Sequence record: NC_024142.2
Direction: 5' to 3' (one strand)
DNA: 64,000 nt
Source of the DNA: Escherichia phage Bp4
Shown here piece after piece: positions 1 through 64,000 of the stretch; positions within the stretch are counted from its first letter, which is position 1; each line of letters begins with the position of its first letter. Below the pieces are notes generated by a model, which worked only from the letters and a program-made list of their open reading frames with translations, did no database searches and was not told where the DNA came from. A program made the position numbers and the translations under genes.

Positions 1-2
1 TC

Positions 3-2015
3 TATTTTTCTGTAGGTGTAGACTTGGGTGGATACAAAGTCATTTATGATAAGACTACTCAACGCGCTTACTCATTGCCCGTACTTCCAGTAGGAACCAC
101 TGCTGTAAGTCTTAGTGAACATGCAGTCTTGGTTCATTCGGCAGGTACAGTTGATTTGGGTGAACTGGCTGCTGCACGTAGAGAGTTTGTATGCTTATCT
201 GATTCATTTACTACGGGCTTAGTAGTAAATACTCGAAATGAGCTTTTGATGCATAATGGTATTGGTTATACCTACTTAGGTTCTCTACCCGTAACTATTG
301 TTGAAGGGGCCAACCCTGTTGGCAACACGGATTGGAAGTCCCAAACGGATCCTAATTTGCGTGCTCAGTTGGCATCTCAGGATGGTATGACTTTAATTGG
401 TAGTGTACCCGACGTAACTGCCCTGGCTTCTGTTGGAGCAACAGTAGGGTCTAGTATAATGCTAGATTCGTACTCAGGCTCTTCCGTTGGTGGGGGTATT
501 ATGATTGCGGTTCCTAATACTACTCCTGTAGATGAAGTTGTAACTTTCACCGGTGCAGGAGTGGTCTGGAAGCGTAAGTTCTTTGATGGCACTGCTACGG
601 TATACGATGCAGGTTATACTGGTACGGGGGATATTGCCCCATTCATTAACAAGGTAAACTCTGCCGGTTACGATTGTCTTGTACCTACATCAGGGACTAT
701 TAGTACACCTATCTTACTGGATGTAGCTAAGGGGGCTTTAGTAGGAGCCAATAAGTGTACCCTTACGGAAATGGAAGGTGTAACAGGAGAGTATTATTTA
801 ACCGTAATCAATTCTAATACAGATTACACAGCCCGTGATGCCATTAATGCTACTGCCCTATTAACAGGTATTTCCTTTGTAGGTAAAGGTACTCGAAAGA
901 TGTGCTTGGGCAGTAGTACTGGAGGGGAGATAGCAGAATTACGTATATCTAACTGCGGGTTTATATCTACCGCAGGTATTGAGTTTAAAGATAATGCATA
1001 CCGTATCCTGTTTGATAAGTGCACCATTTCTCGCAGTTTTACTAACTCTGTAATCTTTAATTCCCCGGTTAATGCTGGTGAGGTTATAAAATTCAACCAC
1101 TGCTGGATGGTTGATAATGGGGGTCCATTTACATTTGAGAATGGGCAGTTCATCTTTGATTCATGCTCATTACCAGCAGGTAAAAAGGCAGGCTACTTCG
1201 ATCCAGTAGTGGCATTAAGTGATAATGCTACCTTAGTATTTGCTAACGGTAATATTGAGTATCAACCCGGGCAGAGTTTTGTAGGCTTTACTGTGAGTGG
1301 AAGCTCACGCCTCAGTATTAAAGATTCTACTATTCTGCTTCCAGAAGGCTACAGTACAGTGCCTATTGTTAGTAATGGTGATGGGGTAGTTAGTTTAAAT
1401 AACTGCTCATTGCCCCTCTACGGTAACACAACGATTGCTACTGGATTTGCTACAAGACAGTTGATAGGCGGTGCAAGTAAAAAAGTAATGTCCAGAGGGT
1501 GCTTCCCTCGTGCAGGATTTATTACAACTAACTGGAATCTAGGGAGCATTGTAAGCCCATATATTAATAGTATTAGCAATGGCTCAGGACAGTTTGGAAA
1601 TACATCTAACTGGACACTCTCGCAAACTGGAACAGGTGCTGTCACTGCTACTACAGCAAATGATGTTCCTAACGATTTAATGTTTACAACTTCTTTTGTT
1701 TTATCTGTACCATCAGCAGATGCAGCAGCTAACTTCACTCAAACAATCATTGATTGTGAACCGGGTCGTTATTTTCAGTTTGGTTTTTGGGCTAAAAATA
1801 CAACAACCACCTTGGCGTCAATTAGATTCCTGGACCAGCAAGGAAATGCTGTTGCGGATTCCATAGGATATATCATTCCAGTAGTAAACACGTTCAACTT
1901 TTACGCTTTGGTGGATTGCGTTCCTCCAGGAGCTTACAAAGCTGAAATTAATTTTAATGTTTCTTCAGTTGTTGGAGGCGTCGTAATACACAATGCAGTT
2001 TATGGATTGATTTAA
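3..2015 (+). CDS. tail fiber/tailspike-like structural protein, 5' end cut by window edge
   Basis: Frame is open from nt 3 with no upstream stop (ORF track 24..2015). Gly/Thr/Asn/Ser-rich, beta-rich sequence. Lies just upstream of the lysis cassette and is followed by a hairpin terminator. Confidence 0.5.
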   Translation, partial: YFSVGVDLGGYKVIYDKTTQRAYSLPVLPVGTTAVSLSEHAVLVHSAGTVDLGELAAARREFVCLSDSFTTGLVVNTRNELLMHNGIGYTYLGSLPVTIVEGANPVGNTDWKSQTDPNLRAQLASQDGMTLIGSVPDVTALASVGATVGSSIMLDSYSGSSVGGGIMIAVPNTTPVDEVVTFTGAGVVWKRKFFDGTATVYDAGYTGTGDIAPFINKVNSAGYDCLVPTSGTISTPILLDVAKGALVGANKCTLTEMEGVTGEYYLTVINSNTDYTARDAINATALLTGISFVGKGTRKMCLGSSTGGEIAELRISNCGFISTAGIEFKDNAYRILFDKCTISRSFTNSVIFNSPVNAGEVIKFNHCWMVDNGGPFTFENGQFIFDSCSLPAGKKAGYFDPVVALSDNATLVFANGNIEYQPGQSFVGFTVSGSSRLSIKDSTILLPEGYSTVPIVSNGDGVVSLNNCSLPLYGNTTIATGFATRQLIGGASKKVMSRGCFPRAGFITTNWNLGSIVSPYINSISNGSGQFGNTSNWTLSQTGTGAVTATTANDVPNDLMFTTSFVLSVPSADAAANFTQTIIDCEPGRYFQFGFWAKNTTTTLASIRFLDQQGNAVADSIGYIIPVVNTFNFYALVDCVPPGAYKAEINFNVSSVVGGVVIHNAVYGLI

Positions 2016-2024
2016 TTAAAACTA

Positions 2025-2048
2025 AGGCCCAAACTGGGCCTTTTCTTA
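2025..2048. terminator. bidirectional intrinsic terminator between convergent genes
   Basis: Hairpin AGGCCC-AAACT-GGGCCT followed by TTTTCTT on plus strand; sits between the plus gene ending 2015 and the minus gene ending 2046. Confidence 0.55.
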
Positions 2049-2699
2049 TATAGAGTTTACTGTTTGCATTACCTCAACCGATACTGCTGTTAGGGTAATT
2101 ACTTGCCCGGATAAGTTAAACATACCCAACTGAATACCATCTACCATGAAAGGGTCAGATGAACCAAGTGTGTAAGTAGCTAGTACGTTATCCCTATTAG
2201 CTATGTCCGTACCCTGTACCTTAACACTAGTGTCTGAACCAACTACTGTAGTTCCATTGGTTCGTCTTGTTTGTGTTCTCCATTCTCTTGCTGTACCAGC
2301 ACCTCCTGTAATAGTTCCTGATATACGTACACTGAACATTACCTGGGTATTCCTGGTTCTAATAGGGAATTTAAGATTACCTCCTTCAATTGTTAATGCT
2401 GCTGTACCCCCAGGTGATTTAGTTATCCATGGTAATGAAAAGTAATTGAGCCAGGACTGGTCATTTACTACCTGGCTCCCGGTCCATGTATACAAGTCCA
2501 GAAGGAAAGTATCTTCTAACTCTGTTGGTGGGATGGGTAGTAGTTCAGGGGGAAGCTCTGAAACGTTATTAGCAGAAACTATTCGTTCCCCATAGCTTCC
2601 CACGACCAACAAACCACCCTTCATTTTGCACACAACATCCTTACCACTTTGGAAAATATCTTTAATAGACATAGATACCTCGTAGTTGATACCAGACAC
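2046..2699 (-). CDS. hypothetical protein, convergent to tail gene
   Basis: 217-aa ORF with non-repetitive, protein-like composition. Internal ATG at 2675 is preceded by GAGG at correct spacing, so the true start may be 2675. Confidence 0.4.
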   Translation of the reverse strand: MSGINYEVSMSIKDIFQSGKDVVCKMKGGLLVVGSYGERIVSANNVSELPPELLPIPPTELEDTFLLDLYTWTGSQVVNDQSWLNYFSLPWITKSPGGTAALTIEGGNLKFPIRTRNTQVMFSVRISGTITGGAGTAREWRTQTRRTNGTTVVGSDTSVKVQGTDIANRDNVLATYTLGSSDPFMVDGIQLGMFNLSGQVITLTAVSVEVMQTVNSI

Positions 2700-2796
2700 T
2701 ATGTCTGGATGTACTCCATCATACTAAGTATTATCTAAGAGTCATCTTATGATACGACCCTATTGGGGTTTCTAACTTTACAACTACGGTAATATT

Positions 2797-3126
2797 ATGA
2801 ATGAATCGGGTGAACTGCTCCTAGTCAGACTGGAGGAACGATTGAAGACTCTGTTTGAGAACCATACAAGGGAAAGGCAGGACCGTGAGAAACTGGAGGA
2901 AACTCTGGTGGAACTACGGGATTCAATCAATGACATAGGCAATAGACTGAAAAATGTGGAGGATAGCTTAGCTAAGAATGAACCTACTATTGAAGAGTTC
3001 ATCACCATTAAGCATAAAGTTGTTGGTGCTGGAATTTTTGGTAAGTGGGTGTGGGCTGGGGCAGGTGCAATTATTGGTGTATTGGCTGCTGCAAGACGGG
3101 AGATATTCGCATGGTTCGCAGGCTAA
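2797..3126 (+). CDS. small coiled-coil protein with C-terminal hydrophobic segment (lysis cassette, holin/antiholin-like)
   Basis: 109-aa ORF; charged helical N-terminus and C-terminal stretch GAGIFGKWVWAGAGAIIGVLAAA. Confidence 0.4.
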   Translation: MNESGELLLVRLEERLKTLFENHTRERQDREKLEETLVELRDSINDIGNRLKNVEDSLAKNEPTIEEFITIKHKVVGAGIFGKWVWAGAGAIIGVLAAARREIFAWFAG

Positions 3127-3371
3127 AAAGAAAGGTAGAGCTAGTACCTAACTGGAAAAGATGCTGGAAGTGGGCATCCATCCAGATTAGTACGCTCGGG
3201 TTAATTATGTTTTCTGCCATAGATATCATTCAACCAATGCTGACAGGATTACCTCGTCACATCCTGGAAGATATTCCCCATGGCTCCAATATTGTAATCG
3301 CACTGTTTGCCTTAAACATCATAGGCAGATTAATACGATTCCGACCAAAGGAAGATTCACATGAAAGCTAA
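3111..3371 (+). CDS. putative holin with two predicted TM helices
   Basis: ATG at 3111 inside ORF track 3045..3371; two hydrophobic segments (ISTLGLIMFSAIDII and IVIALFALNIIGRLI); directly upstream of endolysin. Confidence 0.45.
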   Translation: MVRRLKRKVELVPNWKRCWKWASIQISTLGLIMFSAIDIIQPMLTGLPRHILEDIPHGSNIVIALFALNIIGRLIRFRPKEDSHES

Positions 3372-3996
3372 ACAGAAACTTGCTGCGAAAGGTGGTGCAG
3401 TGGGAGGGGTTGTCGCTGCTATCCTGGGGGCAGTGTTTTATATGGAAGGGGGATATGTAAATAATCCTCGTGACCCAGGTGGTGAAACCAATCATGGTAT
3501 TACCCAAGCTGTAGCTAAATCTCACAAAGAAGTTCTGGCTACTGAATACGGCTGGGATGGTTCTATGAAGGGTTTATCTAAAGAGATGGCTGCTGAGATA
3601 TACATTGATGACTACGTACTTAAGCCTAACTTCGTAGCCTTCGCTGATATATCTCCTGCTGTAACACATAAGCTGGTAGATGCTGGTGTTAATACGGGTG
3701 TAACCCGTCCTGCTAAGTGGTTACAGTTGTCTCTTAATGAAATGTCACGTAATGGCAAAGACTACCCTAAAATACAGGTTGATGGTAAAGTTGGTACAAG
3801 TACTGTTAATGCATATAAAGCATTACAGAAAAAACGAGGCAAAGTTGCAGCATGTCAGGTAATGATTAAGTTACTCGATGCTAAACAACTGAACCACTAC
3901 ACCTCATTAAACATGCCAGACTTTACGTATGGTTGGGTAGCTAACCGAATAGGCAATGTGCCACTGGAGGCATGTAATGAAGATGCTAATCTCTAA
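3361..3996 (+). CDS. endolysin, GH108-type N-acetylmuramidase with peptidoglycan-binding domain
   Basis: Motif EGGYVNNPRDPGGETNHGIT is typical of glycoside hydrolase family 108. N-terminal hydrophobic Gly/Ala/Val stretch suggests a signal-anchor-release (SAR) type. Position matches N4 gp61. Confidence 0.8.
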   Translation: MKAKQKLAAKGGAVGGVVAAILGAVFYMEGGYVNNPRDPGGETNHGITQAVAKSHKEVLATEYGWDGSMKGLSKEMAAEIYIDDYVLKPNFVAFADISPAVTHKLVDAGVNTGVTRPAKWLQLSLNEMSRNGKDYPKIQVDGKVGTSTVNAYKALQKKRGKVAACQVMIKLLDAKQLNHYTSLNMPDFTYGWVANRIGNVPLEACNEDANL

Positions 3997-4483
3997 AGGT
4001 TGGCCTTATCTTCTGGTGGTGGTCCTAGGGGCCACCATTTACTTTTGGGGTAATTCCAATGGGCAGTCTACTGTTCAAAAGAAGTGGGATGATCAAAAGG
4101 TTGAAGATCAAAAGGCAATGCAAAAACTACAGGACAAATACAATGCTCTCCAAAGAAACCATAGTTATGAAGTCGGGTTACTCACTTCCCGGTTGCAGAC
4201 GGCTGAGAGTAATTACGCAAGCGAGCTTGCTCGCGTTAGCAGTGATTATGACAGCCGGATGCAACAGTCTGAAAGACGAGCATCGGTATATAAACGTCAA
4301 GCCGAAGCCGGAACCTTTGAGTGCAGAAGTCTTGCAAGCCATGCAGCCAGACTCGACAACAGTCTTGAAGAAGGCAGACGTTTGGTTGAAGAACTCCGGG
4401 CAACTGTTAGACTCCGTGACAGCCAACTAATTGAGTTGGGTAAACAGATTCAGGCTGATCGTAAACTTTTTGAACAGGAATAA
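3956..4483 (+). CDS. i-spanin (Rz-like)
   Basis: N-terminal TM helix ([16 protein letters not shown]) followed by a charged coiled-coil domain; lies immediately after endolysin. Likely start is ATG at 3977. Confidence 0.6.
4167..4430 (+). CDS. o-spanin (Rz1-like) lipoprotein embedded in +1 frame of Rz
   Basis: ORF fully inside the Rz gene in another frame; signal-like [12 protein letters not shown] with Cys, then proline-rich KPKPEP. Start chosen at internal ATG of ORF track 4059..4430. Confidence 0.45.
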   Translation: MKSGYSLPGCRRLRVITQASLLALAVIMTAGCNSLKDEHRYINVKPKPEPLSAEVLQAMQPDSTTVLKKADVWLKNSGQLLDSVTAN

Positions 4484-4485
4484 CT

Positions 4486-6756
4486 ATGGAACACCAAGAC
4501 ACTTTTAAGCCTTTACCAGACCCGGTTCAATCAGAGAAGTTAACGGACTGGAAGAAGGAACCAAGTATCCAATTACTGAAGGGTGATTTGGAATCTGCTA
4601 AACCTGCTCACGATGCAATCATGGCTCAGATTCGTGAGTGGAATGACTTGATGGAAGTCAAGGGTAAGGCTAAACCCCCAAAGGTTAAAGGTCGCTCACA
4701 AGTCCAACCTAGACTGGTTCGCCGTCAGGCAGAGTGGCGTTATGCACCATTATCTGAACCATTTCTCTCATCTAATAAACTCTTTAAGGTAACCCCTGTT
4801 ACTTTTGAGGATGAGTTAGCTGCACGACAGAATGAATTAGTTCTTAACTACCAATTCCGTACCCAGCTTAATAAAGTAAAACTGGTGGATGATTACGTAC
4901 ATAGTGTCGTAGATGATGGTACTGGTATTGCCCGTATTGGTTGGGAACGTAAGACCGTTAAGATTAAAACAGAAACACCAGTCTTCCAGTTGTATCCAAT
5001 TGAGAACCAGGAACAAGCAGATATTCTTCAGCAGGCTTTACAGCTTCAGGCAGAAAATCCCCGTGAGTATGACGAAACAATGCCGGAAGATATTAAGGAA
5101 GCTGTTAACTACTTCAATGAAACTGGAGAAGCTACTTATGCAATCCAGACTGGAGTTACTGAGATAGAGGTAGAGAAGGCACTGGTTAACAGACCTACTG
5201 TTGAAATGCTTAATCCTAATAACGTAGTTATTGACCCGAGTTGTAATGGTGATTTGGACAAGGCTCTGTATGCAGTTATCTCATTTGAGACGTGCAAAGC
5301 AGACCTCATGAAGAACAAAGACCGTTATCACAATTTGGATAAGATTGACTGGGAAAGTTCCAGTCCTATGACTGACCCAGACCATGAAAGTAAAACTCCT
5401 GGTGACTTCCAGTTTAAAGATGCACTACGTAAGAAAGTAGTCGCTTATGAATACTGGGGATTTTACGACATTAATGATGATGGTTCACTGGAACCGATTG
5501 TTGCTACCTGGATTGGTTCTACTCTTATTCGTATGGAGAAGAACCCATTCCCTGATGGTAAGTTACCTTTGGTAGTTGTTCCATACATGCCACGTAAACG
5601 TGAACTCTACGGTGAAGCAGATGCAGAATTGTTAGGAGATAACCAAGCAATTCTTGGTGCAACTATGCGTGGGATGATTGACCTGTTAGGTCGAAGTGCA
5701 AACGGGCAGCGTGGTTATCCTAAAGGGATGTTAGATACTCTGAACCGACGTCGATATGATGACGGACAAGACTATGAGTATAACCCAATGCAGGGCAACC
5801 CTAGTCAGGCCATTATGGAACATAAGTTCCCTGAGTTACCTCAGTCGGCAATAGTTATGACTCAGATGCAGAACCAGGAAGCAGAAGCACTAACTGGTGT
5901 TAAAGCATTCTCTGGAGGTGTAACTGGTGCAGCTTATGGAGATGTGGCTGCTGGTATTCGTGGTGCACTCGATGCAGCATCCAAACGTGAGATGGCAATC
6001 CTTCGTCGATTAGCTAAGGGTATGGCAGACATTGGTACTAAGATTTGTGCAATGAATGCCGTATTCTTATCTGAGAAGGAAGTAGTACGTATTACCAATG
6101 AACAGTACGTAGAAATTAACCGTGAAGACCTTAAAGGTAATTTCGATATTGAGGTTGATATTAATACTGCTGAAATTGATAACCAGAAATCTCAGGACTT
6201 GAGCTTCATGGTTCAAACGTTAGGTAATACAGTTGACCAGACTATTACATTATCTCTCGTAGCTAAAATTGCAGAACTTAAGCGTATGCCAGACCTTGCT
6301 CATGAATTACGTACCTGGCGACCACAACCAGACCCTATGGAAGAACAGCTTAAGCAATTGGCAATTCAAAAAGCACAGCTTGAGAATGAAGAGTTGAAAA
6401 GTAAGATTGCACTCAATAATGCTAAGGCTAAAGAAGCTATTTCTAGTGGTGACCTTAAAGACCTGGATTATCTGGAACAGGAATCTGGTACTAAACATGC
6501 TCGTGATATGGAAAAACAAAAAGCACAATCTCAAGGAAACCAGAACCTTCAAATAACTAAGGCGTTGACAACACCTACTAAAGAAGGTGAAACTACCCCC
6601 AACATATCTGCTGCTGTCGGATATAACGCTTTGACTAACGGGAACTCTTTACAGGAACGTGACTTAGCTGCACAGCAAGACCCGACTTATTCACTTAGTT
6701 CCCAACATTATGACCCTAGCCAAGACCCAGCATCGGCTCTTGGTATGAACTTATAA
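4486..6756 (+). CDS. portal protein
   Basis: 756 aa, same size class as the N4 gp59 portal, at the conserved position between lysis genes and capsid genes. Confidence 0.6.
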
Positions 6757-6769
6757 GGCAGACCTTCAC

Positions 6770-7114
6770 ATGAGTAAAGAATCAACAATCGCAGGACTGG
6801 AACATCGACTGGAAGCTGCTAAAGGTGCAGTTGCACACGCAGAGGATGTACGTAAACTTCTGGAGAATCCACTGTTCCGTAAAGTAATCCTTCGACAGTT
6901 CTGTGTAGAAGATTGTGCACGTTACGTGCAGGAGTCTGGTGACCCACTGCTTGAACCGAATAACCGTGCAGATGCACTTAACATGGCTCAAGCTGCTGGT
7001 CACTTACGTCGTTGGCTCGACCTCGCCATTCGTATGGGTGAAAATGAAGCTGACGTTATTCTTCAGGTAGAAGAAGAACTCGATGCAGTTCGTGCTGAAC
7101 CCGAAGACGAATAA
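6770..7114 (+). CDS. hypothetical protein (head module)
   Basis: 114-aa ORF tightly packed between portal and scaffold-like gene. Confidence 0.45.
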   Translation: MSKESTIAGLEHRLEAAKGAVAHAEDVRKLLENPLFRKVILRQFCVEDCARYVQESGDPLLEPNNRADALNMAQAAGHLRRWLDLAIRMGENEADVILQVEEELDAVRAEPEDE

Positions 7115-7133
7115 TTAACCGGAGATATTTCCT

Positions 7134-8354
7134 ATGACTACGGAAGCTGCAACCACAGCTTCCGACATTCTCGCAATGTCGGATGATGAGATTCTGAATA
7201 TGGAAGCCCCAGCTATTATTGCTGAGGAAGATACTTCCACTCAGAACAACCCAGAAACCAACGGCGTACAGACTCCTGATGAAGAAGTTGACACCCCTGC
7301 TGTTGAAGAACTACCAACCGAAGAAACCTCCCCCGAAACTGACGCAGATGAAGATGATTCAGCAAATTCTTTAACTTCTGATAAAGTTGATGATAAAGTT
7401 GTTGACACAGAAGTTGATAGTAACGGTAAGCCGATTACTGAAGCTGAACCTTCTACTGCTGAACCAGGCCAGGAACAGAAAGAAGAAGGCAAACAGTCTG
7501 AAGGTCTGCCTGCTGACTTCAACTATAAGGAAGGTTATGAGAAGTTGATGGCTCCTTTTAAAGCTAACGGCAAAATGATTACTCCCCGTTCTCCGGAGGA
7601 GGCCATTAGCCTGATGCAGATGGGTGCTAACTATACTCGTAAGATGCAAGAACTTCAGCCGTACCGTAAGGTAATGCTGATGCTACAGAACAACGGTTTA
7701 ATGGATGAGGAAAAACTTTCTTTCCTGATTGACCTGGATAAGAAGAATCCTGAAGCCATTAAAAAGTTGTTGAAAGACTCTGGTACAGATCCTCTGGACT
7801 TTAATCCAGAAGAGGAAATTAACTACCAGGGTGGCAAACACCGTGTTACAGACACCGAAGCAGATTTTGCAACCGAAATTGACGACTTAAAGTCTACTCA
7901 AGAAGGACAAGCTACATTAGGTGTTATTAGCTCGACATGGGATGCTGCCAGTAAAGATGCTCTTTATCAGAATCGTGGCTTACTCCACACCATTCACGAA
8001 CAGCGTGAGAATGGTATTTATGACACCATTGCTAATGAAGTGAATCGTCTTCAGGTGTTAGGTCAGATTCCGGTAGGTACTCCGTTTATTCAGGCTTATA
8101 ACTACGTTGGTAACCTTCTTGCACAACAAGGAGCATTTAACCAAGTAGCTAAGCCTGAACCAGTACAAGCAGTTAAACCAGCAGTTCAGCCGGTAGTGCG
8201 TGTAGCACAACCTAAGCAGACTCTGGCTAACAGTGAGCAAGCTAAAGCAGCTTCCCTTAATCGGGCTGCTACACGTAAAGCAACACCTATTGTAAACCCA
8301 CTCGCTATGAGTGATGAAGATTTCGCTAAACTCCCAGTACCGGGTAGTCTTTAA
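7134..8354 (+). CDS. scaffolding-like protein with highly acidic N-terminal region
   Basis: 406 aa; long Asp/Glu/Thr/Pro-rich N-terminus, helical C-terminus; immediately upstream of the major capsid gene. Confidence 0.45.
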   Translation: MTTEAATTASDILAMSDDEILNMEAPAIIAEEDTSTQNNPETNGVQTPDEEVDTPAVEELPTEETSPETDADEDDSANSLTSDKVDDKVVDTEVDSNGKPITEAEPSTAEPGQEQKEEGKQSEGLPADFNYKEGYEKLMAPFKANGKMITPRSPEEAISLMQMGANYTRKMQELQPYRKVMLMLQNNGLMDEEKLSFLIDLDKKNPEAIKKLLKDSGTDPLDFNPEEEINYQGGKHRVTDTEADFATEIDDLKSTQEGQATLGVISSTWDAASKDALYQNRGLLHTIHEQRENGIYDTIANEVNRLQVLGQIPVGTPFIQAYNYVGNLLAQQGAFNQVAKPEPVQAVKPAVQPVVRVAQPKQTLANSEQAKAASLNRAATRKATPIVNPLAMSDEDFAKLPVPGSL

Positions 8355-8370
8355 ACAGGAATGAGATGAT

Positions 8371-9573
8371 ATGTTAAACTATAACGCTCCAATTGACGGT
8401 CAGAAATCTAGCATTGATGGTGCTGGTTCCGACCAGATGAATACCTATTACTGGCTGAAGAAGGCTATTATTCAGTCTCGTAAAGACCAGTATTTTATGC
8501 CTCTGGCTAACACCGTTAACATGCCGAAGAACTACGGTAAGACTGTTAAGGTGTACGAGTATGTTCCTTTGCTCGACGATAAGAACATTAACGACCAGGG
8601 TATTGATGCTAATGGTGCTACCATCGTTAACGGTAACCTTTATGGCTCTTCCAAAGACGTTGGTAACATCACTTCTAAACTGCCTCTGCTGTCAGAGAAT
8701 GGTGGTCGTGTTAACCGTGTAGGCTTTACTCGTCTGGCTCGTGAAGGCTCTATTCATAAATTCGGCTTCTTCTACGAATTTACTCAAGAGTCCTTGGACT
8801 TTGATTCTGATGACCAACTGAAAGAACACCTGTCTCGTGAACTGATGAACGGTGCTGTACAGTTGACTGAAGCTGTTCTCCAGAAAGACCTGCTGGCTGC
8901 TGCTGGTACTGTACTGTATGCAGGTGCTGCCGTCTCTGATGCTACCATTACTGGTGAAGGTTCTACCCCGTCTGTAGTTTCTTATAAGAACCTGATGCGT
9001 CTTGACCAGATTCTTACTGAGAACCGTACCCCGACCCAGACTACTATCATCACTGGTTCTAAACTGACAGATACCAAAGTACTCGGTGGTACTCGTGTAA
9101 TGTACGTTGGTTCTGAACTGGTTCCAGAACTGAAAGCGATGAAAGACCTGTTTGGTAATAAAGCATTCATCGAAGTTCAGCACTATGCTGATGCTGGTAC
9201 TCTGATGAATGGTGAAATTGGTTGTATTGATAAGTTCCGTATCATCCAGGTTCCAGAGATGCTGCATTGGGCAGGTGCTGGTGCTCAGGTTACTACTAAC
9301 CCGGGTTACCGTACCTCTATGGTATCTGGTCAGGAACACTACGACGTATTCCCGATGCTGGTAGTTGGTGATGACTCCTTCTCTACCATTGGCTTCCAGA
9401 CTGATGGTAAGTCTGTTAAGTTCACCATCATGACTAAGATGCCGGGTAAAGAAACTGCTGACCGTAATGACCCGTATGGCGAAACTGGCTTCAGTTCTAT
9501 CAAGTGGTACTATGGTATCCTGGTTAAACGTCCAGAACGTCTGGCTCTGATTAAGACTGTTGCTCCTCTGTAA
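8371..9573 (+). CDS. major capsid protein
   Basis: 400 aa, matching N4 gp56 size and position; high-expression-like codon usage; strong hairpin terminator follows. Confidence 0.6.
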
Positions 9574-9591
9574 TAGTCCGAAATAAAACAA

Positions 9592-9614
9592 GGGGGACAT
9601 AAGTCCCCCTCTTA
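9592..9614 (+). terminator. intrinsic terminator after capsid gene
   Basis: Hairpin GGGGGAC-ATAA-GTCCCCC followed by a T-containing tract. Confidence 0.5.
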
Positions 9615-9640
9615 ATAAAACTAAATGAACCACAGGAAAT

Positions 9641-10282
9641 ATGAACATGAGCATTAACGATAAACCGACCACTGACGTAGAAGTGAACGTACAGGGCAAC
9701 GAAGATACCGTTAACGATATTGCAATGCCTAGCGAACTTGAAGTTCTTAAGCAACGTGCAACGTTGATGAATATTAAGTTCTCTAACAACATTTCCGTTG
9801 AAAAGCTTCGTGAGAAGATTGAAGCTGCACAAGTAAAAGATGAACCAGTAGTAGAAGAAGCTGCTGTTAACCCATTGGGTGCTAAGCAGGAAACTGGTGT
9901 TAAGAAGATGACCCTGGGTCAGAAGATTCGTGCAGAACAGACTCGACTGATTCGTGTACGTATCCAGAACCTTGACCCTAAGAAGAAAGACCTGCCGGGT
10001 GAAATTATCACCGTAGCTAACGAATATATGGGTACTGTACGTAAGTTTGTTCCGTTCGGTGAAGTAACCGACAATGGTTATCATATTCCGTACTGTATCT
10101 ACGAGTTCCTTAAAGAACGTAAGTTCATTAACATTACTACTCGTAAAGGTAAGAATGGCTTACCGGACATTCGTGCAACAGAAGCACGTGAGTTCTCCAT
10201 TGAAGTACTGCCTCCGTTGACTGAAGCTGAATTGGCTCAGCTGGCTCAAGCACAGATTGCTGCTGGTAGCCTTAACGATTAA
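9641..10282 (+). CDS. hypothetical virion-associated protein
   Basis: 213-aa ORF in late operon downstream of capsid gene. Confidence 0.45.
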   Translation: MNMSINDKPTTDVEVNVQGNEDTVNDIAMPSELEVLKQRATLMNIKFSNNISVEKLREKIEAAQVKDEPVVEEAAVNPLGAKQETGVKKMTLGQKIRAEQTRLIRVRIQNLDPKKKDLPGEIITVANEYMGTVRKFVPFGEVTDNGYHIPYCIYEFLKERKFINITTRKGKNGLPDIRATEAREFSIEVLPPLTEAELAQLAQAQIAAGSLND

Positions 10283-10352
10283 CGTATAAGCTACAGTTCA
10301 ACACGGCTCACTGGGGTAACTCCGTGGGCCGTTTCTTTTTGAACCAAGAGGA

Positions 10353-11195
10353 ATGATTATGTCTTGTTCTGCTGAGGTAGAAGCTAACCGACTCCTAGAA
10401 GAGTTAACTAAGGGTGATGACTTTACCCTTCCTGATATTGATATGTCTGGTCCTGAATGGGATATCCCTGGTGGAGATGATTCTCCAATCTTTGGGGCTA
10501 TTACTAAAATAACCAATGAATCTCTTACTACCCGTGAAGTAGGAGGCAGTGGTACGTTTGATGCATTAATGGAATCTGCTCACAATCACCTTAAAGCTGA
10601 GTTTAAAGCTAACCGTATTACTGGTGGTGAATATACCAAAGCATACATTGCTATGATGGAATCATGCATGAGTAATGCTGTTCAGTTCTTACTTGGACGT
10701 GACCAGGCATACTGGGCTGCTGCTATGGCACAGATTCAGGCAGTTACTGCTCGTGTTCAACTGGCTACTTCTAAGGCTCAGTTTGTACTGGCTAAGATTC
10801 AGGCATTGTCTGCTAAGAGTGAATACGCTCTTACTAAGATGAAGATTGCTACTGAGTCTGAGACGTATTGTGCTGCATTGTTTAATGCTAATCAGATGTT
10901 ACCTCAACAGCTTAAGCTGATTACTGAGCAGACCGAAGCACAGCGTGCACAGACACTAGATACCCGTAGTGATGGTGCTACTGTTACTGGTTCTGTGGGT
11001 AAACAGAAAGAGTTGTACTCTCAACAGATTACTTCTTACCAACGTGATGCAGAAGTTAAAGCATCTAAGTTGTTTACTGATGCATGGATTACACAGAAGA
11101 CTATTGATGAAGGCTTGAATCCTCCTAATGGTTTCACTAACGCAAGTATTGATACCATTTTGACCAAGCTGAAGACTAACAACGGGCTGAACTAA
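10353..11195 (+). CDS. hypothetical virion protein
   Basis: 280-aa ORF in late operon. Confidence 0.45.
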
Positions 11196-11196
11196 T

Positions 11197-12333
11197 ATGG
11201 GCTTATTCAGTGGGAAGACTAAAGTATACGTAGCATCCTCTGTCTATAACATGGCAGGGGATATACACAAACGTCCTAACTATATGAAGACTGTAGTCAT
11301 CGGTAACATTGTTTCCAATACAGGATTCACTATGGCAGACACTATCTCTGATAGTTATCTGAATGGACCTGGTATTCGTATGCGATTGTTCTCCAGCTGG
11401 AGTAAGAACCACTATGATTCAGAAGTTGGTATGGCTGGTTCTTCGTTGGGTGTATTGGCTAAGATTGACCCTACTGTTATAGAGGGTCAAATTACACCAC
11501 CTGCTGGAGAGTCTGTCTATGTTCAGGCAGCAGAAATTGGCTTTGCTGACTTTGAGCAATGGTGTGACCAATATCTTTATGAAAATGCTCCTAGTCGAAT
11601 CATGGAACGATTCGACATAGACATCAATGAAGATACTAATGAAATTACTATGACCTCCCTGGATGGTGGTTCTACTATTAAATTCACACCTACTAACTTT
11701 GAACCAGGTGCTTTGTATCTCTATGCTGATTACTCATTCTATAAGTCCCCGTCTATCAATCCACCGGTAGAGGGACCGACTACTGTCTATGATGATGAGG
11801 ATGACTTACCTTCTACTTTGTTATGGACTACTGTTTCAAGTGATACAACAGCTAATACAACTAATCTCACTAAGACTATACAGACTCATTCTGTTTATTC
11901 TGATGGTAGACCAGATGAAGACAGTACTGTCACCGAACCAAGTGTAGATAACTGGAACTCTTACATTAAGGTTTACCGTAGAGGATTCACTGAAAAACCT
12001 GATGACGTAACTGTAGTTGTATCTGACAGGGTAATGACTCATAAAAAGTTTGGTGAGATTCAATCCAGTACTTCTGTAACTACCAATGTAGTTGATATAG
12101 GTGGTGGTGTTACTCGTACCGATACAATCACTACAACCACAGAGACACTGGTTCGTAAGTATTCCTCCCAGACTACTCGTACAGATACAGAGATGACTGC
12201 TGTTGGTACACCTAAGCTGCTTATCTATAAGCAGAACTCTGGTAACGTTGCACTAGACTCACTGTTCGATACCGAAGCTACTGATAACCGATTCTACCAT
12301 TCATTCCAATCAGGAATGATAAGCAATGGGTAG
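11197..12333 (+). CDS. virion protein, N-terminal part (probably continuous with 12525..13850 via a frame change)
   Basis: 378-aa ORF. The frame of the next ORF is open and protein-like from 12288, overlapping this ORF's 3' end. Confidence 0.5.
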   Translation: MGLFSGKTKVYVASSVYNMAGDIHKRPNYMKTVVIGNIVSNTGFTMADTISDSYLNGPGIRMRLFSSWSKNHYDSEVGMAGSSLGVLAKIDPTVIEGQITPPAGESVYVQAAEIGFADFEQWCDQYLYENAPSRIMERFDIDINEDTNEITMTSLDGGSTIKFTPTNFEPGALYLYADYSFYKSPSINPPVEGPTTVYDDEDDLPSTLLWTTVSSDTTANTTNLTKTIQTHSVYSDGRPDEDSTVTEPSVDNWNSYIKVYRRGFTEKPDDVTVVVSDRVMTHKKFGEIQSSTSVTTNVVDIGGGVTRTDTITTTTETLVRKYSSQTTRTDTEMTAVGTPKLLIYKQNSGNVALDSLFDTEATDNRFYHSFQSGMISNG

Positions 12334-12524
12334 AGAATGACCCAATCTATCCATACTGTAAGAAAGCTCTTTATAAAGCTACCGGTGGAAAAATTGATAA
12401 GGTAGTAACAGAGCTTAAGAAGAATGATGATATAGGTGATATTCAGTACATTTATGGCACATTTGGCGTATCTCTTAATACTCCTGAAGATACTGCTAAG
12501 GAATACATCTACCGTTTCTTTCAG

Positions 12525-13850
12525 ATGGCTACTGAAGCATTCCCACCTGACCCAACCTATCCAACCTTGGAGGCAGTGATTGCAGGTTATCAGGCAGCTA
12601 ATGATGCAGTTGATGCATATGTAGAATGGTGGAATAGGACTGAAGGGCACACTATTGGAACTCCTCCACCACTGCCAGAATACCCAGTCATACCTAAGAG
12701 AGAATTTAGGGTACATAGTAATAAGCATTACAAGTATGACATGACCATTGGTTGGAATTACGTATCTGAAACTACCCACTCAGGGCAAGCATGGTCTGGT
12801 GCTAAGCAAGGACAACTTCGAGCCAGGTATGCAGGGGATATAACTCTTACTCGCAAGAACATACGAACTGCTAGTAACTCCGGTTCAGCTAAGAAGTTAG
12901 AGGTTACCACTACATTCTATTCTATGCAGGAGTATGAACTGCTTTGGCAGGATGGTAATAACACTTACCGTAAACTCAGAGTACTGGGTCTAAATCACAA
13001 TAACAGGGTATATAAGAATAAGTCAGTGCATATTGATGTTGCCGAAGCAATGGGTGATGCAGAGGAGAGTGGGTTCATTATTCCACTACATACTAACATC
13101 TATCGTTCAATGTCACTGATTCGAAGTACTCAGCTATCCACTGCCTGCTCCTACTTAGTGATGAACTCATATAAGAAGGTTAAGCAGAAGTGGTATCAAA
13201 CATCTGCCTTTAAGATTGTGGTTGTTGTGGTTGCTGTCGTTGTATCCGTATTCACTATGGGTACTGGTGGTGCAGGTATACTTGGGGCATATGGAGCAGT
13301 TGGGGCGTCACTCGGTTTTGTTGGATTAGCTGCTGTAATAGTAGGTGCTGTAGCAAACGCCATTGCTGCAATGATTCTGGTATCTATTATCACTAAAGTA
13401 TCCACTTCACTCTTTGGTGATAAGCTAGGTTTTATCATTGCTGCTGTTGCTTCAATGGTAGCTATGAATGTTGGTACTGCTCTATCTACTGGTTCATCCT
13501 TATCTACCTTAGCCAGTGAAATGATGAATGCTCAGAACATCATGCAGCTTACCAGTTCAGTAGGTAATGGTATTAGCCAGTATATTAATGCATCTACGGC
13601 TGCTACTATTCAGAAAGCAGAGAAAGTAATGCAGCAGTACAATACTGATATGATGGCAATCAATAAGCAGTATGAAGAGATGTTTGGTACTGCTGGGCAG
13701 GGTGTAATTGACCCTATGCAATTTGTGTCAATGGAGTCGATGGATTCTTTCCTCTCACGTACTCTCATGACTGGTTCGGATATAGCTGACATGTCTTTAA
13801 ACATGATTGGAAGCTACTCTGATATGACTCTTAATACTGACCTTGTTTAA
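12525..13850 (+). CDS. virion protein with Gly/Ala/Val-rich membrane-like segment (possible internal/ejection protein)
   Basis: 441 aa; hydrophobic block VVVVVAVVVSVFTMGTGGAGILGAYGAVGASLGFVGLAAVIVGAV; open frame extends upstream to 12288 without a start codon. Confidence 0.5.
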   Translation: MATEAFPPDPTYPTLEAVIAGYQAANDAVDAYVEWWNRTEGHTIGTPPPLPEYPVIPKREFRVHSNKHYKYDMTIGWNYVSETTHSGQAWSGAKQGQLRARYAGDITLTRKNIRTASNSGSAKKLEVTTTFYSMQEYELLWQDGNNTYRKLRVLGLNHNNRVYKNKSVHIDVAEAMGDAEESGFIIPLHTNIYRSMSLIRSTQLSTACSYLVMNSYKKVKQKWYQTSAFKIVVVVVAVVVSVFTMGTGGAGILGAYGAVGASLGFVGLAAVIVGAVANAIAAMILVSIITKVSTSLFGDKLGFIIAAVASMVAMNVGTALSTGSSLSTLASEMMNAQNIMQLTSSVGNGISQYINASTAATIQKAEKVMQQYNTDMMAINKQYEEMFGTAGQGVIDPMQFVSMESMDSFLSRTLMTGSDIADMSLNMIGSYSDMTLNTDLV

Positions 13851-14307
13851 CAGGAGAATCCCTATGGATTTGTCATTCTTAACAGGCAACCAAACCCCAC
13901 AGCCAGCTGCTATGTCTTGGATGTCTAATAACAATCAGAATTTTAATACCCCAGCTATGAACTACAATCCGGGTGCAGCTATTGGTATGAATGCAGGTAC
14001 AGGAGTAGCCTCCCCTACTTCCTTCTTGTCTGGTTCAGCTAATCAGTTGGGTATGAATGTACCCACCTTCCAACTAGGACTCGGTGCACTTGGTTCCTTA
14101 GCTGGTATCTATAGTGGTTTCCAGGCTAACAAGTTAGCCAAAGACCAGCTGAACTTTACTAAGAGTGTTACTAACACTAACCTGAATAACCAGATTAAGT
14201 CTTATAACACTGCACTGGAAGACCGTGCTCGTAGCCGTGCTACAGCAGAAAATCGTGACCAGTCTTCGGCTGATGCTTATATTGCAGCCAATAAACTAAC
14301 CCGTTAA
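13843..14307 (+). CDS. hypothetical virion protein
   Basis: 154-aa ORF, Asn/Gln/Gly-rich. Confidence 0.4.
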   Translation: MFNRRIPMDLSFLTGNQTPQPAAMSWMSNNNQNFNTPAMNYNPGAAIGMNAGTGVASPTSFLSGSANQLGMNVPTFQLGLGALGSLAGIYSGFQANKLAKDQLNFTKSVTNTNLNNQIKSYNTALEDRARSRATAENRDQSSADAYIAANKLTR

Positions 14308-14319
14308 TAGGAAACCACC

Positions 14320-15186
14320 ATGGCTCAGATAACGTGGAGAAATGTTGATGCACCTAACTTCTCTGGAGTTGGTGACAGCATTCGCACATTTGGTAGCATG
14401 ATTGGTAACGCCACCTCCGGCTTAAGTGATGCACTGGGTAATTTCCAGAACGCTGCCAAGCAGGAGGCTGGCAATGCCGTCATGATGAATGCTATGCAGT
14501 ACCAAGACCCGAATGAGTACCGTAATGCTTTGGCATCTGGTGCACTGTTTCAGGGGGTTGATCCTTCACTGGTAAATCAGCGTACCCTCCAAAACCTGGA
14601 TGAACGAGCAGGTACATTACTGACACAACAAGGACAGCAGGGAACCAATGACTACATTGCTTATCGCTTTGGTCGTTTACAGGATACTAACACTGCATTA
14701 GATAATGCTTCCCCGGCTATTCGTTTACTGTCTGAGGCTTATCAGTCCGGTGACCAGAACCGTATTAATGCTGCATTAAGTCAGACCCGTGATGCACTGT
14801 CTGCACTCCCTGCTGACCAACAACTGGAGATGATGGGTCGTCTACAAGGTCAGGGTGGTCAGGCTATTAATCAGGCACAGAATCGTTTTGATTTAGGTGT
14901 TGCTCAACGTAATGATGCTGACAGTCAGGCAGCTATGGGTGTAATGTCACAGATTACCCGTGGTGCTGAGAACCTAATGATGCCCGTCTGTTGGCAGAAG
15001 CATACAGTAAGAACTTGTCCCCAGTTGCACAGGCACGTTTACAGAGTTTACTGGCTAGTACTTACCGGTGTATACGGCAATGGCGTAGGTGCTGCGTCTG
15101 CTCCTGGTACTGCTGGTACTCGTCAGGGTTCCCCTTACGATGTTACTTACCAGTTTGCCGGTACATCTACCCTATTACTCAAATGA
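14320..15186 (+). CDS. hypothetical virion protein
   Basis: 288-aa ORF; its stop overlaps the next start in an ATGA arrangement. Confidence 0.45.
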   Translation: MAQITWRNVDAPNFSGVGDSIRTFGSMIGNATSGLSDALGNFQNAAKQEAGNAVMMNAMQYQDPNEYRNALASGALFQGVDPSLVNQRTLQNLDERAGTLLTQQGQQGTNDYIAYRFGRLQDTNTALDNASPAIRLLSEAYQSGDQNRINAALSQTRDALSALPADQQLEMMGRLQGQGGQAINQAQNRFDLGVAQRNDADSQAAMGVMSQITRGAENLMMPVCWQKHTVRTCPQLHRHVYRVYWLVLTGVYGNGVGAASAPGTAGTRQGSPYDVTYQFAGTSTLLLK

Positions 15187-15446
15187 GTATTGGTGATGTA
15201 ATTAAACACCAGGATGGTATGAAGTCGAATCAAGGTGCTTCACCTGTTGGTGCATTCCAGATTAACCAAGCTACTCTGAAAGACTTCGCTCCCAAAGTTC
15301 TTGGTTCAGATTGGCAAAGCCAGCCTCTTTCTCCTGAGAACCAGGATAAGATTGGTAAGGCTATCTTCGAGTCTCGTAAGAACGGTAACCTTAAAGATAC
15401 TTGGGCTGCTCTGCCTAACTCTACCCAGGTGCTTATAAGGATATGA
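15183..15446 (+). CDS. hypothetical protein
   Basis: ATG at 15183 overlapping the upstream stop (ATGA); 87 aa reading MSIGDVIKHQ...; ORF track gives 14991..15446. Confidence 0.4.
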   Translation: MSIGDVIKHQDGMKSNQGASPVGAFQINQATLKDFAPKVLGSDWQSQPLSPENQDKIGKAIFESRKNGNLKDTWAALPNSTQVLIRI

Positions 15447-16279
15447 CTTGGGAACAGATTAAACCTGTTATTGCTCAAGCTGAAGTAGGGGCTGACCCAC
15501 TTGCTATGGTTCAGAATAATCAAGGTAATCAGGCAGTATCTACTCTGGCTCAGGGTATGATTGGTACTCGTTCTATGCAGGATAACACTGGTAGTCTTAA
15601 CACAGACTTCCTTGGTACTGTCACTGATAATACCCCAGTAGGTGAGATTGCTAATCGTTTGCTGGAGGGTGATTTTAAAGGTGCTGACCGTAACTGGGTA
15701 CTGAATCGACTGAACGATATTTCTCAACGTGGGAATATGTCACCTGCTATGGCTGCTGCTGTTATGCAACGTGCACAGACTGGTGTACCAGAGGGTTATA
15801 TTAGTCGTGCTATTGATGCAGTTAATCCATTCATTACCAATGAAGCAGGTAATGGTATGCGTCTTAATGACCGTCAGGTAGAACAGTTAATCGAGGGTGT
15901 GAAACGGGGTGAACCACTGGAAGGTAGTGTTCGTAACCTTGGTCGTGCTCAAGCTATGCAGAATATTCAGGCGGCACAGACTGCATATGATGCTGCTGTA
16001 GCTGCACTGGCAAATACCCAGAATAAGATTAACACCGGACAAAGCGGTCTTACTGCTCTTTTACCTGCACGTCAGGAGGCTGTTACTAAAGCTGCTGCAA
16101 TGCTCCAAGCTGCACAGGCACAAGTACAGGCTGACCCAGCTAACCTGGCTCCAAGAGGTTTCCAGTCACAGGCTAGTGTGGATAGAGCACGAGCCAAGGA
16201 AGATGAAGAACGTGCTGCACGGTACTTACGTCAGGCACAAGGACTGCCTGAGTATATGCAACCCAGACAAAATCGGTAA
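15443..16279 (+). CDS. hypothetical virion protein
   Basis: 278-aa ORF; start overlaps upstream stop (ATGA); terminator follows. Confidence 0.45.
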   Translation: MTWEQIKPVIAQAEVGADPLAMVQNNQGNQAVSTLAQGMIGTRSMQDNTGSLNTDFLGTVTDNTPVGEIANRLLEGDFKGADRNWVLNRLNDISQRGNMSPAMAAAVMQRAQTGVPEGYISRAIDAVNPFITNEAGNGMRLNDRQVEQLIEGVKRGEPLEGSVRNLGRAQAMQNIQAAQTAYDAAVAALANTQNKINTGQSGLTALLPARQEAVTKAAAMLQAAQAQVQADPANLAPRGFQSQASVDRARAKEDEERAARYLRQAQGLPEYMQPRQNR

Positions 16280-16287
16280 TACTAATA

Positions 16288-16310
16288 AAAGCCCTACGGG
16301 GCTTTTTCTT
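16288..16310 (+). terminator. intrinsic terminator upstream of vRNAP gene
   Basis: Hairpin GCCC-TACG-GGGC followed by TTTTTCTTT. Confidence 0.5.
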
Positions 16311-16354
16311 TAACTGGCTTACTGTAGAGTAAGTTACCTATATACGATATAAGT

Positions 16355-19300
16355 TTGAACAGGAAACATGCTATGTCAACATTTGACCGTCTGGCAGGTT
16401 TCGCAGACAGCATCACTAATGCTAAGCAAGTCGATGTCTCTACTGCAACCTCTCAGAAGCAAGCTGCACAAGGGCAAAGCCCTTTCCAATTAACCCCAGA
16501 GAATGCTTACAATCTCCAGACTGGACGAGTAGGTAATCTTGGAATCGGTGCATTCGAACCAGGTTCACTTCAGGCAGATTTCACTCAAGCCTCCCCATTA
16601 GAAATCATTAATAAGTACGGTAATGAGCAAGGTTTACAAATTCTTAATAGCCGAGCTAATGCTGCTGATGTTGTACGTCAGGACTTATCTAAACAACGTA
16701 CTAACGCAGAAGCATTTGGCGATACTCTTTCTGGTGTTGGTCTTGGTGTTGCTAATACCCTTGGGGGCATTGCTGCTCTTGGTACAGGCTTGGTCAATGA
16801 TAATGCCGGGGCATCCATTGCTTCCGGTCTTGACTGGTTGAATAAAGGTGTACACAACCTACAGTCTGATGCACTGAATGCTCGTCGTAATGTAGTACAG
16901 AACCAGAACGTAATATCTGCTCAAGAGAATGAGAAACTCTATAAGCAAGATATTGCTAAAGGAGAAAGTGAACTCGTTGCTTCTCTGTCTCGTATTGGAC
17001 GAGATGCCTATGATTCTGTTGCTAACACCCTGTCTAATGACATGGCTGCTACAGATGGCCTGGCTGAAGGTGTTGGTTCATTCTTTACTGGCGGTCCACT
17101 TATCCGTGGTGTATCTGCACTTGGTAAAGTAATGGTAGGTGGTGATAAAGCTGTTAAGGGTATTACCTTAGCTGCTGAATTAGGTTATCGTCCTGCACGT
17201 ATTGCACAGACTGCTGGTCGTGTTGCTGCACCTGCTATAGCAATTGGTGGTATGGAAGCTGGTGGTGCATACCAACAGACTGCTAATGAAATTATGGAAA
17301 TGCCATTCAGTGAACTGGCTGCTAAATCTCCTGTATACCAACAGCATATTAAAGACGGTCTGTCTCCTGAAGAAGCACGTCGCCAGACTGCATCTGAAAC
17401 AGGTATCACTGCTGCTGGCTTAACTGCTCCAGTTGCTGCTCTTACTGCTCCACTGGTATCCAAGTTTGAACTTAACCCACTTAAGGTAGGTTCACTGGCT
17501 GGTGCTGGTTCTAACATGCTGCGTGAGACTGTAGAAGAAGGTATCCAGTCTGGTACAAGTCAGTTTGCACAAAACAAGGCAATTCAGGGCAATGTAGATG
17601 CTGAGCGTGATTTGCTTAAAGGTGTGGGTGAACAAACTGGTCTGGGTGCATTGTATGGCTTCGGTTCTGCTGGAGTTGCTCAAGCTCCTGGTGCAACTGT
17701 TAAGGCTGCTGGTGCTGCCGTTGGTCCTGCTGTACGTACTACCCTGGCTGGTGCTTCTTTGGCTGGTAAGGCACTAGCAAAAGTAGCTTCACCTATTACT
17801 AACATCCTGGTTCAACGTGGGGAAGAAGTTGCTAAGCGTAATGAACAAGCATCCCCCGTATCTGATGCTACGGTTAACGCTGCTGCACAAGAAGCTACTG
17901 CTCAGGCAGAACAAGCTCAAGCAACTGTTCAGGAAGCAGTGGATGCAATGGATATTTCTCCAGAAGAGAAAGCTGCTGCTACCCAGTATGCTGCTGACTT
18001 AACTCAGGCAATGAAGTTTGACCCGGTAGAATTGGAACAAACTAACCCAGCAATCCGTGAAGCTGTTTCTGGTTCCACTAACCGTGTAGAAGCTATTCAG
18101 AAGATGGCTGACTTGGTTAATACTGCCGAAGACCCTAACGTTCAAATGGAAGCTGCAATCCAGATGTATGACAATATCATGTCTATGGATAGCTTCATTA
18201 ACCGTGACCCGGGTGCTTTGGCTAATCTGGAACAAGGTTCCCCTGCTGCTGCAATCGTAGACCAATTCTCCGGCCTGATGGCTAACGTACAGAATACCCC
18301 TAAAGTACTCCGTGCATTTCGTGCCATCCATTCCATGATTCAGGAACAGGCTGAAGCGGGTAAGCTGAAAGCTACTGAAGAAGCTAATCAAGCCCAAGCA
18401 AACAACATTGCTATGGCTGCTGATGTATCTCCAGAAGTGCTGGATGCAGATTCAGTGAACATGGTTCTGAAACATGCAAGTGAAGGTAAGATTACACTGG
18501 GGAATCGTCAACGTGCTGCCCTGCAATCTGCTGCTGCCTTATTACAGGGTGCACGAGAGTTCGACGCTAAAGCAGAAGAACTAGGCTTACGTCCTCAAGA
18601 TATTGTTAGTAAACAGATTAAAACCGATGAGTCTCGTTCTAATGAAGGACAGTACTCTGCGTTGCAACATGCGAAACGCATTCGTTCTGCGTATAACTCT
18701 GGTAACTTCGATTTGGCCTCCGCTTATCTGAGCGATTTTATGAAGTTCGCCCAGCACATGCAGAATAAGGTCGGAGCGTTGAATGAGCATCTGATTTCGG
18801 GGAATGCGGATAAGAATAAGTCTGTTCATTATCAGGCTCTCTCGCCTTCCCGTGAATGGGTACGTAGTCGTACTGGCCTCGGTGTCAATCCTTACGATAC
18901 CAAGTCTGTTAAGTTTGCCCAGCAAGTAGCACTGGAAGCTAAGACCGTAGCTGACATTGCTAACGCACTTGCTACGGCTTACCCGGAGCTTAATGTTTCT
19001 CATGTGAAAGTTACCTCGTTGGATTCACGTCTGAACAAGCCAGCTGCCCAGGTAGTTAAAGAGTTCCGTCAAGGTGGTCTTGATGCCACTCAGTCTCAAC
19101 AGACTAATGAACCAGTGAATCAGGTTGATGAAACTCCTGCACTAGTGCAAGAGGACACCACTACTGTACAGCCTAAAGATAAACTAGTGGTAGAAAATAA
19201 GACTGCTCCTACTAAAGAGACTAGTCCAAAAGCAGAAGAAGTCTCTACTACTGAATCTGAAAGAGATGCTTATGTGAAAGAAAATACTATTTCACAGGAA

Positions 19301-22300
19301 ATTCTTAATAAGAATGGTGACCGTAGAGAAAGCCCTTGGTTGTTTGCTGATGGTACTGTGGTTGGTTCTAATGGCGACCATATCAGCCTGTCCGACGTAT
19401 TTGGGCATGATGGTTATCGTGATATGTCTCTGGATACTGGTGCTATTCGCTCTACCTTCTATAAAGGTAGTGAGCAACCATTTGTATCTCTGCAACTGTT
19501 TGATAATCAGAAACTGACTGCTGAACAATTCAATACTGTTCAATCTTTCGTTGAAGCAAACAATGCACTGATTCAGGTTGGTGTAGATACGTCTGGGCGT
19601 AATACCAATAATGTTGAGAAGGAAGAAGTATCACTAGCTCAACTGAAAGCAGACTATACCGTCGGTGGTAAACCTCTATCGGAAATGGAAACAGTGTTCC
19701 CTGTTTATAACAATGACAAGACACCGAACCAGTTCATTAAATCATTCTCTCTTCCAGAAGAACCTAAGTCTCGTACCATTGGTTCCGAATCTCCTTTGAC
19801 TGATGTTAAGAAAGCACTGTCTTCTGCTGCTCGCTTTGAAGCATTTACTCAAAAAGAAAATAACGCTCTCACAAGTGATGTGATTAAGCGTTACCAGGAC
19901 TTATTTGAGTTTGGTGAAACTCTGAAGACTACTCTGTCTGACCGTCTGGCTAAGTTCCTTGCTAACAAGAACGTTGGTAAACGTTTTGCGGAAGGTACTG
20001 AGGCTAACCGTTGGGTAGGTGGTAAGTTACTTAACATCGTAGAGAAAGATGGTGACACCTTTAAGTTCAATGACCAGCTATTAGAAACTGCTGTACTTGC
20101 TGGTCTGCAATGGCGATTGACTGCTACACAGAATGCTGCTGTTAAAGACATGAAAGACGTAGCTGCTATTACTGGTGTGGAAGCATCTCTGCTACCAGAA
20201 GGTATTCTGGCTGACTTCGAGAATGCTCAGACCCTGGTTGAAGCTACTAACTCACTAGCTCAAAAGATTGAATCCTATTGGGGTTTGAATCGTAATCCTA
20301 ATGCACCTTTGGGGTATACCAAGGGTATCCCAATGGCAATGGCTACAGAGATTCTGTCTTCCCTTATTGAGATGGGTGAAGTTAAAGAGTCCATGTTAGA
20401 TGTGTCTGAGATTGACCCAGAATCTAATAAGACTGTTGGTCTGTATACCATTGAGAAGCTGGATGATAACGATGCCATTAATAAATTCCCTACTGCTATT
20501 GAGGAAACTGTCCTTTTAGAACCAGTAGAGAAATTGTATCTGGGTGATGACATTCCTTCCGTGGCTCAAACTCAGTTACGTAACCCGGCTGTTAAGAATA
20601 CCCCGGAACAGAAAGCTGCTCTCAAAGCAGAACAAGCTACTGAGTTTCGTGTACATATGCCGATGGTTAATTTCTATGAAGCATTGGGTCGTGACAACAT
20701 TCTGGAGTTAATGGGTGCTGGTGCTCTTAATCCAGAATTGCTGAATGTGAATACTGCTAAGTCTCTGGAAGGTAAAAACCTGTCCGTGTCCATGGCGTAT
20801 GATTCCTTGTTTGGTGTAATCAATCAAATTAAGGAACAGGAGAATGGACTGGATACACCTATTCACTATGGCTACAACATGACCCGTGTAGGTCGTATGC
20901 AGATGCTTGGTAAGAACAACCCACAGTCCAGCAAACTGGTACGTGAAGCAATCTTACCAACCTTCTCTACCATCGACTTGAGTAATGAAAACAGTCAAAC
21001 GTTCTCTGACTTCCAGTTAGGTCTGGCTCAGGCATTGGGCATCAAAGTTCATAAAATGTCCCGTGAAGTTATGTCGGATGAGCTGACTAAAGCTCTGGAA
21101 GGTAAATTGAAACCTGCCGTTGATATGATGGTCGAGTTTGATAAGTCTGGTCACTTACCTGCTGATGCAGTGGATATTCTGAAGACTTCCTTGGGGAATG
21201 ATAAATCATTCGTAGCTCTTATGGCCCTGATGGAATATGCCCGTTACCTGAATAGTGATGATCGTGCCAACTTTAATACCCCACTGTACGTTGAAGCCGA
21301 TGGTGTAACCAATGGACCAATTAACGCAATGGTATTAATGACTGGTGGTAAGTTTACTTCAGACTGGATTAAGAATACTGCTAAGGGTGGTTTGTTCTTT
21401 GGTAAAGCTGGCAAGACTATGAACGAACACCATTCGCACGAGGATAGTGTTGACCTGTATGAAGCATCCACTAATAGTCTGCAACAGGCACTGAATGAAT
21501 TACGTAATAATTACCGTAACAACGTTCCTGTTACGAATCAGATGAAGCATCTTCAGAAGTTAATGGACCTGTTCATTAAAGACTTCAATCTTAATGAAGA
21601 TGGTACTCTGGACCTGAAACGTGGTATCGCTAAAAACCCACTGACCATTACCATCTATGGTTCTGGTGCTCGTGGTATTGCTGGCAAAATGGTAAGTGCA
21701 ATTACTGATACCATCTACGAACGCTTCAGTGACGTTCTACAAGCCCGTGCTGCTGACCCTAGCATTTCCCCAGCTATGGCTATGTTTGGTAAGGAGGCTG
21801 CGTCTGAGGCTGATGCTCAGGCTATGCTGGATACTTTCCTTACTTCTATGGAAGCACTAACTGGTAATGTTCCGGTTATGCGTAAAGGTGAGTTGTCTAT
21901 TCAGCAGGTAGATGGTGCTCTGACTGGTAAGTTAGACCCTCAGAAGTTTACTGTATCCGGTAATGCTCTGAAGAACTTACAAGAGAACATGCTTCATCTG
22001 TTCGTTGAACCAATGCGTACTGGTATCCGAAATACCGTGGGTGAAGGTCTGATGTACTCTACTGAGAACTTGCAGAAAGCTACCCAGATTCAATCTCTGG
22101 TTCTGCAAGACATGTTCCAGCAACGTGTTCAGGAGAAACTGGCAGAAAAAGAAAAAGACCCAACATGGAAGAAGGGTGATTTCTTAACACAGAAAGAACT
22201 GAATGAAATCCAGGCTTCATTATCTCCACTGGCTCCAATGATTGAGACTGGTTCACAGACTTTCTACATTGCTGGTAGTGAGAATACTGATGTTGCTAAC

Positions 22301-25300
22301 CAAGTATTGGCTACCAACTTAGATGACCGTATGCGTGTGCCAATGAGCATCTATGCTCCTTCACAGGCAGGTGTAGCAGGTATTCCATTTATGACCATCG
22401 GTACAGGTGATGGCATGATGATGCAGACCCTTTCTACTATGAAAGGTGCTCCGAAGAATACCCTGAAAATCTTTGATGGTATGAACATTGGTATTAATGA
22501 CATTACTGATGCAAGCCGTAAAGCTAATGAGGCTGTATATACTTCCTGGCAGGGTAACCCTATCAAGAATGTTTATGACTCCTTTGCTAAGTTCATGAAG
22601 AACGTAGACTTCAGCAAACTGTCTGATGAAACCAAACAAGCTATCGCTAAATCTGCACTGGAATACGACCAACGTGAGGGTGCTACTGATGACCTGTTAC
22701 GTGTTGGTGCTGAACAGATTGAACGTAATCTGCGTAACATTGCTCTGGGTGTGGATATTCGTCATAAGGTAATGGACCAGGTACAGGTCACTGTTGACCA
22801 GATGGCTGCTGTTGGTGCTCCTTATGTGAACAACGGTAAAATCTCTCTGGAAGGTCTGACTGTAGACCAGCAAGTAGCTAAGCTGAACGAACTGTTTGAT
22901 GCTGAATTAAACAAGCGTCGTGATGCAGTACGTGCTGCTAAAGCAGAACCAGTGAAAGAAGTGCCAGCAATGGAACAGGTCGGTCGTGTACTGAAGTCTG
23001 GTGTACGTCTGCTGTCTAATGCTGCCATTACTAAACTGGCTAAAGAGATGTCCCCTGAACAACAAGCAGTACTGAAAGAAATACAGAAATCTCTTGCTGC
23101 TAAAGACTATAAGGTTGTTTATGGTACGCCTTCTCAACTGGATGCCTATGCTATTGAGAAGAACATTACTCGTCCAGCACCGGAAGATATTGAAGCTGCT
23201 GAAGCAGGTAATGCATATGGCTGGACTAACTTTGAAGATAAAACCATCTACTTAGTTACCCCTTCCTTAGAGACTCTGGTTCATGAATTGGTACATGCCT
23301 CTACTTTTGAATCTGTACTAGCTCACTACGAGGGTACTCCTAACGAAGCAGTCCAGAATATTGAAGACCTGATGAACCAGTTCCGTGCTCTTGATGTTAA
23401 GAATGAATCTCCGGCAGTACGTGAAGCATATGCCGATGCACTCAATACCATTAATGGCCACTTGTCCAATGGCTTTATTGAACCAGCAATGGCTAAAGCT
23501 GCTGCACTGAATGAGTACATGGCTTGGGGTTTAACTAACCGTGAACTTATAAGTAAGCAGAAGAAAACCACTGCACTTAAAACTATGGTTCAGGCTGTAT
23601 ATGAAGCAATCAAACGTCTGGTATTCGGACGTAAGAAAGCTCCTGCTAATGCAGATGATATGTTCTCTGGCTTACTGTTTAACTCTGCTGTAGTAATGCG
23701 TGGGCAGGCTCCTACTGCTGCTGTAGCCAAAGATACTACCTTGTTCCATAACAAAGCATACGGTGACAATACTCGTCTGGAAGAGCTAGGGAAAACCTTC
23801 GATAAGCTGATTACTAACTACATTGGTTCAGAACCAGTACAGCAAGTAATTCGTAAAGGTAAGTTCTCTGATGCAGTAGTAAAAGCAACTAAAGTAACTC
23901 GTGATGTTCAGGCTCATGGCTTCACCATGAATATGCAGGAACAGCGTCTCTTCACTAACATTGTTGCTGCACTAGCTACTGAGGCTGCTATTAACCCTGC
24001 TGCTATGGCTCGTGCACAGGAATACTACACGCATGTTACTAAGAACCTGACTGTTGAAGCGTTCATGGCTGACCCGGATAGTACTAACCCTGCTGACCGT
24101 TACTATGCACAGCAGAAGTTCGATACCATCATGGGTGCTAATAACATTGAGTTTGATGCACAGGGTCGTTCTTCCTTACTACCTACCTTTGTTGGTCTGG
24201 TAATGGTAAGTGAAGAAGTACGTAAGGTGCTGGCTGATATTTCTGTTATGAAAGCAGATAAAAAATCTGGCAATACTGTTGATGCAATGCTGACTAACAT
24301 CGGTACTGCTGCAATGGCTAGTCTGAATGCTCGTGTAGCAGGTGATACTAAAGCCACTAACGTACAGGAAGGTATGGATGCACTGGCTCAGACAATCATG
24401 CAGACCAGTCTTAACGCAGAATCCTTCTATGATTCCGTTGCTACTCCTACCGGTAATGCTATCGACCGTGCTAACCAGTATTTGGTGGACTCTATTGATG
24501 CATTGTCTACCCGTGCTTTAGAAGGTGCTCGTGAAGTTGCAGCTAATACCAAGAATCCATTGGTCAAAGGTGCTGCTCATGCTGCACAACTGGTAGCTGC
24601 TATTGCTACAGAGAAGAATGGTGCAATCGTAGCCGAAGGTGTTATGGCTGCAATGAACCAGGGTAAAGTATGGCAACCTTTCCATGACCTGGTTAATGAC
24701 ATAATTGGACGTACTAAGAGCAATGCTTCTGTATATGATTTGATTAAAGCAGTACGAGCACAAGTGCAGGCTGACCGTCAACAGTTCCGTGAACACTTGC
24801 CTACCACTATCGCATCCAAGTTCAGCCGTAAACTGACTAATGATGAGTGGAAAGCAATGCATACCGGTATGGGTAAAACTGACTTAGCTGTTCTGCGTGA
24901 CACTATGTCTTTGGATGAAATCCGTGACCTGCTGACTGACCAGAAGAATGTTGACCGTGAGGTTAATAAACTGGAAGCAGATTTGCAGAAACAAGCAGGA
25001 CGTAACTGGCCCCTGATTAACCGTAAATCTAAGCAACTGGCTCAGTATATGATTAACGGTACAGTCGGTAATAACCTGCTGCGTAATGCTACTGCAATTT
25101 CTCGTTTACTGGGTGAACGTAAGACTACACGTTCTGTTGTAGATGTAGCTCAGCTGGATAAACTGATTACCCTGTATGCACTGGAAGCAATGAGTAAGAC
25201 TGACCGTGAGGTGTTATCTTCACTGGCTCAGACAGAAGTTGAAGGCATGGACTTTGCTACTTCTTACCTGGTTGGTCAGCGTAAAGACGAAATGGCTAAA

Positions 25301-27085
25301 GCCAAGTCTGATAGCCGTGCAACCTTGAACCAGTACAAAGGATACATCCCAACTGAGAACAAACAGGGTGTTAACCTGATTGTTGCTGAAGATAATCAGT
25401 TTGCTGATTTGATTGAGAAATCCTATGTACGTCTTGGTACTTATCAGGGTAGCTCTGCTAACCGGGGTCCAGCACGTAGTTACTACTTTGCACCGGTACA
25501 GGCACAGGCTCCGTTCTCACAAGGTATCCTACAGAACGTTCGAAATACTGCTGGTGGTGTAGACCTTGGTACAGGCTTTACGATGGGAACCATGGTAGCT
25601 GGTCGTATTACTGACAAGCCTTCCGTAGACCGTATCACTAAAGCACTGGCTCGTGGTGAACGTGGCAATGAACCACTGCTGCCTGTATATGATGCTAATG
25701 GTAATGTAGTTGCTTATGAGCAATCTATTGACCCTAACATGCTGAAGCACATTGAGGGTGAGAATCATCTTGCTCGTGCAATCGGTGTATGGCGTGGTCG
25801 TCAGGTGGAAGAAGCTAAGGCTCAGCGTTTCAACGATATGCTAATTGAGAACCTGCATAGCATGTATGAGAACGACATTAAGATGTCTGCTTCTAATAAG
25901 TCCCAGTACGTTAACCTTCTTGGTTCTAAACTGGACCCAGTAACTGCCGATGCCCTTAAGCTGATGAACAGTGAAACTCGTCAGAAAGCAGAAAGTCTCT
26001 TTGGTCCAGGTGAATTGTGGGTGCGTCGTGACATGCTTAATGATGCTCTGGGTTATCGTGCAGCTTCTGTAGGAGATGCCTGGTCTGGTAATTCTCGTTG
26101 GTCACCAGAAACACTGGATACCTTCAAGAAAGCTATGTTGGGTGTATTCGGCAACCGTGCCTATAAGTATGTAATGGGTGGTGAGAACCTGGTTCAGAAC
26201 TTAGTTAAAGAAGCTAAGACCCTGATTGTAGTTAAGTCAGTAGTTGTACCTGCTGTTAACTTCCTGGCTAACCTTTACCAGATGGTTGCTCGTGGTGTAC
26301 CTGTTAAGAACATTGCTAAGAGCATCCCACAAAAAACTGCTGAGATTAACCAGTATCTGAAATCTCGTCTGCGTCAGGTAGATGCAGAAGCAGAATTACG
26401 TGCAGCTACTAACCCGAACCAGATTCGTAAACTCAAGGCTGAGATTCAGTCCATCTCTGATAGCCATAAACGTTTGAGTATCTGGCCTCTGTTGGAAGCT
26501 GGTGAGTTCTCTTCAATTGCAGATGCTGGTATTGGCCGTGATGACATCCTGATTACTGAAGGTAAACTCCACGAATACATGGAAAAGCTGGCTGATAAGC
26601 TGCCTAAGTCTGTTCGTAACGCAGGTCGCTATGCACTTATCACTAAGGATACTGCTCTCTTCCAGGGTATTCAGAAGACGGTTGAGTACTCTGACTTTAT
26701 TGCTAAAGCAATCATCTATGATGAACTGACTCAGCGTAAAGGTAAGACTCGTGAAGAAGCACTGGGGCGTGTAACGGAAGAGTTCATTAACTATGACCGT
26801 CTGCCTGGTCGATTCCGTGGGTATATGGAAAGTGTTGGTTTGATGTGGTTCTACAACTTTAAGATTCGTTCTGCAAAAGTTGCAGTGTCCATGATTCGTA
26901 ATAACCCAGTACATGCTGCTATGGCTATGTTGGCTCCAACCCCTACCATGTTTGGTAACGTTGGTCTTCCTATTCAGGACAACATCTTTAGTATTGCTGC
27001 ACAAGGCAATCTTGGTTACTCCTTTGGTTTCGGTCAAGGCTTACGTGCCCACAACCTGAACCCTTGGCTCAACCTTACTAACTAA
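16355..27085 (+). CDS. giant virion-encapsidated RNA polymerase (N4 gp50-like vRNAP)
   Basis: Single uninterrupted 3576-aa ORF (10.7 kb). This size is a hallmark of N4-like phages. Last gene of the late operon, followed by a strong terminator. Confidence 0.85.
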   Translation: MNRKHAMSTFDRLAGFADSITNAKQVDVSTATSQKQAAQGQSPFQLTPENAYNLQTGRVGNLGIGAFEPGSLQADFTQASPLEIINKYGNEQGLQILNSRANAADVVRQDLSKQRTNAEAFGDTLSGVGLGVANTLGGIAALGTGLVNDNAGASIASGLDWLNKGVHNLQSDALNARRNVVQNQNVISAQENEKLYKQDIAKGESELVASLSRIGRDAYDSVANTLSNDMAATDGLAEGVGSFFTGGPLIRGVSALGKVMVGGDKAVKGITLAAELGYRPARIAQTAGRVAAPAIAIGGMEAGGAYQQTANEIMEMPFSELAAKSPVYQQHIKDGLSPEEARRQTASETGITAAGLTAPVAALTAPLVSKFELNPLKVGSLAGAGSNMLRETVEEGIQSGTSQFAQNKAIQGNVDAERDLLKGVGEQTGLGALYGFGSAGVAQAPGATVKAAGAAVGPAVRTTLAGASLAGKALAKVASPITNILVQRGEEVAKRNEQASPVSDATVNAAAQEATAQAEQAQATVQEAVDAMDISPEEKAAATQYAADLTQAMKFDPVELEQTNPAIREAVSGSTNRVEAIQKMADLVNTAEDPNVQMEAAIQMYDNIMSMDSFINRDPGALANLEQGSPAAAIVDQFSGLMANVQNTPKVLRAFRAIHSMIQEQAEAGKLKATEEANQAQANNIAMAADVSPEVLDADSVNMVLKHASEGKITLGNRQRAALQSAAALLQGAREFDAKAEELGLRPQDIVSKQIKTDESRSNEGQYSALQHAKRIRSAYNSGNFDLASAYLSDFMKFAQHMQNKVGALNEHLISGNADKNKSVHYQALSPSREWVRSRTGLGVNPYDTKSVKFAQQVALEAKTVADIANALATAYPELNVSHVKVTSLDSRLNKPAAQVVKEFRQGGLDATQSQQTNEPVNQVDETPALVQEDTTTVQPKDKLVVENKTAPTKETSPKAEEVSTTESERDAYVKENTISQEILNKNGDRRESPWLFADGTVVGSNGDHISLSDVFGHDGYRDMSLDTGAIRSTFYKGSEQPFVSLQLFDNQKLTAEQFNTVQSFVEANNALIQVGVDTSGRNTNNVEKEEVSLAQLKADYTVGGKPLSEMETVFPVYNNDKTPNQFIKSFSLPEEPKSRTIGSESPLTDVKKALSSAARFEAFTQKENNALTSDVIKRYQDLFEFGETLKTTLSDRLAKFLANKNVGKRFAEGTEANRWVGGKLLNIVEKDGDTFKFNDQLLETAVLAGLQWRLTATQNAAVKDMKDVAAITGVEASLLPEGILADFENAQTLVEATNSLAQKIESYWGLNRNPNAPLGYTKGIPMAMATEILSSLIEMGEVKESMLDVSEIDPESNKTVGLYTIEKLDDNDAINKFPTAIEETVLLEPVEKLYLGDDIPSVAQTQLRNPAVKNTPEQKAALKAEQATEFRVHMPMVNFYEALGRDNILELMGAGALNPELLNVNTAKSLEGKNLSVSMAYDSLFGVINQIKEQENGLDTPIHYGYNMTRVGRMQMLGKNNPQSSKLVREAILPTFSTIDLSNENSQTFSDFQLGLAQALGIKVHKMSREVMSDELTKALEGKLKPAVDMMVEFDKSGHLPADAVDILKTSLGNDKSFVALMALMEYARYLNSDDRANFNTPLYVEADGVTNGPINAMVLMTGGKFTSDWIKNTAKGGLFFGKAGKTMNEHHSHEDSVDLYEASTNSLQQALNELRNNYRNNVPVTNQMKHLQKLMDLFIKDFNLNEDGTLDLKRGIAKNPLTITIYGSGARGIAGKMVSAITDTIYERFSDVLQARAADPSISPAMAMFGKEAASEADAQAMLDTFLTSMEALTGNVPVMRKGELSIQQVDGALTGKLDPQKFTVSGNALKNLQENMLHLFVEPMRTGIRNTVGEGLMYSTENLQKATQIQSLVLQDMFQQRVQEKLAEKEKDPTWKKGDFLTQKELNEIQASLSPLAPMIETGSQTFYIAGSENTDVANQVLATNLDDRMRVPMSIYAPSQAGVAGIPFMTIGTGDGMMMQTLSTMKGAPKNTLKIFDGMNIGINDITDASRKANEAVYTSWQGNPIKNVYDSFAKFMKNVDFSKLSDETKQAIAKSALEYDQREGATDDLLRVGAEQIERNLRNIALGVDIRHKVMDQVQVTVDQMAAVGAPYVNNGKISLEGLTVDQQVAKLNELFDAELNKRRDAVRAAKAEPVKEVPAMEQVGRVLKSGVRLLSNAAITKLAKEMSPEQQAVLKEIQKSLAAKDYKVVYGTPSQLDAYAIEKNITRPAPEDIEAAEAGNAYGWTNFEDKTIYLVTPSLETLVHELVHASTFESVLAHYEGTPNEAVQNIEDLMNQFRALDVKNESPAVREAYADALNTINGHLSNGFIEPAMAKAAALNEYMAWGLTNRELISKQKKTTALKTMVQAVYEAIKRLVFGRKKAPANADDMFSGLLFNSAVVMRGQAPTAAVAKDTTLFHNKAYGDNTRLEELGKTFDKLITNYIGSEPVQQVIRKGKFSDAVVKATKVTRDVQAHGFTMNMQEQRLFTNIVAALATEAAINPAAMARAQEYYTHVTKNLTVEAFMADPDSTNPADRYYAQQKFDTIMGANNIEFDAQGRSSLLPTFVGLVMVSEEVRKVLADISVMKADKKSGNTVDAMLTNIGTAAMASLNARVAGDTKATNVQEGMDALAQTIMQTSLNAESFYDSVATPTGNAIDRANQYLVDSIDALSTRALEGAREVAANTKNPLVKGAAHAAQLVAAIATEKNGAIVAEGVMAAMNQGKVWQPFHDLVNDIIGRTKSNASVYDLIKAVRAQVQADRQQFREHLPTTIASKFSRKLTNDEWKAMHTGMGKTDLAVLRDTMSLDEIRDLLTDQKNVDREVNKLEADLQKQAGRNWPLINRKSKQLAQYMINGTVGNNLLRNATAISRLLGERKTTRSVVDVAQLDKLITLYALEAMSKTDREVLSSLAQTEVEGMDFATSYLVGQRKDEMAKAKSDSRATLNQYKGYIPTENKQGVNLIVAEDNQFADLIEKSYVRLGTYQGSSANRGPARSYYFAPVQAQAPFSQGILQNVRNTAGGVDLGTGFTMGTMVAGRITDKPSVDRITKALARGERGNEPLLPVYDANGNVVAYEQSIDPNMLKHIEGENHLARAIGVWRGRQVEEAKAQRFNDMLIENLHSMYENDIKMSASNKSQYVNLLGSKLDPVTADALKLMNSETRQKAESLFGPGELWVRRDMLNDALGYRAASVGDAWSGNSRWSPETLDTFKKAMLGVFGNRAYKYVMGGENLVQNLVKEAKTLIVVKSVVVPAVNFLANLYQMVARGVPVKNIAKSIPQKTAEINQYLKSRLRQVDAEAELRAATNPNQIRKLKAEIQSISDSHKRLSIWPLLEAGEFSSIADAGIGRDDILITEGKLHEYMEKLADKLPKSVRNAGRYALITKDTALFQGIQKTVEYSDFIAKAIIYDELTQRKGKTREEALGRVTEEFINYDRLPGRFRGYMESVGLMWFYNFKIRSAKVAVSMIRNNPVHAAMAMLAPTPTMFGNVGLPIQDNIFSIAAQGNLGYSFGFGQGLRAHNLNPWLNLTN

Positions 27086-27092
27086 ATGAAAA

Positions 27093-27120
27093 AGCCCCTC
27101 TAATGAGGGGCTTTTATTTT
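27093..27120. terminator. bidirectional intrinsic terminator after vRNAP
   Basis: Hairpin AGCCCCTC-TAAT-GAGGGGCT followed by TTTTATTTT; lies between convergent genes. Confidence 0.6.
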
Positions 27121-27638
27121 TACTGAGCTAACACCCAATCTTCTGCTAATACATCTGATTGAGATGGAACCCATGGCATAAACTGGTTATCAACGGTTTT
27201 AATACCCAGCCAATCCCGTTTCTCACAAACGGTATTTTCATGTTTATCCATGGCCCAATTTTCACCAGATACTAAGGTGATATACATTCCTTTTCCGTTC
27301 CAACCTTTACGGGTCATTCTAAAGCCTGATTTGAGAATCTCTACTGCATGACCAAAGGTACAACCTTTTTCTACGTCACGGTATGCAGCTTCGAATGTAG
27401 CTTTAGGTGACCAGCTAATATAGCCACGGAATTGGGGATGGTTGGACTTAGAGTCTGGATACTCGACTAAGTAGCCTTCTTCTAGCGGGTCTTCATCTGC
27501 TGGTACATCCCAACCACGAAGTTTGCAGTATGTTTCTTTGCTCATCGGGAAACCATTTACACACTTGGTTCCAATGTAGTTGGTGAAATGGACTTTAATT
27601 TCTTCTGACATAACTACCTCAAATGAGAAAGCCCTCAC
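27120..27638 (-). CDS. hypothetical protein with DUF2829-like motifs (candidate Tad2-like anti-defence protein)
   Basis: 172-aa ORF. Motifs RKGWNGKGMYITL and C-terminal WVPSQSDVLAEDWVL resemble DUF2829 as recalled; unverified. Confidence 0.45.
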   Translation of the reverse strand: MRAFSFEVVMSEEIKVHFTNYIGTKCVNGFPMSKETYCKLRGWDVPADEDPLEEGYLVEYPDSKSNHPQFRGYISWSPKATFEAAYRDVEKGCTFGHAVEILKSGFRMTRKGWNGKGMYITLVSGENWAMDKHENTVCEKRDWLGIKTVDNQFMPWVPSQSDVLAEDWVLAQ

Positions 27639-27660
27639 TAGGAGGGCTTGTTTTGTTTTG
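27630..27660. terminator. hairpin terminator between minus-strand genes
   Basis: GCCCTC-ACTAG-GAGGGC followed by TTGTTTTGTTTT on plus strand. Confidence 0.45.
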
Positions 27661-27729
27661 GCTTCATGAGCTTACTACTTTGTCGGGTAGTTCAGTACCT
27701 TTCGGTAAAAACTACCATACACCTTTGAA

Positions 27730-28122
27730 TCAAATTGTACAACCACCACCATCACAGGTATTGTTTTCTGCAAAGGAAGCCAAAGCTTTAGCAGTCTCTT
27801 CCTTCTCATGCAGTGCCTGACGTAGTAGGTAGCCCTCTAATTCCCAAATCTTATTGAATGCATTTTCATATGCATACTGGCGACCTAACTGCTCATCATA
27901 GATAGTTGGGTCTACGCAAGCAGATACACCTTCAACTTTAAAATTGTTTTCCAGAATGATAACACAATAGGTTACCAGACCCAGGTTAGCCAAATCATCT
28001 GCCGGGAGTGCAGAAGGATCAACGAATGCAGATTTCACTGCATCAGCACCATTAAAATAGTAAACGCTCTTAATCTTAGCTTCGATTGCTTCTTTACTTA
28101 CTGTTGCCATTATTAGCCTCAT
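27730..28122 (-). CDS. hypothetical protein
   Basis: 130-aa ORF; likely start ATG at 28110 preceded by GAGG. Confidence 0.45.
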   Translation of the reverse strand: MRLIMATVSKEAIEAKIKSVYYFNGADAVKSAFVDPSALPADDLANLGLVTYCVIILENNFKVEGVSACVDPTIYDEQLGRQYAYENAFNKIWELEGYLLRQALHEKEETAKALASFAENNTCDGGGCTI

Positions 28123-28170
28123 AGAGTGGTTTGAATTTGTACTTAAGCATGATTGCGTTCATCAATACTC

Positions 28171-28198
28171 AAATAAAAAAGTCCCTCCGAAGAGGGAC
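28171..28198 (-). terminator. intrinsic terminator downstream of tRNA region (minus-strand sense)
   Basis: Hairpin GTCCCTC-CGAA-GAGGGAC followed on the minus strand by TTTTTTATTT. Confidence 0.55.
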
Positions 28199-28426
28199 TT
28201 AGTAGCTTTAACGCAGCTAACGAGGCTAGGCCAGTTAACTATTACCACCGGTGCTTGTACCAGCAAACAGGATTGATAGTCCGATAATAGTTAACTGTAA
28301 TTGAGCATTATAGTCTGCTCATACTCACACCGTTAGGTATGTTTTCAATAATTAGAGTGCCGGACTGTCTCACCGGCATTGTCTTTAGAGTGCAATGCAA
28401 TCAGGACTATGTTCTCTATTAATAAG

Positions 28427-28500
28427 TACCCACTACTGGATTTGAACCAGTGACCTTCCGATTATTAGTCGGTTGCTTTCCCCGTCTAAGCTAAGTGGGC
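28427..28500 (-). tRNA. tRNA with apparent anticodon AAU (Ile-like), 74 nt, CCA not encoded
   Basis: Hand-folded cloverleaf on minus strand: acceptor GCCCACU/AGUGGGU, D-stem GCUU/AAGC, anticodon stem ACCGA/UCGGA with loop CUAAUAA, T-stem ACUGG/CCAGU with loop UUCAAAU. Confidence 0.55.
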
Positions 28501-28945
28501 ATAAATGAGTGAGTCATGCCAGACTTTAACTGGCTCCTTCTTCGCAATCCTTACATACCCCTACATAATTATTGCGTTAAGCTTATATTGTTTAAGTTTA
28601 AGTGAAGGCGTTCTTGCTGACTCATAATAGGGTGGGCGTTTGACGAATGACTAGTTCGTTACTACCCGTTTGCCATAAGTACCTGGCGACTTTGGTTTGA
28701 GGCGGGAGTCCGAGTCCTGTACAGCCTTACCGTTCACACATTGGCAGCGTATCTAGAATAGCACTTCCGGCAACTGGATTTAACTGTTACACCCCAAATC
28801 TGGTAGGGGCGTCCAGAAGTCTCATCTGGTACTTACGCCGTCGTATGGTTACGACTTACCCCCATAATCTTTCTAATTCAAAGTAGCACTGCTCCATGTT
28901 TGGCCTTTGAACTCCGGGATGGATTAGTGCAATGCTACTTTGAAT

Positions 28946-29137
28946 TGGTTACCAGTGAGGGATTCGAACCCCCGGTTGGAGTCTATAGCTTACCGCAGCA
29001 GCTCTCCAATCTAGCGGTGTCACACTTAGTCCAAACTTGAACATATCAAGCTATCTCGTGCAACTGATAATTGGTTCCGGCGTCTGGACTCGAACCAGAA
29101 CACTTATGCCGTGCACGACACTAGTACCTACACCGGA
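28946..29137 (-). other. tandem tRNA-like elements that do not fold into a canonical cloverleaf by hand
   Basis: Minus-strand T-arms GGGGG-UUCGAAU-CCCUC and UCUGG-UUCGAGU-CCAGA, each followed by acceptor 3' strand, discriminator A and encoded CCA; matching 5' acceptor strands lie at non-canonical distances (about 124 and 66 nt). Confidence 0.3.
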
Positions 29138-29204
29138 ATTAATTGCCAGGGATTCCACCTGGTCCATCTGTTTTTATAGTCACTCAGATATCGTCTGGAC
29201 TGTA

Positions 29205-29282
29205 GGCATGGGTGGGAATCGAACCCACAAACCATTCAGCACTGTAGCCTCACGCTCTACCTATTTGAGCTATCACACACCA
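29205..29282 (-). other. tRNA-like element (good T-arm and D-arm, imperfect acceptor and anticodon stems)
   Basis: Minus strand: D-arm GCUC-AAAUAGGUA-GAGC and T-arm GUGGG-UUCGAUU-CCCAC; acceptor pairs 6 of 7; anticodon stem pairs poorly. Confidence 0.3.
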
Positions 29283-29572
29283 TTGATTAACTCCCCGTTT
29301 CTAATACACGGACGAGGACACTCCATGGTCGTTTGATAATCAGGACGACTCACTCCCGACTGACGCTTGGCTTATTAGGCTGCCATCAGAACAACATCAT
29401 CGTTTGCATTTATGTTATTGGTTCGTTTCTAAAAAACCGCATAATCGCTTACGAAAACTATCAAAGAGTACACTAAGCACAGGTAGCTACCCTGCCGTCT
29501 TCTCCACCTACACCGGCTACAGTGTAAACCTCCGCACGTTAGCTTAATGTACTCATTGATAGGATGTCAGTA

Positions 29573-29642
29573 GGTCGGGGGCTGGATTCGAACCAGCGAG
29601 AGAAGTAGCGACCATCTGCACATGCCTACGTGCTACCTCGAC
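29573..29642 (-). other. tRNA-like element (about 70 nt, short anticodon region)
   Basis: Minus strand: acceptor GUCGAGG/CCCCGAC (6 of 7), D-arm GCAC-GUAGGCAU-GUGC, T-arm GCUGG-UUCGAAU-CCAGC; anticodon/variable region 2-3 nt shorter than canonical. Confidence 0.3.
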
Positions 29643-30027
29643 CATTATAATAGGAGGGAGGGGACGAGTCCTCCCTTTATACCCTATATTGCATGTAAGA
29701 CCTAACAATTCGATGCTGTAGGTAGCTATGCTATCCGACATTTAACCCAGCCATATAGGGCTTATGTGATTAAAATGCTCAACATTGAGCGGTTAGTTTG
29801 ATAAGGGATCTGAAGCCTTATCCCAAAGATACTAACCTTTGGGATATAGCCTATCATTCAGAAATGGCCCCTATAGGGAGAGGCCATTGATTAACCCGAA
29901 TGTTGCTTTACATTTTCTGTGATAACCCATTCTTAAAATAGTTTACCTGACGGATGGGGGCCACCCCTAGCGTCAGTGCCATACGGCAAAGATTAAGTTA
30001 AGAAAGGTTATGATAGGAGTTCCTATC

Positions 30028-30228
30028 TCAAAGGATTCTAACAGAACCCTTCACGATATTAACTACTCTTTTTAATGCTTCTACTTCACCCTCTCTATAC
30101 CAAGCATATGGTACTAAGATTTTGCAGCCTTCTGATTCAATGTGAAATGCTTTCTTTCCTTCAACGGGTTCTCCACCCATGAAAGAACTAACCTTTCCAT
30201 TGAGCCAGTGAATAGTAAATTTGTTCAT
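30028..30228 (-). CDS. hypothetical small protein
   Basis: 66-aa ORF at the 5' side of the minus-strand replication block. Confidence 0.35.
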   Translation of the reverse strand: MNKFTIHWLNGKVSSFMGGEPVEGKKAFHIESEGCKILVPYAWYREGEVEALKRVVNIVKGSVRIL

Positions 30229-30462
30229 ATTAGTCTCAGTTGAACCAATGGACTTCGGAGAGTATTAAAGTCCACTGGTTCGGTTGTTGTTGTTACTCTG
30301 GCGGCTTGTCACCACCGTGTTTACCACTGCATTTCCACAGGATAATGACAGTGATGATAAAAGCTATGTATGGAGCCGACACGTCTATAATCCTGACCAG
30401 TAGTAGCATTAGGACTATAAACACTACCACACCTAGCAGCAGCTTCTGAGCCACCTACCAGA

Positions 30463-30903
30463 TTAACTACGTTTAAGGCCAGCGAACAGTGAAGGCTTAG
30501 TAGCAGGTTTCTCTGCTGGTTCTTCAGCCTTAGCCTCTTCCTGCACAACTTCTTCTTGTGCTTCTGGTTCAGATACTGCTTCTTCTTCAGGTTCCGGCGT
30601 AGAACTCTCGTTCTGACCACCAGTAGAGGTCTGGGTTTCTTCTACCTTTACCTCTTCAACTACTTCTTCCGGCTCTGGTTCTACCGGACGATGTTTAGCT
30701 TCCTGTGGGTTCTTACGAGAACGACGAGTTTTCTTCTCTACTCCCACGGGTGGAGTATCTTCATGAACCTCTTCGTTGATACCAACGGAAGCTGTACCGT
30801 CTGCATTGATGACAATATTGATGTCACCAGCAAGATTGATTTGATCATCGACATAAGCCTGTACAGCAGCTTCTACTTCGGACTGGTTCAAAATGATTTG
30901 CAT
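30463..30903 (-). CDS. hypothetical protein with acidic Pro/Glu-rich C-terminal half
   Basis: 146-aa ORF; structured N-terminus then PEPEEVVEEVKVEE-type low-complexity region. Confidence 0.45.
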   Translation of the reverse strand: MQIILNQSEVEAAVQAYVDDQINLAGDINIVINADGTASVGINEEVHEDTPPVGVEKKTRRSRKNPQEAKHRPVEPEPEEVVEEVKVEETQTSTGGQNESSTPEPEEEAVSEPEAQEEVVQEEAKAEEPAEKPATKPSLFAGLKRS

Positions 30904-30904
30904 G

Positions 30905-31459
30905 TTACGCCTTTATTAAATTAAGGAGGTTTTGGAAAGCTGGGAGATTTACACCAGCATGGATTGCACCGATTGCATCAGCTAAGTGCTCATTCTTATT
31001 CAGAAGTTTGCCCTTCTTATCTGTGAGCCAGTTGGCTTCAGGATAGATGGCATGAGCAGCACGAATCATCGTGTCCTTAGATGCAGTTTTATCACCGACC
31101 AGTGCAAGTTTGTTTTCAATTGGGGATACTTCAAAGATTGGACAACCCAATGCACGAAATGCACCTATTAATCCTACGCATACGCCATAGGATTTCATAC
31201 CGTTAGCAGACTGAGAGCCTACTGGTACTTCTACGAATACTGCTTTAGCAGACCGTAACCATTCCTCACAACCAAGAAACAAATCGTGAGCGGCTTGTAT
31301 ATCTTTGGAGTTGGTTCGAACTTGTTTGTTGTGGTCAACTTCAGTTTGAACCAGTTTAAGTTCGACCTGCTCGAAGACGCCGGACTCAATGTCCAGCATC
31401 CCACGAGCTAAACCCCAATTGCGGAGACTAATGTCTGCACCGACAATTGGGATTTTCAT
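30905..31459 (-). CDS. RuvC-like Holliday junction resolvase (putative)
   Basis: N-terminal IVGADISLRNWGLA and C-terminal HLADAIGAIHAG resemble the RuvC catalytic motifs (IDPG...G and DAADALAIA). Confidence 0.5.
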   Translation of the reverse strand: MKIPIVGADISLRNWGLARGMLDIESGVFEQVELKLVQTEVDHNKQVRTNSKDIQAAHDLFLGCEEWLRSAKAVFVEVPVGSQSANGMKSYGVCVGLIGAFRALGCPIFEVSPIENKLALVGDKTASKDTMIRAAHAIYPEANWLTDKKGKLLNKNEHLADAIGAIHAGVNLPAFQNLLNLIKA

Positions 31460-32262
31460 TAACGTTTACCGAACAGTGATTTACCACTAGCAGGAGTAGT
31501 ACCAGTGCCAGCACCTGCACCTGGTTTAGGAGGCAAGCCACCTTTACCATTACCACCAGCAGAACTCTTAGTCTTGTCACGAGTTTTGCCTTTGTTCTTT
31601 TCCAGCCATGCTGCATAGAATACAGCCAGTTCTGGGGTTAGTTCTTTTTCAGCCTTCTCTGCTTCCTGAGCCTCGACGACTGTGACCAGCAGTTCCGGGT
31701 GAAACACTTTCTGAATCTCGTTTACTTCACGAGTTTCGTCAGAGTCTACATAACCGTTGTCGCCTTTAACCTGCTTGTTTTCCAGAACTTTTTCCAGAGC
31801 GAAGGTAACAGTCTGGCCTACCAGGTCAACTGGAACCATGACAGATTTATTAACTTCTGCTTTAGCGTCGTAGTCGTAGACTTTAACAATCTTCTCTTCG
31901 AAGTCTGCTTCAGGCAGTTCAGTACCAGTAGCCATCAGCATCATGTCGTTAATGACAGTGTAGCCAGGCAGGAAGTACTCTTTACCATTTTTCTCGTAAG
32001 TCGGCTTGTTGCCTTTAGCATTACCAGAAGTGAAGTACACCTGAGCACGGAACTCGCCAGCAGGCACGCCATCAGAGTTTTTCAGGTCTTCAATAATTAA
32101 CTGCATCCAGTCTGCACCAGAATCAGCTTTGCCTACGTAAGCTACTTTTACAGTACCAGTGTAGATATCGGTTTCTTTTGCACCGAAGCCACCACCACCC
32201 AGAGAGTCTTTAGCAGCTTCAACGTTTTTGGTTTTTTCTTTCAGATTACTGAACAATGACAT
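31459..32262 (-). CDS. putative single-stranded DNA-binding protein (N4 gp45-like by size and position)
   Basis: 267 aa with Gly-rich tail; assigned by synteny only, no classic OB-fold motif recognised by eye. Confidence 0.35.
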   Translation of the reverse strand: MSLFSNLKEKTKNVEAAKDSLGGGGFGAKETDIYTGTVKVAYVGKADSGADWMQLIIEDLKNSDGVPAGEFRAQVYFTSGNAKGNKPTYEKNGKEYFLPGYTVINDMMLMATGTELPEADFEEKIVKVYDYDAKAEVNKSVMVPVDLVGQTVTFALEKVLENKQVKGDNGYVDSDETREVNEIQKVFHPELLVTVVEAQEAEKAEKELTPELAVFYAAWLEKNKGKTRDKTKSSAGGNGKGGLPPKPGAGAGTGTTPASGKSLFGKR

Positions 32263-32301
32263 ATGATTTTCCTAATAAGTGATTAACAACCAGACAAACG
32301 C

Positions 32302-33054
32302 TTAAGCGTAGTATTCAGCCAGGTGGTCTAAGAGTTTCTGGGCATCGTTATCAATGTAAGTCTCGGACTTATCGAACATACCCATAGGAGAACGAAGTCG
32401 TTTACCAACAGACTTCTTGGTTGGACGGGTCTGGAATACATGTTTATAGCCTAAATCACGTTCTTCCTCCGTAATTTCAAGCATCTTGTTTCCATACTTC
32501 TCCAGTTCTTTAATGTCTACACGTTCTGCGTAAACCACTGTAGAGAAGTAGGCTTCAAGCCCGTTATTCTTCAGAGAGCCTTTCACTGGGATGAACGTTT
32601 TCATCACACCAGCAGCTTCATCCAGTTCGTCTTTAGCATGAGCAGTAATGATTACTGGCTTACCAAACTTAACGACTTTTTGTTGCAGCAGTATCTTAAA
32701 GAACTGTGCAAAATCCCCCCATGCCTTTTGCGTGTTTGCAGAAGGCAGAACATACTGGGATTCCAGCATATCCATCATAAAAGTTGCTGAGTCAATGATG
32801 ATACCATCAACATCATCTGCCATTTCTCCACCAGGAGATGCAACATCAAATGCTTCCCAGATTTGGTATGGGTCTTCGATGTTGTAGGTATTGAACTTGT
32901 TACGGAAAGGTAGACGTTTACCTGCCTCAGTGTTCAGATAGAGCCAGCGTTCCTGGTTCCTGATGTTACGCAGTGATGCTGATTTACCACTCGCTGAGAA
33001 TCCTGCAATCAGGATTAGCTGAGTGTTCATATCATTGGGAATTACTTCGGACAT
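32302..33054 (-). CDS. P-loop NTPase
   Basis: Walker A motif GFSASGKSAS near N-terminus; 250 aa. Confidence 0.5.
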   Translation of the reverse strand: MSEVIPNDMNTQLILIAGFSASGKSASLRNIRNQERWLYLNTEAGKRLPFRNKFNTYNIEDPYQIWEAFDVASPGGEMADDVDGIIIDSATFMMDMLESQYVLPSANTQKAWGDFAQFFKILLQQKVVKFGKPVIITAHAKDELDEAAGVMKTFIPVKGSLKNNGLEAYFSTVVYAERVDIKELEKYGNKMLEITEEERDLGYKHVFQTRPTKKSVGKRLRSPMGMFDKSETYIDNDAQKLLDHLAEYYA

Positions 33055-33110
33055 TATTTTTCCTCATTTAATTTAGGAGTCCTTCAAACCAAAGAAAGAC
33101 TCCTGTTTGC

Positions 33111-35003
33111 TTATTTGCCAGCGAAGCGTTTAGCCACGGTGACCATTACGGTTGCATTCAATTCATCATCTGGTAATGGATTAGCCAGTTTCTTATTGAA
33201 TGAGTGGACGGCTTGCTGTACTTGGGCAAAATCCCAACCACTGTCAACCAATGCCAGTGCGTACTTAATCATTTGATTATTACGATTACCGGTAGCAATA
33301 CGACTAGCGAACCAACGCTCCAGATTATCCAACGACTGTACTTCCTTCATCTGGTTCTGGAACTGCTCGTTCTTACTAGTACGAGGAATAAAGTCACGCA
33401 CGTCCAACAGATTTGCTTCAAGATTGTAATGATAGGAACCAGTCTCACAGGACATCCATTTCTTGGCTCGCTGGTTAGCAGATTCATCCGTTTCGAACGG
33501 TAGCCAAGACATAACGTTATTCATAAACTCTTTGTATTCCTCAGTGTCGAGGTGTAACTCATAGTTCATTGGAATAATCAGTCGGAAGCGGTTCTCTTCA
33601 TCAGAATGACGTTTAGTGGTATAGGTCATGAACTTATATTCCTTCATCAGTTCATGGCACGTATGCAGTGGTACTCCACCATCACAGTCAATAACAATCA
33701 TGTTAAATCCTGGAATAACGTTCTCTTCAGAACGATGTCCATTCTTCATGTGATGGTTTACCCAGTGCATACCGGGAGCTTGGGTTAATACATGCAACTG
33801 GTCGAACGGTACACGTTCACCAATGTAGTCATAAGCAAAGCTATCACTATATGCCACTATCATCTCATTGATGTCAGTTTCTTTCAGAGTCTCACCACGG
33901 AAGAACTCAATACCTTCATTAAAAGTCTTCTTAATGATGATGTGCTGTTTGTAGCCCCATGCTGTAGCAAGAGTCATCATCTCATTACGAGCTGCATTGC
34001 CACTCTTATAGAATGGCAATGACTCCACCAAGTCAGCATGAGTTACTTCTTTACCTACAGAAGCAATGTATTTAGCCAGCTTCACATAAGCCTTCTCACG
34101 ATTGAGGATTGTCTGGAATGCTGCTCCAGATTCTTCTACAAGCAGAATTGCTTGTTTAAGGTGAGTCATCTCAATGAATGAACTCTGGTCAACAAACGCC
34201 AGTGCTCCTGCCAGTTTAAGTGCTTTGAAATAACGGTGGGAAATTTCAGCTTTACGAATTTCTTCGTGGTCAGCCATAGCTTCTGCTTGTTTCTCACAAT
34301 CAATTTTGTAAGCAATCAGAGCAATACCCACTGCATCTTCCACAACCATCTTAAAACCAAACAGGTTTGGATCAGCCAGACTATGGAAATGGTTAGCCCA
34401 CTTACCAAGAGTCTGTACGTTATCTTGTTTAATCAAGTTACGGTAGATTTCTTCCGGGGTTAGTGTTGCATGTGCTCTTTTGTCTAAGTGACCAGTGGCA
34501 AACAGACAGCGACGTGCATACCCTATATCAAGAAAGCCATAGAACTGGTCTTCAGTCTGACCACCATCCAGTAGCTTACTTGGTGTACCAAACAGCAGCA
34601 GGTTAGTTGGAGTTTTGCCATCCAATTCTTCACCACGAACGCTTTCAGCAGTATTCTTGGTTAGCTTCTGTTTTACTTTTCCCTGGTCATATAACTCCAG
34701 GAACAGGGTTAGTACATCCATGTTAGCCAACAGGTTCGAACCAATTTCATCAATCTGAAGATTGATTGAACCACATCCAGCCATTAATAGTTTATGGCGT
34801 AGTTGTTTAACTGCTGGTGGAGTACCTGAGTCAAACGTAAACGGATATGCCCCTGCACGTTTATACTCTGCCTCAACTTTATCAAACTCTTCCTGCTGGT
34901 CAGTACCCTGCCGTGCAGAGCGTTCGTTAGCAATCTTCCATAGACGATCATTTGCAATGACGGGCATGGTGTCTTCCATAAAGCGTTTACGGAAGCCAGT
35001 CAT
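33111..35003 (-). CDS. putative DNA primase / primase-polymerase-like protein
   Basis: 630 aa; acidic motif VIDCDGG; position between ATPase and nuclease genes resembles the N4 primase locus. Confidence 0.4.
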   Translation of the reverse strand: MTGFRKRFMEDTMPVIANDRLWKIANERSARQGTDQQEEFDKVEAEYKRAGAYPFTFDSGTPPAVKQLRHKLLMAGCGSINLQIDEIGSNLLANMDVLTLFLELYDQGKVKQKLTKNTAESVRGEELDGKTPTNLLLFGTPSKLLDGGQTEDQFYGFLDIGYARRCLFATGHLDKRAHATLTPEEIYRNLIKQDNVQTLGKWANHFHSLADPNLFGFKMVVEDAVGIALIAYKIDCEKQAEAMADHEEIRKAEISHRYFKALKLAGALAFVDQSSFIEMTHLKQAILLVEESGAAFQTILNREKAYVKLAKYIASVGKEVTHADLVESLPFYKSGNAARNEMMTLATAWGYKQHIIIKKTFNEGIEFFRGETLKETDINEMIVAYSDSFAYDYIGERVPFDQLHVLTQAPGMHWVNHHMKNGHRSEENVIPGFNMIVIDCDGGVPLHTCHELMKEYKFMTYTTKRHSDEENRFRLIIPMNYELHLDTEEYKEFMNNVMSWLPFETDESANQRAKKWMSCETGSYHYNLEANLLDVRDFIPRTSKNEQFQNQMKEVQSLDNLERWFASRIATGNRNNQMIKYALALVDSGWDFAQVQQAVHSFNKKLANPLPDDELNATVMVTVAKRFAGK

Positions 35004-35320
35004 GAACCCGTCTTCAATGATATTACTGAGTGACCTTTACCGAAACCAGATGTAGCCAACGCTATAGCGTAGATGTTTACCGGCAGGTCACCACGATCTT
35101 TAGTTACGATGGTTGCACCCATGCAGGATGCCATTTTAGCCAAGAAGTAGGCTACTTCGACACGGAAAAATCCCCGGTCATTATTCTGGGTTTTATTGCA
35201 GAGCACATCTACGATTTCTTCAATCGCCGGATGATGCACTACTCCGGTAAGGTCAATACTCATGATGGAAAATATCTCTCTCTTTGTTTGCAAATGGACG
35301 CGACAGGGCAGTATAGACAA
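35000..35320 (-). CDS. hypothetical protein
   Basis: 106-aa ORF; stop overlaps downstream start (ATGA). Confidence 0.4.
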   Translation of the reverse strand: MSILPCRVHLQTKREIFSIMSIDLTGVVHHPAIEEIVDVLCNKTQNNDRGFFRVEVAYFLAKMASCMGATIVTKDRGDLPVNIYAIALATSGFGKGHSVISLKTGS

Positions 35321-36240
35321 CGCTTAACCTGCCCCTCCACGACCTTGATAGCACCCTTGCCACCTTTTTCAGCCATGAAGATACGAGCAGATGCCATATC
35401 GTCAAATTTTTTGGTACTTCTGGCTCCAGGTACATCTACCTTAGAAGCATCAGAGAAGTATTTGAACTGTGGCTCTGTTCGCCACAACTCCTCATCAGTA
35501 CATTCAGGAATTTCCTCTTCTGGTGCATTCCAGTACTTCTCAATGAGGTGAATCTTCTCTTCTACCCAACGTTCAGTCTTCTCAACAGATAGCAACGGAA
35601 TATCCTTATGCATAATACGATTAGCAGGATAGTTTGGATTGCTATTAGCCATATGCTTCATGAAGTCAGTGAAGATGTAGTTAATACGGATTACATCCTC
35701 GGTAATGATGTCGTTGTGAATCCAACGGTACAAGCTGCCTTGCATCTTGTGTTCATCATCACGGGAACCAGCAACCCAGGAATAGGTTGAGGTAGACTTA
35801 AAGTCCTGCAACAGACCTTCTGTTACGATGTCGAACTTACCACCGATAGTCCAACCCTTAACTACCCTGGTTCCACGCTGTTCAATGTAGATTGGGATAA
35901 GGTCAGGGTTAGCATCAAAGTCTGCTTTGGTTGGGTTAATAACTACTGCATCAATTACTCGTTGAGGATAACCCAACTTCTTCAATGCAGTCTTATGACC
36001 CAGCTTCCAGGCTTTCTCGATAGAATCATGTAAACCAGTACCCATTGATGTGGAGACGAAATCCATAACATCAATTGACTGATCACTTAAATCTACACGA
36101 TGCTTCATGACGATTTGCTTAATGGGCTTAAGCAATGTGGTAACAGACAGATACTTAGGGTTATCTACATAGTCATAATCATCCGTTACAAGCCATACAG
36201 CTAGTGCAAGACTAACGTCGTGTTTGTTGGTAAGTTTCAT
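35260..36240 (-). CDS. PD-(D/E)xK-type nuclease with C-terminal Cys cluster (Cas4/RecB-like exonuclease, putative)
   Basis: Motif GGKFDIVTEGLLQDFKSTS (D...D/E-x-K) and C-terminal RCLYCPVASICKQ. Confidence 0.45.
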   Translation of the reverse strand: MKLTNKHDVSLALAVWLVTDDYDYVDNPKYLSVTTLLKPIKQIVMKHRVDLSDQSIDVMDFVSTSMGTGLHDSIEKAWKLGHKTALKKLGYPQRVIDAVVINPTKADFDANPDLIPIYIEQRGTRVVKGWTIGGKFDIVTEGLLQDFKSTSTYSWVAGSRDDEHKMQGSLYRWIHNDIITEDVIRINYIFTDFMKHMANSNPNYPANRIMHKDIPLLSVEKTERWVEEKIHLIEKYWNAPEEEIPECTDEELWRTEPQFKYFSDASKVDVPGARSTKKFDDMASARIFMAEKGGKGAIKVVEGQVKRCLYCPVASICKQRERYFPS

Positions 36241-36734
36241 AACAGTCCCAATTGCTTATTAGTTTTAGCAAACTCACCATAATGAGTTATAGCAGCTTCA
36301 TCATAGAGAACAGCAGCTTCTCTTGGGTCATCTGTAAAACCTAATGTAATTGGTTTACTGTTAACCCAAATAGTTGCTCTGTATTTACCTAAATTCTTTG
36401 AAAAGGATACCCCCTTAAATCCAGATGTGTTTGTTTTAGATAAAACAGCACTCTGGTTATTCTGCTTGTGGGTCGCTTCTCTGAGGTTATCTATCCAGTT
36501 GTGATGGCGAATATTGTCCTTATGGTCAATCCTATCCGTAGGCCATACACCGTGCACATAGAACCATGCAAGGATATGCCCATAGTACAACACACTATCT
36601 ACACGGAGTTGAACGTAACCACTCTTCATTAGGTAACCAGATACCTTTCCGGTATTCCTACGAGTAAAAATCCCGGAAATAGGGTCATAACTAACAAGCT
36701 GTAAAAGCCTGTCATGGGCAATCCTCTGTTTCAT
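36237..36734 (-). CDS. HNH homing endonuclease with AP2 DNA-binding domain
   Basis: HNH motif DHKDNIRHHNWIDNLREATHKQN plus AP2-like GVSFSKNLGKYRATIWVNSKPITLGFTDDPREAAVLYDEAA. Confidence 0.8.
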   Translation of the reverse strand: MKQRIAHDRLLQLVSYDPISGIFTRRNTGKVSGYLMKSGYVQLRVDSVLYYGHILAWFYVHGVWPTDRIDHKDNIRHHNWIDNLREATHKQNNQSAVLSKTNTSGFKGVSFSKNLGKYRATIWVNSKPITLGFTDDPREAAVLYDEAAITHYGEFAKTNKQLGLL

Positions 36735-36805
36735 AATTAGTTACTCGTCATGCAATAGCCATACAGCCAGGGCCAGTGATACATCATGGTTGTTGGTTAT
36801 CTTCA

Positions 36806-37282
36806 TTAGTAAGTAATCCTGTATCTGTGAACCCAGTTCCACTTAATTTCACTTAGCTGATTGAAGTTATACGAGTAAATTTCATCTCGTTCATCTTTAT
36901 AAACAATCTCAATGAATGAAAATTCTTTAGTGAAGTGAGGTTTACCATTGTTTGTATGGTGCCAATAACTACCAACGGTATTTACATTCGTAGCAGGATC
37001 CGGAAATAACTCACTAGCTAACTTCTCCTTAGCAAGAATACGATTAGCATAATGAACCAGCTTCTCTGCATCGTAAACAGCAGTGTTTCCAGGTTTACCA
37101 TTACCCATACGGGCAGCAGCATTTCGCCATAGAGCTTTAAAGGCACAACCTTCATCGAAGGTCATGCCCAGTGCTTGGATAATATCCTCACACTCTGCTT
37201 GGTATGGCTCTTGCTCTTTCCGTTGAGGGTGCTTAACTGGTACTACATACCAGTTATTCAATCCACCGGAGAGCTTAGCCAT
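36806..37282 (-). CDS. hypothetical protein
   Basis: 158-aa ORF. Confidence 0.4.
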   Translation of the reverse strand: MAKLSGGLNNWYVVPVKHPQRKEQEPYQAECEDIIQALGMTFDEGCAFKALWRNAAARMGNGKPGNTAVYDAEKLVHYANRILAKEKLASELFPDPATNVNTVGSYWHHTNNGKPHFTKEFSFIEIVYKDERDEIYSYNFNQLSEIKWNWVHRYRITY

Positions 37283-37587
37283 TATTTCTCCTTGGGAATC
37301 ATGTTTGCCTGGAACTCTGGTTCAGACATCAGACCCAGGTTGCTAAGAGACAGATAAACGATGTCTTTCAAGTCAACTGAAGTGTCGAAACGCTGGTCCA
37401 GACTGATTTTCAGAGAGTGATTGGCACGAGCCAAATCTTTATAGGTCACGTAAGGTTCATCTGTGAGCAACATTGTGTTCATGGTAAGCAGGGAACCATC
37501 ATCCACTTTAGGGAGTTGGAAGACTACCTGTGCTGCTACCATCCAATGATATTTTCTGACTACAGTTTCTTTAGTACTTTTGGTCAT
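37282..37587 (-). CDS. hypothetical protein
   Basis: 101-aa ORF. Confidence 0.4.
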   Translation of the reverse strand: MTKSTKETVVRKYHWMVAAQVVFQLPKVDDGSLLTMNTMLLTDEPYVTYKDLARANHSLKISLDQRFDTSVDLKDIVYLSLSNLGLMSEPEFQANMIPKEK

Positions 37588-38078
37588 GCGAATGCCTTTT
37601 GAATTATTTGATGAACTTCTTCTGGGGTAGCGTGATTTGGAATTTCAATCTCGTTAGCCCACGTTGGGTAAAACAAGGATAGTTCCCCACCCAAACCAAC
37701 TTCTGGGTGAGCAATATCAGGATGGTCTTGCCAGTTAACGGCTTCAACCAAGTGCTTGTTCGTGAATTGCAAAGTATCCATGTTGTCACGAATCATGAAG
37801 TACTGAGCATCATGAATATGAATACTAGGACGAATATCTAACCTGAACTCACTGGCTCTGACTTTACGCATAAACTCTGAACCAGCACGGTTATTTAGTA
37901 GACACCAGCTTTGCCCTAAAGCATTACCAGCAGTTCTGCCTTCTGCTTCTGCTTCATACGGAGTCTTACATGTCCCACGTAATACTTGAGCCAGTAAAGG
38001 AGTACGCACTCTCAAACCGAATGCGGCAGTAACATAACCAGTTTTGGCAGCTTCGTCTAGCTTAGCCTGAACCCACAT
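37584..38078 (-). CDS. family A DNA polymerase, C-terminal fragment (palm, motif C region)
   Basis: Contains GYVTAAFGLR and IHIHDAQYF (motif C-like HD). Frame is protein-like upstream to about 38150, where it meets the middle fragment. Confidence 0.75.
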   Translation of the reverse strand: MWVQAKLDEAAKTGYVTAAFGLRVRTPLLAQVLRGTCKTPYEAEAEGRTAGNALGQSWCLLNNRAGSEFMRKVRASEFRLDIRPSIHIHDAQYFMIRDNMDTLQFTNKHLVEAVNWQDHPDIAHPEVGLGGELSLFYPTWANEIEIPNHATPEEVHQIIQKAFA

Positions 38079-38086
38079 GTCGCTAA

Positions 38087-38560
38087 CTACATAGAGGTCG
38101 TGATAACGTTTCTCTGTAGTCTTAGCCTTCTCTTCTGAGAAGCCACAGTTTTCATTAAGCCCATATATGTACCACCATAGGTAAGCAGGAAGGTTGGAGC
38201 CTTCGAGTCACTACGCAATGATTTGTACTTATGCTGAATGGAGTTAATGGATTCTACCGTGTCTTCTATGTCCGGCATCTGCTCACCAAAGTAAGCATAT
38301 GCACGAAGACTGTGACCATCATAACCATCGGTATATACCTTGAGCTTCTGCGGATCTTTAGTAGTTAAAGCTGAGATACGGTCTTCAAGGCTTGCAAAGT
38401 CCAGTCCACAAAAGATCCAACCCGGTGGTGCTTCGAAGCATTTCTTAATCTTCTTGGCGTATTTGGAACCAGATGGAATGGTTTGCAGGTTTGGCTCAGA
38501 GGCAGATAATCTACCAGAAACCGTTCCCCCAAATTGAGGTTGCCGAATAGGTAGTGCCAT
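38087..38560 (-). CDS. family A DNA polymerase, middle fragment (motifs A and B)
   Basis: TVSGRLSASEPNLQTIP and GLDFASLEDR (motif A), KAPTFLLTYGGTYMGL (motif B-like); separated from flanking fragments by -1 frame changes. Confidence 0.8.
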   Translation of the reverse strand: MALPIRQPQFGGTVSGRLSASEPNLQTIPSGSKYAKKIKKCFEAPPGWIFCGLDFASLEDRISALTTKDPQKLKVYTDGYDGHSLRAYAYFGEQMPDIEDTVESINSIQHKYKSLRSDSKAPTFLLTYGGTYMGLMKTVASQKRRLRLQRNVITTSM

Positions 38561-40050
38561 CCATCCGGACCAGGTTGGGCATTTCTAAAGGCCGGGATGA
38601 AGCTAGTGATAATCTTATCCACAAGCTTATAGTCGATAAGCGCATTGAGCAGTTCCTTAACATCTTCGCTCTGCGTATGTGTACGCAGTGCTTTAATGGT
38701 GTCACCATCAGTAGCAGGTTGCTTACTCTTAGTAAGACCAAGAACCGGTAAGCCAATATAGTCAAATAACAGCTTCTGTAATTGTGGACCGGAGTTAGGA
38801 TTAAACTCGATGTCACAATCAGCAAGCGTTACCTGTTTCTTCTTGAGCTTAGCATTCTTATCATCTACCCATTCCTGACGAAGCATCAGGGTGAAGTTCT
38901 TCATGAGCTTAGACTCACGAATAGTTTTCAGAGCCTGGTTCCTGTCAGTTTCCATCTCCTTAGCTACTTGGTTAACGGTATCCATATTCATGGGCATACC
39001 GGTTAACTGCATCTGGATTATGTCTTCACATGCTGGTTTAAAGATGTTGTTGTAAACATCTAATTGGTCATCAGCAATGAGAGTATCCCAGTGCTTCTCA
39101 TAGGTGTACCAGGTACACAAACCGTCAATGAGGTTGTAGCGTAACAGTTGCTCATTAGGAATAAGACGAATGTCTTTAATGTCATCCTGAGCATAGTTAC
39201 CAGCATACTCCTGAGCCTGGTCTTTTAGACTAAGGTGATTACCAGCACAACTGTTAGTAGCCAGGTAGGTGATTAACTTAGTACAGTCCCAGTTGCGTAG
39301 CATGATTTCCATACCATGCAGTAAGCCTTCTGTATCAATCAGGTTATCCATGAATAACTGATAGATAAGCACATACACGTCGTAGCTAATGTTGTGATAC
39401 ATCTGCCGTTGAGTGTACTTAATGAAGAACTCACGAAGAAGATTTCGAACAACATCATTTCTGTTGATACGCCCGTATGGTGCTTCAGTAGCTCCAGGAA
39501 TCGGCTCGTAGTCCACATTAAAGGCTATGCCTTGTGTCTTACTCCAACAGAACGTAATTGTTCCTATACCTGCGTTATAGTGCTTTAAACCGAATGCCTC
39601 GATGTCTATAGCCAGTGGCTTATTCATCTCAAGCAGTTGGTCTAGCCAGGCTTTAATCTTCTCTGGGGTATCTGGATAAGCCTCAAACTCAATGATTCCC
39701 TGACCTGGTTCTGCATACTGCCCACGTATGTGGTTAAGTAATGCATCCATACCCTGAGCAATCTTAGATTTCACTACAGGAGGGTCATAAAAGACCTGTC
39801 TGTAGCTAGGTGCATAGATAACCTTCTGCTTACCCCATACTGAATCACAAACGTAGCCGAGGTTAGCCTCTGCTTTTGCTTCTTTAGTCAGTATTTTGAA
39901 GTAGTCAGAATCGGTACAGATAATGTATTGAGTCTCTGCATCGTCCAGTACTTGTTGCAACTCCTGCTGTATGAACTCCTTAATCTCCCTTGCAGGAGTC
40001 TTCTTCTTGCCGGGGGCAGAATGAAGTTCGATGAAGATGAAATCTTCCAT
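38365..40050 (-). CDS. family A DNA polymerase, N-terminal fragment (3'-5' exonuclease domain and fingers)
   Basis: Exo I motif LAIDIEAFGL; sequence PDGWHYLFGNLNLG just before the frame break resembles the conserved region preceding TGRLSS in Pol A enzymes. Confidence 0.8.
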   Translation of the reverse strand: MEDFIFIELHSAPGKKKTPAREIKEFIQQELQQVLDDAETQYIICTDSDYFKILTKEAKAEANLGYVCDSVWGKQKVIYAPSYRQVFYDPPVVKSKIAQGMDALLNHIRGQYAEPGQGIIEFEAYPDTPEKIKAWLDQLLEMNKPLAIDIEAFGLKHYNAGIGTITFCWSKTQGIAFNVDYEPIPGATEAPYGRINRNDVVRNLLREFFIKYTQRQMYHNISYDVYVLIYQLFMDNLIDTEGLLHGMEIMLRNWDCTKLITYLATNSCAGNHLSLKDQAQEYAGNYAQDDIKDIRLIPNEQLLRYNLIDGLCTWYTYEKHWDTLIADDQLDVYNNIFKPACEDIIQMQLTGMPMNMDTVNQVAKEMETDRNQALKTIRESKLMKNFTLMLRQEWVDDKNAKLKKKQVTLADCDIEFNPNSGPQLQKLLFDYIGLPVLGLTKSKQPATDGDTIKALRTHTQSEDVKELLNALIDYKLVDKIITSFIPAFRNAQPGPDGWHYLFGNLNLGERFLVDYLPLSQTCKPFHLVPNTPRRLRNASKHHRVGSFVDWTLQALKTVSQL

Positions 40051-40169
40051 GCTTAGGTCATTAGGCAGCAGGTAGGTTTAATCATCTCCTCCCTTCGGAT
40101 TTGATGACCGAGGATAGCAATAGGATACTTACCCGTATCCTGAGAGGTGATGTAACGCATAGCCTTACC

Positions 40170-40700
40170 TTAGAAAATCAGATGGGAAGCTGCATAGTAC
40201 TCAATAGAGGGAAGAATCTTCTCATACTGTTTTATTGCCATAGGATCACCAGCAAGTGTCCAGGCTGCTTCACGAGTACGTGGCAGTTCCTTGTACTTAC
40301 CAGTCTGGTCCTGGGCTACCAGGCATTCAGGTAAAGCATCACGTACATCCTGATAGGACATACAACCACGAACCAGGCGATATACAGTCTGGTTCACAAG
40401 GTGTACTTCCATAATCAGGCGACTGGAGGCTTTCAGATACTTGTCCATTGCAGGCCAAAGTTCTGGATTAAGTGTTAATCGTTCACCGTAGGTTGGAGGT
40501 CTGGCAGCATTAGAACGCTGATAGAACTCCCCTTGATAAAGAAATCCAGCCGATATATCAATACCATTGATACGGTCGTTCTTATCAATGATACCGTTTA
40601 ACACACTATCAAGACGAACCAGTTCTGCTAAGAACAGGTGTTTGACTATCTCACTGCTATTGGCAACCTGACCAATAGTCGCTGAACCAATCTGAGGCAT
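40170..40700 (-). CDS. hypothetical protein
   Basis: 176-aa ORF upstream of DNA polymerase. Confidence 0.45.
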   Translation of the reverse strand: MPQIGSATIGQVANSSEIVKHLFLAELVRLDSVLNGIIDKNDRINGIDISAGFLYQGEFYQRSNAARPPTYGERLTLNPELWPAMDKYLKASSRLIMEVHLVNQTVYRLVRGCMSYQDVRDALPECLVAQDQTGKYKELPRTREAAWTLAGDPMAIKQYEKILPSIEYYAASHLIF

Positions 40701-40710
40701 ATATCCTCCC

Positions 40711-42021
40711 TTAGAAAGTTAGACCACCATACTTACTGGCAAGATTGCCATAAAACACTACTCGCTTACGGGCACGAGACACAGCGACGTAAAGCAGACG
40801 AGCAACCATATCCGGTTGGCGACAGCTTGAGAGGTCATCTGCATCAATGAAGATTGTGTCGTAAGTAGAGCCTTGTGATTTATGGACAGTACATGCATGA
40901 GTAGCACGTAGGTCTGGAATGGTTTCTTTAAGACGGAAGTAAGGTTCCCAGTTCTTCTCCTTACCTAGCCACTTAACCAAACGGTTGAAGTATTCTGGGT
41001 CGGTAGGTACTGGGACTTCACTTACAATACCACCATAGCCAAGGTCCAGAGTACTATCACGGACTTCCAGTTCCAGGTCACCTGTAACCTGAATCATGCG
41101 AGTACTGCTATCCTGGTCGATGAGTTTTACGTCTTGCTCGATAGACAGACGGTCTTCCACACCTAAGCGAACAGCAGAGTTAGAAACTAACTGTTCACCG
41201 ATGGAGTACTCACCCACGTAACCATTGGCTTCACGAATGTAGTTATTGTAATTAATAACCTGGTCATTTGTGTAAGCAACAATACGGCTGTTGGTGGGTT
41301 GAGTGAAGTGACTGAGAACCAGTTTCTCCATCTCTTCTCCCTGTACCCAGTCAATAATGCCTGGAATACACTTAATAGGCAGGAAACCTGTCTTACCTTC
41401 CACCGTATCACGTAATTGTTGGTTCAATGCTTTGAGTTCAGGTACATCGGTACGCATCTGTTCAGTCAGATAGTGTGTTGGGATATTACCTGCATATACC
41501 GGAGACTTATTCTCTTTAACAGGCAGAAGCTGAGAAGCATCACCTACGAATACCAGCTTACACTGGTGAGTACCTTCACGAGCATACTTAAGTAACTGAC
41601 GGTCAATCATGGATGCTTCGTCTACGAAGATGATTTTGTTCTTCTTAATATTGAATGATTTGGACGGTACGACATTAGCCTCACCAGTCTTAAAGTCATT
41701 CTTAACAATCAATCCCTGGAAGGAATGATAGGTAGATGTTGGACGCCCAGTAGCTTGAGCCAGAACTTCAGCAGCCTTGTTCGTGGTCGCAGTCATAACG
41801 ACTTCGTTATACAGGGGCTTGGTTCCCATAAGGGAGCAAGTTTCCATATATGCAGGCATAGTGTCATCAATGAGGTGCGACATCAGGAATGTCTTGCCAG
41901 TTCCCCCTGGGCCACTAATATTGAATTCGGTAGCATTAGGGTCGAGCAGGAAGTCGAAGAACTTCTTCGCAACCGCTTCTTGCCCCTTGTTCAGTGGGGC
42001 TTTGGTAGGTTTGGAAAACAT
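40711..42021 (-). CDS. DNA helicase (P-loop, Dda/RecD-like)
   Basis: Walker A GPGGTGKTF near N-terminus, 436 aa, helicase-like downstream motifs; adjacent to DNA polymerase. Confidence 0.65.
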   Translation of the reverse strand: MFSKPTKAPLNKGQEAVAKKFFDFLLDPNATEFNISGPGGTGKTFLMSHLIDDTMPAYMETCSLMGTKPLYNEVVMTATTNKAAEVLAQATGRPTSTYHSFQGLIVKNDFKTGEANVVPSKSFNIKKNKIIFVDEASMIDRQLLKYAREGTHQCKLVFVGDASQLLPVKENKSPVYAGNIPTHYLTEQMRTDVPELKALNQQLRDTVEGKTGFLPIKCIPGIIDWVQGEEMEKLVLSHFTQPTNSRIVAYTNDQVINYNNYIREANGYVGEYSIGEQLVSNSAVRLGVEDRLSIEQDVKLIDQDSSTRMIQVTGDLELEVRDSTLDLGYGGIVSEVPVPTDPEYFNRLVKWLGKEKNWEPYFRLKETIPDLRATHACTVHKSQGSTYDTIFIDADDLSSCRQPDMVARLLYVAVSRARKRVVFYGNLASKYGGLTF

Positions 42022-42054
42022 TAAAATCTCCAGTAAAAAACCCTCCGTAGAGGG

Positions 42055-42522
42055 TTAGATGTAAGGGGTTAAATCCGGGGGAGTGTAGTCTTTCCCTTTC
42101 ATAACTTTCTTATTCTCATTGAAGACAGGTTCACCATCTTCAAACTTAGAATAGTTTGAGCGATTGACTTCAGCCAATGCTCCAGGGACATTCATCCCAA
42201 GGAAAGTACCGACGCCAGTTGCTGTAACAATCTGGTCTGCCAGTGAATCCAGCAAAGCCAAGCGATTGCTATTTGCTGGGAAGATAGCCATGTGGTCTGC
42301 TTTCATCAGCAGAGATAATTTACCCAAAGCAGCCTGTGCATCGGCTAACACTTGCATACTATCCTCGCAGGATGGGGTCAACTCATCTAACATTTCACAT
42401 ACTTCTTCCAGATGACAACCAATCTGGGTACTAATGTTCTTACTTGTTGGATTTGCTACTGCTTTCCGGAACCAGGCTTCCGTATTTGCCAGCGTACAAA
42501 CGGATGAACTTGTCATGCTCAC
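42055..42522 (-). CDS. hypothetical protein (possible MazG-like NTP pyrophosphohydrolase)
   Basis: 155-aa ORF; EEVCEMLDEL resembles the MazG/HisE EExxEL motif; weak. Confidence 0.35.
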   Translation of the reverse strand: MSMTSSSVCTLANTEAWFRKAVANPTSKNISTQIGCHLEEVCEMLDELTPSCEDSMQVLADAQAALGKLSLLMKADHMAIFPANSNRLALLDSLADQIVTATGVGTFLGMNVPGALAEVNRSNYSKFEDGEPVFNENKKVMKGKDYTPPDLTPYI

Positions 42523-42835
42523 TCTCTTGGTTAAGGTGGCGATTATTATATGCCTCCAGAATCAAGTCTCTTACATATGAGCGAATCTCATAAGCAGGAC
42601 CAACTTGTTCTGACAGCCAATCAGCCACATGGGTTGGTAAAGGTCGTAATACGTTTTCCATGAACGTCCGACGTGTGTCGGCTGGTTCAATGTTTAGAGA
42701 ACGCAATCGCAAAGTGACTGTGGTTGGGTGAACCCCCAACGTCTTAGCGATAGTTGCGAGGGACAGACCAACAGCATTCATACGAATGATGTCTTCATCA
42801 GTTGCTTTGCGATTACTTCTGAATACTTTAGACAT
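42440..42835 (-). CDS. helix-turn-helix DNA-binding protein
   Basis: HTH-like segment GLSLATIAKTLGVHPTTVTLRL; 131 aa. Confidence 0.5.
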   Translation of the reverse strand: MSKVFRSNRKATDEDIIRMNAVGLSLATIAKTLGVHPTTVTLRLRSLNIEPADTRRTFMENVLRPLPTHVADWLSEQVGPAYEIRSYVRDLILEAYNNRHLNQESEHDKFIRLYAGKYGSLVPESSSKSNK

Positions 42836-42897
42836 AGCTTATTTCCTCTTCAAAGATAGCCTCACTTTATTATAAGTGAGGCTATTTGAACAGGCTA

Positions 42898-44946
42898 TTA
42901 CTTAAGGTGGTGCTTCAGCTTATCAATGGCTTTGCACTCTTCTTCAGTAAGACCCATAGCAGCATAAGACTTCTTAGCTGCATGTTTCAGGTCATGAATG
43001 GAGTGGGCTTTCTGATAATCAGACATACCACTATCTGCTAGATAACCTCTGATGATGTTGGCATTAGTACTATTAATAGCAGGCTTAGATTTAGTAGGTT
43101 TAACTGTCTTATCCTGCTTAACAGCTTTAGGTTTACCAATAGGCTTAGCTGTATAGGTAGCACGTACATCAGCAATCTTAGCTACTACATCATTACCCAC
43201 ATCGAATGCAGCCCAAGGCTTACGAGCTTTACCACGCAGTTCTACCAGAAGGTCAGCAGCAGCTAACTTATCTTCTGGGGTTGTTGCAGTAAGGAACTCT
43301 TTGACCAGTTCCTGGATTTGTTCTTTCACAGTAGGAGCCTTCTTAATAACAGGTTTAAGGTCAGTAGCCTTCACTGGTTCAGCAGCTACAGCTTCATTCA
43401 GTGACTCTTCCATGTTCAGTGCTTCTTTGCTAGCAACTGTACGGAATTGTTCTACAGAACCAGATGTGAGATTAGTGTATTTGAGGTTAGTACCATAATG
43501 ACCCCCAACCATAATAAGTGTGGTAGGTGAGCTATGGTTCCCAACGATGGCATCATTAAGCAATTTCTTACCTACTTCTGTCTTAGACAGGTAGATACCA
43601 TTATTAACATTATTACGTTCCTCTTCCGGTAGTTCAGCAATAATATGATATGCAGATACACGCATTTTATTGGTGCTGTACTGAGGAACAGCAAATACAT
43701 CTTCCGGTGCTACTTTACCAAGGATGGTCACATTACCACCGAAGCCACGTAGATAGCTCATGGATGCTACGTGCAGACCGTTAGAGCAATCCTGACGACG
43801 GTCAGGGTCTACCAGGTCTTCACGTACCTGCACTTTACAGCCTACCCATTGACGAATGTTACCCGAGTGACAGTCAACGAATACACGTTTACCGTTTTCT
43901 ATACCACTAGACTTAAGGCGTTTGAGGAACAGGATTGAACCATCATCGGCAATAGGCAGTTCAGCAGTTTCCATGAACTTCATCAGGTCTTCTACTGAGT
44001 GCAGACGGTCTTTAATAACCGGAGCCAGACGTTCAAGGAACTTAGTAAAGCCCTTGTAGTCTTTCAGCTTGGCAGACTGACGTAAGTGACGTTGCAGGTT
44101 CTCAACTCCGGGGATAACCCCATTGTTGGTAACAGCAACAACCACTTCATCTTCCTTCACATCGGTGTGGAAGTTAGCGTTATCAGTACTAATAGCACCC
44201 AATGCAGCTAGTTTCTCCGAGGCAGCAGCCAGCTTATCCTGGTTCGTAACTTTAGTTACTTCAATGTAAGGTGGTGGGGTATGTTTACGACTGGTGAATA
44301 CAACATGAACCCCTTTGATGTGTTCGGCTTGTTTAGCAAACTCACCCATTTCATCATCAGATACTGCACGAACTGCAACAGGCCATTCTTGTTTGAGCAT
44401 GGTGTTAGTATGTTCATACCCACAACCCATTACGTCGTTAATAAAACGAACCAGTGCAGGATGGTTATGGTCTTTGTCCCAGCCAGTAACCCACATCAGG
44501 TTGTCACGTTTGTCGTAATAACCATCTGTTACAGTTACTTCTGGTTCATTAGCCTGTACAGCCAGGAAGGTATCCATAGCTTTAGACACTAATGTTTTGG
44601 TTGGATTGCCTAGCTTAATATCAGAAATGATACGGTCAGGTTGAGTACCTGTACCATCCTGGAAGAACTCTTTCAGTTTAGCTTTAGCTACCTTGAAGAA
44701 ACGGACGAATCCGTTAGTGTTCTTCTCTGCTTCCAGATATTCAGTACGCAGGTTTACTTCTGGTGCAATGTTTACTTCTATCTGGTCTTTGGTAGTTCCC
44801 AGACCTTTGGTTTGTGCTTCAGATACAATACGAGCAACCCGTGGGTCGCTCTGAGGATATACAATCGTGGAGCCATCAGGCTTCCACAGTGTAAGGTTAC
44901 GACTGTCAACTGCCAGTGCGATGATAGAAATCAGTTCGATTTTCAT
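42898..44946 (-). CDS. large hypothetical protein (possibly rIIB-like by position)
   Basis: 682-aa ORF immediately downstream of the rIIA-like gene; no motif recognised. Confidence 0.4.
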   Translation of the reverse strand: MKIELISIIALAVDSRNLTLWKPDGSTIVYPQSDPRVARIVSEAQTKGLGTTKDQIEVNIAPEVNLRTEYLEAEKNTNGFVRFFKVAKAKLKEFFQDGTGTQPDRIISDIKLGNPTKTLVSKAMDTFLAVQANEPEVTVTDGYYDKRDNLMWVTGWDKDHNHPALVRFINDVMGCGYEHTNTMLKQEWPVAVRAVSDDEMGEFAKQAEHIKGVHVVFTSRKHTPPPYIEVTKVTNQDKLAAASEKLAALGAISTDNANFHTDVKEDEVVVAVTNNGVIPGVENLQRHLRQSAKLKDYKGFTKFLERLAPVIKDRLHSVEDLMKFMETAELPIADDGSILFLKRLKSSGIENGKRVFVDCHSGNIRQWVGCKVQVREDLVDPDRRQDCSNGLHVASMSYLRGFGGNVTILGKVAPEDVFAVPQYSTNKMRVSAYHIIAELPEEERNNVNNGIYLSKTEVGKKLLNDAIVGNHSSPTTLIMVGGHYGTNLKYTNLTSGSVEQFRTVASKEALNMEESLNEAVAAEPVKATDLKPVIKKAPTVKEQIQELVKEFLTATTPEDKLAAADLLVELRGKARKPWAAFDVGNDVVAKIADVRATYTAKPIGKPKAVKQDKTVKPTKSKPAINSTNANIIRGYLADSGMSDYQKAHSIHDLKHAAKKSYAAMGLTEEECKAIDKLKHHLK

Positions 44947-44950
44947 CAGA

Positions 44951-45196
44951 TTAGTTACCTTTCAGTTTATTTAGACGATTACGGTAGAGGGACTTAAACC
45001 CAGGAATATCCTCTGGATTCTTCTTAAGGTGTTTGACCAAACTACCTAAGTCCAGCGTCTGTAGGATGTCATTTTTATTCCAGCTATAACTGAATAATTC
45101 TTTGTAATCATTAAGTATTTTAAAGTACTTATGATTACGCGGATTAGTCATTATTGCATATGGCTCTAAGTCATCCACTGACTTAATACAACCCAT
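44951..45196 (-). CDS. hypothetical protein
   Basis: 81-aa ORF. Confidence 0.35.
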   Translation of the reverse strand: MGCIKSVDDLEPYAIMTNPRNHKYFKILNDYKELFSYSWNKNDILQTLDLGSLVKHLKKNPEDIPGFKSLYRNRLNKLKGN

Positions 45197-45297
45197 TTCA
45201 ACAAGTTTTTCTTTGTTGTCGTGTGGTCGATTCCGTAGAAAGTCATATGCCCATTCATATTCTGGTTTAAAAATCAGATTCTGTAATGGTTTGAAGG

Positions 45298-46680
45298 TTA
45301 GACCAGTATGTCTAGGATTTCCCAGTATTCCCTGTCATCCAGTCCTACGTATTCCAGAATACCAATACGGTGTTCAGTAACATATTTCTTGAAGCCTTTA
45401 CTGGTAATAACTGGCATCAGCTCCATAAAGCGAACATCATCAATGTGGATAGCACCTCTCCGTTTGGCCTTGTTAGCTTCGATTTGATTACGGCAGACAA
45501 CAGTCTCTGCTCTCATCTCATCAGATAACTCATACCATTTCCACATGGTTCCAATTCGAGCAGTTACTGGGCTACCTGAACCAACCTGATTGGCTAGTAC
45601 GTAGTACTTAGGTTGCTCTACTTCAACGAAACCAGACTTATCATGGCGACTTGGGTCTGCAAATTCCTTCTGAATATAAGGCTTTGGTTCCCAATCCCCA
45701 TTTTTATTCCGTATTTGGGTAGCACCAAGAACTGCATTCAATGAAATCAGAGAATTAGTTTTACCTCCTGCCTTGGTTTTATTGGCAGCGATTGTCTTAG
45801 ACCGTTTCTCAGCAGCTATCTTAGCTTTCTCTCTACGGAAGTTAGTTGGTTTGTCCCACTCATTATATTGAGTAAGGTCGATTACCCGATAACCCATAGC
45901 AGTGAACTTAGCCACAGCTTCTTCTGCTGCACCCTTCTTAGGTCCAACGACGTGAACAAAAGCTGTACGCTCCAGGTCACCTCGATCGTACTCAGGGAAG
46001 TACGAGAAAGAGTCTGCACAGTCAGACAAACGTCGGGTAACTACAACGTTTTTGGTAGTGAATATGCCAATACTTTGGTGGGAGTTATTGTATATCCTAA
46101 AGTAGTCAGTAAGTTTACCTTTTACCAAGTCAACACGGTTACCTTGATTCATTATGTAACCAGACCACTTAATACCAGAGGTTTTCAAAGCAGCCAGCTG
46201 AGGTAAGTGCAGATGGCGATATACTAATTCCGAGAATGGGGAGTATGTACTTTCTTCACGAGTATCCTTAAGAGCACGCATAGCCTTACCATACAGTTTC
46301 TTAAGACCTGCGTATTCAGGACGAGCTAATAATGCCTTATTGGATAAATTACGCCAGTGCTTGATGTAATGCTTACGTTGCTTAGCCCACAAACTAGAGG
46401 ACATATAGCGTTGAACAGTTCTGTCTGTAACAGCACCCAGGAATGATGGATACTCCCAGAAGCGAGTAGAGGATTTAGAAGCATATTCTTCAACCTGCTT
46501 AATGGCTTCAGGAATCTTAGCCTTAATCTCTTTCTCCATACGGTCTACTAAATCTACACATAGAGTAGTAATACCATCGTCGGTTAACTTCTGGTTAGAC
46601 AGCGTTTCTCGACTAGGAGCAATAGCTAAAGTGTCTGGTGCAGCCTGAACTACTAGATTAGAAGCACCAATAATATTCAT
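45298..46680 (-). CDS. rIIA-like protein, C-terminal part
   Basis: 460-aa ORF; its frame is open and protein-like for about 40 codons upstream of its ATG, overlapping the end of the GHKL-domain ORF. Confidence 0.5.
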   Translation of the reverse strand: MNIIGASNLVVQAAPDTLAIAPSRETLSNQKLTDDGITTLCVDLVDRMEKEIKAKIPEAIKQVEEYASKSSTRFWEYPSFLGAVTDRTVQRYMSSSLWAKQRKHYIKHWRNLSNKALLARPEYAGLKKLYGKAMRALKDTREESTYSPFSELVYRHLHLPQLAALKTSGIKWSGYIMNQGNRVDLVKGKLTDYFRIYNNSHQSIGIFTTKNVVVTRRLSDCADSFSYFPEYDRGDLERTAFVHVVGPKKGAAEEAVAKFTAMGYRVIDLTQYNEWDKPTNFRREKAKIAAEKRSKTIAANKTKAGGKTNSLISLNAVLGATQIRNKNGDWEPKPYIQKEFADPSRHDKSGFVEVEQPKYYVLANQVGSGSPVTARIGTMWKWYELSDEMRAETVVCRNQIEANKAKRRGAIHIDDVRFMELMPVITSKGFKKYVTEHRIGILEYVGLDDREYWEILDILV

Positions 46681-46697
46681 GAAGTTGAGGATAAGGC

Positions 46698-47516
46698 CTA
46701 CAGCTTCTTCACTAGCTGGGCTGGATACAATTGGTACATTACATTACCGTAGCGAACGTATATGTTACTGCTACCCATATAGCCTTGATACCATCTATCA
46801 GACATATCATATGAACCAGGTTCAAATGGCATGCCTAGTGTATCCAGTAGAGTGTAGTCGCCTTGTTGAATACTATTACTCTCGTCTGTTCTAATGAGTT
46901 TGGGAGTACTTAGCTCAGCTTTAATTTCACCGTTAAACACAATTGATTTGATGTAATGAATAAAGGTATTTAAATCATGTTTGCCTAACTGGAATTTAAC
47001 TTCCAGACCAGATTCCTCAGTAGGAATACCAGTAATAATAGGAACAATACCAGGCTTACCATCATTCTCAATTGCAGCCTTAGCTACGTTATATACCGAC
47101 ATCTTCCCCTGGTTCCATGAAGTAACCTGGAAGCTATCTGTATAAGCGAATGGAGATTTACATCCCAGACCAAAGCCACCAGTAGCACTACTGTTGGCTT
47201 TCTTAGTAGATGCACCATAGACACCATAAATGGAACCAATGAGTTCATCTGGAATACCACTACCGTAATCACGGAAGGTAATAAAGTTGTCTGTATCAAT
47301 GGTGATACGAATAGGGGTATCAGTTTTACCTGCCTCAATATGAGCATCCCAGCTGTTACATATAGTCTCACGAACTACTGCCAGAGTAGGATTGTTATAC
47401 AGGGAAGTACTTAATACATGGAAGAATGCCGGGTCATCAGAGATGCCAAAGGCAATTGTTTCTTTGCCACCCAGTGTCGCTGAGGTAGCTATTTCGTTGG
47501 TATCTGCAACTAACAT
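46698..47516 (-). CDS. rIIA-like protein, N-terminal GHKL ATPase-like domain
   Basis: GHKL boxes: ETICNSWDAH (N-box), FRDYGSGIPDE (G1), GGFGLGCKS (G2). Confidence 0.6.
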   Translation of the reverse strand: MLVADTNEIATSATLGGKETIAFGISDDPAFFHVLSTSLYNNPTLAVVRETICNSWDAHIEAGKTDTPIRITIDTDNFITFRDYGSGIPDELIGSIYGVYGASTKKANSSATGGFGLGCKSPFAYTDSFQVTSWNQGKMSVYNVAKAAIENDGKPGIVPIITGIPTEESGLEVKFQLGKHDLNTFIHYIKSIVFNGEIKAELSTPKLIRTDESNSIQQGDYTLLDTLGMPFEPGSYDMSDRWYQGYMGSSNIYVRYGNVMYQLYPAQLVKKL

Positions 47517-47543
47517 TTATTTACTCTCCAGATTAAATGTTGC

Positions 47544-47792
47544 TTACATTAGAACTTGTTTACACTTATCAAAAATAGCTTTACGAAGTTCAGCTTCTTC
47601 CCGTGGTTCATCATTAGGATGGTGACCTACAGGACTATTTTGAAAAGCATTCATTAGGAATAAGACCTGATACTCGGTTAAACCATTAATCTGAATGCTA
47701 TACGTTTTCTCTGAGGCGATATTTACATTAGCCATTGCGTTTACCTGCCATTGCTTGTAATACAAACACAGCCATATCTGATGCCATGTCAT
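47544..47792 (-). CDS. hypothetical protein
   Basis: 82-aa ORF. Confidence 0.35.
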   Translation of the reverse strand: MTWHQIWLCLYYKQWQVNAMANVNIASEKTYSIQINGLTEYQVLFLMNAFQNSPVGHHPNDEPREEAELRKAIFDKCKQVLM

Positions 47793-48102
47793 CTGTTATA
47801 TCGTTGACCGTTCCATATGGTAGTGGGCCGTTCTCTTCCCAGTTATCTAACGTGTTTTGTACTTCAGCTAAACCAGCCTGAATCATTTCCTTGCTTGGTT
47901 CCAGCCATAACTTACGTTCCTCTGCTAGTGCAGCGATGCATATGCATAGAGAGGCAATGTTAGCTGGACAAGCAGCAATATCACCAGTTACTGCAATCTC
48001 ACTGAGTGGGACAGCCTTACCGGTTTTACTATGAATTACTTCAGGGTTAATCATGAATTTGCTCCAGGTTATGGGCAGGAATAGGGAAGCATGGATAGTC
48101 AC
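47728..48102 (-). CDS. hypothetical protein
   Basis: 124-aa ORF. Confidence 0.35.
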   Translation of the reverse strand: MTIHASLFLPITWSKFMINPEVIHSKTGKAVPLSEIAVTGDIAACPANIASLCICIAALAEERKLWLEPSKEMIQAGLAEVQNTLDNWEENGPLPYGTVNDITDDMASDMAVFVLQAMAGKRNG

Positions 48103-48259
48103 CGGTAGGGTCCAGTGTTACTGACACATGCAGTGTATTTGTCATTTGGGTTAGCATCTGAGCAGCATTGAAATCATCCTGGATACAGGCATATACAATG
48201 TCGCCCTTCTCACCCTCACACATTACGGGTGTGTCTTTGATACGGTATTTAGCAGGCAT
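48047..48259 (-). CDS. hypothetical protein
   Basis: 70-aa ORF. Confidence 0.3.
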   Translation of the reverse strand: MPAKYRIKDTPVMCEGEKGDIVYACIQDDFNAAQMLTQMTNTLHVSVTLDPTGDYPCFPIPAHNLEQIHD

Positions 48260-48285
48260 ATGCCCTCCTGAAAGAGTTAATTGAA

Positions 48286-48313
48286 ACCAAAAAAGACCTC
48301 CCGGAGGAGGTCT
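48286..48313 (-). terminator. intrinsic terminator (minus-strand sense)
   Basis: 8-bp stem AGACCTCC/GGAGGTCT with loop CGGA, followed on the minus strand by TTTTTT. Confidence 0.55.
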
Positions 48314-48318
48314 TAGGT

Positions 48319-48573
48319 TTACTTACGATTTTGTTCTACAAATCGTATCATTTGTTTTTTCACTTCTTCTTGCTCACGAATTGCTTCGTAGTCACGAGCA
48401 AAGTAGTAAACACACCATAAACCAATCTCGCTTACAAAGAACAGAATACTAGCTCGAATGAACTGCATATCTGTTTCTACGACAAAGGCAACTTTGTATG
48501 CGTAGGTCAGTGTTAGTAGGGTACTAATTAGCATTGCGTATAGAGCTAGTTTTTCATTCAGTAATAGTCTCAC
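48319..48573 (-). CDS. small membrane protein
   Basis: 84 aa with two hydrophobic helices. Confidence 0.4.
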   Translation of the reverse strand: MRLLLNEKLALYAMLISTLLTLTYAYKVAFVVETDMQFIRASILFFVSEIGLWCVYYFARDYEAIREQEEVKKQMIRFVEQNRK

Positions 48574-49498
48574 CAGGAATTAATTTACGGAATTGGATAA
48601 AGTGGAGCAGGTTACCTGAGTACAGATTCCCTTCTTTATCCATGGATGTAACACCTTGTTCCCAGGTAACTGGGTTCATGTTATTCACATACTTCTCACC
48701 AAGGTTCATAGGCGTAGCTTGATGTTCCGTTGGGGAAGCATGAATAGGTTGGTTTTCCACTAACTTAGCAAATAAGCCAAGGTCTTCCTCAATAGTAGAG
48801 GGACGTCCCTCAAAGTTGTTATAGGAAGCACGAGCACAGCGTGCAGCACTTACCTTGAGAAGTAGTCCATGCACTTCTGCATCACTTGGTTCATCGCGTG
48901 TAATTCGATTACGTTTGCAGAAATTGTAAGCCCCAACACGGTCAATATGAGCAATATATGGCAAATGCCATTGCCCATACGGTAATGCTCTTGGTGTGCT
49001 TTCTTCGTGTGCCTTACGCATTGCTTGAGCCAGTTCACGAATCTCCGGTTGTGCATCTTTGTGGTCACGCAGTCCATAGAAATTAGCCCAGCTAGTTGAA
49101 GTTACCACTACACGGATATGTGTGAATGGTTCCAGAATACGGTTAACAATTTGCTTATGTACTTGCCCACGACGAAGGATTTCAGCATAGATAGCTGCAC
49201 TTGTGGCAGCTTGTTGCCATGCAAATGTAGCGTCTACAATCTCCAAAGGGGTGAGTTCTTCCTCTGCTTGCATACCTTTCTGGTTCTTACCCCAGTGACT
49301 TGGCATCACTGGTTCATTACGAACCTGTTCGATGAACTTAGCGGTAGGGATAGCACGACTACTTGAAGCATTGCGGTTGAATACACGGTGAGTCATAAAC
49401 TCACTGTGAATGAATCGGGGATAAACCAATTCAAAAGTTGTGATACGAGTTCCTGTTTCTGGATGAACGGAATCTGCAATTACTGATGCCTTAATCAT
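48554..49498 (-). CDS. thyX: flavin-dependent thymidylate synthase (ThyX)
   Basis: ThyX signature RHR-x7-S: FMTHRVFNRNASSSRAIP; 314 aa. Confidence 0.75.
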   Translation of the reverse strand: MIKASVIADSVHPETGTRITTFELVYPRFIHSEFMTHRVFNRNASSSRAIPTAKFIEQVRNEPVMPSHWGKNQKGMQAEEELTPLEIVDATFAWQQAATSAAIYAEILRRGQVHKQIVNRILEPFTHIRVVVTSTSWANFYGLRDHKDAQPEIRELAQAMRKAHEESTPRALPYGQWHLPYIAHIDRVGAYNFCKRNRITRDEPSDAEVHGLLLKVSAARCARASYNNFEGRPSTIEEDLGLFAKLVENQPIHASPTEHQATPMNLGEKYVNNMNPVTWEQGVTSMDKEGNLYSGNLLHFIQFRKLIPGETITE

Positions 49499-49941
49499 TA
49501 GAATGACCTTAGATAGTTGGTGATACCACTTCTCGTCTCTGTGATTCTCTTAACCTGAACATATACCAGCTTAAACTCACTACGAGGTAGTTCTTGTAAT
49601 ACTGCTACACCTTCAGTAAGAGCCACAGAACACGCTACAGCGGTTTCTTCTTTAAAGGAGTACAAGTCTTCATACATGAGGGCTTCATACTCTTTACGGA
49701 GCATACAGAGAGCATTTCTTGCTTTATCACTTACTTCTTGTGAACCAGCAGACATAGCTAAGCTGTATATGATAAAGACTTGTTCAAAAACAAAGTCCAG
49801 TAATCTATCAGGGTTGTTAGCCCCCATAAATAATTTTGTTGTGTAGGAACGAGCTTTACGGTTGAGTTCATACTCATCCTCTATGCCTTTATTATACAGA
49901 ACAGGATTTCGTTTCCTTTTTCTTAGGAATGGGATACGCAT
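49498..49941 (-). CDS. hypothetical protein
   Basis: 147-aa ORF; start overlaps upstream stop. Confidence 0.4.
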   Translation of the reverse strand: MRIPFLRKRKRNPVLYNKGIEDEYELNRKARSYTTKLFMGANNPDRLLDFVFEQVFIIYSLAMSAGSQEVSDKARNALCMLRKEYEALMYEDLYSFKEETAVACSVALTEGVAVLQELPRSEFKLVYVQVKRITETRSGITNYLRSF

Positions 49942-50321
49942 TAGTATTTACTACCTCTTCTATACCAGGGGTAGTGATGAGTAGTGCTCTTACCTTTGAA
50001 CACATCCTTGGTATAAGGATTCTTTTGTATTTGAGCCAAGTAAAGATGCATTTCGTCATAACACGGGCTAAGCCAGAACTTATCTATGATTCGGTCTACC
50101 TTAGATTTCAGATGGGGTTCTGGAGGAATGTATGAATGAAAAGGTCTGCTAGTAACCCATCCTTTCTGAACAAGAGCCTGCATTGTTGTGTAAAGATCTA
50201 ATTCAATTTCATTATCTACTTGATCATGTACAGCTTTACCTAAGGTGAGCATTGCAGTTTGTTCCAGCTTACCGAAGTCCAGTCCTTGTAGGATAGACTT
50301 ACCATTTCGTCTGTTTGACAT
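49941..50321 (-). CDS. hypothetical protein
   Basis: 126-aa ORF. Confidence 0.4.
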   Translation of the reverse strand: MSNRRNGKSILQGLDFGKLEQTAMLTLGKAVHDQVDNEIELDLYTTMQALVQKGWVTSRPFHSYIPPEPHLKSKVDRIIDKFWLSPCYDEMHLYLAQIQKNPYTKDVFKGKSTTHHYPWYRRGSKY

Positions 50322-50476
50322 AAGAGTACCTATAATTAAAAAAGCCCACGGGTTAGGTGGGCTTGGGTTAGGAGATGGATAAGCAATGAGCTGGAAGCAA
50401 CTTCCACAAGCATCACTATGTAATGATGCTTAGGTTAGTTACTCTGCTTTACTACCACCGTTGGTTTGTACAACAG

Positions 50477-50716
50477 TTACATTTGTAACCTGGTTCTGCC
50501 TTTGTTGGACAGTGACCAAATCAGTGCTACTACCCAGAATACCAGTGACCAGCCTAATACTATATTAAGCACGCCAATGCCCCACTTAGAGGCATGGCCT
50601 CGTGCAAAAGCAATGATAGTAGGGATAAGGTATACAGCTAATATAAACAACATAACAAGGATTGCTGCTAAAGATTCCATGATGGTTCCTATGTGGGGTT
50701 GAGTTAGTTTCTTCAC
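50477..50716 (-). CDS. small membrane protein
   Basis: 79 aa, two hydrophobic segments. Confidence 0.4.
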   Translation of the reverse strand: MKKLTQPHIGTIMESLAAILVMLFILAVYLIPTIIAFARGHASKWGIGVLNIVLGWSLVFWVVALIWSLSNKGRTRLQM

Positions 50717-50753
50717 AAATAGCCCAACAATGCTGGGCTATTTAGGCAGCTAC

Positions 50754-50963
50754 TTACTCAGCGTCTTTGCTTGCAGGAGCAAGAGCTTTCTTCAGGTAAT
50801 TACGTACTGAACGATAGGTTTCTTTGGTATCCATAGTACTATCATTTACGAATGTGATACGTGCACAATCAGACAGTGGAATTTGTTCCACTCCTACTAC
50901 ATTTGCAGCATTAATGGTTACACGTACATCTGAGGTTGCATGAGTTACTTGAAATACTGACAT
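50754..50963 (-). CDS. hypothetical protein
   Basis: 69-aa ORF. Confidence 0.35.
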   Translation of the reverse strand: MSVFQVTHATSDVRVTINAANVVGVEQIPLSDCARITFVNDSTMDTKETYRSVRNYLKKALAPASKDAE

Positions 50964-50972
50964 GTTGTTTCC

Positions 50973-51479
50973 TTATTTACTGCTTCTTGCAGCTACTGGT
51001 TTGTTTTCCTGGTTCTGATACTTGCCATTGTAATTAGCAGGTTCCTGAACCAGATGAAATAATACTTGAGCTATCCCAGAACCAGCCGGGATATGCAGTT
51101 TCTTACGACCGTGATAGACAAGTTCGAGGGTAAGATACCCTTTCCATCCTGGTTCTATTACGGTATTGAACACAGATAATGCACGTCTTGCCCAGGTAGA
51201 CTTATCGTGAACGATGGCTACACAGGAAGGAGACATGTTGAACTTCTCAATTGCTGAAGCCAATGTGAACTTACCGAGATGGCGTGATACTTGATTTCCA
51301 TCAACGACTTTCACCATTGGAATCAACCCAAATAAGCGATAGAAGGTAATATCTTGTTTGATACGAATATCATAACCAGCTTCACCCAATCCATAGCTTA
51401 CACCATGCTCGGATACCTTACGGTCTGGGACATCCAGCAACTGAGATGAACGATAAAGAGAATTACCATTAACAACCAT
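50973..51479 (-). CDS. dCTP deaminase / dUTPase-family protein
   Basis: Motifs VSYGLGEAGYDIRI and PAGSGIAQV resemble the dCTP deaminase/dUTPase fold; 168 aa. Confidence 0.5.
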   Translation of the reverse strand: MVVNGNSLYRSSQLLDVPDRKVSEHGVSYGLGEAGYDIRIKQDITFYRLFGLIPMVKVVDGNQVSRHLGKFTLASAIEKFNMSPSCVAIVHDKSTWARRALSVFNTVIEPGWKGYLTLELVYHGRKKLHIPAGSGIAQVLFHLVQEPANYNGKYQNQENKPVAARSSK

Positions 51480-51997
51480 TATTTCATTCCTTTAGGGATA
51501 TGAACTACCTCCCCAAAAGGTACGGTAGCATTAGGATTATTCAGAACACACCAGATGATAGGAATATCAAATGGTAATTCTTTCATTGGGCGAACATACA
51601 TATCGGAGAATATGATTGCAGCGGTTGGCTTATTCTTAATAATCCAATCACGTACTGGTTCAAGGCTTGTACCACCACGACCAGTAATCTTAATCTCTTC
51701 AAAAGTATCTTCTTCAGTGATGTCTATTTCTTCCTGGATAATATCGTCGAAGGTAATTAGTGACATCTTCTTAGGATTGAACTGACTTTTAACGTAGGCG
51801 ACTTCTGAGTTAAAACGCAGAGAGTCAGCACTACTAATAGAACCAGATACATCCTCAAAGTAGGCTAAGTGACGTAGACGTCCTTCATCATCTTCTAAGG
51901 AAGGTAGATAGATGTCAGTGTAACGACGGTTGGGTCTGGCCCACGTATAATGTGTGTCATCAATGTCGGTAAAAAGTTCATCAGAACTTCCTGCCAT
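51479..51997 (-). CDS. von Willebrand factor A (vWA) domain protein
   Basis: MIDAS-like DVSGSIS and GRGGTSL motifs. Confidence 0.55.
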   Translation of the reverse strand: MAGSSDELFTDIDDTHYTWARPNRRYTDIYLPSLEDDEGRLRHLAYFEDVSGSISSADSLRFNSEVAYVKSQFNPKKMSLITFDDIIQEEIDITEEDTFEEIKITGRGGTSLEPVRDWIIKNKPTAAIIFSDMYVRPMKELPFDIPIIWCVLNNPNATVPFGEVVHIPKGMK

Positions 51998-52051
51998 GGA
52001 ACCACTGGTTTAAGGAATTGGGTAATAACCTCTTCCATACGACCAGCACCT

Positions 52052-52651
52052 TTACCAGGCATCTGTCCACCAGCCATTTTCTGGCTCTGCATTGCACGTA
52101 CTACGTTGTTGACAACAGCACCCTGGGACTGCCCGAAGTGGGGATTTCATGTCGCCAGCAAGACCTGCTCCAGCACCCCCTGACGGCTTCTGCCTTTTCT
52201 GAGGGTTCTTCATCAGGTCATCGTAGATGTCTTCTTCGACCCATCCTTTATATTGAGGGTCTTTGCAAATGCCTTCATCAATGCCAGTGAACTTGTAACC
52301 ATCTTCTTCTAACTGAAGGTTAATGAAGTGGTCACAAGCCTGGTTCCAGACTTCTGGGTCACGGCTTCCACGTCGGATGTCGTGTAGATATGCCACATGC
52401 CATAATTCATGCATAAGCACTGTTTCTCTTACATCTGGACACATCCAGATAAAGAAATCTGGGTTGAAATGGAGTTCTATCCCATCAGTACATGCAGTGG
52501 GACAATCCTCACGTTTCCATGAGAATTTAAGACTACACAGTAATGAACCAAAGAAGGCTGCGCTGCGACCTAAAAAAGCCTGCGCTTGGATTCTATCGTA
52601 CTCCCTCATTAGCTGCTCATCTGTGAGACTATGCGTAGGTATACTGTTCAT
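52052..52651 (-). CDS. putative zinc metallopeptidase-like protein (HExxH)
   Basis: HELWHVAYLH motif; partners with the vWA gene; C-terminal 30 aa look non-protein-like. Confidence 0.5.
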   Translation of the reverse strand: MNSIPTHSLTDEQLMREYDRIQAQAFLGRSAAFFGSLLCSLKFSWKREDCPTACTDGIELHFNPDFFIWMCPDVRETVLMHELWHVAYLHDIRRGSRDPEVWNQACDHFINLQLEEDGYKFTGIDEGICKDPQYKGWVEEDIYDDLMKNPQKRQKPSGGAGAGLAGDMKSPLRAVPGCCCQQRSTCNAEPENGWWTDAW

Positions 52652-52983
52652 TAGGGTGCTCCATGATTGGGGTGATAGCCATACAGTTTTTCAGCCGCTT
52701 TTCTGGCGTCTATGGCATCTTGCTTGTCTGCAAAAGTGCCCAAACTTACCAGACGTGTTCCATCAGATATAGCTGCATACCAGATGGAATCACGCTTGTG
52801 CCAGTACACACCAGTAACACCACTGGAATTAGTTACCCGTTTCTTTTGGTTTCTGGTGTTAGTTCTGCTGTCTACTAATCTAAAGTTACTTAGAAGGTTA
52901 TTAACCCTATTGTGGTCTAGGTGATCAATCTGCATACCTTTCGGGATAGGTCCATTGTGCATTTCCCATATGACACGGTGCAC
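52651..52983 (-). CDS. HNH homing endonuclease with AP2-like domain
   Basis: HNH box QIDHLDHNRVNN and AP2-like GVYWHKRDSIWYAAISDGTRLVSLGTFADKQDAIDARKAAEKLYG. Confidence 0.75.
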   Translation of the reverse strand: MHRVIWEMHNGPIPKGMQIDHLDHNRVNNLLSNFRLVDSRTNTRNQKKRVTNSSGVTGVYWHKRDSIWYAAISDGTRLVSLGTFADKQDAIDARKAAEKLYGYHPNHGAP

Positions 52984-53136
52984 TTTGTAACTTTTGCCCT
53001 TATAGTTGAAGCATAAATAACCATCGCTATTTAGATTACCTACCTTTTTCCAGCAATGCCTCTGGAGGCTACTGTAACTTTCCAGAATAGCTCCCCATTT
53101 ATGTAAACGAGTATGTCATTCCAGTTCATGTTGTGA

Positions 53137-53637
53137 TTACCCGTGAATGTAGCGAGAGATATTAGCAGCAGCCTTACGCCATTCAGGGGTAGCCTGAAGA
53201 TCTGGTAATGCATTGCCTACTGTACGGAAGTACAGAATCTTATGGGTGAACGTTTTAAAGCGTTCAATATACTGAAGAACATCAGCAAAGTTTTCTTCAG
53301 TAGTTTTGTTAGCCAGATGGTTAACGGTAGCCCAACACAGGTTGTTATCTTCTGGTAGTGCACAACCCATAGGGTCTTTGACTACTTTTTCAATCGTAAT
53401 GATACGATTGTATACCTGAGTGAACTGAACAAACTCTGTAGCCTTACCAGCAGTAACGTGACCTGAATAGTAGATAGAATCTTCATCAGGAAGAGCACCT
53501 TCTGGTAAGTTCTTGAGGTCTTTATTAACAAAGTCCCAAGTACGAGGGCAACAGAACGTTTTGTTCTTATGTGCTGGGTCGAAGTCATGCAGATAACCAG
53601 GGTTAGCATGTAAGAATGCAACCAGACGTTCATCCAT
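53137..53637 (-). CDS. AAA+ ATPase, C-terminal part (after frame change)
   Basis: 166-aa ORF whose frame is open from about 53645; continues the ATPase in the -1 frame. Confidence 0.5.
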   Translation of the reverse strand: MDERLVAFLHANPGYLHDFDPAHKNKTFCCPRTWDFVNKDLKNLPEGALPDEDSIYYSGHVTAGKATEFVQFTQVYNRIITIEKVVKDPMGCALPEDNNLCWATVNHLANKTTEENFADVLQYIERFKTFTHKILYFRTVGNALPDLQATPEWRKAAANISRYIHG

Positions 53638-54188
53638 TGCTGAGGAATCATTACATCTTCAACAAAGATGTCGAAGTTAAGTTCCATTTCAAAGTGAACC
53701 ACACGAGACTGCATTGCAGTACCCAGTGGGTTAACAATGGCACGGTCAGTAGCTTTGTTACCAGCACAGACAATCATCACATTAGGATGAAGTTTTTTCT
53801 GACCAGTCATACGGTCTAGAATCAGTTTATATGCAGCAGCTACTACTTCTTTCTTAGCTGAGTTGAACTCATCAAGGAATAAGAGCCAGCCATTATACCC
53901 TTCTGGTAATTCATCTCCCTCAATTGGGAATAAGTCAGCGAATGGAATAAACTCTGCACGGTCACCATTACGGAATGGTAAGCCAGAAAGGTCTTCCGGG
54001 GCAGAAGTTGACAGACGATGGTCTATCAACTTCATACCAAATTCTTCTGCAATAGAACGAATGATTGCAGATTTACCCATGCCAGGTGATGAAGTCAGGA
54101 ACGGTACGTTACCTGCTTTCAAAGCACGGATAATAAAGTTACGAGCTTGACGTGAATTACATACGGTCAAGGAGTCAATGCTTGCCAT
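53382..54188 (-). CDS. AAA+ ATPase, N-terminal part (real coding probably ends near 53640)
   Basis: Walker A SSPGMGKSAI and Walker B LLFLDEFN; after VHFEMELNFDIFVEDV the ORF becomes low-complexity (likely out of frame). Confidence 0.6.
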   Translation of the reverse strand: MASIDSLTVCNSRQARNFIIRALKAGNVPFLTSSPGMGKSAIIRSIAEEFGMKLIDHRLSTSAPEDLSGLPFRNGDRAEFIPFADLFPIEGDELPEGYNGWLLFLDEFNSAKKEVVAAAYKLILDRMTGQKKLHPNVMIVCAGNKATDRAIVNPLGTAMQSRVVHFEMELNFDIFVEDVMIPQQWMNVWLHSYMLTLVICMTSTQHIRTKRSVALVLGTLLIKTSRTYQKVLFLMKILSTIQVTLLLVRLQSLFSSLRYTIVSLRLKK

Positions 54189-54222
54189 TTACTTACTCTC
54201 CTAAAGCTAATGGAATTACTGA

Positions 54223-54552
54223 TTAAGATTTAGTGCAGGGATAGGCCTTGTGTACTGAGTACACAACAATTTGAGATGTATTCTTCATCTTGAGGATTGC
54301 AGAGTCATAAATAACCACTTTGGCAATCTTAGGCAGAATGACCGAATATTTAATACCTTCTGGAACACAGTTATCTGTGCTCTCGATGTAAGAGATCATA
54401 CTGCCCATGAAGAAACCTTGTCCGAACGCATCACGAGTGTCATCCAGGTAAGCCTGAGCACCTTCCAGAATTGGTTCTGGTTCAATTGCTTGTGCACTTG
54501 GGGCTAAAGCTATCAGTGCAGCTACTGCAATACCTTTAAGTAAAGTTTTCAT
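54223..54552 (-). CDS. secreted/periplasmic small protein with signal peptide
   Basis: N-terminal MKTLLKGIAVAALIALAPSAQA signal-like sequence; 109 aa. Confidence 0.45.
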   Translation of the reverse strand: MKTLLKGIAVAALIALAPSAQAIEPEPILEGAQAYLDDTRDAFGQGFFMGSMISYIESTDNCVPEGIKYSVILPKIAKVVIYDSAILKMKNTSQIVVYSVHKAYPCTKS

Positions 54553-54738
54553 TTAGTTACCTTTCATTTCATTGAGTTTAAGTACACCGATAGGGGTTAA
54601 TGACCACCCAAGACCAGCATTGAACTGAACTAAGCCCAGCTTCTTAAGAGACTGTGCGGTTTTGTTATTACGGTTGCTGGTGGCAGAACCACCTTGAACC
54701 ATACGAAGGAAGATTGCTTGGGACTGAGTTAATTTCAA
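54553..54738 (-). CDS. hypothetical small protein
   Basis: 61-aa ORF, abuts neighbours. Confidence 0.35.
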   Translation of the reverse strand: MKLTQSQAIFLRMVQGGSATSNRNNKTAQSLKKLGLVQFNAGLGWSLTPIGVLKLNEMKGN

Positions 54739-54944
54739 AGGTAATATCCTTCCAGGTTTATTGGTGTTACAAATGTATTTGCTGATAGATAGAATGATTT
54801 ACCAGTTTCTACAGCAACAGCAGCAGGTTTGCCTTCAGGTAGGTGAATCTTTAAACACACTGTCTGGTTATAAATAAAACCATTAGCAGGCTCTACATCA
54901 CCGAAAGTTACTTCATTGTTCTCAGAACGATTTGTTACTTTCAC
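54735..54944 (-). CDS. hypothetical small protein
   Basis: 69-aa ORF, overlapping start/stop with neighbours. Confidence 0.35.
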   Translation of the reverse strand: MKVTNRSENNEVTFGDVEPANGFIYNQTVCLKIHLPEGKPAAVAVETGKSFYLSANTFVTPINLEGYYL

Positions 54945-55201
54945 TCATCTTCTCCTTCATCCGGTAGCGGTGATAAATCTACACCTAAATGCTTCAGGCG
55001 TTTCTCTAAGTCATCTACCTTATTTTGATAAAATGACAGTAGCTCAGGTAGTATTCTTGTACGAGCTTGCGGTCCTAAATCCTTATCGTAAAAGGATACT
55101 TTCACCATATGTGGAGCTTTCTTCAAACTAGCTAATTGCTGTCGGTTGTCGTTGTATTCTTCATACAATTTCTCAACCAAATGTAGATTGTGGATATTCA
55201 T
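54941..55201 (-). CDS. hypothetical protein
   Basis: 86-aa ORF. Confidence 0.35.
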   Translation of the reverse strand: MNIHNLHLVEKLYEEYNDNRQQLASLKKAPHMVKVSFYDKDLGPQARTRILPELLSFYQNKVDDLEKRLKHLGVDLSPLPDEGEDE

Positions 55202-55386
55202 TTCTTCTCCGGTACGAACTGCATTACACAGCTTTGATTACGAGGGATATTAAGTTCACATTCATGCTTGAGGGTTTGTGTTACAGAGTTTGGAGTAGAA
55301 CCAAAATAGGTATTGGAGATAGCTACGAATCCTGCACCTATTAAACCACCTAGTAAGAATGAGAAGAATGCAATCTCTTTATACAT
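55198..55386 (-). CDS. small membrane protein
   Basis: 62 aa with one hydrophobic helix. Confidence 0.35.
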   Translation of the reverse strand: MYKEIAFFSFLLGGLIGAGFVAISNTYFGSTPNSVTQTLKHECELNIPRNQSCVMQFVPEKK

Positions 55387-55446
55387 TTCCTGGCTCCAGA
55401 TGTAGAAAACCCAGTCAATGCTGGGGTTTATCTATCAGTTTATACT

Positions 55447-55707
55447 TTATAGACCATGTGGTCGGCATAGACTACCCGAACCAAACGAACGGTGTCCAAG
55501 TCGGCCCAGGATTAGATTGCTTACTTCAGCAGCAGCACGACTGAATGCTTTAAAGTCAAAAACTACGATACCAAAGAGTGGGGCTGCAATAGCAGCTACC
55601 ATGATTGGAGTCAGGTCAACCAGTGACATACCCAAGATTAAGTGAGCAGCGTAGGCAATAATACCCATTCCAACACCACAACCATATCCAATAGCAATTT
55701 TACGCAT
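55447..55707 (-). CDS. small membrane protein
   Basis: 86 aa, Gly/Ala/Ile-rich hydrophobic segments. Confidence 0.4.
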   Translation of the reverse strand: MRKIAIGYGCGVGMGIIAYAAHLILGMSLVDLTPIMVAAIAAPLFGIVVFDFKAFSRAAAEVSNLILGRLGHRSFGSGSLCRPHGL

Positions 55708-55777
55708 AGTTACCTTCTTAGTTAGTAAGTTGATTTACATATTCATATAACAGACAAACAATAGTCAAAAAAGACTC

Positions 55778-55802
55778 CCTTCAATAGGGAGGTCAAGCTT
55801 GA
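55778..55802 (-). terminator. intrinsic terminator (minus-strand sense)
   Basis: Hairpin GACCTCCC-TATTGAA-GGGAGTC followed on the minus strand by TTTTTT. Confidence 0.5.
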
Positions 55803-55844
55803 GGGTTTTATTTCAGGGTTTATAACCCCAAACAAAGGATACTC

Positions 55845-56723
55845 TTATTCTGCAACAGTAACAGGGATAGTTACATCGACCGTACCATTGGTAACTACTA
55901 CAGAAGTAGCTTCACCAGCAGCCACTGGTTTAACTGTCAGTACGTTACCAGCAATGGTAGCCGTAGCACGAGCAGAATCTGGAGCAGTCTTGATAGACAA
56001 AGTACCAGCAGATGAACCAACGGGCATAGCAACAATTGTTACGGTCTTACCAGCAGCAAGATCATCAGCAACAGACAGAGCCAGTGAAGCAGGAGTAGCT
56101 ACCAGTGAACTTGCTTCGTAATAGCCTACAGCTAATAGTGATTCATCCTCTACCGTGGTTCCATTAGCATCAGTAACAATCACTTTGTAAGTACCAGCAG
56201 AAGTAGCTGTTACGTCATTAAGAGTCAGTGTTGCAGTAGCAGCGGATTCGTTCTCACCTGAATCAATATCAGCGAATGCTGCTCCAGCAGTATCAGCTTT
56301 GAATTGCCATTTATAAGTAAATGGTGCTTTCCCACCTGCTACATCAACGTGCCAGTTGATGTCTTCACCTTCGATAGTAGAGACTACACGAGGCAGTTTG
56401 GTAGCAATAGTCAGTCGTGGGGTAGCTTTCATATCAATAGAGATAGACTGCATATCCACAATGTTGTTAGGCCAGAAGCCTGCTTTACTTGGGTCTTTAG
56501 CAGAACGTTTATACAGCAGGTCACGAACACCATGATAGATAACTAAGCTATCTGGGTAAGTGGCATCTGGGTGTTCAAAAGTTCCTACTTCTATGGAACC
56601 ACCTGGGATAGAACCACTGGCATCCAGTACAGTTGCAACATTAGTGGTTTTGTTAAAACCTACTTTCAAAGTTGGCATATCAATTTCCTCATAAGTAAAT
56701 AGCAGAGTTAGTATACATGACAT
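55845..56723 (-). CDS. Ig-like domain protein (capsid decoration protein candidate, N4 gp17-like by position)
   Basis: Thr/Ala/Val-rich beta-strand repeats (TYKVIVTDANGTTVE, TVTIVAMPVGSSAGT); located right after the RNAP II genes. Confidence 0.45.
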   Translation of the reverse strand: MSCILTLLFTYEEIDMPTLKVGFNKTTNVATVLDASGSIPGGSIEVGTFEHPDATYPDSLVIYHGVRDLLYKRSAKDPSKAGFWPNNIVDMQSISIDMKATPRLTIATKLPRVVSTIEGEDINWHVDVAGGKAPFTYKWQFKADTAGAAFADIDSGENESAATATLTLNDVTATSAGTYKVIVTDANGTTVEDESLLAVGYYEASSLVATPASLALSVADDLAAGKTVTIVAMPVGSSAGTLSIKTAPDSARATATIAGNVLTVKPVAAGEATSVVVTNGTVDVTIPVTVAE

Positions 56724-56727
56724 GTAA

Positions 56728-56756
56728 AAAATAAACCCTCCGTTAGGAGGGTTAGT
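56728..56756 (-). terminator. intrinsic terminator (minus-strand sense)
   Basis: Hairpin AACCCTCC-GTTA-GGAGGGTT followed on the minus strand by TATTTTTT. Confidence 0.5.
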
Positions 56757-56967
56757 TGTTTACACAGTAGATAGCAAAAGCTATCCATCCTGCCATTACA
56801 AAGCAGCCTAGTGAGTATGCTCCATAGTAGTAATAAGCAAACTTAGATTTGTGGGCATGAACTATTGTAGACAGAACCAGTACAGATAAAACTATCAGTA
56901 TTAACTGAGAGATTACTTCAAAAGGGATTAGCATAGTTGTTACCTCCAAGCAAAAAATATGCCTCAC
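56752..56967 (-). CDS. small membrane protein
   Basis: 71 aa, two hydrophobic helices. Confidence 0.4.
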   Translation of the reverse strand: MRHIFCLEVTTMLIPFEVISQLILIVLSVLVLSTIVHAHKSKFAYYYYGAYSLGCFVMAGWIAFAIYCVNN

Positions 56968-56991
56968 TCCCGAAGGAATGAGGCTAGTTTA

Positions 56992-58239
56992 TTAACTCAA
57001 CGCATAGTCTGTTTCAAGAATGTCCTGCCAGAGGCTGTCATCCAGCTTACCAGCAGAGAACTCTTGCCCCAGTACCTGAGACAGGATGAAGCCCAGTAGG
57101 TCACTCTTAGCAATATCAGACAGGATCTGATTGTACTGACGACGCAGGTCATTACCGTAGTTAGGATGGCAACGGAAGCAGTCATGTACAGTCATTACAG
57201 GGAATGGTTTCTTAGGCAGAGTGTCAATCATATCTGCTACTACCTGACGGTCTACATAAGCAATAGTACATGGGTCAAGATAGTCCAGGATGGATAAAGA
57301 TAAGAAGCCAGACTTCTCATAATGGCTCCATAGCTCTTGTACCTTCTCCAGATTACCTGCAATCTCCCCATATTCTGATGGACCTTCATCACAGAGTTCT
57401 CGCACAGCTTCCACTAAGTCACGGTCGAAGTTACAACGACGCAGCATCTCACGTACCACCATCCCATCAATAGAGTGGGTGATGTTAGCAGAGAGCATAC
57501 GAGTCTTCTCTTCAGTACCCTGAACCATACGAGTAATGTCGAACGGTTTGCCTAAGAAGTTAACAGTCTGTACTTCTGGAACCATGACCTTAATGACAGC
57601 GTGGAAGTTGTCAGGAAGTATCCATATGTAACGGTTGGCATCTGGATTACCACATTGCAGTAAGAACTTGTTCAATGCCCAAGGACCACTAGCAACAGTT
57701 TCCATTACATTCTCAAAAGTCTTGAGACGAATACCTTCACCGAATACTTCTTTAGGCTTGGCTTCTGAGCCGTAGAACGCAGTCATAACTGCCTGCTTAG
57801 TGTCACTACGTTTAATACGAGATGCTTCACCAAGGATGTCCAACATCTTGTGATAGATGACTGTATAAGCATCACGACGTAATGGCTTACCATTCTCACC
57901 CATGTAATTAACTACGTTACACAGTTCAGCAGCAGAGCGGTCACCCGTCAGACAAGCCAGTAATTGCAAGCCAGATGATGTAGCATCCAGAGCTACGGCA
58001 TAACCAATAGGCTTACCTGCTTTCATATCTTTCCATGCATTTACACCAGCATAGAACAGTGCAGAATCTTCAGCTTCATCTACCAGATTAAGCAGGTTAG
58101 CTTCGTTCTCATCGAACCAGGCAATACGCTCATCCCATGTCTTTTTATCCAGACCATAGTTATTGGCGATATCTACTTTCAGGTATTGTTTAGCGGTTAA
58201 CAGTTGCATTTTATGTTCCTTTTGCTTCTTGCTCCCCAC
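56992..58239 (-). CDS. phage RNA polymerase II large subunit (T7-like single-subunit RNAP catalytic half, N4 gp16-like)
   Basis: T7-like motifs: ALDATSSGLQLLA (motif A), RSDTKQAVMTAFYGS (motif B), TVHDCFRCH (motif C). Confidence 0.8.
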   Translation of the reverse strand: MGSKKQKEHKMQLLTAKQYLKVDIANNYGLDKKTWDERIAWFDENEANLLNLVDEAEDSALFYAGVNAWKDMKAGKPIGYAVALDATSSGLQLLACLTGDRSAAELCNVVNYMGENGKPLRRDAYTVIYHKMLDILGEASRIKRSDTKQAVMTAFYGSEAKPKEVFGEGIRLKTFENVMETVASGPWALNKFLLQCGNPDANRYIWILPDNFHAVIKVMVPEVQTVNFLGKPFDITRMVQGTEEKTRMLSANITHSIDGMVVREMLRRCNFDRDLVEAVRELCDEGPSEYGEIAGNLEKVQELWSHYEKSGFLSLSILDYLDPCTIAYVDRQVVADMIDTLPKKPFPVMTVHDCFRCHPNYGNDLRRQYNQILSDIAKSDLLGFILSQVLGQEFSAGKLDDSLWQDILETDYALS

Positions 58240-58415
58240 TATGGAGAGCCTGCTTATTGGATGGTTAGGCAGTTACTACGTCGGCAGATAGTTTATAAAT
58301 AATGGTTTTACTCTCAGGGTTTTGAAGCTTGTAAAGCTTCTCAAAGTATAAGCACTTCACATATGTACCTGAGTAGACACACTCTTCATTAACCCATAAT
58401 TCATAGGAGCCAATG

Positions 58416-59234
58416 TTAGTCTTCATTTACTAACTCCTTATCAGCGAACTCCAGTACAGCTTTGTTGTAGCTGGTTCCCTGATAGTTGATGTGGTAGCCA
58501 CAGGCATATGTACGCCCACGTTTGTCATATTTGTGAGCCAGTGAGAAGTTATTACCTTCCTTGGTCACTAACTCCATTACCTCTTTAGCTGTACGGCTGT
58601 ACTTTTCAAAGGCTTTAACACGTTTCTCATAGTCCTGACGGGTTTCACCTTCTTTGGGTTTATCCATGTTAGGACGAGAGTCTTTTACATAGTTAGCAAC
58701 GTCCCAGTTAATACAGAGACGTTGGTTATTCATACGGTTAATGTGGTCAAGACAGACATCCATTTCATGATGGTTCTTCTTGAGAATGATGCTACCCCTG
58801 CTTTCGTAGTAACCAGTATCACGGTTACATAGAACAGGCTTAGGAGCACTTACGATAGGCAATGGATACTGGAATGCTTCCAGTTCCATCTGTACATCTT
58901 CACTAATCTCATAAATAACACCGAACTTGTCGATGGTAGGGTCATAGTTGAAGCAGTCATTCTCTGCCATCTTATACAGACAGTCAGCGATGTACTGAGC
59001 ATCATCTGAGTGACTCATGAGAGAGCCAATCATAGTTTGGATGTCAGCACGTTTATGTAGGGCAATCTGCACCATTGCATCAATGAGCAGCTTATAATCA
59101 ATTTCTAAATAGGCAGCGAATGCCTTAAAGTCAATTTCTTCGGAGTCCTCGAATTCCTTCCTCATGCGAGGGAGTAATTGATTCTTGTTGAAAAGGATTT
59201 CAAGTTGCTTCTGATGTTCAATAGATGAGTACAT
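58416..59234 (-). CDS. phage RNA polymerase II small subunit (N-terminal half of split T7-like RNAP, N4 gp15-like)
   Basis: 272 aa directly upstream of the catalytic subunit; the split arrangement is characteristic of N4 RNAP II. Confidence 0.65.
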   Translation of the reverse strand: MYSSIEHQKQLEILFNKNQLLPRMRKEFEDSEEIDFKAFAAYLEIDYKLLIDAMVQIALHKRADIQTMIGSLMSHSDDAQYIADCLYKMAENDCFNYDPTIDKFGVIYEISEDVQMELEAFQYPLPIVSAPKPVLCNRDTGYYESRGSIILKKNHHEMDVCLDHINRMNNQRLCINWDVANYVKDSRPNMDKPKEGETRQDYEKRVKAFEKYSRTAKEVMELVTKEGNNFSLAHKYDKRGRTYACGYHINYQGTSYNKAVLEFADKELVNED

Positions 59235-59267
59235 CGCTTATTCTCCTAAATGTGATTAATAACCAAA

Positions 59268-59282
59268 AGCTGCGGAGCAGCT
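59268..59282 (-). promoter_or_regulatory. hairpin promoter candidate (N4 vRNAP-type), template-strand hairpin AGCTGC-GGA-GCAGCT
   Basis: 6-bp stem, 3-nt GGA loop on the plus (template) strand, about 35 nt upstream of the RNAP II small subunit start; shares the GCGGAGC core with two other hairpins. Confidence 0.45.
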
Positions 59283-59287
59283 ATTAC

Positions 59288-59548
59288 CTAACGCTTAGTC
59301 CAAAAGGCAATACGAATACTGTTCTCTTGACCAAGATAGTTAATACGTACATATAATCCATTACCATTAAATTCTTTTCTTTTTTCTTGATAAGGCCATA
59401 CCAGACTACGCATAGGTATATTAACAAAACCTGATATGTGACCTAACTTAGTACGACCTTTTAGTTCGTTTTGTAATGCACAATAGATATCATGTCGTGT
59501 AAGTGCTCTGGCTCTGACTTGAGCAGACCACAGTTCTTCATATGTCAT
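59288..59548 (-). CDS. hypothetical early protein
   Basis: 86-aa ORF. Confidence 0.4.
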   Translation of the reverse strand: MTYEELWSAQVRARALTRHDIYCALQNELKGRTKLGHISGFVNIPMRSLVWPYQEKRKEFNGNGLYVRINYLGQENSIRIAFWTKR

Positions 59549-59934
59549 GAGAAGGTTCCCCAGTAGATATAGTCATCTCCCAGAATAGGCTTCCAGGCTT
59601 CGTCAAACATGACATTGCCTGTAGCATTGGCAAACATAGGAGCAATATCTTCATCCTTATAACCAGCTAATCCACAACCAATACGTGTTACTTTAAAGTC
59701 CCACTCTGGGTGGGCTGCTGCGTATAGAATGAAGGATGCTACGAATGTCTTAATGTCCTTTAACGGCATAGTCTTGATTGACTGGTCTTTGGTTGGGATT
59801 GCATAGCTGCAACCATAATGGCCTACGCCCATACCCCAACGAGCACCATGCTTCTTATATGCAACTTTCGCTGCACCAGCGCCGTGACGTCCTGCTAAAT
59901 TACTTCCGAATACGAAGATTTCTTTCATTTGCAC
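59545..59934 (-). CDS. hypothetical protein with Gly-rich nucleotide-binding-like motif
   Basis: FVFGSNLAGRHGAGAAKVA and GCSYAIPTKD motifs; 129 aa. Confidence 0.4.
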   Translation of the reverse strand: MQMKEIFVFGSNLAGRHGAGAAKVAYKKHGARWGMGVGHYGCSYAIPTKDQSIKTMPLKDIKTFVASFILYAAAHPEWDFKVTRIGCGLAGYKDEDIAPMFANATGNVMFDEAWKPILGDDYIYWGTFS

Positions 59935-60105
59935 AATTTCCTGTTGTAGTTGTAAGCCTCTTGTTGAGTCATACTTGTATTAGCATGAGTTAGCTCCAAA
60001 TACGTCAGAGCATATTCATGTCACGCTGTTCCTTCTTGGTTCGGCAATGACCACATTTACCATCCCATTGGGATACATGGCCTTTACCACATTTGCATTG
60101 TTTGT

Positions 60106-60369
60106 TCATTTAAAAGTACTCCATGGTATGGACTCCAAGTAATTAATTTTGTAAATAATCTTACTTCTTATTTCTCCACCAACATCTTGTACATGGATTA
60201 GGTTTAACCTTTGTGCTTGGGTTATAGTAGCTGCAAGAGTTCTCCCCATAATATTTGATATTTCTATAAAAGATTTATTGGATTCTACTAGTATCTTTAA
60301 ATTAGTATTATCTAAGTTACTCCACTCTTTAGAATGATTTGCTGGCTTATCCATTAGGATTCTCCACAA
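60106..60369 (-). CDS. hypothetical early protein
   Basis: 87-aa ORF. Confidence 0.4.
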   Translation of the reverse strand: MWRILMDKPANHSKEWSNLDNTNLKILVESNKSFIEISNIMGRTLAATITQAQRLNLIHVQDVGGEIRSKIIYKINYLESIPWSTFK

Positions 60370-60727
60370 AATAGTTATACATAGCTTTTACTAGTTTCTC
60401 TTTAATAACCTCACCATGACAAGGTTTCGGATAACAGAAGCACTGTAAGGCTAACCCTTTTTCGTCAATGGCTTTATTACCCAGACGATTAAGTTCATCC
60501 AGTACAACTGGATTCTTTCTCATTATTTGCTCATTAAGCCATACTCGATACTTGGCTATAACCTGTTCTCTTGAACCGTCTTTACCAATAACGAATGGAT
60601 TGCCTAATGGTGAGCCACGTCCAATATACTCACCGGATTTACCGTGATGTTTATTAACAATGTTAATTGGACGGGCAGATACACCTAGTAAAGCATTGGT
60701 GTCATCACCTAAAGAGATAATCTTCAT
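60347..60727 (-). CDS. hypothetical protein (DUF4326-like motif pattern)
   Basis: GRGSPLGNPF and CFCYPKPCHGE motifs; 126 aa. Confidence 0.4.
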   Translation of the reverse strand: MKIISLGDDTNALLGVSARPINIVNKHHGKSGEYIGRGSPLGNPFVIGKDGSREQVIAKYRVWLNEQIMRKNPVVLDELNRLGNKAIDEKGLALQCFCYPKPCHGEVIKEKLVKAMYNYFVENPNG

Positions 60728-61038
60728 GGTTTAAGTACCTGGAATGGGAATACAGGACGTTTACTACGCCACTGGTTCATAGCTAATTCACTAGTTTCAG
60801 AACCATCATGTAAGTCATAGATAAATGAGATTACATAGTCTGGTTCTTCCGGGAAGTTCTCTATAGAGAACGGTAGACCTGATTCTTTAAGGATGGTAAC
60901 CAGTGGTGATTCAGCATTACAGTAAAGGGTAAACTCTTCATTGAATGCTTGGCTTGTCTGAGATACATAATCAATATTACGCATCATCTTATCTACATCA
61001 GTAAACGTAGAATCATGGATTACTAGAATAGTTTTCAT
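60724..61038 (-). CDS. hypothetical early protein
   Basis: 104-aa ORF; overlapping start/stop with neighbours. Confidence 0.4.
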   Translation of the reverse strand: MKTILVIHDSTFTDVDKMMRNIDYVSQTSQAFNEEFTLYCNAESPLVTILKESGLPFSIENFPEEPDYVISFIYDLHDGSETSELAMNQWRSKRPVFPFQVLKP

Positions 61039-61226
61039 ACTGGCTCCCTGCCTGTAAATGCTACTACTTTTCCTGACATATTCCGTAGGGTTACCTGTGC
61101 TGAGTTAACATCAGCAAATTGCTCTGCAACCCAGTTAAGCATCTCAGGGTCATTATTTAATTGTTTGTTAATCACAGTTTTACTGTCTGCTGTTACTAAA
61201 GTGATTTCATAATTTTCAATATTCAT
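61035..61226 (-). CDS. hypothetical small protein
   Basis: 63-aa ORF. Confidence 0.35.
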   Translation of the reverse strand: MNIENYEITLVTADSKTVINKQLNNDPEMLNWVAEQFADVNSAQVTLRNMSGKVVAFTGREPV

Positions 61227-61480
61227 GCTACTTTCTCCAGCGTTAGGTAAACGTTATTATTGACAATACTCAAATCACAAAAACCAATCTCTTCTTGTCT
61301 CCCAGAGGATACCCAGATATTGTTTTCTGTTAGCTTAGGTTTTTTAGAGAATCCTATTAGTGAGGTATTAGCACTCTTATATTGACGAGGTAGTAATGCT
61401 ATATACTTAACCCAGTGAGGCACTTGAATAGTATGCTTCATATATTCCACAGTCTTGCCTGTAGGATATGCAATAATCAT
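61223..61480 (-). CDS. hypothetical early protein
   Basis: 85-aa ORF. Confidence 0.4.
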   Translation of the reverse strand: MIIAYPTGKTVEYMKHTIQVPHWVKYIALLPRQYKSANTSLIGFSKKPKLTENNIWVSSGRQEEIGFCDLSIVNNNVYLTLEKVA

Positions 61481-61698
61481 TTCTGATACCCCTGTATATA
61501 GTTAATACGGCGAATACGTTGAGTAGATGCTTTAACAGCCATCTGTTGATTCTCTTCTTTATGCTGATTATTCAGCACCTTATCCCATTCTTTCTGATTC
61601 CGTTGTTTCTGTAATATACGACTACACTTCTTATGATTAGCAACTCCTCTTCCTTTATTGCAAATTGGGCAAATACCATAATTAGTGCTGAACAACAT
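61477..61698 (-). CDS. small zinc-ribbon-like protein
   Basis: CPICNKGRGVANHKKC Cys pattern; 73 aa. Confidence 0.4.
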   Translation of the reverse strand: MLFSTNYGICPICNKGRGVANHKKCSRILQKQRNQKEWDKVLNNQHKEENQQMAVKASTQRIRRINYIQGYQK

Positions 61699-61703
61699 TT
61701 TGT

Positions 61704-61934
61704 TTATTCCTTAGTAATGTGATTGGCAGTATAGAAGTCATTAATCTCTGATTGGGTAGTATCAGCATAACCGGATACACCGGTTTCTTTATTAACCCAT
61801 TTATCGAAGCACTCACTGTGTCCATGTGTACTAACTTTTACCCATGTACTGGTTCCAAAGAATGTTTTTTTCTCTACTTCTGCACCAATACCACGTTCAT
61901 TATCTGCAAAGCGTATTACCTTATATTTAGCCAT
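61704..61934 (-). CDS. hypothetical early protein
   Basis: 76-aa ORF. Confidence 0.4.
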   Translation of the reverse strand: MAKYKVIRFADNERGIGAEVEKKTFFGTSTWVKVSTHGHSECFDKWVNKETGVSGYADTTQSEINDFYTANHITKE

Positions 61935-62235
61935 TTAATGCCTCCATTAATATTTTACGAATAACGTTAACATCAGACTCTGTACCAATTAAGCCAACAG
62001 GCTTGCCTGTACTATCTGTTACAAAGGATGCAATCCTTTCCATCTCTGCTGTAATTAGTTTGTCCCCACTAATAAGACGATTACGGAGGTAAGCTTCATA
62101 AGCTACCTCTACATCTTCTACTGTGGTTCTTTCATTACGAGTGAATGGATTACTTAATTGAAAGGGTAAGTGGATACGGATATTCCTGTCAGCTATCTTA
62201 GCTGATTGAGGAAGTATACAAACAATTTCATTCAA
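61927..62235 (-). CDS. hypothetical early protein
   Basis: 102-aa ORF. Confidence 0.4.
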   Translation of the reverse strand: MNEIVCILPQSAKIADRNIRIHLPFQLSNPFTRNERTTVEDVEVAYEAYLRNRLISGDKLITAEMERIASFVTDSTGKPVGLIGTESDVNVIRKILMEALNG

Positions 62236-62426
62236 GGTTATTTCTCCTATTTAAATACATATCTAACTATTCAGGAATAAAAAATAGAAGCCCTCCTAAT
62301 GGAGGACTCCTAGTTACTTGATACATGAATGGTTGAAGGTAACAATCTTACGTACTGGTTCAGACGTCTGTTTCTTAGCAACCAGACGTTCTTTCATCTT
62401 TTGCACGTCTTCTCTGGTTCCCATGA

Positions 62427-62609
62427 TTAATGATTTACGCATGATTTAGTACTCCACATAAAGTTAAAAGGTTTATTCTTACGTACAATTCTTACAACCA
62501 TTTGATAGCCATTGAGTTGTACAACACCATAGTGTCGTTTCTGTACACCAGTGTGATACCTACGAAAGATACATTCTTCAATGGCATCATCTATGTTAGT
62601 GAATATCAC
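62427..62609 (-). CDS. hypothetical small protein
   Basis: 60-aa ORF. Confidence 0.3.
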   Translation of the reverse strand: MIFTNIDDAIEECIFRRYHTGVQKRHYGVVQLNGYQMVVRIVRKNKPFNFMWSTKSCVNH

Positions 62610-62794
62610 TGGTTCCTCTTTGCAAACTCTTCTGCTTGTTGCTTGTAGTACTGAGTCATTGCTTTCTTGTGTTTAATACTAGCAATGAGACACTCGATAG
62701 TAACGAATGGCAGTTTAGCAATAAGCAACCATTTATGACGTAACTTCCAACCCAGAAAGTAGAAGATTACACAGAAAGCGATGAAGTCTAACAT
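62606..62794 (-). CDS. small membrane protein
   Basis: 62 aa with hydrophobic helix. Confidence 0.35.
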   Translation of the reverse strand: MLDFIAFCVIFYFLGWKLRHKWLLIAKLPFVTIECLIASIKHKKAMTQYYKQQAEEFAKRNQ

Positions 62795-62896
62795 GGTTAA
62801 TTCCTCTTCTAATATAAATCTATATCTATCTGGTTACTGTTTCAGTACCCTTCGTCTAAAGATACTCAAAAAGTAGAAATAGCTTATCGTCTAGTT

Positions 62897-62926
62897 AAAA
62901 ATAAAAGACTCCCCGAAGGGAGTCTA
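62897..62926 (-). terminator. intrinsic terminator (minus-strand sense)
   Basis: Hairpin AGACTCCC-CGAA-GGGAGTCT followed on the minus strand by TTTTATTTTT. Confidence 0.55.
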
Positions 62927-62934
62927 TTGGTTGA

Positions 62935-63408
62935 TTAGAAAGTCAGTTTACGAGCATATTTATTCTCGTCTGCTGGGATGTCAGCAGCCTCTGCTTTCAC
63001 ACGACGAAGTTGAACTTGCAGGTTTATGATACCTTCTTCACCTGGTTCCAGGTTCTGAGCATACTCAATTAACTGTTCCAGCAAGTCGTTCTGTGCACAA
63101 CGCATAGCACGGAAGTCAGCATTGCTGCTGTTAGTAGGCAGCGGTTCCTGAGTATCCAGTGGAATACCAGTAGGCAGAGAGATGAATTTCTCATCATCAG
63201 AGCCTTCATTAGCTACATAACCAATGTTCAACCAGAACTGAGCTTTTGGTTTATCAGTTTTAGCAGTGGTAGCAGCAGCGTTAGATTGACCGAAAGTGAA
63301 TTTTTGAATAGCCATTTTGTACTCTCCAGATTTATGTGATTTACGGGTGAACTCGTCGGTGAGAACACCCAAACAAAGGGATAAAAGTTCAATGATTAGT
63401 GGATGCAT
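62935..63408 (-). CDS. hypothetical early protein
   Basis: 157-aa ORF starting about 15 nt downstream of a hairpin promoter candidate. Confidence 0.45.
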
Positions 63409-63421
63409 TTACATCATCCAT

Positions 63422-63438
63422 AAGACGCGGAGCGTCTT
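63422..63438 (-). promoter_or_regulatory. hairpin promoter candidate (N4 vRNAP-type), AAGACGC-GGA-GCGTCTT
   Basis: 7-bp stem with 3-nt GGA loop on the template (plus) strand, immediately upstream of the gene starting at 63408. Confidence 0.5.
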
Positions 63439-63533
63439 GGTTTTTAGAAGTAGAAGTAAAGTAGATAGTTATCTACTTTTGACTATCTATCTAATGTTCA
63501 AAACAGGAGACTCCGAAGAGCCTCCCAGGTGAC

Positions 63534-63857
63534 TTAGTCTTTAGTCAGGATGTCGATTACTTTGGAATATTCTGCGTTATAGATACGAGCGTTCTCTGAA
63601 TCCTTGCAGAATTCCTCGATACTTTTCTTACGCAGAGTCTCAGTCATAGCTGTTTCCTCTGCCAGTTTATTAACAAAGGTATGCATTTCTAATTTAGTAC
63701 GAATGGCTTGTTTCTCTGCCATAGTACTTACATATGAATTAAGCATACCTACTGCTTTAGTTGCTGTACCGAAGGTATCTGCAACAGTAGTAGCAGCTGA
63801 GTTAACAGTACCAAGTAAAGTTCCTGCGGTCATACGTACAGTAGCTTGAGTAGTCAT
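63534..63857 (-). CDS. hypothetical early protein
   Basis: 107-aa ORF, Ala/Thr-rich helical protein. Confidence 0.4.
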   Translation of the reverse strand: MTTQATVRMTAGTLLGTVNSAATTVADTFGTATKAVGMLNSYVSTMAEKQAIRTKLEMHTFVNKLAEETAMTETLRKKSIEEFCKDSENARIYNAEYSKVIDILTKD

Positions 63858-63899
63858 GATGATAGCTCCAATAGTTGATGATAGGACGACATGTCCATA

Positions 63900-63914
63900 A
63901 CATGCGGAGCATGT
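63900..63914 (-). promoter_or_regulatory. hairpin promoter candidate (N4 vRNAP-type), ACATGC-GGA-GCATGT
   Basis: 6-bp stem, GGA loop, same GCGGAGC core; about 45 nt upstream of the gene starting at 63857. Confidence 0.45.
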
Positions 63915-64000
63915 GTAACGTGTAAGGTGGGGTAGGGTAGTGGCTACACCGTCAACATACCGGGGGGGATGGTTGAGTGTAAGGGTGTAGCCCCAGCCAC

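Follow-up and report, generated by a model that had tools for sequence, protein, structure and literature searches.

Frame breaks in a 64,000-nucleotide Gamaleyavirus sequence most probably reflect bases lost in sequencing or consensus building

Are the conserved genes that appear broken in the window (the whole stretch of DNA that was analysed, 64,000 nucleotides) really interrupted in the phage, are they expressed by recoding, or were bases lost between the DNA and its written sequence? The breaks recur in several genes and always have the same direction. The sequence-only reading had ascribed them to single-base deletions, and it preferred a systematic sequencing or assembly artefact, or a defective genome copy, to coordinated recoding. 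We conclude, with a probability of about 93%, that the frame breaks are a sequencing or consensus artefact, and neither recoding nor the mark of a decayed genome.

The window corresponds to the genome of Escherichia phage PD38 (Gamaleyavirus, N4-like E. coli phage), in the orientation opposite to that of the record MH669274.1. The exact comparison over 64,033 aligned columns gave 34 one-base deletions, no insertions, and 3 substitutions, which bears out the claim of recurring same-direction breaks from single-base losses; the probability of such a 34:0 bias between deletions and insertions is 1e-10 (binomial). Every frame break corresponded to a lost base, with the part 3' of the break in the −1 frame. 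In total, 21 deletions fell within 12 annotated CDSs (five in the gp51-like gene, three each in DNA polymerase and DUF2201, two in rIIA, and one each in primase, gp24 AAA ATPase, gp53-like, HNH, and four small ORFs), and 13 were intergenic. The genes previously named as broken are all split in the window, but the count was too low: 12 CDSs were struck, and the DNA polymerase, described as broken twice, has three breaks. The primase, the gp51-like, DUF2201, and HNH genes, the four small ORFs, and the 13 intergenic deletions had been missed. The features are listed below, with each change given from the PD38 record to the window.

4486-6756: portal gene, full length.
8371-9573: capsid gene, full length.
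11197..13850, plus strand: gp53-like virion protein (884 aa when intact), split at 12297 (CCC to CC) into ORFs 11197-12333 and 12525-13850.
14320..16279, plus strand: gp51-like virion protein (654 aa when intact), 5 bases lost, at 14973 (CCC to CC), 15067 (CCCGGG to CCGG, 2 nt), and 15170 and 15424 (both CCCC to CCC); pieces 14320-15186, 14991-15446, and 15443-16279.
16303: intergenic loss of one T (T6 to T5) from the T-tail that follows the hairpin GCCCTACGGGGC, a short way upstream of the virion RNA polymerase gene.
16373..27085, plus strand: virion RNA polymerase (vRNAP, 3570 aa), intact.
27671..30069: tRNA/intergenic cluster of six deletions, at 27671 (CC to C), 29163 (single C), 29753 (CCC to CC), 29758 (GGGG to GGG), 29956 (G6 to G5), and 30069 (T6 to T5).
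30059-30228, minus strand: small ORF, with the 30069 deletion in codon 54 of 56.
33111..35263, minus strand: DNA primase (717 aa, PriCT_1), split at 35023 (TTT to TT) into 35000-35320 and 33111-35003.
37584..40160, minus strand: family-A DNA polymerase (859 aa), split at 40077 (T4 to T3, codon 29), 38526 (C6 to C5, codon 546), and 38149 (T5 to T4, codon 672); pieces 38365-40050, 38087-38560, and 37584-38078.
44951..47516, minus strand: rIIA (855 aa, HATPase_c_3), split at 46733 (GGG to GG) and 45303 (CCC to CC); pieces 46698-47516, 45298-46680, and 44951-45196.
48289: intergenic A run, A6 in the window, A8 in the PD38 record, and A7 in relatives, truly ambiguous.
48319-48557, minus strand: small ORF, with a deletion at 48550 (T6 to T5, codon 3).
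50439..50680, minus strand: superinfection-immunity gene (80 aa, Imm_superinfect), frameshift at 50499 (CCC to CC).
51479..52651, minus strand: gp25-like DUF2201 metallopeptidase/VWA gene (391 aa), three deletions, at 52140 (G5 to G4), 52135 (C4 to C3), and 51971 (A6 to A5); pieces 52052-52651 and 51479-51997.
52651..53129, minus strand: HNH homing endonuclease (159 aa), frameshift at 53045 (T6 to T5).
53137..54188, minus strand: gp24 AAA ATPase (350 aa), split at 53634 (CCC to CC) into 53382-54188 and 53137-53637.
55410..58231: five intergenic deletions, at 55410 (CCCC to CCC), 55773 (A7 to A6), 55775 (CC to C), 56726 (A7 to A6, a run whose length varies among relatives), and 58231 (GG to G).
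59925..60109, minus strand: small hypothetical ORF (61 aa), frameshift at 60020 (GG to G).

The genes that had been read as intact are so: the vRNAP translation is identical to the PD38 protein, and portal and capsid are full length. The DUF2201 gene loses a net 3 nt and regains its frame, yet about 56 codons are garbled, with a stop among them. The tRNA predictions were unaffected by the deletion cluster around them.

The same gene splits were recovered independently of annotation, by tblastn with the ORFs of ECBP1 and St11Ph5 as queries (four pieces for the DNA polymerase, three for rIIA, and two each for primase, gp24 AAA ATPase, and gp53-like). The same search found no frameshift splits in the deposited PD38 record; apparent frame splits of PD38 against St11Ph5 were rejected, as they consisted of HNH insertions beside stop-to-stop ORF extensions. 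The substitutions also inform on the nature of the window. At two of the three sites it has the allele of the relatives and the allele of the PD38 record is private, and the third, a synonymous change at 26536 in the vRNAP gene, is private to the window. Thus, the window is an independent read-out and not merely a degraded copy of the GenBank record, an option that we discarded.

We then considered the deletion sites in 20 independent genomes and contigs, drawn from other laboratories' genomes and from metagenome and Logan assemblies. Among 257 site comparisons, 233 had the length of the PD38 record and 13 that of the window. None of these 13 lay inside conserved genes, where all comparisons were record-like: 4/4 relatives for the gp53-like gene, 12/12 for primase, 12/12 for gp24, 12/12 and 16/16 for the two rIIA sites, and all those compared (10-11 of 10-11) for the polymerase sites. 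Around the gp51-like sites, PE007 is 100% identical to the PD38 record. The relatives likewise agree with this record at the intergenic sites 27671, 29163, 55773, 55775, and 58231. Coherently, independent Illumina-era contigs encode intact proteins of the expected kind (ATPase, 350 aa; rIIA, 855 aa; polymerase, 859 aa; primase, 717 aa), and rIIA is an 855-aa protein in eight further contigs.

The deletions are strongly associated with homopolymer runs: 33 of the 34 occurred in runs of two or more bases, and the sole exception is the single C at 29163, adjoining CCTGG. The share of shortened runs was 0.04% for runs of 2, 0.5% for 3, 1.6% for 4, 2.4% for 5, 28% for 6, and 60% for 7 or more. A loss probability that rises so steeply with run length is a hallmark of under-calling, or of a consensus that drops insertions. 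Intergenic runs were shortened 12 times against 7.1 expected from the run classes; coding DNA was thus not spared, and there is no sign of selection. Essential genes were even struck more than once. The spread along the window is uneven, with no deletions in 1-12296 (5.3 expected) and none in the vRNAP gene (about 4.4 expected; simulation P = 0.014); a simple error process acting uniformly would not give this. Moreover, many deletions affect short C/G runs of 2-4 bases, targets that are not typical of every homopolymer-error platform. Sequence-context causes were evaluated and rejected: the CTACCC(C) context (three sites in the window and two outside) was weakly enriched (Fisher p = 0.04), and proximity to Dcm CCWGG sites was not enriched around the deletions (2 observed vs about 1 expected).

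A second public sequence, phage Uz-1 (OP312987.1), has the same junctions. The window corresponds to positions 8584-72583 of its 72,583, and the two align over 64,000 columns with 3,811 mismatches and no gaps (94% identity). Against PD38, Uz-1 gives a single HSP with 100% coverage, no insertions, and 39 tiny deletions; it lacks the same 34 columns within the window and seven more beyond it. True relatives at 3.8-7.3% divergence, used as controls, behave very differently, with 8-19 HSPs, 88-92% coverage (8-12% is unalignable), and balanced indels (18/21, 69/67, 26/20, and 71/82; 39-153 events), many of them multiples of 3. A gap-free alignment at 94% identity, unlike the balanced indels of these relatives, indicates a template common to the two sequences. 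Uz-1 thus provides no independent confirmation of the junctions of the window, for which, at face value, it would be high-accuracy support.

Two sites are informative on how this may have come about. The column at 38526 is absent from Uz-1 too, even though this haplotype does not carry a C6 run at that position. At 16303, Uz-1 retains T6 but drops a T of the adjacent TTT, so that its length equals that of the window, as expected if reads were forced onto too short a frame. In reference-guided consensus building, substitutions are applied, any base that the template lacks is discarded, and stretches without coverage are filled from the template. A consensus constrained in this way resembles our case in the gap-free relationship over 64 kb at 94% identity and in the lack of the same column even at a position where the haplotype has no run; it explains the spread between records and not the first origin of the deletions. 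Mismatch-free blocks of 0.5-3 kb between Uz-1 and the window are found at accessory loci (the tailspike, the tRNA region, and the two HNH genes) and at rIIA, and the 217-aa ORF of the first block occurs only in the PD38 and Uz-1 records. Such blocks may be retained template, but recent recombination could also yield them.

Among 15 billion proteins, those that Uz-1 itself encodes as portal, vRNAP, and helicase were found only in its NCBI record, and its polymerase, primase, rIIA, gp24, and gp53 proteins, repaired in silico, had no exact match. Sequence searches for the source of the window itself were likewise negative: a 25-mer spanning a deletion had no hit in IMG/VR, a 26-mer had none in JGI metagenomes or GTDB genomes, complete E. 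coli genomes contained no match, and exact look-ups of the truncated polymerase (561 aa) and rIIA (460 aa) fragments retrieved nothing. Errors of this kind are not normally produced by Illumina sequencing. According to the announcement of Uz-1 (PMC9670874), its genome was sequenced on an Illumina MiSeq and the 72,583-bp contig was assembled de novo with SPAdes. This published method does not explain how the template came to lack these bases, and the literature that we found, namely the announcement and phylogeny listings, makes no mention of the frameshifts.

According to the reading that we favour, the window would be a read-out of the PD38 phage genome minus 34 bases, nearly all lost one per run of identical bases, which would still be present in the phage DNA. 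The cause would be technical, lying in a platform or software step such as homopolymer under-calling or a consensus step that discards inserted columns. Each loss in a gene places the downstream part in the −1 frame and so generates the apparent recurring breaks. The frame with missing columns would then have passed into OP312987.1, where a truly different haplotype (about 6% substitutions) appears to be painted on the coordinates of the window; the PD38-shaped gene content suggests that a window-like sequence was the template of Uz-1, and not the reverse. Homopolymer indel errors in draft consensus sequences of the flow-based or nanopore type are a close parallel, being limited to runs, steeply dependent on their length, of one direction, blind to coding status, and missing from other, independent sequences of the genome concerned. 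The parallel is imperfect in the many short C/G runs, and in that the sole publication on this frame states Illumina and SPAdes.

It could be argued that the bases are truly absent from the DNA, through mutation in a defective or decaying genome copy or in a damaged laboratory stock, since replication slippage also prefers homopolymers and increases with run length, and identical junctions occur in two public sequences. We consider this very improbable, and the corresponding suggestion of the sequence-only reading is not favoured. Decay should leave a mixed spectrum, and 34 deletions with no insertions and 3 substitutions are not one; a DNA polymerase broken three times together with a broken primase is incompatible with a plaque-forming lytic phage. 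In addition, no natural genealogy fits a sequence that its indels group with Uz-1 and its substitutions with PD38 (3 vs 3,811), and the end of the window falls in the virion terminal repeat, which is the layout of a packaged genome and not of an integrated remnant. Even less credit can be given to the idea that the window is right and that the PD38 record was over-corrected by submitters who added bases to mend frames. The private alleles of PD38 at two of the three substitution sites do show that this record is not error-free, but its runs are also the longer ones at the 13 intergenic sites, which offer no reading frame to mend, and relatives of other origin side with it in most comparisons, intergenic sites included.

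Programmed recoding, that is, expression of these genes by −1 ribosomal frameshifting or transcriptional slippage, appears extremely unlikely, despite the uniform −1 direction and the location of several breaks in runs. None of the 12 coding breaks examined has an X_XXY_YYZ heptamer within ±15 nt. The coding runs struck span 2-6 nt, are mostly C/G, and do not reach the length needed for slippage, and runs of 7-8 nt were struck solely in intergenic DNA, so that no broken gene shows at its break the long A/T run (about 8 or more) of this mechanism. Homologs in the 20 relatives continue through exactly these codons without a break, and the two-frame layout is thus not conserved; one gene would require three successive shifts and another four to five, and 13/34 events are intergenic, where recoding is meaningless. 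Known programmed −1 frameshifting, such as that of the tail-assembly chaperone G/GT, resembles the window only in the direction of the frame change, and differs from it in slippery heptamer, conservation, shifts per gene, and the absence of intergenic events. The preference for a technical artefact over recoding is therefore upheld by the run dependence, the absence of the breaks from PD38 and the 20 relatives, the intergenic hits, and the lack of slippery motifs. It is likewise hardly credible that, as the Uz-1 announcement would literally imply, the PD38/Uz-1 lineage really has the short runs in its DNA. If they were, a viable lytic phage would rely on at least a dozen non-canonical −1 recoding events without slippery motifs, and would express its polymerase, primase, rIIA, and virion proteins through them. 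A two-piece polymerase annotation is also known from Gamaleyavirus genomes split by a homing endonuclease (SP5M, where one fragment has 654 aa, and contig L033); there, an HNH gene separates the pieces (654 aa + HNH + 276 aa), whereas the window shows no insertion but the loss of single bases.

Biologically the breaks have no import, as the phage genes are almost certainly ordinary and intact. The finding is ordinary too, yet relevant for annotation: no fewer than 12 genes and about 25 ORFs of at least 80 aa in the window should be read as fragments or artefacts, and PD38 (MH669274.1) is the repaired reference with which any ORF close to one of the 34 sites should be compared. Two database records that agree and have a common template do not confirm each other. 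The annotation of OP312987.1 already carries a split "DNA polymerase", a split "DNA primase", and fragments mislabelled as "rIIB-like", and such fragments have entered the protein databases, for example, the 561-aa "DNA polymerase" UWJ04337.1.

The ORF map of the window has an ORF of 3,576 aa and the late and early gene arrangement of an N4-like podovirus, and megablast matched the window, in reverse orientation and at ~100% identity, to Escherichia phage PD38 (MH669274.1; Schitoviridae, Gamaleyavirus), with matched spans longer in the record than in the query (20,011 bases against 20,001, and 16,006 against 16,000). The base-by-base comparison over 64,033 aligned columns found 3 substitutions and 34 one-base gaps, each gap being a base missing from the window; 12 CDSs contain 21 of these deletions, and the other 13 are intergenic.

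Deletions in coding sequences (window positions)
12297: gp53-like virion protein (1 deletion)
14973, 15067 (2 nt), 15170, 15424: gp51-like virion protein
30069: 56-aa ORF
35023: primase
40077, 38526, 38149: DNA polymerase
46733, 45303: rIIA
48550: 79-aa ORF
50499: superinfection-immunity gene
52140, 52135, 51971: DUF2201 gp25-like gene
53045: HNH endonuclease
53634: AAA ATPase gp24
60020: 61-aa ORF

The gene identities are backed by the Pfam domains AAA, DNA_pol_A, HATPase_c_3, PriCT_1, DUF2201, HNH_3, and Imm_superinfect. An annotation-free tblastn scan with all long ECBP1 and St11Ph5 ORFs showed each of the same genes divided among two to four frames of the window, and with these ORFs no true gene split was found in the PD38 record. 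Thus, the recurring frame breaks proposed by the sequence-only reading are confirmed and, with 34 deletions, are more extensive than it reported. The direction was also correct, the downstream part lying in the −1 frame after each lost base, and the genes it described as intact are so: the vRNAP protein is identical to that of PD38, and portal and capsid are both full length.

Five of the affected genes are each one unbroken CDS in PD38, namely DNA polymerase I (2,580 nt), rIIA (2,568 nt), primase (2,154 nt), gp24-like (1,053 nt), and gp53-like (2,655 nt), and the length of each is unchanged in ECBP1, St11Ph5, and ShWW44. For the DUF2201 gp25-like gene (window 51479-52651, record 11357-12532), the PD38 annotation uses an internal start at 11594, which gives 312 aa; relatives have the complete ORF of 391 aa, whose start corresponds to record 11357 and immediately follows an HNH gene specific to PD38. 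Some Gamaleyaviruses carry a naturally split DNA polymerase, with parts of 654 and 276 aa and an HNH endonuclease gene inserted (contig L033, 1541-4815; protein P0050 of phage SP5M). That split is a real interruption by HNH insertion, whereas the breaks of the window are single-base artefacts.

Every site was compared in the complete genomes of four relatives, each from a different laboratory (ECBP1, St11Ph5, PE007, and ShWW44), and the comparison was widened to a set of 20 independent sequences, made up of genomes and metagenome/Logan contigs found via exact-protein look-ups. Among the site comparisons over the 20 genomes/contigs, 233 supported the record length, 13 the window length, and 11 neither, and all 24 non-record comparisons were confined to four sites.

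Sites with non-record lengths among relatives (window positions)
29956: divergent G-run loop
48289: A6 in the window and A8 in the record; of 12 relatives compared, 11 have A7 and one has the window length
48550 and 56726: T/A runs, polymorphic among relatives

DNA polymerase, primase, rIIA, gp24, DUF2201, gp53, and gp51 have the record length in all relatives at every site. Independent contigs encode a 350-aa ATPase, an 855-aa rIIA, an 859-aa polymerase, and a 717-aa primase.

Of the three substitution sites, two have the same allele in the window and in all relatives, with the record alone differing, and the third has an allele private to the window; therefore, the window represents an independent reading of a genome of PD38 type. 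The possibility that it is a corrupted version of the GenBank record was rejected on the alleles at these three sites. Phage vB_EcoS_Uz-1 (OP312987.1, hereafter Uz-1) agrees with the window and all relatives at the sites of the two private PD38 alleles, which may be base errors in MH669274.1 or mutations private to it.

Private alleles of the PD38 record
window 1058 (record 62976): L vs F in the tailspike
window 54887 (record 9119): T vs A in a 69-aa ORF

The deletions follow run content. Of the 34, 33 shortened a run of identical bases, and the fraction of runs shortened rose from 0.003% for single bases to 0.04% (2-mers), 0.5% (3-mers), 1.6% (4-mers), 2.4% (5-mers), 28% (6-mers), and 60% for runs of at least 7; G/C runs accounted for 22 and A/T runs for 11. 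The imbalance between 34 deletions and 0 insertions has p = 1e-10. Intergenic deletions numbered 12, against 2.4 expected by length alone and 7.1 expected by run length and base class (p = 0.05). As the deletions track run content and coding DNA is not depleted of them, they bear no trace of selection. Their spread is uneven: none occurs in 1-12296 (~5.3 expected from run content) or in the 10.7-kb vRNAP gene (~4.4 expected), which lies in the deletion-free stretch 16304-27670; simulation gave P = 0.014 for these two gaps, the largest ones. The unevenness may reflect uneven coverage or partial polishing. The context CTACCC(C) precedes 5 of 41 deletions, those of Uz-1 outside the window included (window 12290-12300, 15163-15173, and 15417-15427; Uz-1 1346 and 2126); this weak enrichment (Fisher p = 0.04) may point to a systematic error tied to that context. 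Two deletion sites (48280-48300 and 55765-55785) share a recurring intergenic motif, which on the (−) strand, the sense strand of the genes, reads GGGAGGTC and then T7-8.

The frame breaks are thus present in the sequence, and we estimate at about 0.93 the probability that they are artefacts of sequence production, an interpretation that the sequence-only reading had preferred over recoding and that the run-length pattern, the record lengths of the relatives, and the recoding test support. A decaying or defective genome copy is highly unlikely, given a spectrum of 3 substitutions vs 34 deletions and 0 insertions, and given viability, with the polymerase broken three times and the primase once. 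The chance that the PD38 record was over-corrected and the window is right appears slighter still, since record and relatives also concur at intergenic sites, which have no reading frame to restore. Programmed recoding has practically no claim: no X_XXY_YYZ heptamer lies near any of the 12 coding breaks, the runs at coding sites are of 2-6 nt and mostly C/G, the homologues are uninterrupted, and one third of the events are intergenic.

One further public record, that of Uz-1, is annotated with the same gene fragments at the same coordinates. The whole window corresponds to Uz-1 8584-72583, precisely the final 64,000 nt of the 72,583-nt record, with 3,811 mismatches, 0 gaps, and 94% identity. 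Uz-1 carries the 34 missing columns plus, outside the window, seven further one-base deletions and nothing else; the two public copies of each record are identical. Its substitutions fall at third codon positions in 75-87% of cases, create no stops, and are about half common to other relatives, and look like real divergence. Uz-1 aligns to PD38 in one piece with 100% coverage of PD38, and this alignment contains 39 deletion events, no length among them divisible by three, and 0 insertions; true relatives that diverge by 3.8-7.3% align in 8-19 pieces with 88-92% coverage and insertions/deletions of 18/21, 69/67, 26/20, and 71/82, many of them multiples of three. The window groups with Uz-1 by indels and with PD38 by substitutions (3 vs 3,811 differences), a conflict that no natural genealogy yields.

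Two sites point to a coordinate frame common to both sequences. At 38526, Uz-1 reads GCCTCC-AA, with the same column missing in a haplotype without the C6 run. At 16303, it keeps T6 and has lost a T from the neighbouring TTT, as is expected if full-length reads are forced onto a template one base short. Mismatch-free blocks of 0.5-3 kb include the tailspike, both HNH genes, the tRNA region, and part of rIIA; a 217-aa ORF of the first block was found, among ~15 billion proteins, only in the PD38 and Uz-1 records.

Mismatch-free blocks between the window and Uz-1 (window positions)
1-2960
36191-37027
44684-47096
47533-48559
52617-53139
53920-55796

The Uz-1 announcement describes Illumina MiSeq reads, Genome Detective, and SPAdes giving a 72,583-bp contig, then re-assembly with "raw reads and the contig"; a reference-guided step is absent from the description (PMC9670874). 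A look-up of repaired full-length Uz-1 proteins in read-level assemblies turned up no independent assembly of the Uz-1 reads. Uz-1 is therefore treated as sharing a template with the window, which would most parsimoniously be a sequence of PD38 shape resembling the window, and not as independent confirmation. With its template-identical blocks at accessory genes, the Uz-1 genome appears to be a consensus forced into a PD38-shaped frame, and its split CDSs ("DNA polymerase" ×2, "DNA primase" ×2, "rIIB-like" ×3) are likely artefacts; two of the three "rIIB-like" CDSs are in fact rIIA pieces. No new biology follows, and the value lies in annotation hygiene for the window and the Uz-1 record.

The last 411 nt of the window (63590-64000) also align to Uz-1 1-411 at 93% and are the direct terminal repeat of the virion genome, for which a length of 469 bp is reported (PMC9670874). 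Both ends of the Uz-1 record carry the repeat, though the record is labelled circular.

ARAGORN predicted three phage tRNAs, unaltered by neighbouring deletions.

28426-28500, − strand: tRNA-Ile(AAT)
29202-29280, − strand: tRNA-Cys(ACA)
29572-29643, − strand: tRNA-Ala(CGC)

Two of the three have unusual A34 anticodons, and the second (ACA) is named "tRNA-Pseudo-ACA" in the ECBP1 RefSeq record.

Follow-up and report, generated by a model that had tools for sequence, protein, structure and literature searches.

The region 11197..13850 of the window (the whole 64,000-nt stretch of Escherichia phage Bp4 DNA analysed here) most probably contains a single 884-aa tail-plug gene that a homopolymer under-call artefact has split into two apparent open reading frames; we put the probability of this reading at about 93%. 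The split results from the loss of one C from a CCC run at 12297-12298, and this C was most likely dropped by a homopolymer under-call during sequencing or assembly rather than being absent from the phage. The frame change is best regarded as not a real feature, and the underlying gene is already known.

Two reading frames and the missing C

On the plus strand, the list of open reading frames (ORFs) contained 11197..12333 (378 aa, frame 1) and 12525..13850 (441 aa, frame 0), which lie in different frames, as the initial annotation had stated. Translation of the window revealed that frame 0 is open from 12288, directly 3' of the TAA at 12285-12287, and that frames 1 and 0 overlap at 12288..12333. 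From 12288, frame 0 reads PILPFIPIRNDKQWVENDPIYPYCKK... through to the ATG at 12525 (fuller translation over the same interval, PILPFIPIRNDKQWVENDPIYPYCKKALYK...). Neither the ORF list nor a start-codon scan gave any ATG, GTG or TTG in frame 0 between 12288 and 12524, in agreement with the earlier description of this interval as open but lacking a start codon. The sequence upstream of the ATG at 12525, ctaccgtttctttcag, has no Shine-Dalgarno motif 5' of that codon; neighbouring gene starts have aagagga or aggaga. Among near-cognate codons, the scan of 12288..12540 found only ATT, ATC and ATA in the gap, none of them with a usable Shine-Dalgarno motif. The sole start candidate was an AAGGA at 12498, just 5' of the in-frame ATC at 12507, and it was rejected as unconvincing; it also falls within the conserved EYIYRFFQ motif.

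Global alignment of 11197..13850 (2654 nt) with the 2655-nt gene of Escherichia phage PD38 produced 0 mismatches and a single gap. Where PD38 reads TTC TAC CCA TTC, the window reads TTC TAC-CA TTC, and this missing C is the sole difference between the two sequences across the whole gene. The frame change, which the initial annotation had placed near 12288..12335, could thereby be assigned exactly to the CC run at 12297-12298. Addition of one C to this run restores an 884-aa ORF, the product of which is identical to the PD38 protein AXY81344.1. Because one C is missing, C12297 serves both as the last base of Tyr367 and as the first base of Pro368. The features of the junction are as follows.

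11197..12297, plus strand: codons 1-367 of the gp53-like tail-plug gene, in frame 1; the last codon is Tyr367 (TAC, 12295-12297), and every base is the same as in PD38
12297..12298, no strand assigned: missing-base site; CC in the window, CCC in PD38 (TAC CCA), TCC in phages pSb-1 and St11Ph5 (TAT CCA)
12297..13850, plus strand: codons 368-884 and the stop codon, in frame 0; aligns to residues 368-883 of N4 Gp53
12298..12333, plus strand: out-of-frame tail of the first ORF, HSFQSGMISNG followed by a TAG stop; a product of the frame break
12334..12524, plus strand: supposed 190-nt untranslated gap, which codes for approximately residues 380-443
12525..12527, plus strand: ATG assigned as the start of the second ORF; an internal codon, Met444, within the conserved EYIYRFFQ motif

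Nothing in N4 gp53 corresponds to the out-of-frame tail HSFQSGMISNG, but the frame-0 sequence PFIPIRNDKQW does match SFIPIRSDKNW of the N4 protein. From the restored protein, trypsin would be expected to release FYPFIPIR across the junction and, within residues 380-443, peptides such as ALYK, ATGGK and NDDIGDIQYIYGTFGVSLNTPEDTAK.

Similarity to the N4 gp53 tail plug

The restored protein matched the PHROG family phrog_2220 in one stretch (residues 1-883 against profile positions 1-847 of 850, 1111 bits). It was likewise collinear in one stretch with N4 Gp53 (PDB 9YFT chain FA, 885 aa), with residues 1-883 aligned to 1-883 at 1065 bits and a reported E value of 0; the part encoded by 11197..12297 covers residues 1-367 of that chain. 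The alignment to 9YFT is unbroken across the junction, where the restored protein reads NRFYPFIPIRNDKQW and N4 reads NRFYSFIPIRSDKNW. Identity to N4 gp53 is 56% over the whole protein and rises to 68% over residues 368-443, the part that falls in the supposed gap. The initial annotation had described the sequence of the gap as protein-like and had proposed a single virion protein of about 880 aa. Both views are borne out, the first by the identity of the frame-0 translation to N4 gp53, which excludes a chance pattern, and the second by a restored length of 884 aa, identity to the PD38 protein and collinearity with the N4 and PHROG 2220 sequences. No Pfam family was matched by the restored protein; PHROGs and PDB sequences alone were informative.

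In phage N4, gp53 is the tail plug, one copy of which seals the dodecameric (12-fold) gp54 tail tube (PMC13434306, Nat Commun 2026). Its binding partner is one gp65 sheath subunit, through domains D9-D10, in what the authors term the tail-gating complex, and the receptor-binding sheath retains the plug until adsorption (PMC13434306). LC-MS found the protein in virions, and its structural model is one chain comprising residues 9-724; residues 29-56 and 670-716, towards the two ends of this chain, come together in a hydrophobic knot that closes the tail tube like a cork (PMC13434306). The counterparts of both knot segments were located in the window by alignment.

11281..11364, plus strand: counterpart of the N-terminal half of the knot, residues 29-56, placed by alignment to N4 gp53
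13215..13355, plus strand: counterpart of the second half of the knot, approximately residues 674-720, a Gly/Ala/Val-rich hydrophobic segment, placed by alignment to N4 residues 670-716

Both segments align to N4 with high identity and flank the frame break, one on each side. Since the N4 knot is formed by these two segments of one chain, the two halves of the gene would work within one polypeptide.

The gene order is also conserved. The notes of the St11Ph5 record give gp55, gp54, gp53, gp52 and gp51 in this order, and the PD38 map has the same arrangement of gp54-, gp53-, gp52- and gp51-like genes, ending in the virion RNA polymerase. At the level of sequence, 11197..13850 is thus one gene, an orthologue of N4 gp53 belonging to the PHROG 2220 family, and its product is predicted to be a tail plug, a function carried over from N4 on the grounds of 56% identity and conserved gene order. 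The two proteins are nearly equal in length (884 aa here and 885 aa in N4) and both knot segments are conserved. The N4 case differs in that N4 belongs to another genus (the window is from a Gamaleyavirus) and in that the window gene is interrupted by the loss of one base. A homologous plug, gp74, is found in another schitovirus, Pseudomonas phage DEV, and is shorter, without the beta-feather domain of N4 gp53 (PMC13434306). A further PDB entry, 9ZE4 ('N4 gp53-like protein', 740 aa), matched mainly the C-terminal hydrophobic region, residues 601-867 (E = 5.8e-18).

The gp53-like gene in related phages

A megablast search of the phage collection retrieved 58 records, all of them N4-like coliphages of the genus Gamaleyavirus, family Schitoviridae, and 54 of these reached a query cover of at least 80%. 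The best match was PD38 (MH669274.1), in which the gene is one 2655-nt CDS at 50183..52837 annotated as a hypothetical protein; this protein is identical to that of the window once the C has been restored, and the two records differ in having CCC with one CDS in PD38 versus CC with two ORFs in the window. Among the matches listed, the gene spans 2655 nt, except in three that differ by 12 nt in frame (2643 nt), and is nearly always one CDS. In St11Ph5, for example, it is one CDS with the note 'gp53', located between 'gp54' and 'gp52'. The initial annotation had suggested comparison with N4-like virion proteins as a check, and this comparison returned one 2655-nt CDS in nearly all close relatives; the evidence that it named as refuting a single gene, homology to two separate proteins or a gap start codon preceded by a ribosome-binding site, was looked for and not found.

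With tblastn, 276 phage records were matched; 189 of them were covered over at least 80% of the query, mostly in one piece and down to approximately 26% identity in Roseobacter phages. In pSb-1 the gene is also annotated as two CDSs, but its break lies at a different site, near window position 13006, where GGG has become GG. These comparisons show that database splits of the gp53-like gene are sporadic homopolymer events and are not conserved. The deletion allele was not found in IMG/VR or JGI metagenome contigs, and the intact allele was present in three IMG/VR contigs.

Missing bases across the window

The PD38 record was rebuilt and the whole window was aligned to it (window 1-63999 to PD38 64033-1). 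The two sequences differ by 3 substitutions and 34 gap bases at 32 gap openings. All 34 gap bases are missing from the window, which has 0 extra bases. In PD38, the missing bases are located almost exclusively in homopolymer runs, 33/34 in runs of at least 2 and 29/34 in runs of at least 3. The latter runs hold 13% of positions (binomial P = 3.8e-21 for the enrichment), and the mean run length is 4.3 at the sites of missing bases compared to 1.6 in the background. An independently deposited relative, ECBP1, could be scored at 17 of the sites, and at 16 of them its run is as long as that of PD38.

Annotated PD38 CDSs contain 21 of the 34 missing bases. The affected genes include those for the DNA polymerase (three times), rIIA (twice), the primase ('DNS protein'), a gp51-like structural protein (five bases) and a 312-aa protein (three times), together with the stop/start overlap of thymidylate synthase and the next gene and several small ORFs. 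A viable, plaque-forming phage cannot carry all of these losses. Losses that run in one direction and are rich in homopolymers are the classic signature of homopolymer under-calling, in the sequencing chemistry or in consensus calling, a pattern to which the break in the gp53-like gene belongs. The 34 like losses across the window thus argue for an error in the sequence and against a programmed frameshift, and a technical cause of the missing C is the most likely one.

Relationship to the Uz-1 record

The record of phage vB_EcoS_Uz-1 (OP312987.1) contains the same two CDSs, at 19780..20916 (UWJ04317.1) and 21108..22433 (UWJ04359.1). Their lengths, 1137 and 1326 nt, are those of the window ORFs, their coordinates equal those of the window plus 8583, and the same base is missing at the gp53-like site. 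The counterpart of the window in Uz-1 is 8584..72583, the last base of which is also the last of the Uz-1 record. Nucleotide identity is 91% in the gp53-like gene and 94.0% over the whole 64 kb, where the two sequences differ by 3807 substitutions with no net indel; transitions are approximately 2-fold more frequent than transversions, and the density of substitutions is uneven. At every scorable site, the shortened run of the window was also found in Uz-1.

Natural genomes as diverged as the window and Uz-1 differ by many indels. The alignment of ECBP1 with the window, for instance, contains more than 80 gap bases. The window therefore cannot be regarded as independent of Uz-1, with which it shares all of the scored shortened runs and no net indel over 64 kb despite the 3807 substitutions, and the use of Uz-1 as an independent confirmation of the split was ruled out. 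In its substitutions the window follows PD38, and in its indel pattern and coordinate frame it follows Uz-1, which suggests that the window and Uz-1 share an assembly backbone, e.g., through a reference-guided consensus.

Alternative explanations

A programmed -1 ribosomal frameshift or transcriptional slippage would yield the full-length plug, perhaps together with a 378-aa short form. Programmed frameshifts are known in phage structural genes for tails and capsids, such as lambda G/GT and T7 gene 10A/10B, and the likeness to these cases consists of two overlapping frames, here at 12288..12333, inside a late structural operon. The window differs from them in lacking a slippery heptamer and a conserved layout and in having a tRNA re-pairing that is incompatible with a slip. 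Codon-by-codon reading of the overlap in frame 1 (AAC CGA TTC TAC CAT TCA TTC CAA TCA GGA ATG ATA AGC AAT GGG TAG) identified no X XXY YYZ heptamer anywhere in 12288..12333. By homology, the shift must fall after Tyr367 and before Pro368. As read from the sequence, slipping by -1 at that point would require tRNA-Tyr to move from UAC to CUA with three mismatches; a 2-base C run is far too short for polymerase slippage. The RNA at 12299-12400 does fold (-23.1 kcal/mol, z = -2.39 versus shuffles), and a 7-bp hairpin starts two bases after the site. However, it forms small hairpins only, and relatives whose gene is intact have the same downstream sequence, which makes a link between the hairpin and a frameshift doubtful. 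The two-frame layout itself is not conserved, PD38, ECBP1, St11Ph5, N4 and most relatives having one frame with the extra base. We rejected a programmed frameshift on the basis of this non-conserved layout and the impossible tRNA re-pairing, and consider its probability very low. Equally hard to credit is a pair of distinct genes, whether divided by a long untranslated spacer or with the second starting at a non-canonical codon inside the gap. The annotation of two CDSs with exactly this geometry in OP312987.1 would fit such an arrangement, as would the two CDSs annotated in pSb-1. The pSb-1 gene, however, is split at another position, the spacer codes in frame 0 for the better-conserved part of the protein, the gap offers no start codon with a Shine-Dalgarno motif, and N4 gp53 was modelled as one chain (PMC13434306).

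The missing C might instead be real in the sequenced DNA, representing either a dominant defective subpopulation or a viable phage with two plug polypeptides that assemble non-covalently. The deletion is carried by the sequence as given and by the Uz-1 record, and short homopolymers are natural hot spots of mutation. Against this, translation of the second piece could begin no earlier than Met444 and would lack a ribosome-binding site, and conserved residues 368-443 would be lost. The same sequence has 33 further single-base losses, several of them in essential genes, including the DNA polymerase three times; all 34 losses run in one direction with strong homopolymer enrichment, and Uz-1 is not an independent witness. 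A real deletion is therefore improbable in our assessment. It is very improbable that the CC allele is real and the plug still works, which would call for unconventional recoding at UAC-C without a slippery site or for two fragments, the second starting from or after Met444. If this were true, either residues 368-443 would be dispensable or initiation would occur without a ribosome-binding site. The under-call of a C in a single tail-plug gene is the reading that we retain.

Implications

The outcome of this analysis is a corrected gene model, together with a warning that the sequence contains 34 homopolymer deletions, rather than new biology. In the sequence as given, a conserved plug gene appears as two 'hypothetical proteins' with a spurious intergenic gap between them, and the same applies to a dozen other genes. 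The split is already present in GenBank for Uz-1 (UWJ04317.1 and UWJ04359.1), from where it can enter protein databases and pangenome counts, posing as false gene families or pseudogenes. Gamaleyaviruses are under study for phage therapy. It is important that their plug gene be modelled correctly, since the N4 plug couples receptor binding to genome ejection.

Missing bases across the window

Compared with Escherichia phage PD38 (MH669274.1), the best megablast hit, the window shows just 3 substitutions and 34 deletions. Besides the base absent from the CC run at 12297-12298 in the gp53-like tail-plug gene, 33 more bases are missing relative to PD38, nearly all of them within homopolymer runs, at the following positions:

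14975, 15067 (2 bases), 15173, 15427, 16308, 27672, 29163, 29753, 29758, 29961, 30074
35025, 38153, 38531, 40080, 45305, 46735, 48295 (2 bases), 48555, 50501
51976, 52135, 52140, 53050, 53636, 55413, 55773, 55775, 56732, 58232, 60021

The gp51-like structural gene (from 14320 on) is cut into at least three pieces by these losses, which also disrupt the genes for DNA polymerase (3 sites), rIIA (2 sites), and primase, a 312-aa gene (3 sites), and others.

Positions 1..64000 of the window are collinear with 8584..72583 of Escherichia phage vB_EcoS_Uz-1 (OP312987.1), reaching the final base of that record, with a net indel of zero and 3807 substitutions. The window combines the substitutions of PD38 with the indel pattern and coordinate frame of Uz-1, which suggests an assembly backbone common to the window and Uz-1, or a reference-guided one.

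Features at the break and the gp53-like gene in other records

Two further features were located at the break in the gp53-like gene:

12294..12779, minus strand, antisense ORF of 161 aa overlapping the junction region
12299..12360, small hairpins immediately downstream of the break (a stem of 7 bp at 12301-12319, followed by one of 9+3 bp)

The antisense ORF is most likely spurious, because all of it falls within the conserved coding sequence of the gp53-like gene and its composition is odd and hydrophobic. The RNA downstream of the break (12299-12400) folds with a z-score of -2.39 against shuffled sequences; the hairpins are probably incidental, because relatives whose frame is intact carry the same sequence unchanged.

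In Shigella phage pSb-1 (KF620435.1), the annotation divides the gp53-like gene between two CDSs that overlap (gp5 and gp4), as a result of a GGG to GG loss at about position 3310 of the pSb-1 locus analysed (L002). This too is a homopolymer loss in the same gene, but at a different site (about 13006 of the window), and the pSb-1 split is probably one more database error. In Klebsiella phage vB_Kpl_K57alpha1.2 (OY979416.1), the gp53-like region at 14405..17059 appears under mixed, inconsistent names: "ATPase," "Hoc-like head decoration," "PROTEIN RAP1A COMPLEX," and, three times, "unknown function." Most other matched records call the gp53 homologue a "hypothetical protein" and a few a "baseplate wedge protein" or "membrane protein"; the label "tail plug" was found in no matched record.

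tRNA calls and split-gene calls

ARAGORN called three tRNA genes, for Ile, Cys, and Ala, whose anticodons (aat, aca, and cgc, respectively) are unusual:

28426..28500, minus strand, tRNA call
29202..29280, minus strand, tRNA call
29572..29643, minus strand, tRNA call

The equivalent region of the independently deposited relative ECBP1 is annotated with a "tRNA-Pseudo-ACA" and a tRNA-Ile. Four missing bases (29163, 29753, 29758, and 29961) lie near these calls and could have distorted them. Any other "split gene" or "pseudogene" call in the window should be compared with the list of missing bases before it is accepted.

Follow-up and report, generated by a model that had tools for sequence, protein, structure and literature searches.

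[quoted passage not shown] Moreover, we show that the protein departs from N4 in its gross structure at one place only: the linker that joins the N-terminal domain (NTD) to the polymerase domain (Pol) contains a discrete domain cassette. The first of these findings is already known, as the gene is deposited and correctly annotated and the family is well studied, with full-length structures available; as stated, it only places the window (the whole 64-kb stretch of Bp4 DNA that was analysed) as that of an N4/G7C-like schitovirus. The cassette, in turn, indicates that the tether between the two domains accepts an extra folded bead from the pool of polyvalent-protein domains in the Gamaleyavirus lineage, and that this bead has been gained or lost between genomes that are more than 90% identical.

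The virion RNA polymerase gene and its borders

A preliminary description had reported a single 10.7-kb ORF of 3576 amino acids as the largest of the window and had taken it for a giant virion RNA polymerase, and both claims stand. In the ORF listing of the 64-kb window it runs from TTG to TAA at 16355..27085 on the plus strand (3576 codons), the next largest ORF having 756 amino acids, and by our own arithmetic a frame that stays open for about 3570 codons at 44% GC has a chance of about (61/64)^3570, or about e^-171. The TTG at 16355 is only the earliest codon at which translation could begin. The ATG at 16373, in the same frame and with an AGGAAA Shine-Dalgarno sequence 6 nt 5' of it (16361-16366), is also the start in GenBank CDS AXY81341.1 and is the most likely start of the vRNAP, giving a protein of 3570 amino acids and about 390 kDa. 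The gene and the hairpins at its borders are as follows:

16373..27085, plus strand: most likely vRNAP coding sequence including the stop codon (ATG with AGGAAA Shine-Dalgarno sequence; N4 gp50 orthology)
16287..16306, no strand assigned: GC-rich hairpin plus T run, in the interval from the gp51 homologue to the vRNAP gene (terminator scan)
27090..27115, no strand assigned: bidirectional intrinsic-terminator-like hairpin (stem of 11 bp) that separates the vRNAP gene from the convergent gp49 homologue

The scan reported the upstream hairpin on the minus strand only; on the plus strand, TTTTTCTTT comes directly after it, and judging from this sequence the hairpin may also act after the upstream plus-strand gene. 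The downstream hairpin begins 5 nt past the vRNAP stop.

Several independent comparisons identify the product. By megablast, the CDS 'virion RNA polymerase' of MH669274.1, which is Escherichia phage PD38 (Schitoviridae, Enquatrovirinae, Gamaleyavirus Bp4), aligns with all 10,731 bases at 100.0% identity; a single base differs from the AXY81341.1 gene, at codon 3388 (GGC/GGT), and the change is synonymous. The gene is found over at least 80% of its length in 56 further phage records (57 with PD38). With phmmer, full-length N4 gp50 (11GP, 9PNR) is matched at E = 0 in two stretches, residues 1-966 and 1118-3569, and the crystal structures of the N4 mini-vRNAP (3Q0A, 2PO4), also at E = 0, map to query residues 1118-2189. 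Four Pfam vRNAP domains (vRNAP_dom_2, vRNAP_plug, N4_RNAP_helical and vRNAP_dom) fall within residues 1412-2145 at 94-337 bits against a cut-off of 27, the scores being 196 bits for PF21867, 94 bits for PF21624, 337 bits for PF21894 and 190 bits for PF21769, and PHROG 2206 'virion RNA polymerase' spans residues 25-3569 at 4119 bits. Overall, 2323 of 3466 residues (67%) are identical between the Bp4 vRNAP and N4 gp50, and nothing counts against the assignment. That the giant ORF is an artefact of assembly or annotation, in which several genes were fused through sequencing errors, is scarcely credible: 13 single-base homopolymer deletions relative to MH669274.1 elsewhere in the window, five of them in the gp51 homologue, do point to an error-prone assembly, and the pSb-1 record has its vRNAP gene annotated as three CDS, but no interruption breaks the frame, which over its whole length is collinear with the structurally solved, experimentally characterised 3500-aa N4 gp50, and 57 phage records contain this gene in full length.

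Domain map, active site and cognate promoters

Alignment of the Bp4/PD38, N4 and IME11 vRNAPs, with the N4 boundaries taken from published work (PMC13434306, PMC13492108), gives the following domain map:

16373..19075, plus strand: NTD, aa 1-901 (N4 1-906), from the alignment; 60.7% identity to N4
19076..19678, plus strand: linker 1, aa 902-1102 (N4 907-1006), a low-complexity T/E/Q/K/P-rich tether; identity not meaningful because of the cassette
19679..22945, plus strand: T7-like single-subunit Pol, aa 1103-2191 (N4 1007-2104), from phmmer, Pfam and the alignment; 71.5% identity to N4
22946..22975, plus strand: linker 2, aa 2192-2201 (N4 about 2102-2123), from the alignment and PMC13434306; 10 aa, identity not meaningful
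22976..27082, plus strand: C-terminal domain (CTD), aa 2202-3570 (N4 2123-3500), from the alignment; 69.9% identity to N4
23282..23296, plus strand: HExxH motif HELVH, aa 2304-2308, in CTD-C1, equivalent to N4 H2228

An RNA polymerase core, the absence of which from profile searches was to refute the preliminary description, is found by phmmer and Pfam, and the alignment bounds it at aa 1103-2191. Its two flanks measure 901 residues against 906 in N4 (NTD) and 1369 against 1378 (CTD) and Pol 1089 against about 1097, whereas linker 1 has 201 residues against about 100. The statement in the preliminary description that the flanks diverge across relatives is not borne out by the comparison with N4, in which the NTD (60.7%) and CTD (69.9%) are not markedly more divergent than Pol (71.5%). 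In N4, the NTD inserts into membranes and is required for injection (PMC13434306), and the CTD is autoinhibitory and needed for encapsidation (PMC13434306, PMC13492108). The HExxH motif is the zincin-like 'MPTase' of polyvalent proteins (PMC5512222, Iyer et al. 2017).

All catalytic and promoter-hairpin residues that were checked in the alignment are conserved relative to N4. With the N4 residues in mini-vRNAP numbering, motif A D1643 (21299-21301) corresponds to D559, motif B R1750/K1754/Y1762 to R666/K670/Y678, motif C D2035 (22475-22477) to D951, and R1508 of TxxGR to R424, each within an identical local context. The list of T7-like motif residues of the N4 vRNAP is reportedly that of Kazmierczak et al. 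from 2002. Likewise, the residues that read the promoter hairpin, K1199/R1204/W1214/D1985, stand in the same local context as N4 K114/R119/W129/D901. In the N4 enzyme, W129 stacks on -11G, and K114, R119 and D901 also read the promoter DNA hairpin.

The cognate promoters are present as well. Promoters of the N4 type have a stem of 5-7 bp and a loop of three purines with G in the middle. Three perfect-stem hairpins matching CCAWAANNNGCGGAGC, of the form CCAWAA-stem-GGA-stem, were found on the plus strand, against 0.00 expected by chance for the 16-nt core pattern:

59263..59282, plus strand: vRNAP promoter hairpin CCAAAA-AGCTGC-GGA-GCAGCT, syntenic with N4 4551-4566
63418..63438, plus strand: vRNAP promoter hairpin CCAT-AAGACGC-GGA-GCGTCTT, syntenic with N4 562-577 (upstream of gp2)
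63895..63914, plus strand: vRNAP promoter hairpin CCATA-ACATGC-GGA-GCATGT, syntenic with N4 93-108 (upstream of gp1)

All three lie on the template strand, each just upstream of a minus-strand ORF: the first precedes ORF 58416-59234 (-), which encodes a 272-aa gp15-like RNAP II subunit, the second the gp2-like ORF 62935-63408 (-) and the third the gp1-like ORF 63534-63857 (-). The same pattern in N4 occurs at three sites at the left end, upstream of gp1, gp2 and gp15. Since the residues are conserved and three syntenic hairpins were found, the enzyme, its DNA-reading residues and its promoters occur together in one phage. The vRNAP gene is flanked, in the N4 order, by homologues of gp52, gp51, gp49 and gp48, that of gp49 being convergent, with blastp identities to the N4 proteins of 58% for gp52, 49% for gp51, 89% for gp49 and 47% for gp48.

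Our analysis covers orthology, the domain map, the active-site and promoter-recognition residues, the cognate promoters and synteny; for packaging, ejection, membrane anchoring and autoinhibition of the Bp4 vRNAP we infer the course of events from the N4 work (PMC13434306, PMC13492108). By this analogy, a few copies of the vRNAP would be packed in the capsid. The gp52 and gp51 homologues would open the envelope channel first, and the vRNAP would be ejected afterwards, probably being threaded through the tail channel of about 30-35 Å as loosely connected sub-domains, with its NTD staying anchored in the inner membrane. Pol would recognise the three template-strand hairpins, with their 5-7 bp stems and GGA loops, and transcribe the early genes in a rifampicin-resistant manner, and this early transcription may also help to draw the genome in. 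The helical CTD, which contains the HExxH motif, would be needed for encapsidation and would autoinhibit Pol when docked on it.

The linker-1 cassette and its relatives

The cassette, through which linker 1 has twice its N4 length, is the following feature:

19262..19677, plus strand: 416-nt cassette, aa 964-1102, encoding a 139-aa alpha/beta domain (alignment, DNA comparison with IME11, AlphaFold2 model)

Its borders are sharp at the DNA level, IME11 having about 56 nt of low-complexity sequence (about 19 residues) in place of 19262-19677, and its GC content is 0.41 against 0.45 for the gene. A tblastn search of 50,697 phage records picked up the cassette segment in 27, every one a Gamaleyavirus; these amount to about half of the records that have the vRNAP gene, and with a divergent family member as the query tblastn returned the same 27 phage records and no others. 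Presence and absence vary among genomes more than 90% identical. PD38, G7C and ECBP1 carry the cassette, and IME11 and PGN829.1 do not. The insert goes unmentioned in the preprint on recombination in the G7C set (bioRxiv 10.1101/542787), within a literature check that was not exhaustive. The cryo-EM work on the N4 vRNAP from 2026 depicts linker 1 as some 100 aa of featureless tether, within a 'beads-on-a-string' protein that has to pass a channel of 30-35 Å (PMC13434306, PMC13492108).

An exhaustive HMMER scan of 1.84 billion representatives returned 21 relatives of the linker-1 domain; a word-index search for protein homologues with the insert gave 0 matches, which is probably an index limit, as HMMER found these 21. 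One relative, of 3675 aa, combines SLT, ResIII/helicase, methyltransferase and LPD39 domains and is encoded in a temperate phage, where its gene follows those for the tail; a second, of 3253 aa, has methyltransferase, ddrB-ParB and LPD39 domains and belongs to a podophage-like structural module. There are also proteins with LPD38, LPD22, SLT or InPase domains, and a stand-alone protein of 166 aa. Another relative is the vRNAP of a distant schitovirus (P0011), which is 23% identical to that of PD38 and has the domain likewise just N-terminal of Pol. A search with a 6-sequence alignment gave 12 IMG/VR loci, and a 2716-aa IMG/VR ORF combines the domain with ART-PolyVal and LPD39. Among plasmids, tblastn located it in a 1417-aa LPD7 protein encoded directly after mobC on a Vibrio cholerae plasmid. 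The domain therefore recurs in different polyvalent proteins, beside known polyvalent-protein domains and in phage structural or conjugative-transfer contexts. Some of the phage homologues adjoin tail and lysis genes.

An alignment of 19 sequences, with 25-62% identity to the PD38 domain, has eight invariant positions, namely S987, P988, L990, G994, D1002, H1003, R1026 and Q1052. The resulting unnamed family has the signature SP-L...G...DH...R...Q, and its carriers are schitovirus vRNAPs, SLT/helicase/methylase ejection proteins and the MobC-adjacent plasmid protein. With the 19-sequence alignment, AlphaFold2 predicts a compact alpha/beta domain (pLDDT 92.1, pTM 0.87); this model was used instead of the single-sequence prediction, which is poor (pLDDT 67). 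In Pfam, the PD38 domain matched 0 families at E <= 1, and no family was matched by more than one of the 19 family members, the best E-value being 0.046. Scans of the same 19 members against PHROGs, NCBIfam and PADLOC gave no match, no solved structure matches the domain, and a comparison of the family profile with PDB sequences yielded nothing credible. Among candidate folds, that of PD-(D/E)xK or tRNA-splicing-endonuclease-like nucleases was also considered for it, for which a convincing fold match and the catalytic motif would be expected. Nor is there a significant match to the named LPD families (LPD1-LPD39 in Pfam); as it is set apart from the LPDs by Pfam models alone, the linker-1 domain may be an LPD that never reached Pfam.

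Possible role of the linker-1 domain and comparison with known systems

It is established that the linker-1 domain is real, folds independently, is horizontally shuffled and travels in proteins that enter cells with foreign DNA. By analogy with N4, where linker 1 connects Pol-CTD in the cytoplasm with the NTD in the membrane, it would lie where the DNA-entry channel opens into the cytoplasm. The domain is presumably dispensable for polymerase function, because sister phages do without it. As to what it does, we tentatively lean towards a co-delivered accessory function, as an effector or a specific binder, on account of its invariant polar residues, the effector domains that accompany its relatives elsewhere and its occurrence in solo form. 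The more specific proposal, that it comes from an unnamed horizontally exchanged family, is tethered at the mouth of the DNA-entry channel and either acts as an effector directed at the host or against its defences, or binds DNA or a host factor, is a possibility that we put forward with greater reserve. If it were true, about half of the G7C-like phages would have a vRNAP that carries a swappable accessory weapon.

The main alternative, somewhat less likely in our view, is that the domain is a passive structural 'bead', a folded spacer with no host activity that alters the length or stiffness of the tether or helps in packing or threading. Its site corresponds to the flexible linker of about 100 aa in the N4 work (PMC13434306), about 130 aa would be small enough for the tail channel, some 19 low-complexity residues stand in its place in sister phages such as IME11, and the P0011 vRNAP has the domain at the same place, just N-terminal of Pol. 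However, conservation of eight invariant residues down to 25% identity, including the polar D-H pair, R and Q, exceeds the needs of a spacer, and the domain also occurs outside polymerases, both in polyvalent proteins that have effector domains and as the stand-alone 166-aa protein.

A selfish insertion, that is, a mini-intein or the remnant of a homing element which is spliced out or tolerated, would account for the size of about 139 aa, which resembles that of a mini-intein, and for a sharp-bordered presence/absence polymorphism among genomes more than 90% identical, and in G7C-like phages other polymerase genes are known to contain homing-endonuclease insertions (bioRxiv 10.1101/542787). 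Nevertheless, this origin is highly improbable. No Hint/intein or homing-endonuclease family is matched in Pfam at E <= 1, the borders (...TESE/RDAY... and ...KPLS/EMET...) have neither the N-terminal C/S nor the C-terminal HN + C/S/T, the cassette replaces rather than interrupts sequence, in a linker that is not conserved, and the homologues lie at differing places within giant proteins that are unrelated to one another. With neither a Hint profile match nor splice-junction residues, an intein or homing remnant is effectively excluded.

The natural isogenic-like pairs of phages with and without the cassette could serve to probe the action of co-injected modules and the cargo tolerance of the ejection route.

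The closest known system is AXY81341.1 of PD38 together with the orthologues of the G7C group (ECBP1, G7C, PhAPEC5, pSb-1 and others). The PD38 record has the same ATG start and the same neighbours as the gene in the window, and apart from the synonymous base it differs from the window by the 13 one-base homopolymer deletions in the latter, all outside the vRNAP gene. The vRNAP of IME11, a phage of the same genus (YP_006990621.1, 3450 aa), is 94.5% identical to that of Bp4 over all aligned positions, with 94-96% in the NTD, Pol and CTD; in contrast to the Bp4 protein, it is without the cassette.

N4 gp50 (YP_950528.1; PDB 2PO4, 3Q0A, 9PNQ/9PNR, 11GP) shares with the Bp4 protein the collinear order NTD-linker-Pol-linker-CTD, the HExxH motif in CTD-C1 and the flanking genes. 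The two differ in linker 1, which in N4 has about 100 aa and is without the folded 139-aa domain, whereas that of Bp4 has 201 aa and contains it, and in linker 2, which is about 8-10 aa shorter in Bp4. Finally, polyvalent proteins are giant multi-domain proteins delivered into the cell with DNA, and N4-like RNA polymerases fused to an HExxH MPTase are explicit members (PMC5512222). The Bp4 vRNAP, as a large multi-domain N4-like RNA polymerase with HELVH at aa 2304, fits the class as described by Iyer, Burroughs, Anand, de Souza and Aravind (2017), and in polyvalent proteins elsewhere the linker-1 domain stands alongside SLT, SWI2/SNF2-type helicase, methylase, ddrB-ParB, ART-PolyVal, InPase and LPD7/22/38/39 domains.

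Relatives of the linker domain in other replicons

Homologues of the linker domain, the folded 139-aa domain of linker 1 in the vRNAP, were found on a plasmid and on a phage-like contig. On the Vibrio cholerae plasmid NZ_CP090388.1, a member of this family is carried by a 1417-aa LPD7 protein (gene 4755-9008), where it occupies 8001-8366 (aa ~1083-1204), close to the C-terminus. This gene lies directly 3' of mobC, with a T4SS coupling protein nearby, so the domain family is common to phage-ejected proteins and to proteins that are probably transferred by conjugation. On a phage-like metagenomic contig, a solo 166-aa homologue (7294-7794) is encoded directly upstream of a ParB_N/HTH_ParB gene, and a ubiquitin-like conjugation cluster (Prok_Ub, Prok-E2, JAB, ThiF) is located ~2.4 kb from it.

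The vRNAP orthologue itself is misannotated in several GenBank records of related phages: it is labelled "gram positive anchor domain protein" in ECBP1 (JX415535) and "DNA polymerase" in PD205, HK2 and U1G, and is entered as three separate CDS in pSb-1.

Single-base differences from the PD38 record

A comparison of 22.7 kb of the window with the Escherichia phage PD38 record (MH669274.1) shows one substitution and 13 single-base deletions in the window; the deletions are at the following positions.

12296, 14972, 15066 (2 bases), 15169, 15423, 16302
27670, 29162, 29752, 29757, 29955, 30068

Eleven of the 13 are in places where MH669274.1 has the same base three or more times in a row, and those at 27670 and 29162 are at CC dinucleotides there. 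None lies inside the 10.7-kb vRNAP gene, where about six would be expected under an even spread. Five deletions break the 654-aa CDS of the homologue of gp51, an N4 ejection protein, into three ORFs.

14320-15186, first piece
14991-15446, second piece
15443-16279, third piece

The 13 deletions have the look of errors made in sequencing or assembly; alternatively, the source of the window is a near-identical isolate.

Features around the vRNAP gene and their N4 counterparts

At 27090-27115 there is a perfect hairpin with an 11-bp stem; on both strands, runs of A and of T border it. It is probably a bidirectional terminator common to the convergent vRNAP and gp49-like genes. The minus strand at ~28123-30027 has few genes, and the PD38 record contains no annotated feature there; five of the homopolymer deletions relative to that record fall in this stretch. 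It contains one solid tRNA and two weaker ARAGORN calls, both below the Rfam threshold.

28427-28500, tRNA, Rfam 64.8 bits; ARAGORN: Ile, anticodon AAT
29202-29280, weaker call, Cys-ACA
29572-29643, weaker call, Ala-CGC

The stretch is syntenic with an unannotated 1.5-kb gap between gp47 and gp48 in N4.

Three N4-type vRNAP early-promoter DNA hairpins, for which the plus strand is the template, were also located.

59263-59282, early-promoter hairpin
63418-63438, early-promoter hairpin
63895-63914, early-promoter hairpin

All have a 5-7 bp stem with a GGA loop, and the CC start site precedes the stem on its 5' side. In N4, the three sites upstream of gp15, gp2 and gp1 are their syntenic counterparts.

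Follow-up and report, generated by a model that had tools for sequence, protein, structure and literature searches.

In Escherichia phage Bp4, the gene located next to the virion RNA polymerase (vRNAP) gene most probably codes for a sponge of the Tad2 type, a protein that would take up the signal molecule of the bacterial Thoeris defence. Its product is an uncharacterised member of the Tad2 family, in which the Tad2 domain is preceded by a second, conserved domain; what the present analysis adds is that this N-terminal domain defines a large family still without a name. The window, i.e., the whole 64-kb stretch of DNA analysed, belongs to an N4-like coliphage. The 1.2 kb around the gene demonstrate 99.9% identity to Escherichia phage PD38 and 99.3% identity to ECBP1. 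The PD38 counterpart of the gene product, a “hypothetical protein”, shows 100% identity to it and N4 gp49 shows 89%; the gene is the ortholog of N4 gp49. The features of the gene are as follows:

27120–27611, minus strand: coding sequence for a protein of two domains and 163 aa, with the stop codon at 27120–27122; ortholog of phage N4 gp49
27372–27584, minus strand: unnamed conserved N-terminal domain, residues ~10–80, with a predicted beta-beta-alpha-beta-beta-alpha order, a homologue of the N-terminal domain in RyR Tad (phage CB1 gp68)
27129–27359, minus strand: Tad2-like (PF11195/DUF2829) domain, residues 85–161, assigned with Pfam, PDB sequence matches and Foldseek
27616–27620, minus strand: Shine-Dalgarno-like GAGGT, 4 nt 5′ of ATG 27611, seen in the sequence itself
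27629–27649, minus strand: terminator-like hairpin with a T-rich tail in the gap between the Acb4-like gene and the Tad2 gene, holding GTG 27638

A minus-strand open reading frame at 27120–27638 is present in the ORF listing and cannot be attributed to chance, given the PF11195 match of its product (E 3.2e-23) and the 2269 homologues found at E ≤ 1e-5. The initial annotation described this frame as coding for 172 aa and quoted two motifs from it. The frame exists as described, and both motifs are found in it, RKGWNGKGMYITL at residues 101–113 and the second as W147-x-P149-x3-D153-x-LAEDW159; the length, however, has to be revised to 163 aa. The likely start of the gene is ATG 27611 and not GTG 27638 (172 aa), since the GTG is located inside the hairpin of the upstream gene, GAGGT precedes the ATG, and the close homologues are 160–167 aa long, with the alignment beginning at the Met of ATG 27611. 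All residue numbers given here follow the 163-aa numbering from ATG 27611. The full-length AlphaFold2 (AF2) model, built on 42 homologues, has a mean pLDDT of 89.9. The two domains are joined in one 163-aa protein by a linker of just ~8 residues.

The membership of the Bp4 protein in the Tad2 family is assigned with high confidence and is based on the profile, the fold and the pocket residues. PF11195 (Tad2-like) matched residues 85–161 with 82.5 bits (E 3.2e-23, profile positions 2–72 of 73), compared with the Pfam gathering score of 25 bits. A phmmer search of PDB sequences pointed to MoTad2 (9EIB, 7e-17), SPO1 Tad2 (8SME, 3e-15) and HgmTad2/AcrIIA7 (2.6e-10), with SptTad2 also among the matches. 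The AF2 model of the C-terminal half features a helix at residues 86–94, strands at 99–101, 110–114, 134–138 and 144–146, a helix at 151–155 and a strand at 159–161. When the full-length model was compared with the PDB using Foldseek, 24 hits had E ≤ 0.001 and every one of them was a Tad2 structure, with 40–44% identity, and the target-normalised TM-score to SPO1 Tad2 reached 0.86. Sequence identity to SPO1 Tad2 is ~46% over 78 aligned query residues. Every computable mark of Tad2 membership was thus found, namely the profile, the fold and the gcADPR-contact residues. The DUF2829 assignment had been made in the initial annotation, which proposed a Pfam HMM search and structure prediction as checks; the significant profile match, the phmmer matches to solved Tad2 proteins and the exclusively Tad2 Foldseek hits confirm it.

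The gene sequence and the DUF2829/Tad2 domain assignment are already in the databases, and the Tad2 call is largely known. The RefSeq orthologs in ECBP1, PhAPEC5 and PhAPEC7 are named “DUF2829 domain-containing protein”, and that of Shigella phage Moonfish is annotated as “Thoeris anti-defense 2-like protein”. No experimental work on the Bp4 protein or on N4 gp49 and its orthologs was found in the literature searched. The Tad2 call is useful yet routine: it partly explains the possible evasion of TIR-based Thoeris by N4-like coliphages, therapeutic candidates included.

The contacts of SPO1 Tad2 with 1′′–3′ gcADPR have been described as W25, N26, W73, D79, T78, I63 and T65, and the water-coordinating residues as D67, H71 and S76 (bioRxiv 10.1101/2023.05.01.538930). 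In the HMMER alignment, W25, N26, I63, T65 and D67 correspond to W104, N105, I137, T139 and D141 of the Bp4 protein, and H71, W73, S76, T78 and D79 correspond to M145, W147, S150, S152 and D153. Eight of the ten positions are identical, T78 is replaced conservatively with Ser and H71 is changed to Met. Among 42 two-domain homologues, no variation occurs at W104, N105, T139, W147 and D153, and S150 is kept in 41 of them, while the position of SPO1 H71 is occupied by Met or Val. Residues W104, N105, I137, T139, D141, W147, S150, S152 and D153 are therefore predicted to form the site for a TIR-derived ADP-ribose signal. In HgmTad2, the mutants W21A/N22A and S90A/T92A/D93A showed reduced or lost gcADPR binding, and the residues equivalent to the mutated positions are conserved in the Bp4 protein.

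The AF2 model of the N-terminal half, computed from aligned standalone homologues, shows a compact domain with a pLDDT of 93. The monomer model comprises four strands and a low-confidence N-terminus and is compatible with a domain swap. The domain has an acidic pI of 4.9 and contains the motifs IGTK, PM, Y-x3-RGW-x-VPADE, GYLVEY and GYISWSPK-x2-F, within the consensus YIGTK-x5-PM-x4-YN-x2-RGW-x-VPADE-x4-GYLVEY-x-DGG-x2-N-x5-GYISWSPK-x2-FE-x-AY. In phages with hosts ranging from Vibrio to Clostridium, seven residues (Y, W, G, Y, W, S and P) do not vary at all, and seven others (K, R, N, R, E, D and N) hardly vary. Pfam gave no match to the domain at E ≤ 1, a profile search of PDB sequences gave none at E ≤ 10, and Foldseek gave no significant match to the N-terminal half in the PDB. 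In BFVD, Foldseek retrieved chiefly members of the same family, the best with E values of 5e-8 to 5e-5, and weaker matches with uninformative names. Among 1.84 billion cluster representatives, the profile of the domain matched 2680 at E ≤ 1e-3, and 1333 reached E ≤ 1e-10; these clusters (~2700) are at the level of 50% identity. In a tblastn search, the domain was found in 123 INPHARED phage records, with Escherichia, Vibrio, Klebsiella, Pseudomonas, Clostridium and other hosts. The initial annotation covered the Tad2 half alone and missed this domain, as well as the Acb4 neighbour and the orthology to N4 gp49.

The domain can be placed in the family of the N-terminal domain of RyR Tad, i.e., gp68 of Pectobacterium phage vB_PatP_CB1, on the basis of a profile match and shared motifs. 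The hhalign comparison of the Bp4 N-terminal profile with CB1 gp68 (residues 1–70) gave a probability of 96.7%, an E value of 4.1e-10 and 33% identity over 70 columns. The motifs K-x5-PM, EGYLV-x-Y and SWSP-x2-VF are common to both, and BFVD Foldseek also matched the domain to the TG1 homologue of gp68. The C-terminal ryanodine-receptor-like domain of gp68 sponges gcADPR, and in the gp68 crystal the N-terminal domain forms a domain-swapped dimer, in which beta1 passes into the partner and completes a five-stranded sheet (bioRxiv 10.64898/2026.06.04.730250). Two other identities were considered. Lockin, which has beta-rich protomers forming hexamers and is reported to be absent from INPHARED genomes, was rejected on distribution, as 123 INPHARED records contain the N-terminal domain and none contains Lockin. 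Tad3 was treated as distinct on the basis of published descriptions, since the authors who annotate Tad3 in the same hotspot call the domain a “fold of unknown function”; published work presents Tad3–8 as proteins that bind ThsB or effectors.

Fusion partners were surveyed in the top 150 representatives carrying the N-terminal domain, by a Pfam scan and then with local HMM and jackhmmer searches. The partners revealed by Pfam were the following:

PF21825 (crAss001_48), which is Sequestin: 41 of 150
PF11195 (Tad2-like): 39 of 150
PF13876 (Phage_gp49_66), which is Acb4: 15 of 150
PF24729 (Acb2/Tad1 hairpin): 6 of 150
WDGH, AP2 and HNH: 1 of 150 each

PF13876 has been identified as Acb4 (bioRxiv 10.1101/2024.12.30.630793) and PF21825 as Sequestin, a 3′cADPR sponge (bioRxiv 10.1101/2025.07.12.664507). 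Single-linkage clustering of the partner extensions led to one merged network, owing to multi-domain proteins, and in its place the partners were counted with per-family HMM and jackhmmer searches. These searches found Tad2, Sequestin or Acb4 in 92 of the 150 representatives, ten of which carry two of them. Sponge domains of the Tad2, Sequestin, Acb4 or Acb2/Tad1 type are present in about two thirds of the set, and ~45 representatives have unannotated extensions. The domain is N-terminal in 119 proteins, internal in 13, C-terminal in 11 and standalone in 7. This domain may serve as a hub to which at least five families of known sponges (Tad2, Sequestin, Acb4, Acb2/Tad1 and RyR Tad) are fused, which we regard as a testable lead and not yet as a finding.

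Sequestin was itself discovered by querying for unknown Pfam families fused to Tad2 or Acb4 (bioRxiv 10.1101/2025.07.12.664507). The N-terminal domain would be invisible to a screen of this type because it has no Pfam model. Its motifs are found in more than 100 entries of the Sequestin homologue table of that study (bioRxiv 10.1101/2025.07.12.664507) and are absent from the tested Sequestins A–I. A motif search of the supplements of the Tad2 functional-diversity study revealed no protein with these motifs, and among the characterised Tad2 proteins checked none had an N-terminal domain of the Bp4 type. The standalone genes encode 73–90 aa, and some of their contexts contain no sponge nearby:

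Erwinia phage phiEaP8: standalone copy in the equivalent slot beside the vRNAP gene, without Tad2
Metagenomic sequence (L006): standalone copy with a 94-aa Acb4 gene 3 nt downstream
Other standalone copies: beside genes for ribonucleotide reductase, glutaredoxin and ThyX
Other standalone copies: beside dUTPase
Other standalone copies: beside genes without an assigned function

Both an accessory role beside sponges and a function independent of them agree with these contexts.

The neighbourhood of the gene in the window is composed of the following elements:

16355–27085, plus strand: gene for the virion RNA polymerase (3576 aa when read from a TTG, as in the ORF listing), annotated so in PD38, ECBP1 and N4; convergent with the Tad2 gene and one boundary of the hotspot
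27090–27115, no strand assigned: bidirectional intrinsic-terminator-like hairpin in the gap between the Tad2 gene and the vRNAP gene, with an 11-bp stem and T runs on both strands
27730–28122, minus strand: Acb4-family sponge gene (PF13876, Phage_gp49_66), the upstream neighbour and N4 gp48 ortholog; Met 28110 may be the true start
28426–28500, minus strand: tRNA-Ile, found with ARAGORN and Rfam (RF00005, 64.8 bits), the only Rfam-supported tRNA in the region
30463–30903, minus strand: 146-aa acidic protein
30905–31459, minus strand: 184-aa N4 gp46 ortholog
31459–32262, minus strand: 267-aa protein at the SSB position (in ECBP1, SSB is annotated beside the gp46 ortholog)
32302–33054, minus strand: AAA_24 (Sak4-like) protein
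33111–35003, minus strand: primase-like protein

The minus-strand genes thus run towards the vRNAP gene in the order primase-like, AAA_24, 267-aa protein, gp46 ortholog, 146-aa protein, tRNA region, Acb4-like gene and Tad2 gene. The interval between the primase and vRNAP genes has been described as an anti-signalling hotspot of N4-like phages, with homologues of Tad2, Tad3, Acb4, Sequestin, Bes1 and Bes2 (bioRxiv 10.64898/2026.06.04.730250). The Bp4 window shows the published layout, with the gene at the vRNAP end, directly 3′ of the Acb4 gene. Related phages contain indels and extra small ORFs at the locus, as expected for a hotspot, and the “variable region” of the initial annotation is well supported by both observations. 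The gene had been placed there between the terminator of the late operon and a tRNA cluster. This position is correct, with the vRNAP ORF reaching its end at 27085 and the terminator coming next at 27090–27115. Of the tRNA cluster, only one tRNA is supported by Rfam, and two further tRNAs with unusual anticodons were found by ARAGORN alone.

The upstream protein matched PF13876 with an E value of 1.7e-25 (Pfam), has 47% identity to N4 gp48 and gave no PDB sequence match; the Pfam match and the orthology to N4 gp48 identify it as an Acb4 sponge. N4 gp48 is Acb4 and is both necessary and sufficient to trigger Panoptes (PMC12657230). Together, the Acb4 and Tad2 genes mark an anti-signalling locus and could expose the phage to decoy-signal systems, e.g., Panoptes. 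Terminator-like hairpins bracket each sponge gene. A scan for sigma-70 promoters gave sites no more numerous than in shuffled controls. The Tad2 gene shares the strand of the replication genes and is convergent with the vRNAP gene.

The Bp4 protein can be assumed to act, through its two domains, in the anti-defence of an N4-like coliphage. If it behaves like SPO1 Tad2, the Tad2 half would assemble into a homotetramer, and the two ligand pockets, located where non-dimeric protomers meet, would enclose an ADP-ribose-derived second messenger made by the TIR proteins of Thoeris. The likeliest ligand is 1′′–3′ gcADPR (3′cADPR), His-ADPR or N7-cADPR being possible as well. W104 and W147 would stack on the ligand, N105 and D153 would make polar contacts, and T139, D141, S150 and S152 would line the pocket. 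Sequestration of the signal would keep the Thoeris effector off, and the phage could replicate. The N-terminal half, by homology with RyR Tad, would most likely form a domain-swapped dimer and serve as an oligomerisation or accessory module for sponges, possibly also as a binding module. The whole mechanism, in which the Tad2 domain sequesters the TIR-derived ADP-ribose signal and blocks Thoeris while the N-terminal domain is a dimerising accessory module, is considered probable. The ligands of Tad2 homologues vary among 3′cADPR, His-ADPR, N7-cADPR, cUMP/cCMP and cyclic dinucleotides, and this range is wide enough that the ligand cannot be read from the sequence; for this reason, the mechanism is held less firmly than the family membership. 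In the founding Tad2 study, one of the five homologues tested did not inhibit Thoeris.

The same diversity raises the question of whether the Tad2 domain, while still a sponge, targets a nucleotide of a system other than Thoeris, such as the cCMP/cUMP of Pycsar or the cyclic dinucleotides of CBASS. Tad2 homologues act in varied combinations as inhibitors of Pycsar, CBASS and three types of Thoeris, HgmTad2 and SptTad2 bind cGG and cGAMP, and Pycsar and CBASS systems of E. coli have been used in Tad2 studies. However, the cyclic-dinucleotide pocket of HgmTad2 and SptTad2 is formed by an insertion of 35–41 residues between beta2 and beta5, which binding of these ligands needs, and the equivalent Bp4 segment has 19 residues (115–133), below the length seen in the dual sponges. 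The same segment of SPO1 Tad2 has 24 residues, and SPO1 Tad2 bound none of those cyclic dinucleotides. In addition, the clade keeps the gcADPR pocket intact and without variation, and this site is said to be conserved in about 99% of Tad2 proteins. A target outside Thoeris hence seems unlikely. An anti-CRISPR function of the AcrIIA7 type is suggested by some annotation pipelines, which label the orthologs in phages Mimir124 and 24-32N “anti-CRISPR protein”, and AcrIIA7 is indeed a DUF2829 protein (phmmer E 2.6e-10). The anti-Cas9 activity of AcrIIA7/HgmTad2 and other Tad2 homologues has nevertheless proved irreproducible in vitro and in vivo, and in the founding Tad2 paper it is argued that Thoeris, and not CRISPR, is what DUF2829 proteins counteract. 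To our knowledge, type II-A CRISPR-Cas9 is not normally present in E. coli, which also counts against such a function, and it is regarded as extremely improbable.

The other matter to be weighed concerns the N-terminal domain, which might be an autonomous anti-defence module, i.e., a new sponge or binder for a signal outside those tested so far, making the protein a two-in-one inhibitor of the kind seen in the Acb4-Tad2 and Acb4-Sequestin fusions; this is compatible with the Tad2 sponge. The size of the family (2680 cluster representatives), its extreme conservation in phages with hosts from Vibrio to Clostridium and the standalone genes of 73–90 aa, some with no sponge nearby, argue for autonomy. 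So do the fusions to Sequestin, Tad2, Acb4 and the Acb2/Tad1 hairpin (41, 39, 15 and 6 of 150), as fusion to a known sponge was the route by which Sequestin was discovered. The domain is short and homo-dimeric by homology, as sponges in general are, and has neither a Pfam model nor a solved homologue in the PDB. On the other hand, the gp68 fragment of residues 1–86 was inactive alone against type I Thoeris (bioRxiv 10.64898/2026.06.04.730250). This weighs only lightly against autonomy because the CB1 copy is divergent (33% identity) and lacks RGW-VPADE. The Bp4 domain is acidic (pI 4.9), whereas known sponge pockets are positively charged, and the standalone copy located 3 nt before an Acb4 gene suits an accessory subunit equally well. 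Autonomy of the domain is accordingly a tentative proposal. We give about the same limited credence to the view that the domain represents a seventh-plus sponge family or a universal “sponge partner”, which would alter how sponges work or are sensed, and is not a passive dimerisation tag. The domain is abundant, strongly conserved and unnamed; if it functions alone, it would constitute a new family and a bait for further sponges, and the ~45 unannotated extensions would form a ready list of candidate new sponge families.

Among known systems, SPO1 Tad2 (Gp34.65; 8SME, 8SMF and 8SMG) and MoTad2 (9EIB) share the PF11195 family with the Bp4 protein. The predicted fold is alike, with helix alpha1 followed by an antiparallel sheet, and the pocket pattern W/N … W-x-P-S-Q-S/T-D is common to all three. 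The Bp4 protein also resembles SPO1 Tad2 in the short beta2–beta3 insertion. It differs in that the characterised Tad2 proteins are single-domain proteins of about 89 aa, whereas the Bp4 protein has an additional N-terminal domain of ~80 residues; furthermore, H71 of SPO1 Tad2 is Met in Bp4, and the Bp4 host is a Gram-negative enterobacterium. AcrIIA7/HgmTad2 (8KBI–8KBM) has the DUF2829 fold and the residues of the gcADPR site in common with Bp4, but has a further pocket, for cGG/cGAMP, built by an insertion of 41 residues, in place of which Bp4 has 19 residues.

RyR Tad has a similar architecture, in which a homologous beta-rich N-terminal domain is followed by a gcADPR-binding domain (a predicted one in Bp4), and is likewise encoded in the hotspot of an N4-like phage. 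Its C-terminal sponge is all-helical, Repeat12-like and dimeric, whereas the Bp4 protein carries Tad2 instead, and its N-terminal domain has 33% identity to that of Bp4 and is devoid of the conserved RGW-VPADE segment. Fusions of a sponge with a second small domain, as in Bp4, are represented by Acb4-Tad2 (Pasteurella phage Pm86), Tad2-Sequestin and Acb4-Sequestin (Ab09 gp59). The genes for such sponge fusions, like the Bp4 gene, belong to phage anti-defence loci. In these three fusions, both halves are proven sponges, whereas in the Bp4 protein one half is Tad2 and the partner domain is known from sequence and modelling.

The N-terminal domain of the Tad2-like protein (residues ~10-80 of 163) is also encoded as a standalone protein of 73-79 aa in varied genomic contexts, at the following loci:

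L004, 2504-2740
L005, 3042-5120
L006 (metagenomic), 4001-4515
L012, 1929-2590

A standalone copy is located directly 5′ of a separate 94-aa Acb4 gene, with a gap of 3 nt. Other copies follow a dUTPase gene, are flanked by ribonucleotide reductase on one side and glutaredoxin/ThyX genes on the other or, in Erwinia phage phiEaP8, adjoin vRNAP.

Local HMM and jackhmmer searches detected none of Tad2, Sequestin and Acb4 in 58 of the 150 top cluster representatives with this domain. Allowing for seven standalone copies and six Acb2/Tad1-hairpin proteins among these 58, approximately 45 of the 150 have 40-160 aa of additional sequence in which no domain is recognised; a WDGH domain was found in one representative. 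Some unannotated extensions resemble degenerate Tad2 or helical Sequestin-like segments, and the unrecognised extensions are candidate new sponge partners.

The surroundings of the Tad2-like gene in phage Bp4 include the following features:

27730-28122, minus strand, Acb4 anti-CBASS sponge family gene (PF13876, E 1.7e-25; 47% identity to N4 gp48)
29202-29280, minus strand, tRNA-Cys(aca), ARAGORN call
29572-29643, minus strand, tRNA-Ala(cgc), ARAGORN call
30463-30903, minus strand, 146-aa protein at the N4 gp47 position of the hotspot
30905-31459, minus strand, 184-aa N4 gp46 ortholog
36237-36734, minus strand, 165-aa ORF with HNH_3 and AP2 domains

Since the Acb4-family gene is the immediate upstream neighbour of the Tad2-like gene, two sponge-family genes are adjacent in the window, each with terminator-like hairpins on both sides. 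Panoptes, a decoy-signal defence, is triggered by N4 gp48 according to published work (PMC12657230).

The tRNA cluster described in the initial annotation may comprise a single real tRNA and degenerate or false calls, because only tRNA-Ile (28426-28500, minus strand) reaches the Rfam tRNA gathering score, whereas tRNA-Cys and tRNA-Ala fall below it. The ~1.5 kb at 28500-30000 contains no convincing ORF. The HNH_3/AP2 ORF, probably a homing endonuclease, is inserted amid the replication genes.

Neither the 146-aa nor the 184-aa protein has a match in Pfam. The former has a long tail of low complexity, enriched in E, P, K and V. Proteins with ~40% identity to the latter are encoded by Pseudomonas phages of the Migulavirinae, and the annotation of some of them reads "RuvC-like Holliday junction resolvase". 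The 184-aa protein is probably orthologous to Bes1, which was described in phage Ab09 as a protein for broad evasion of signalling.
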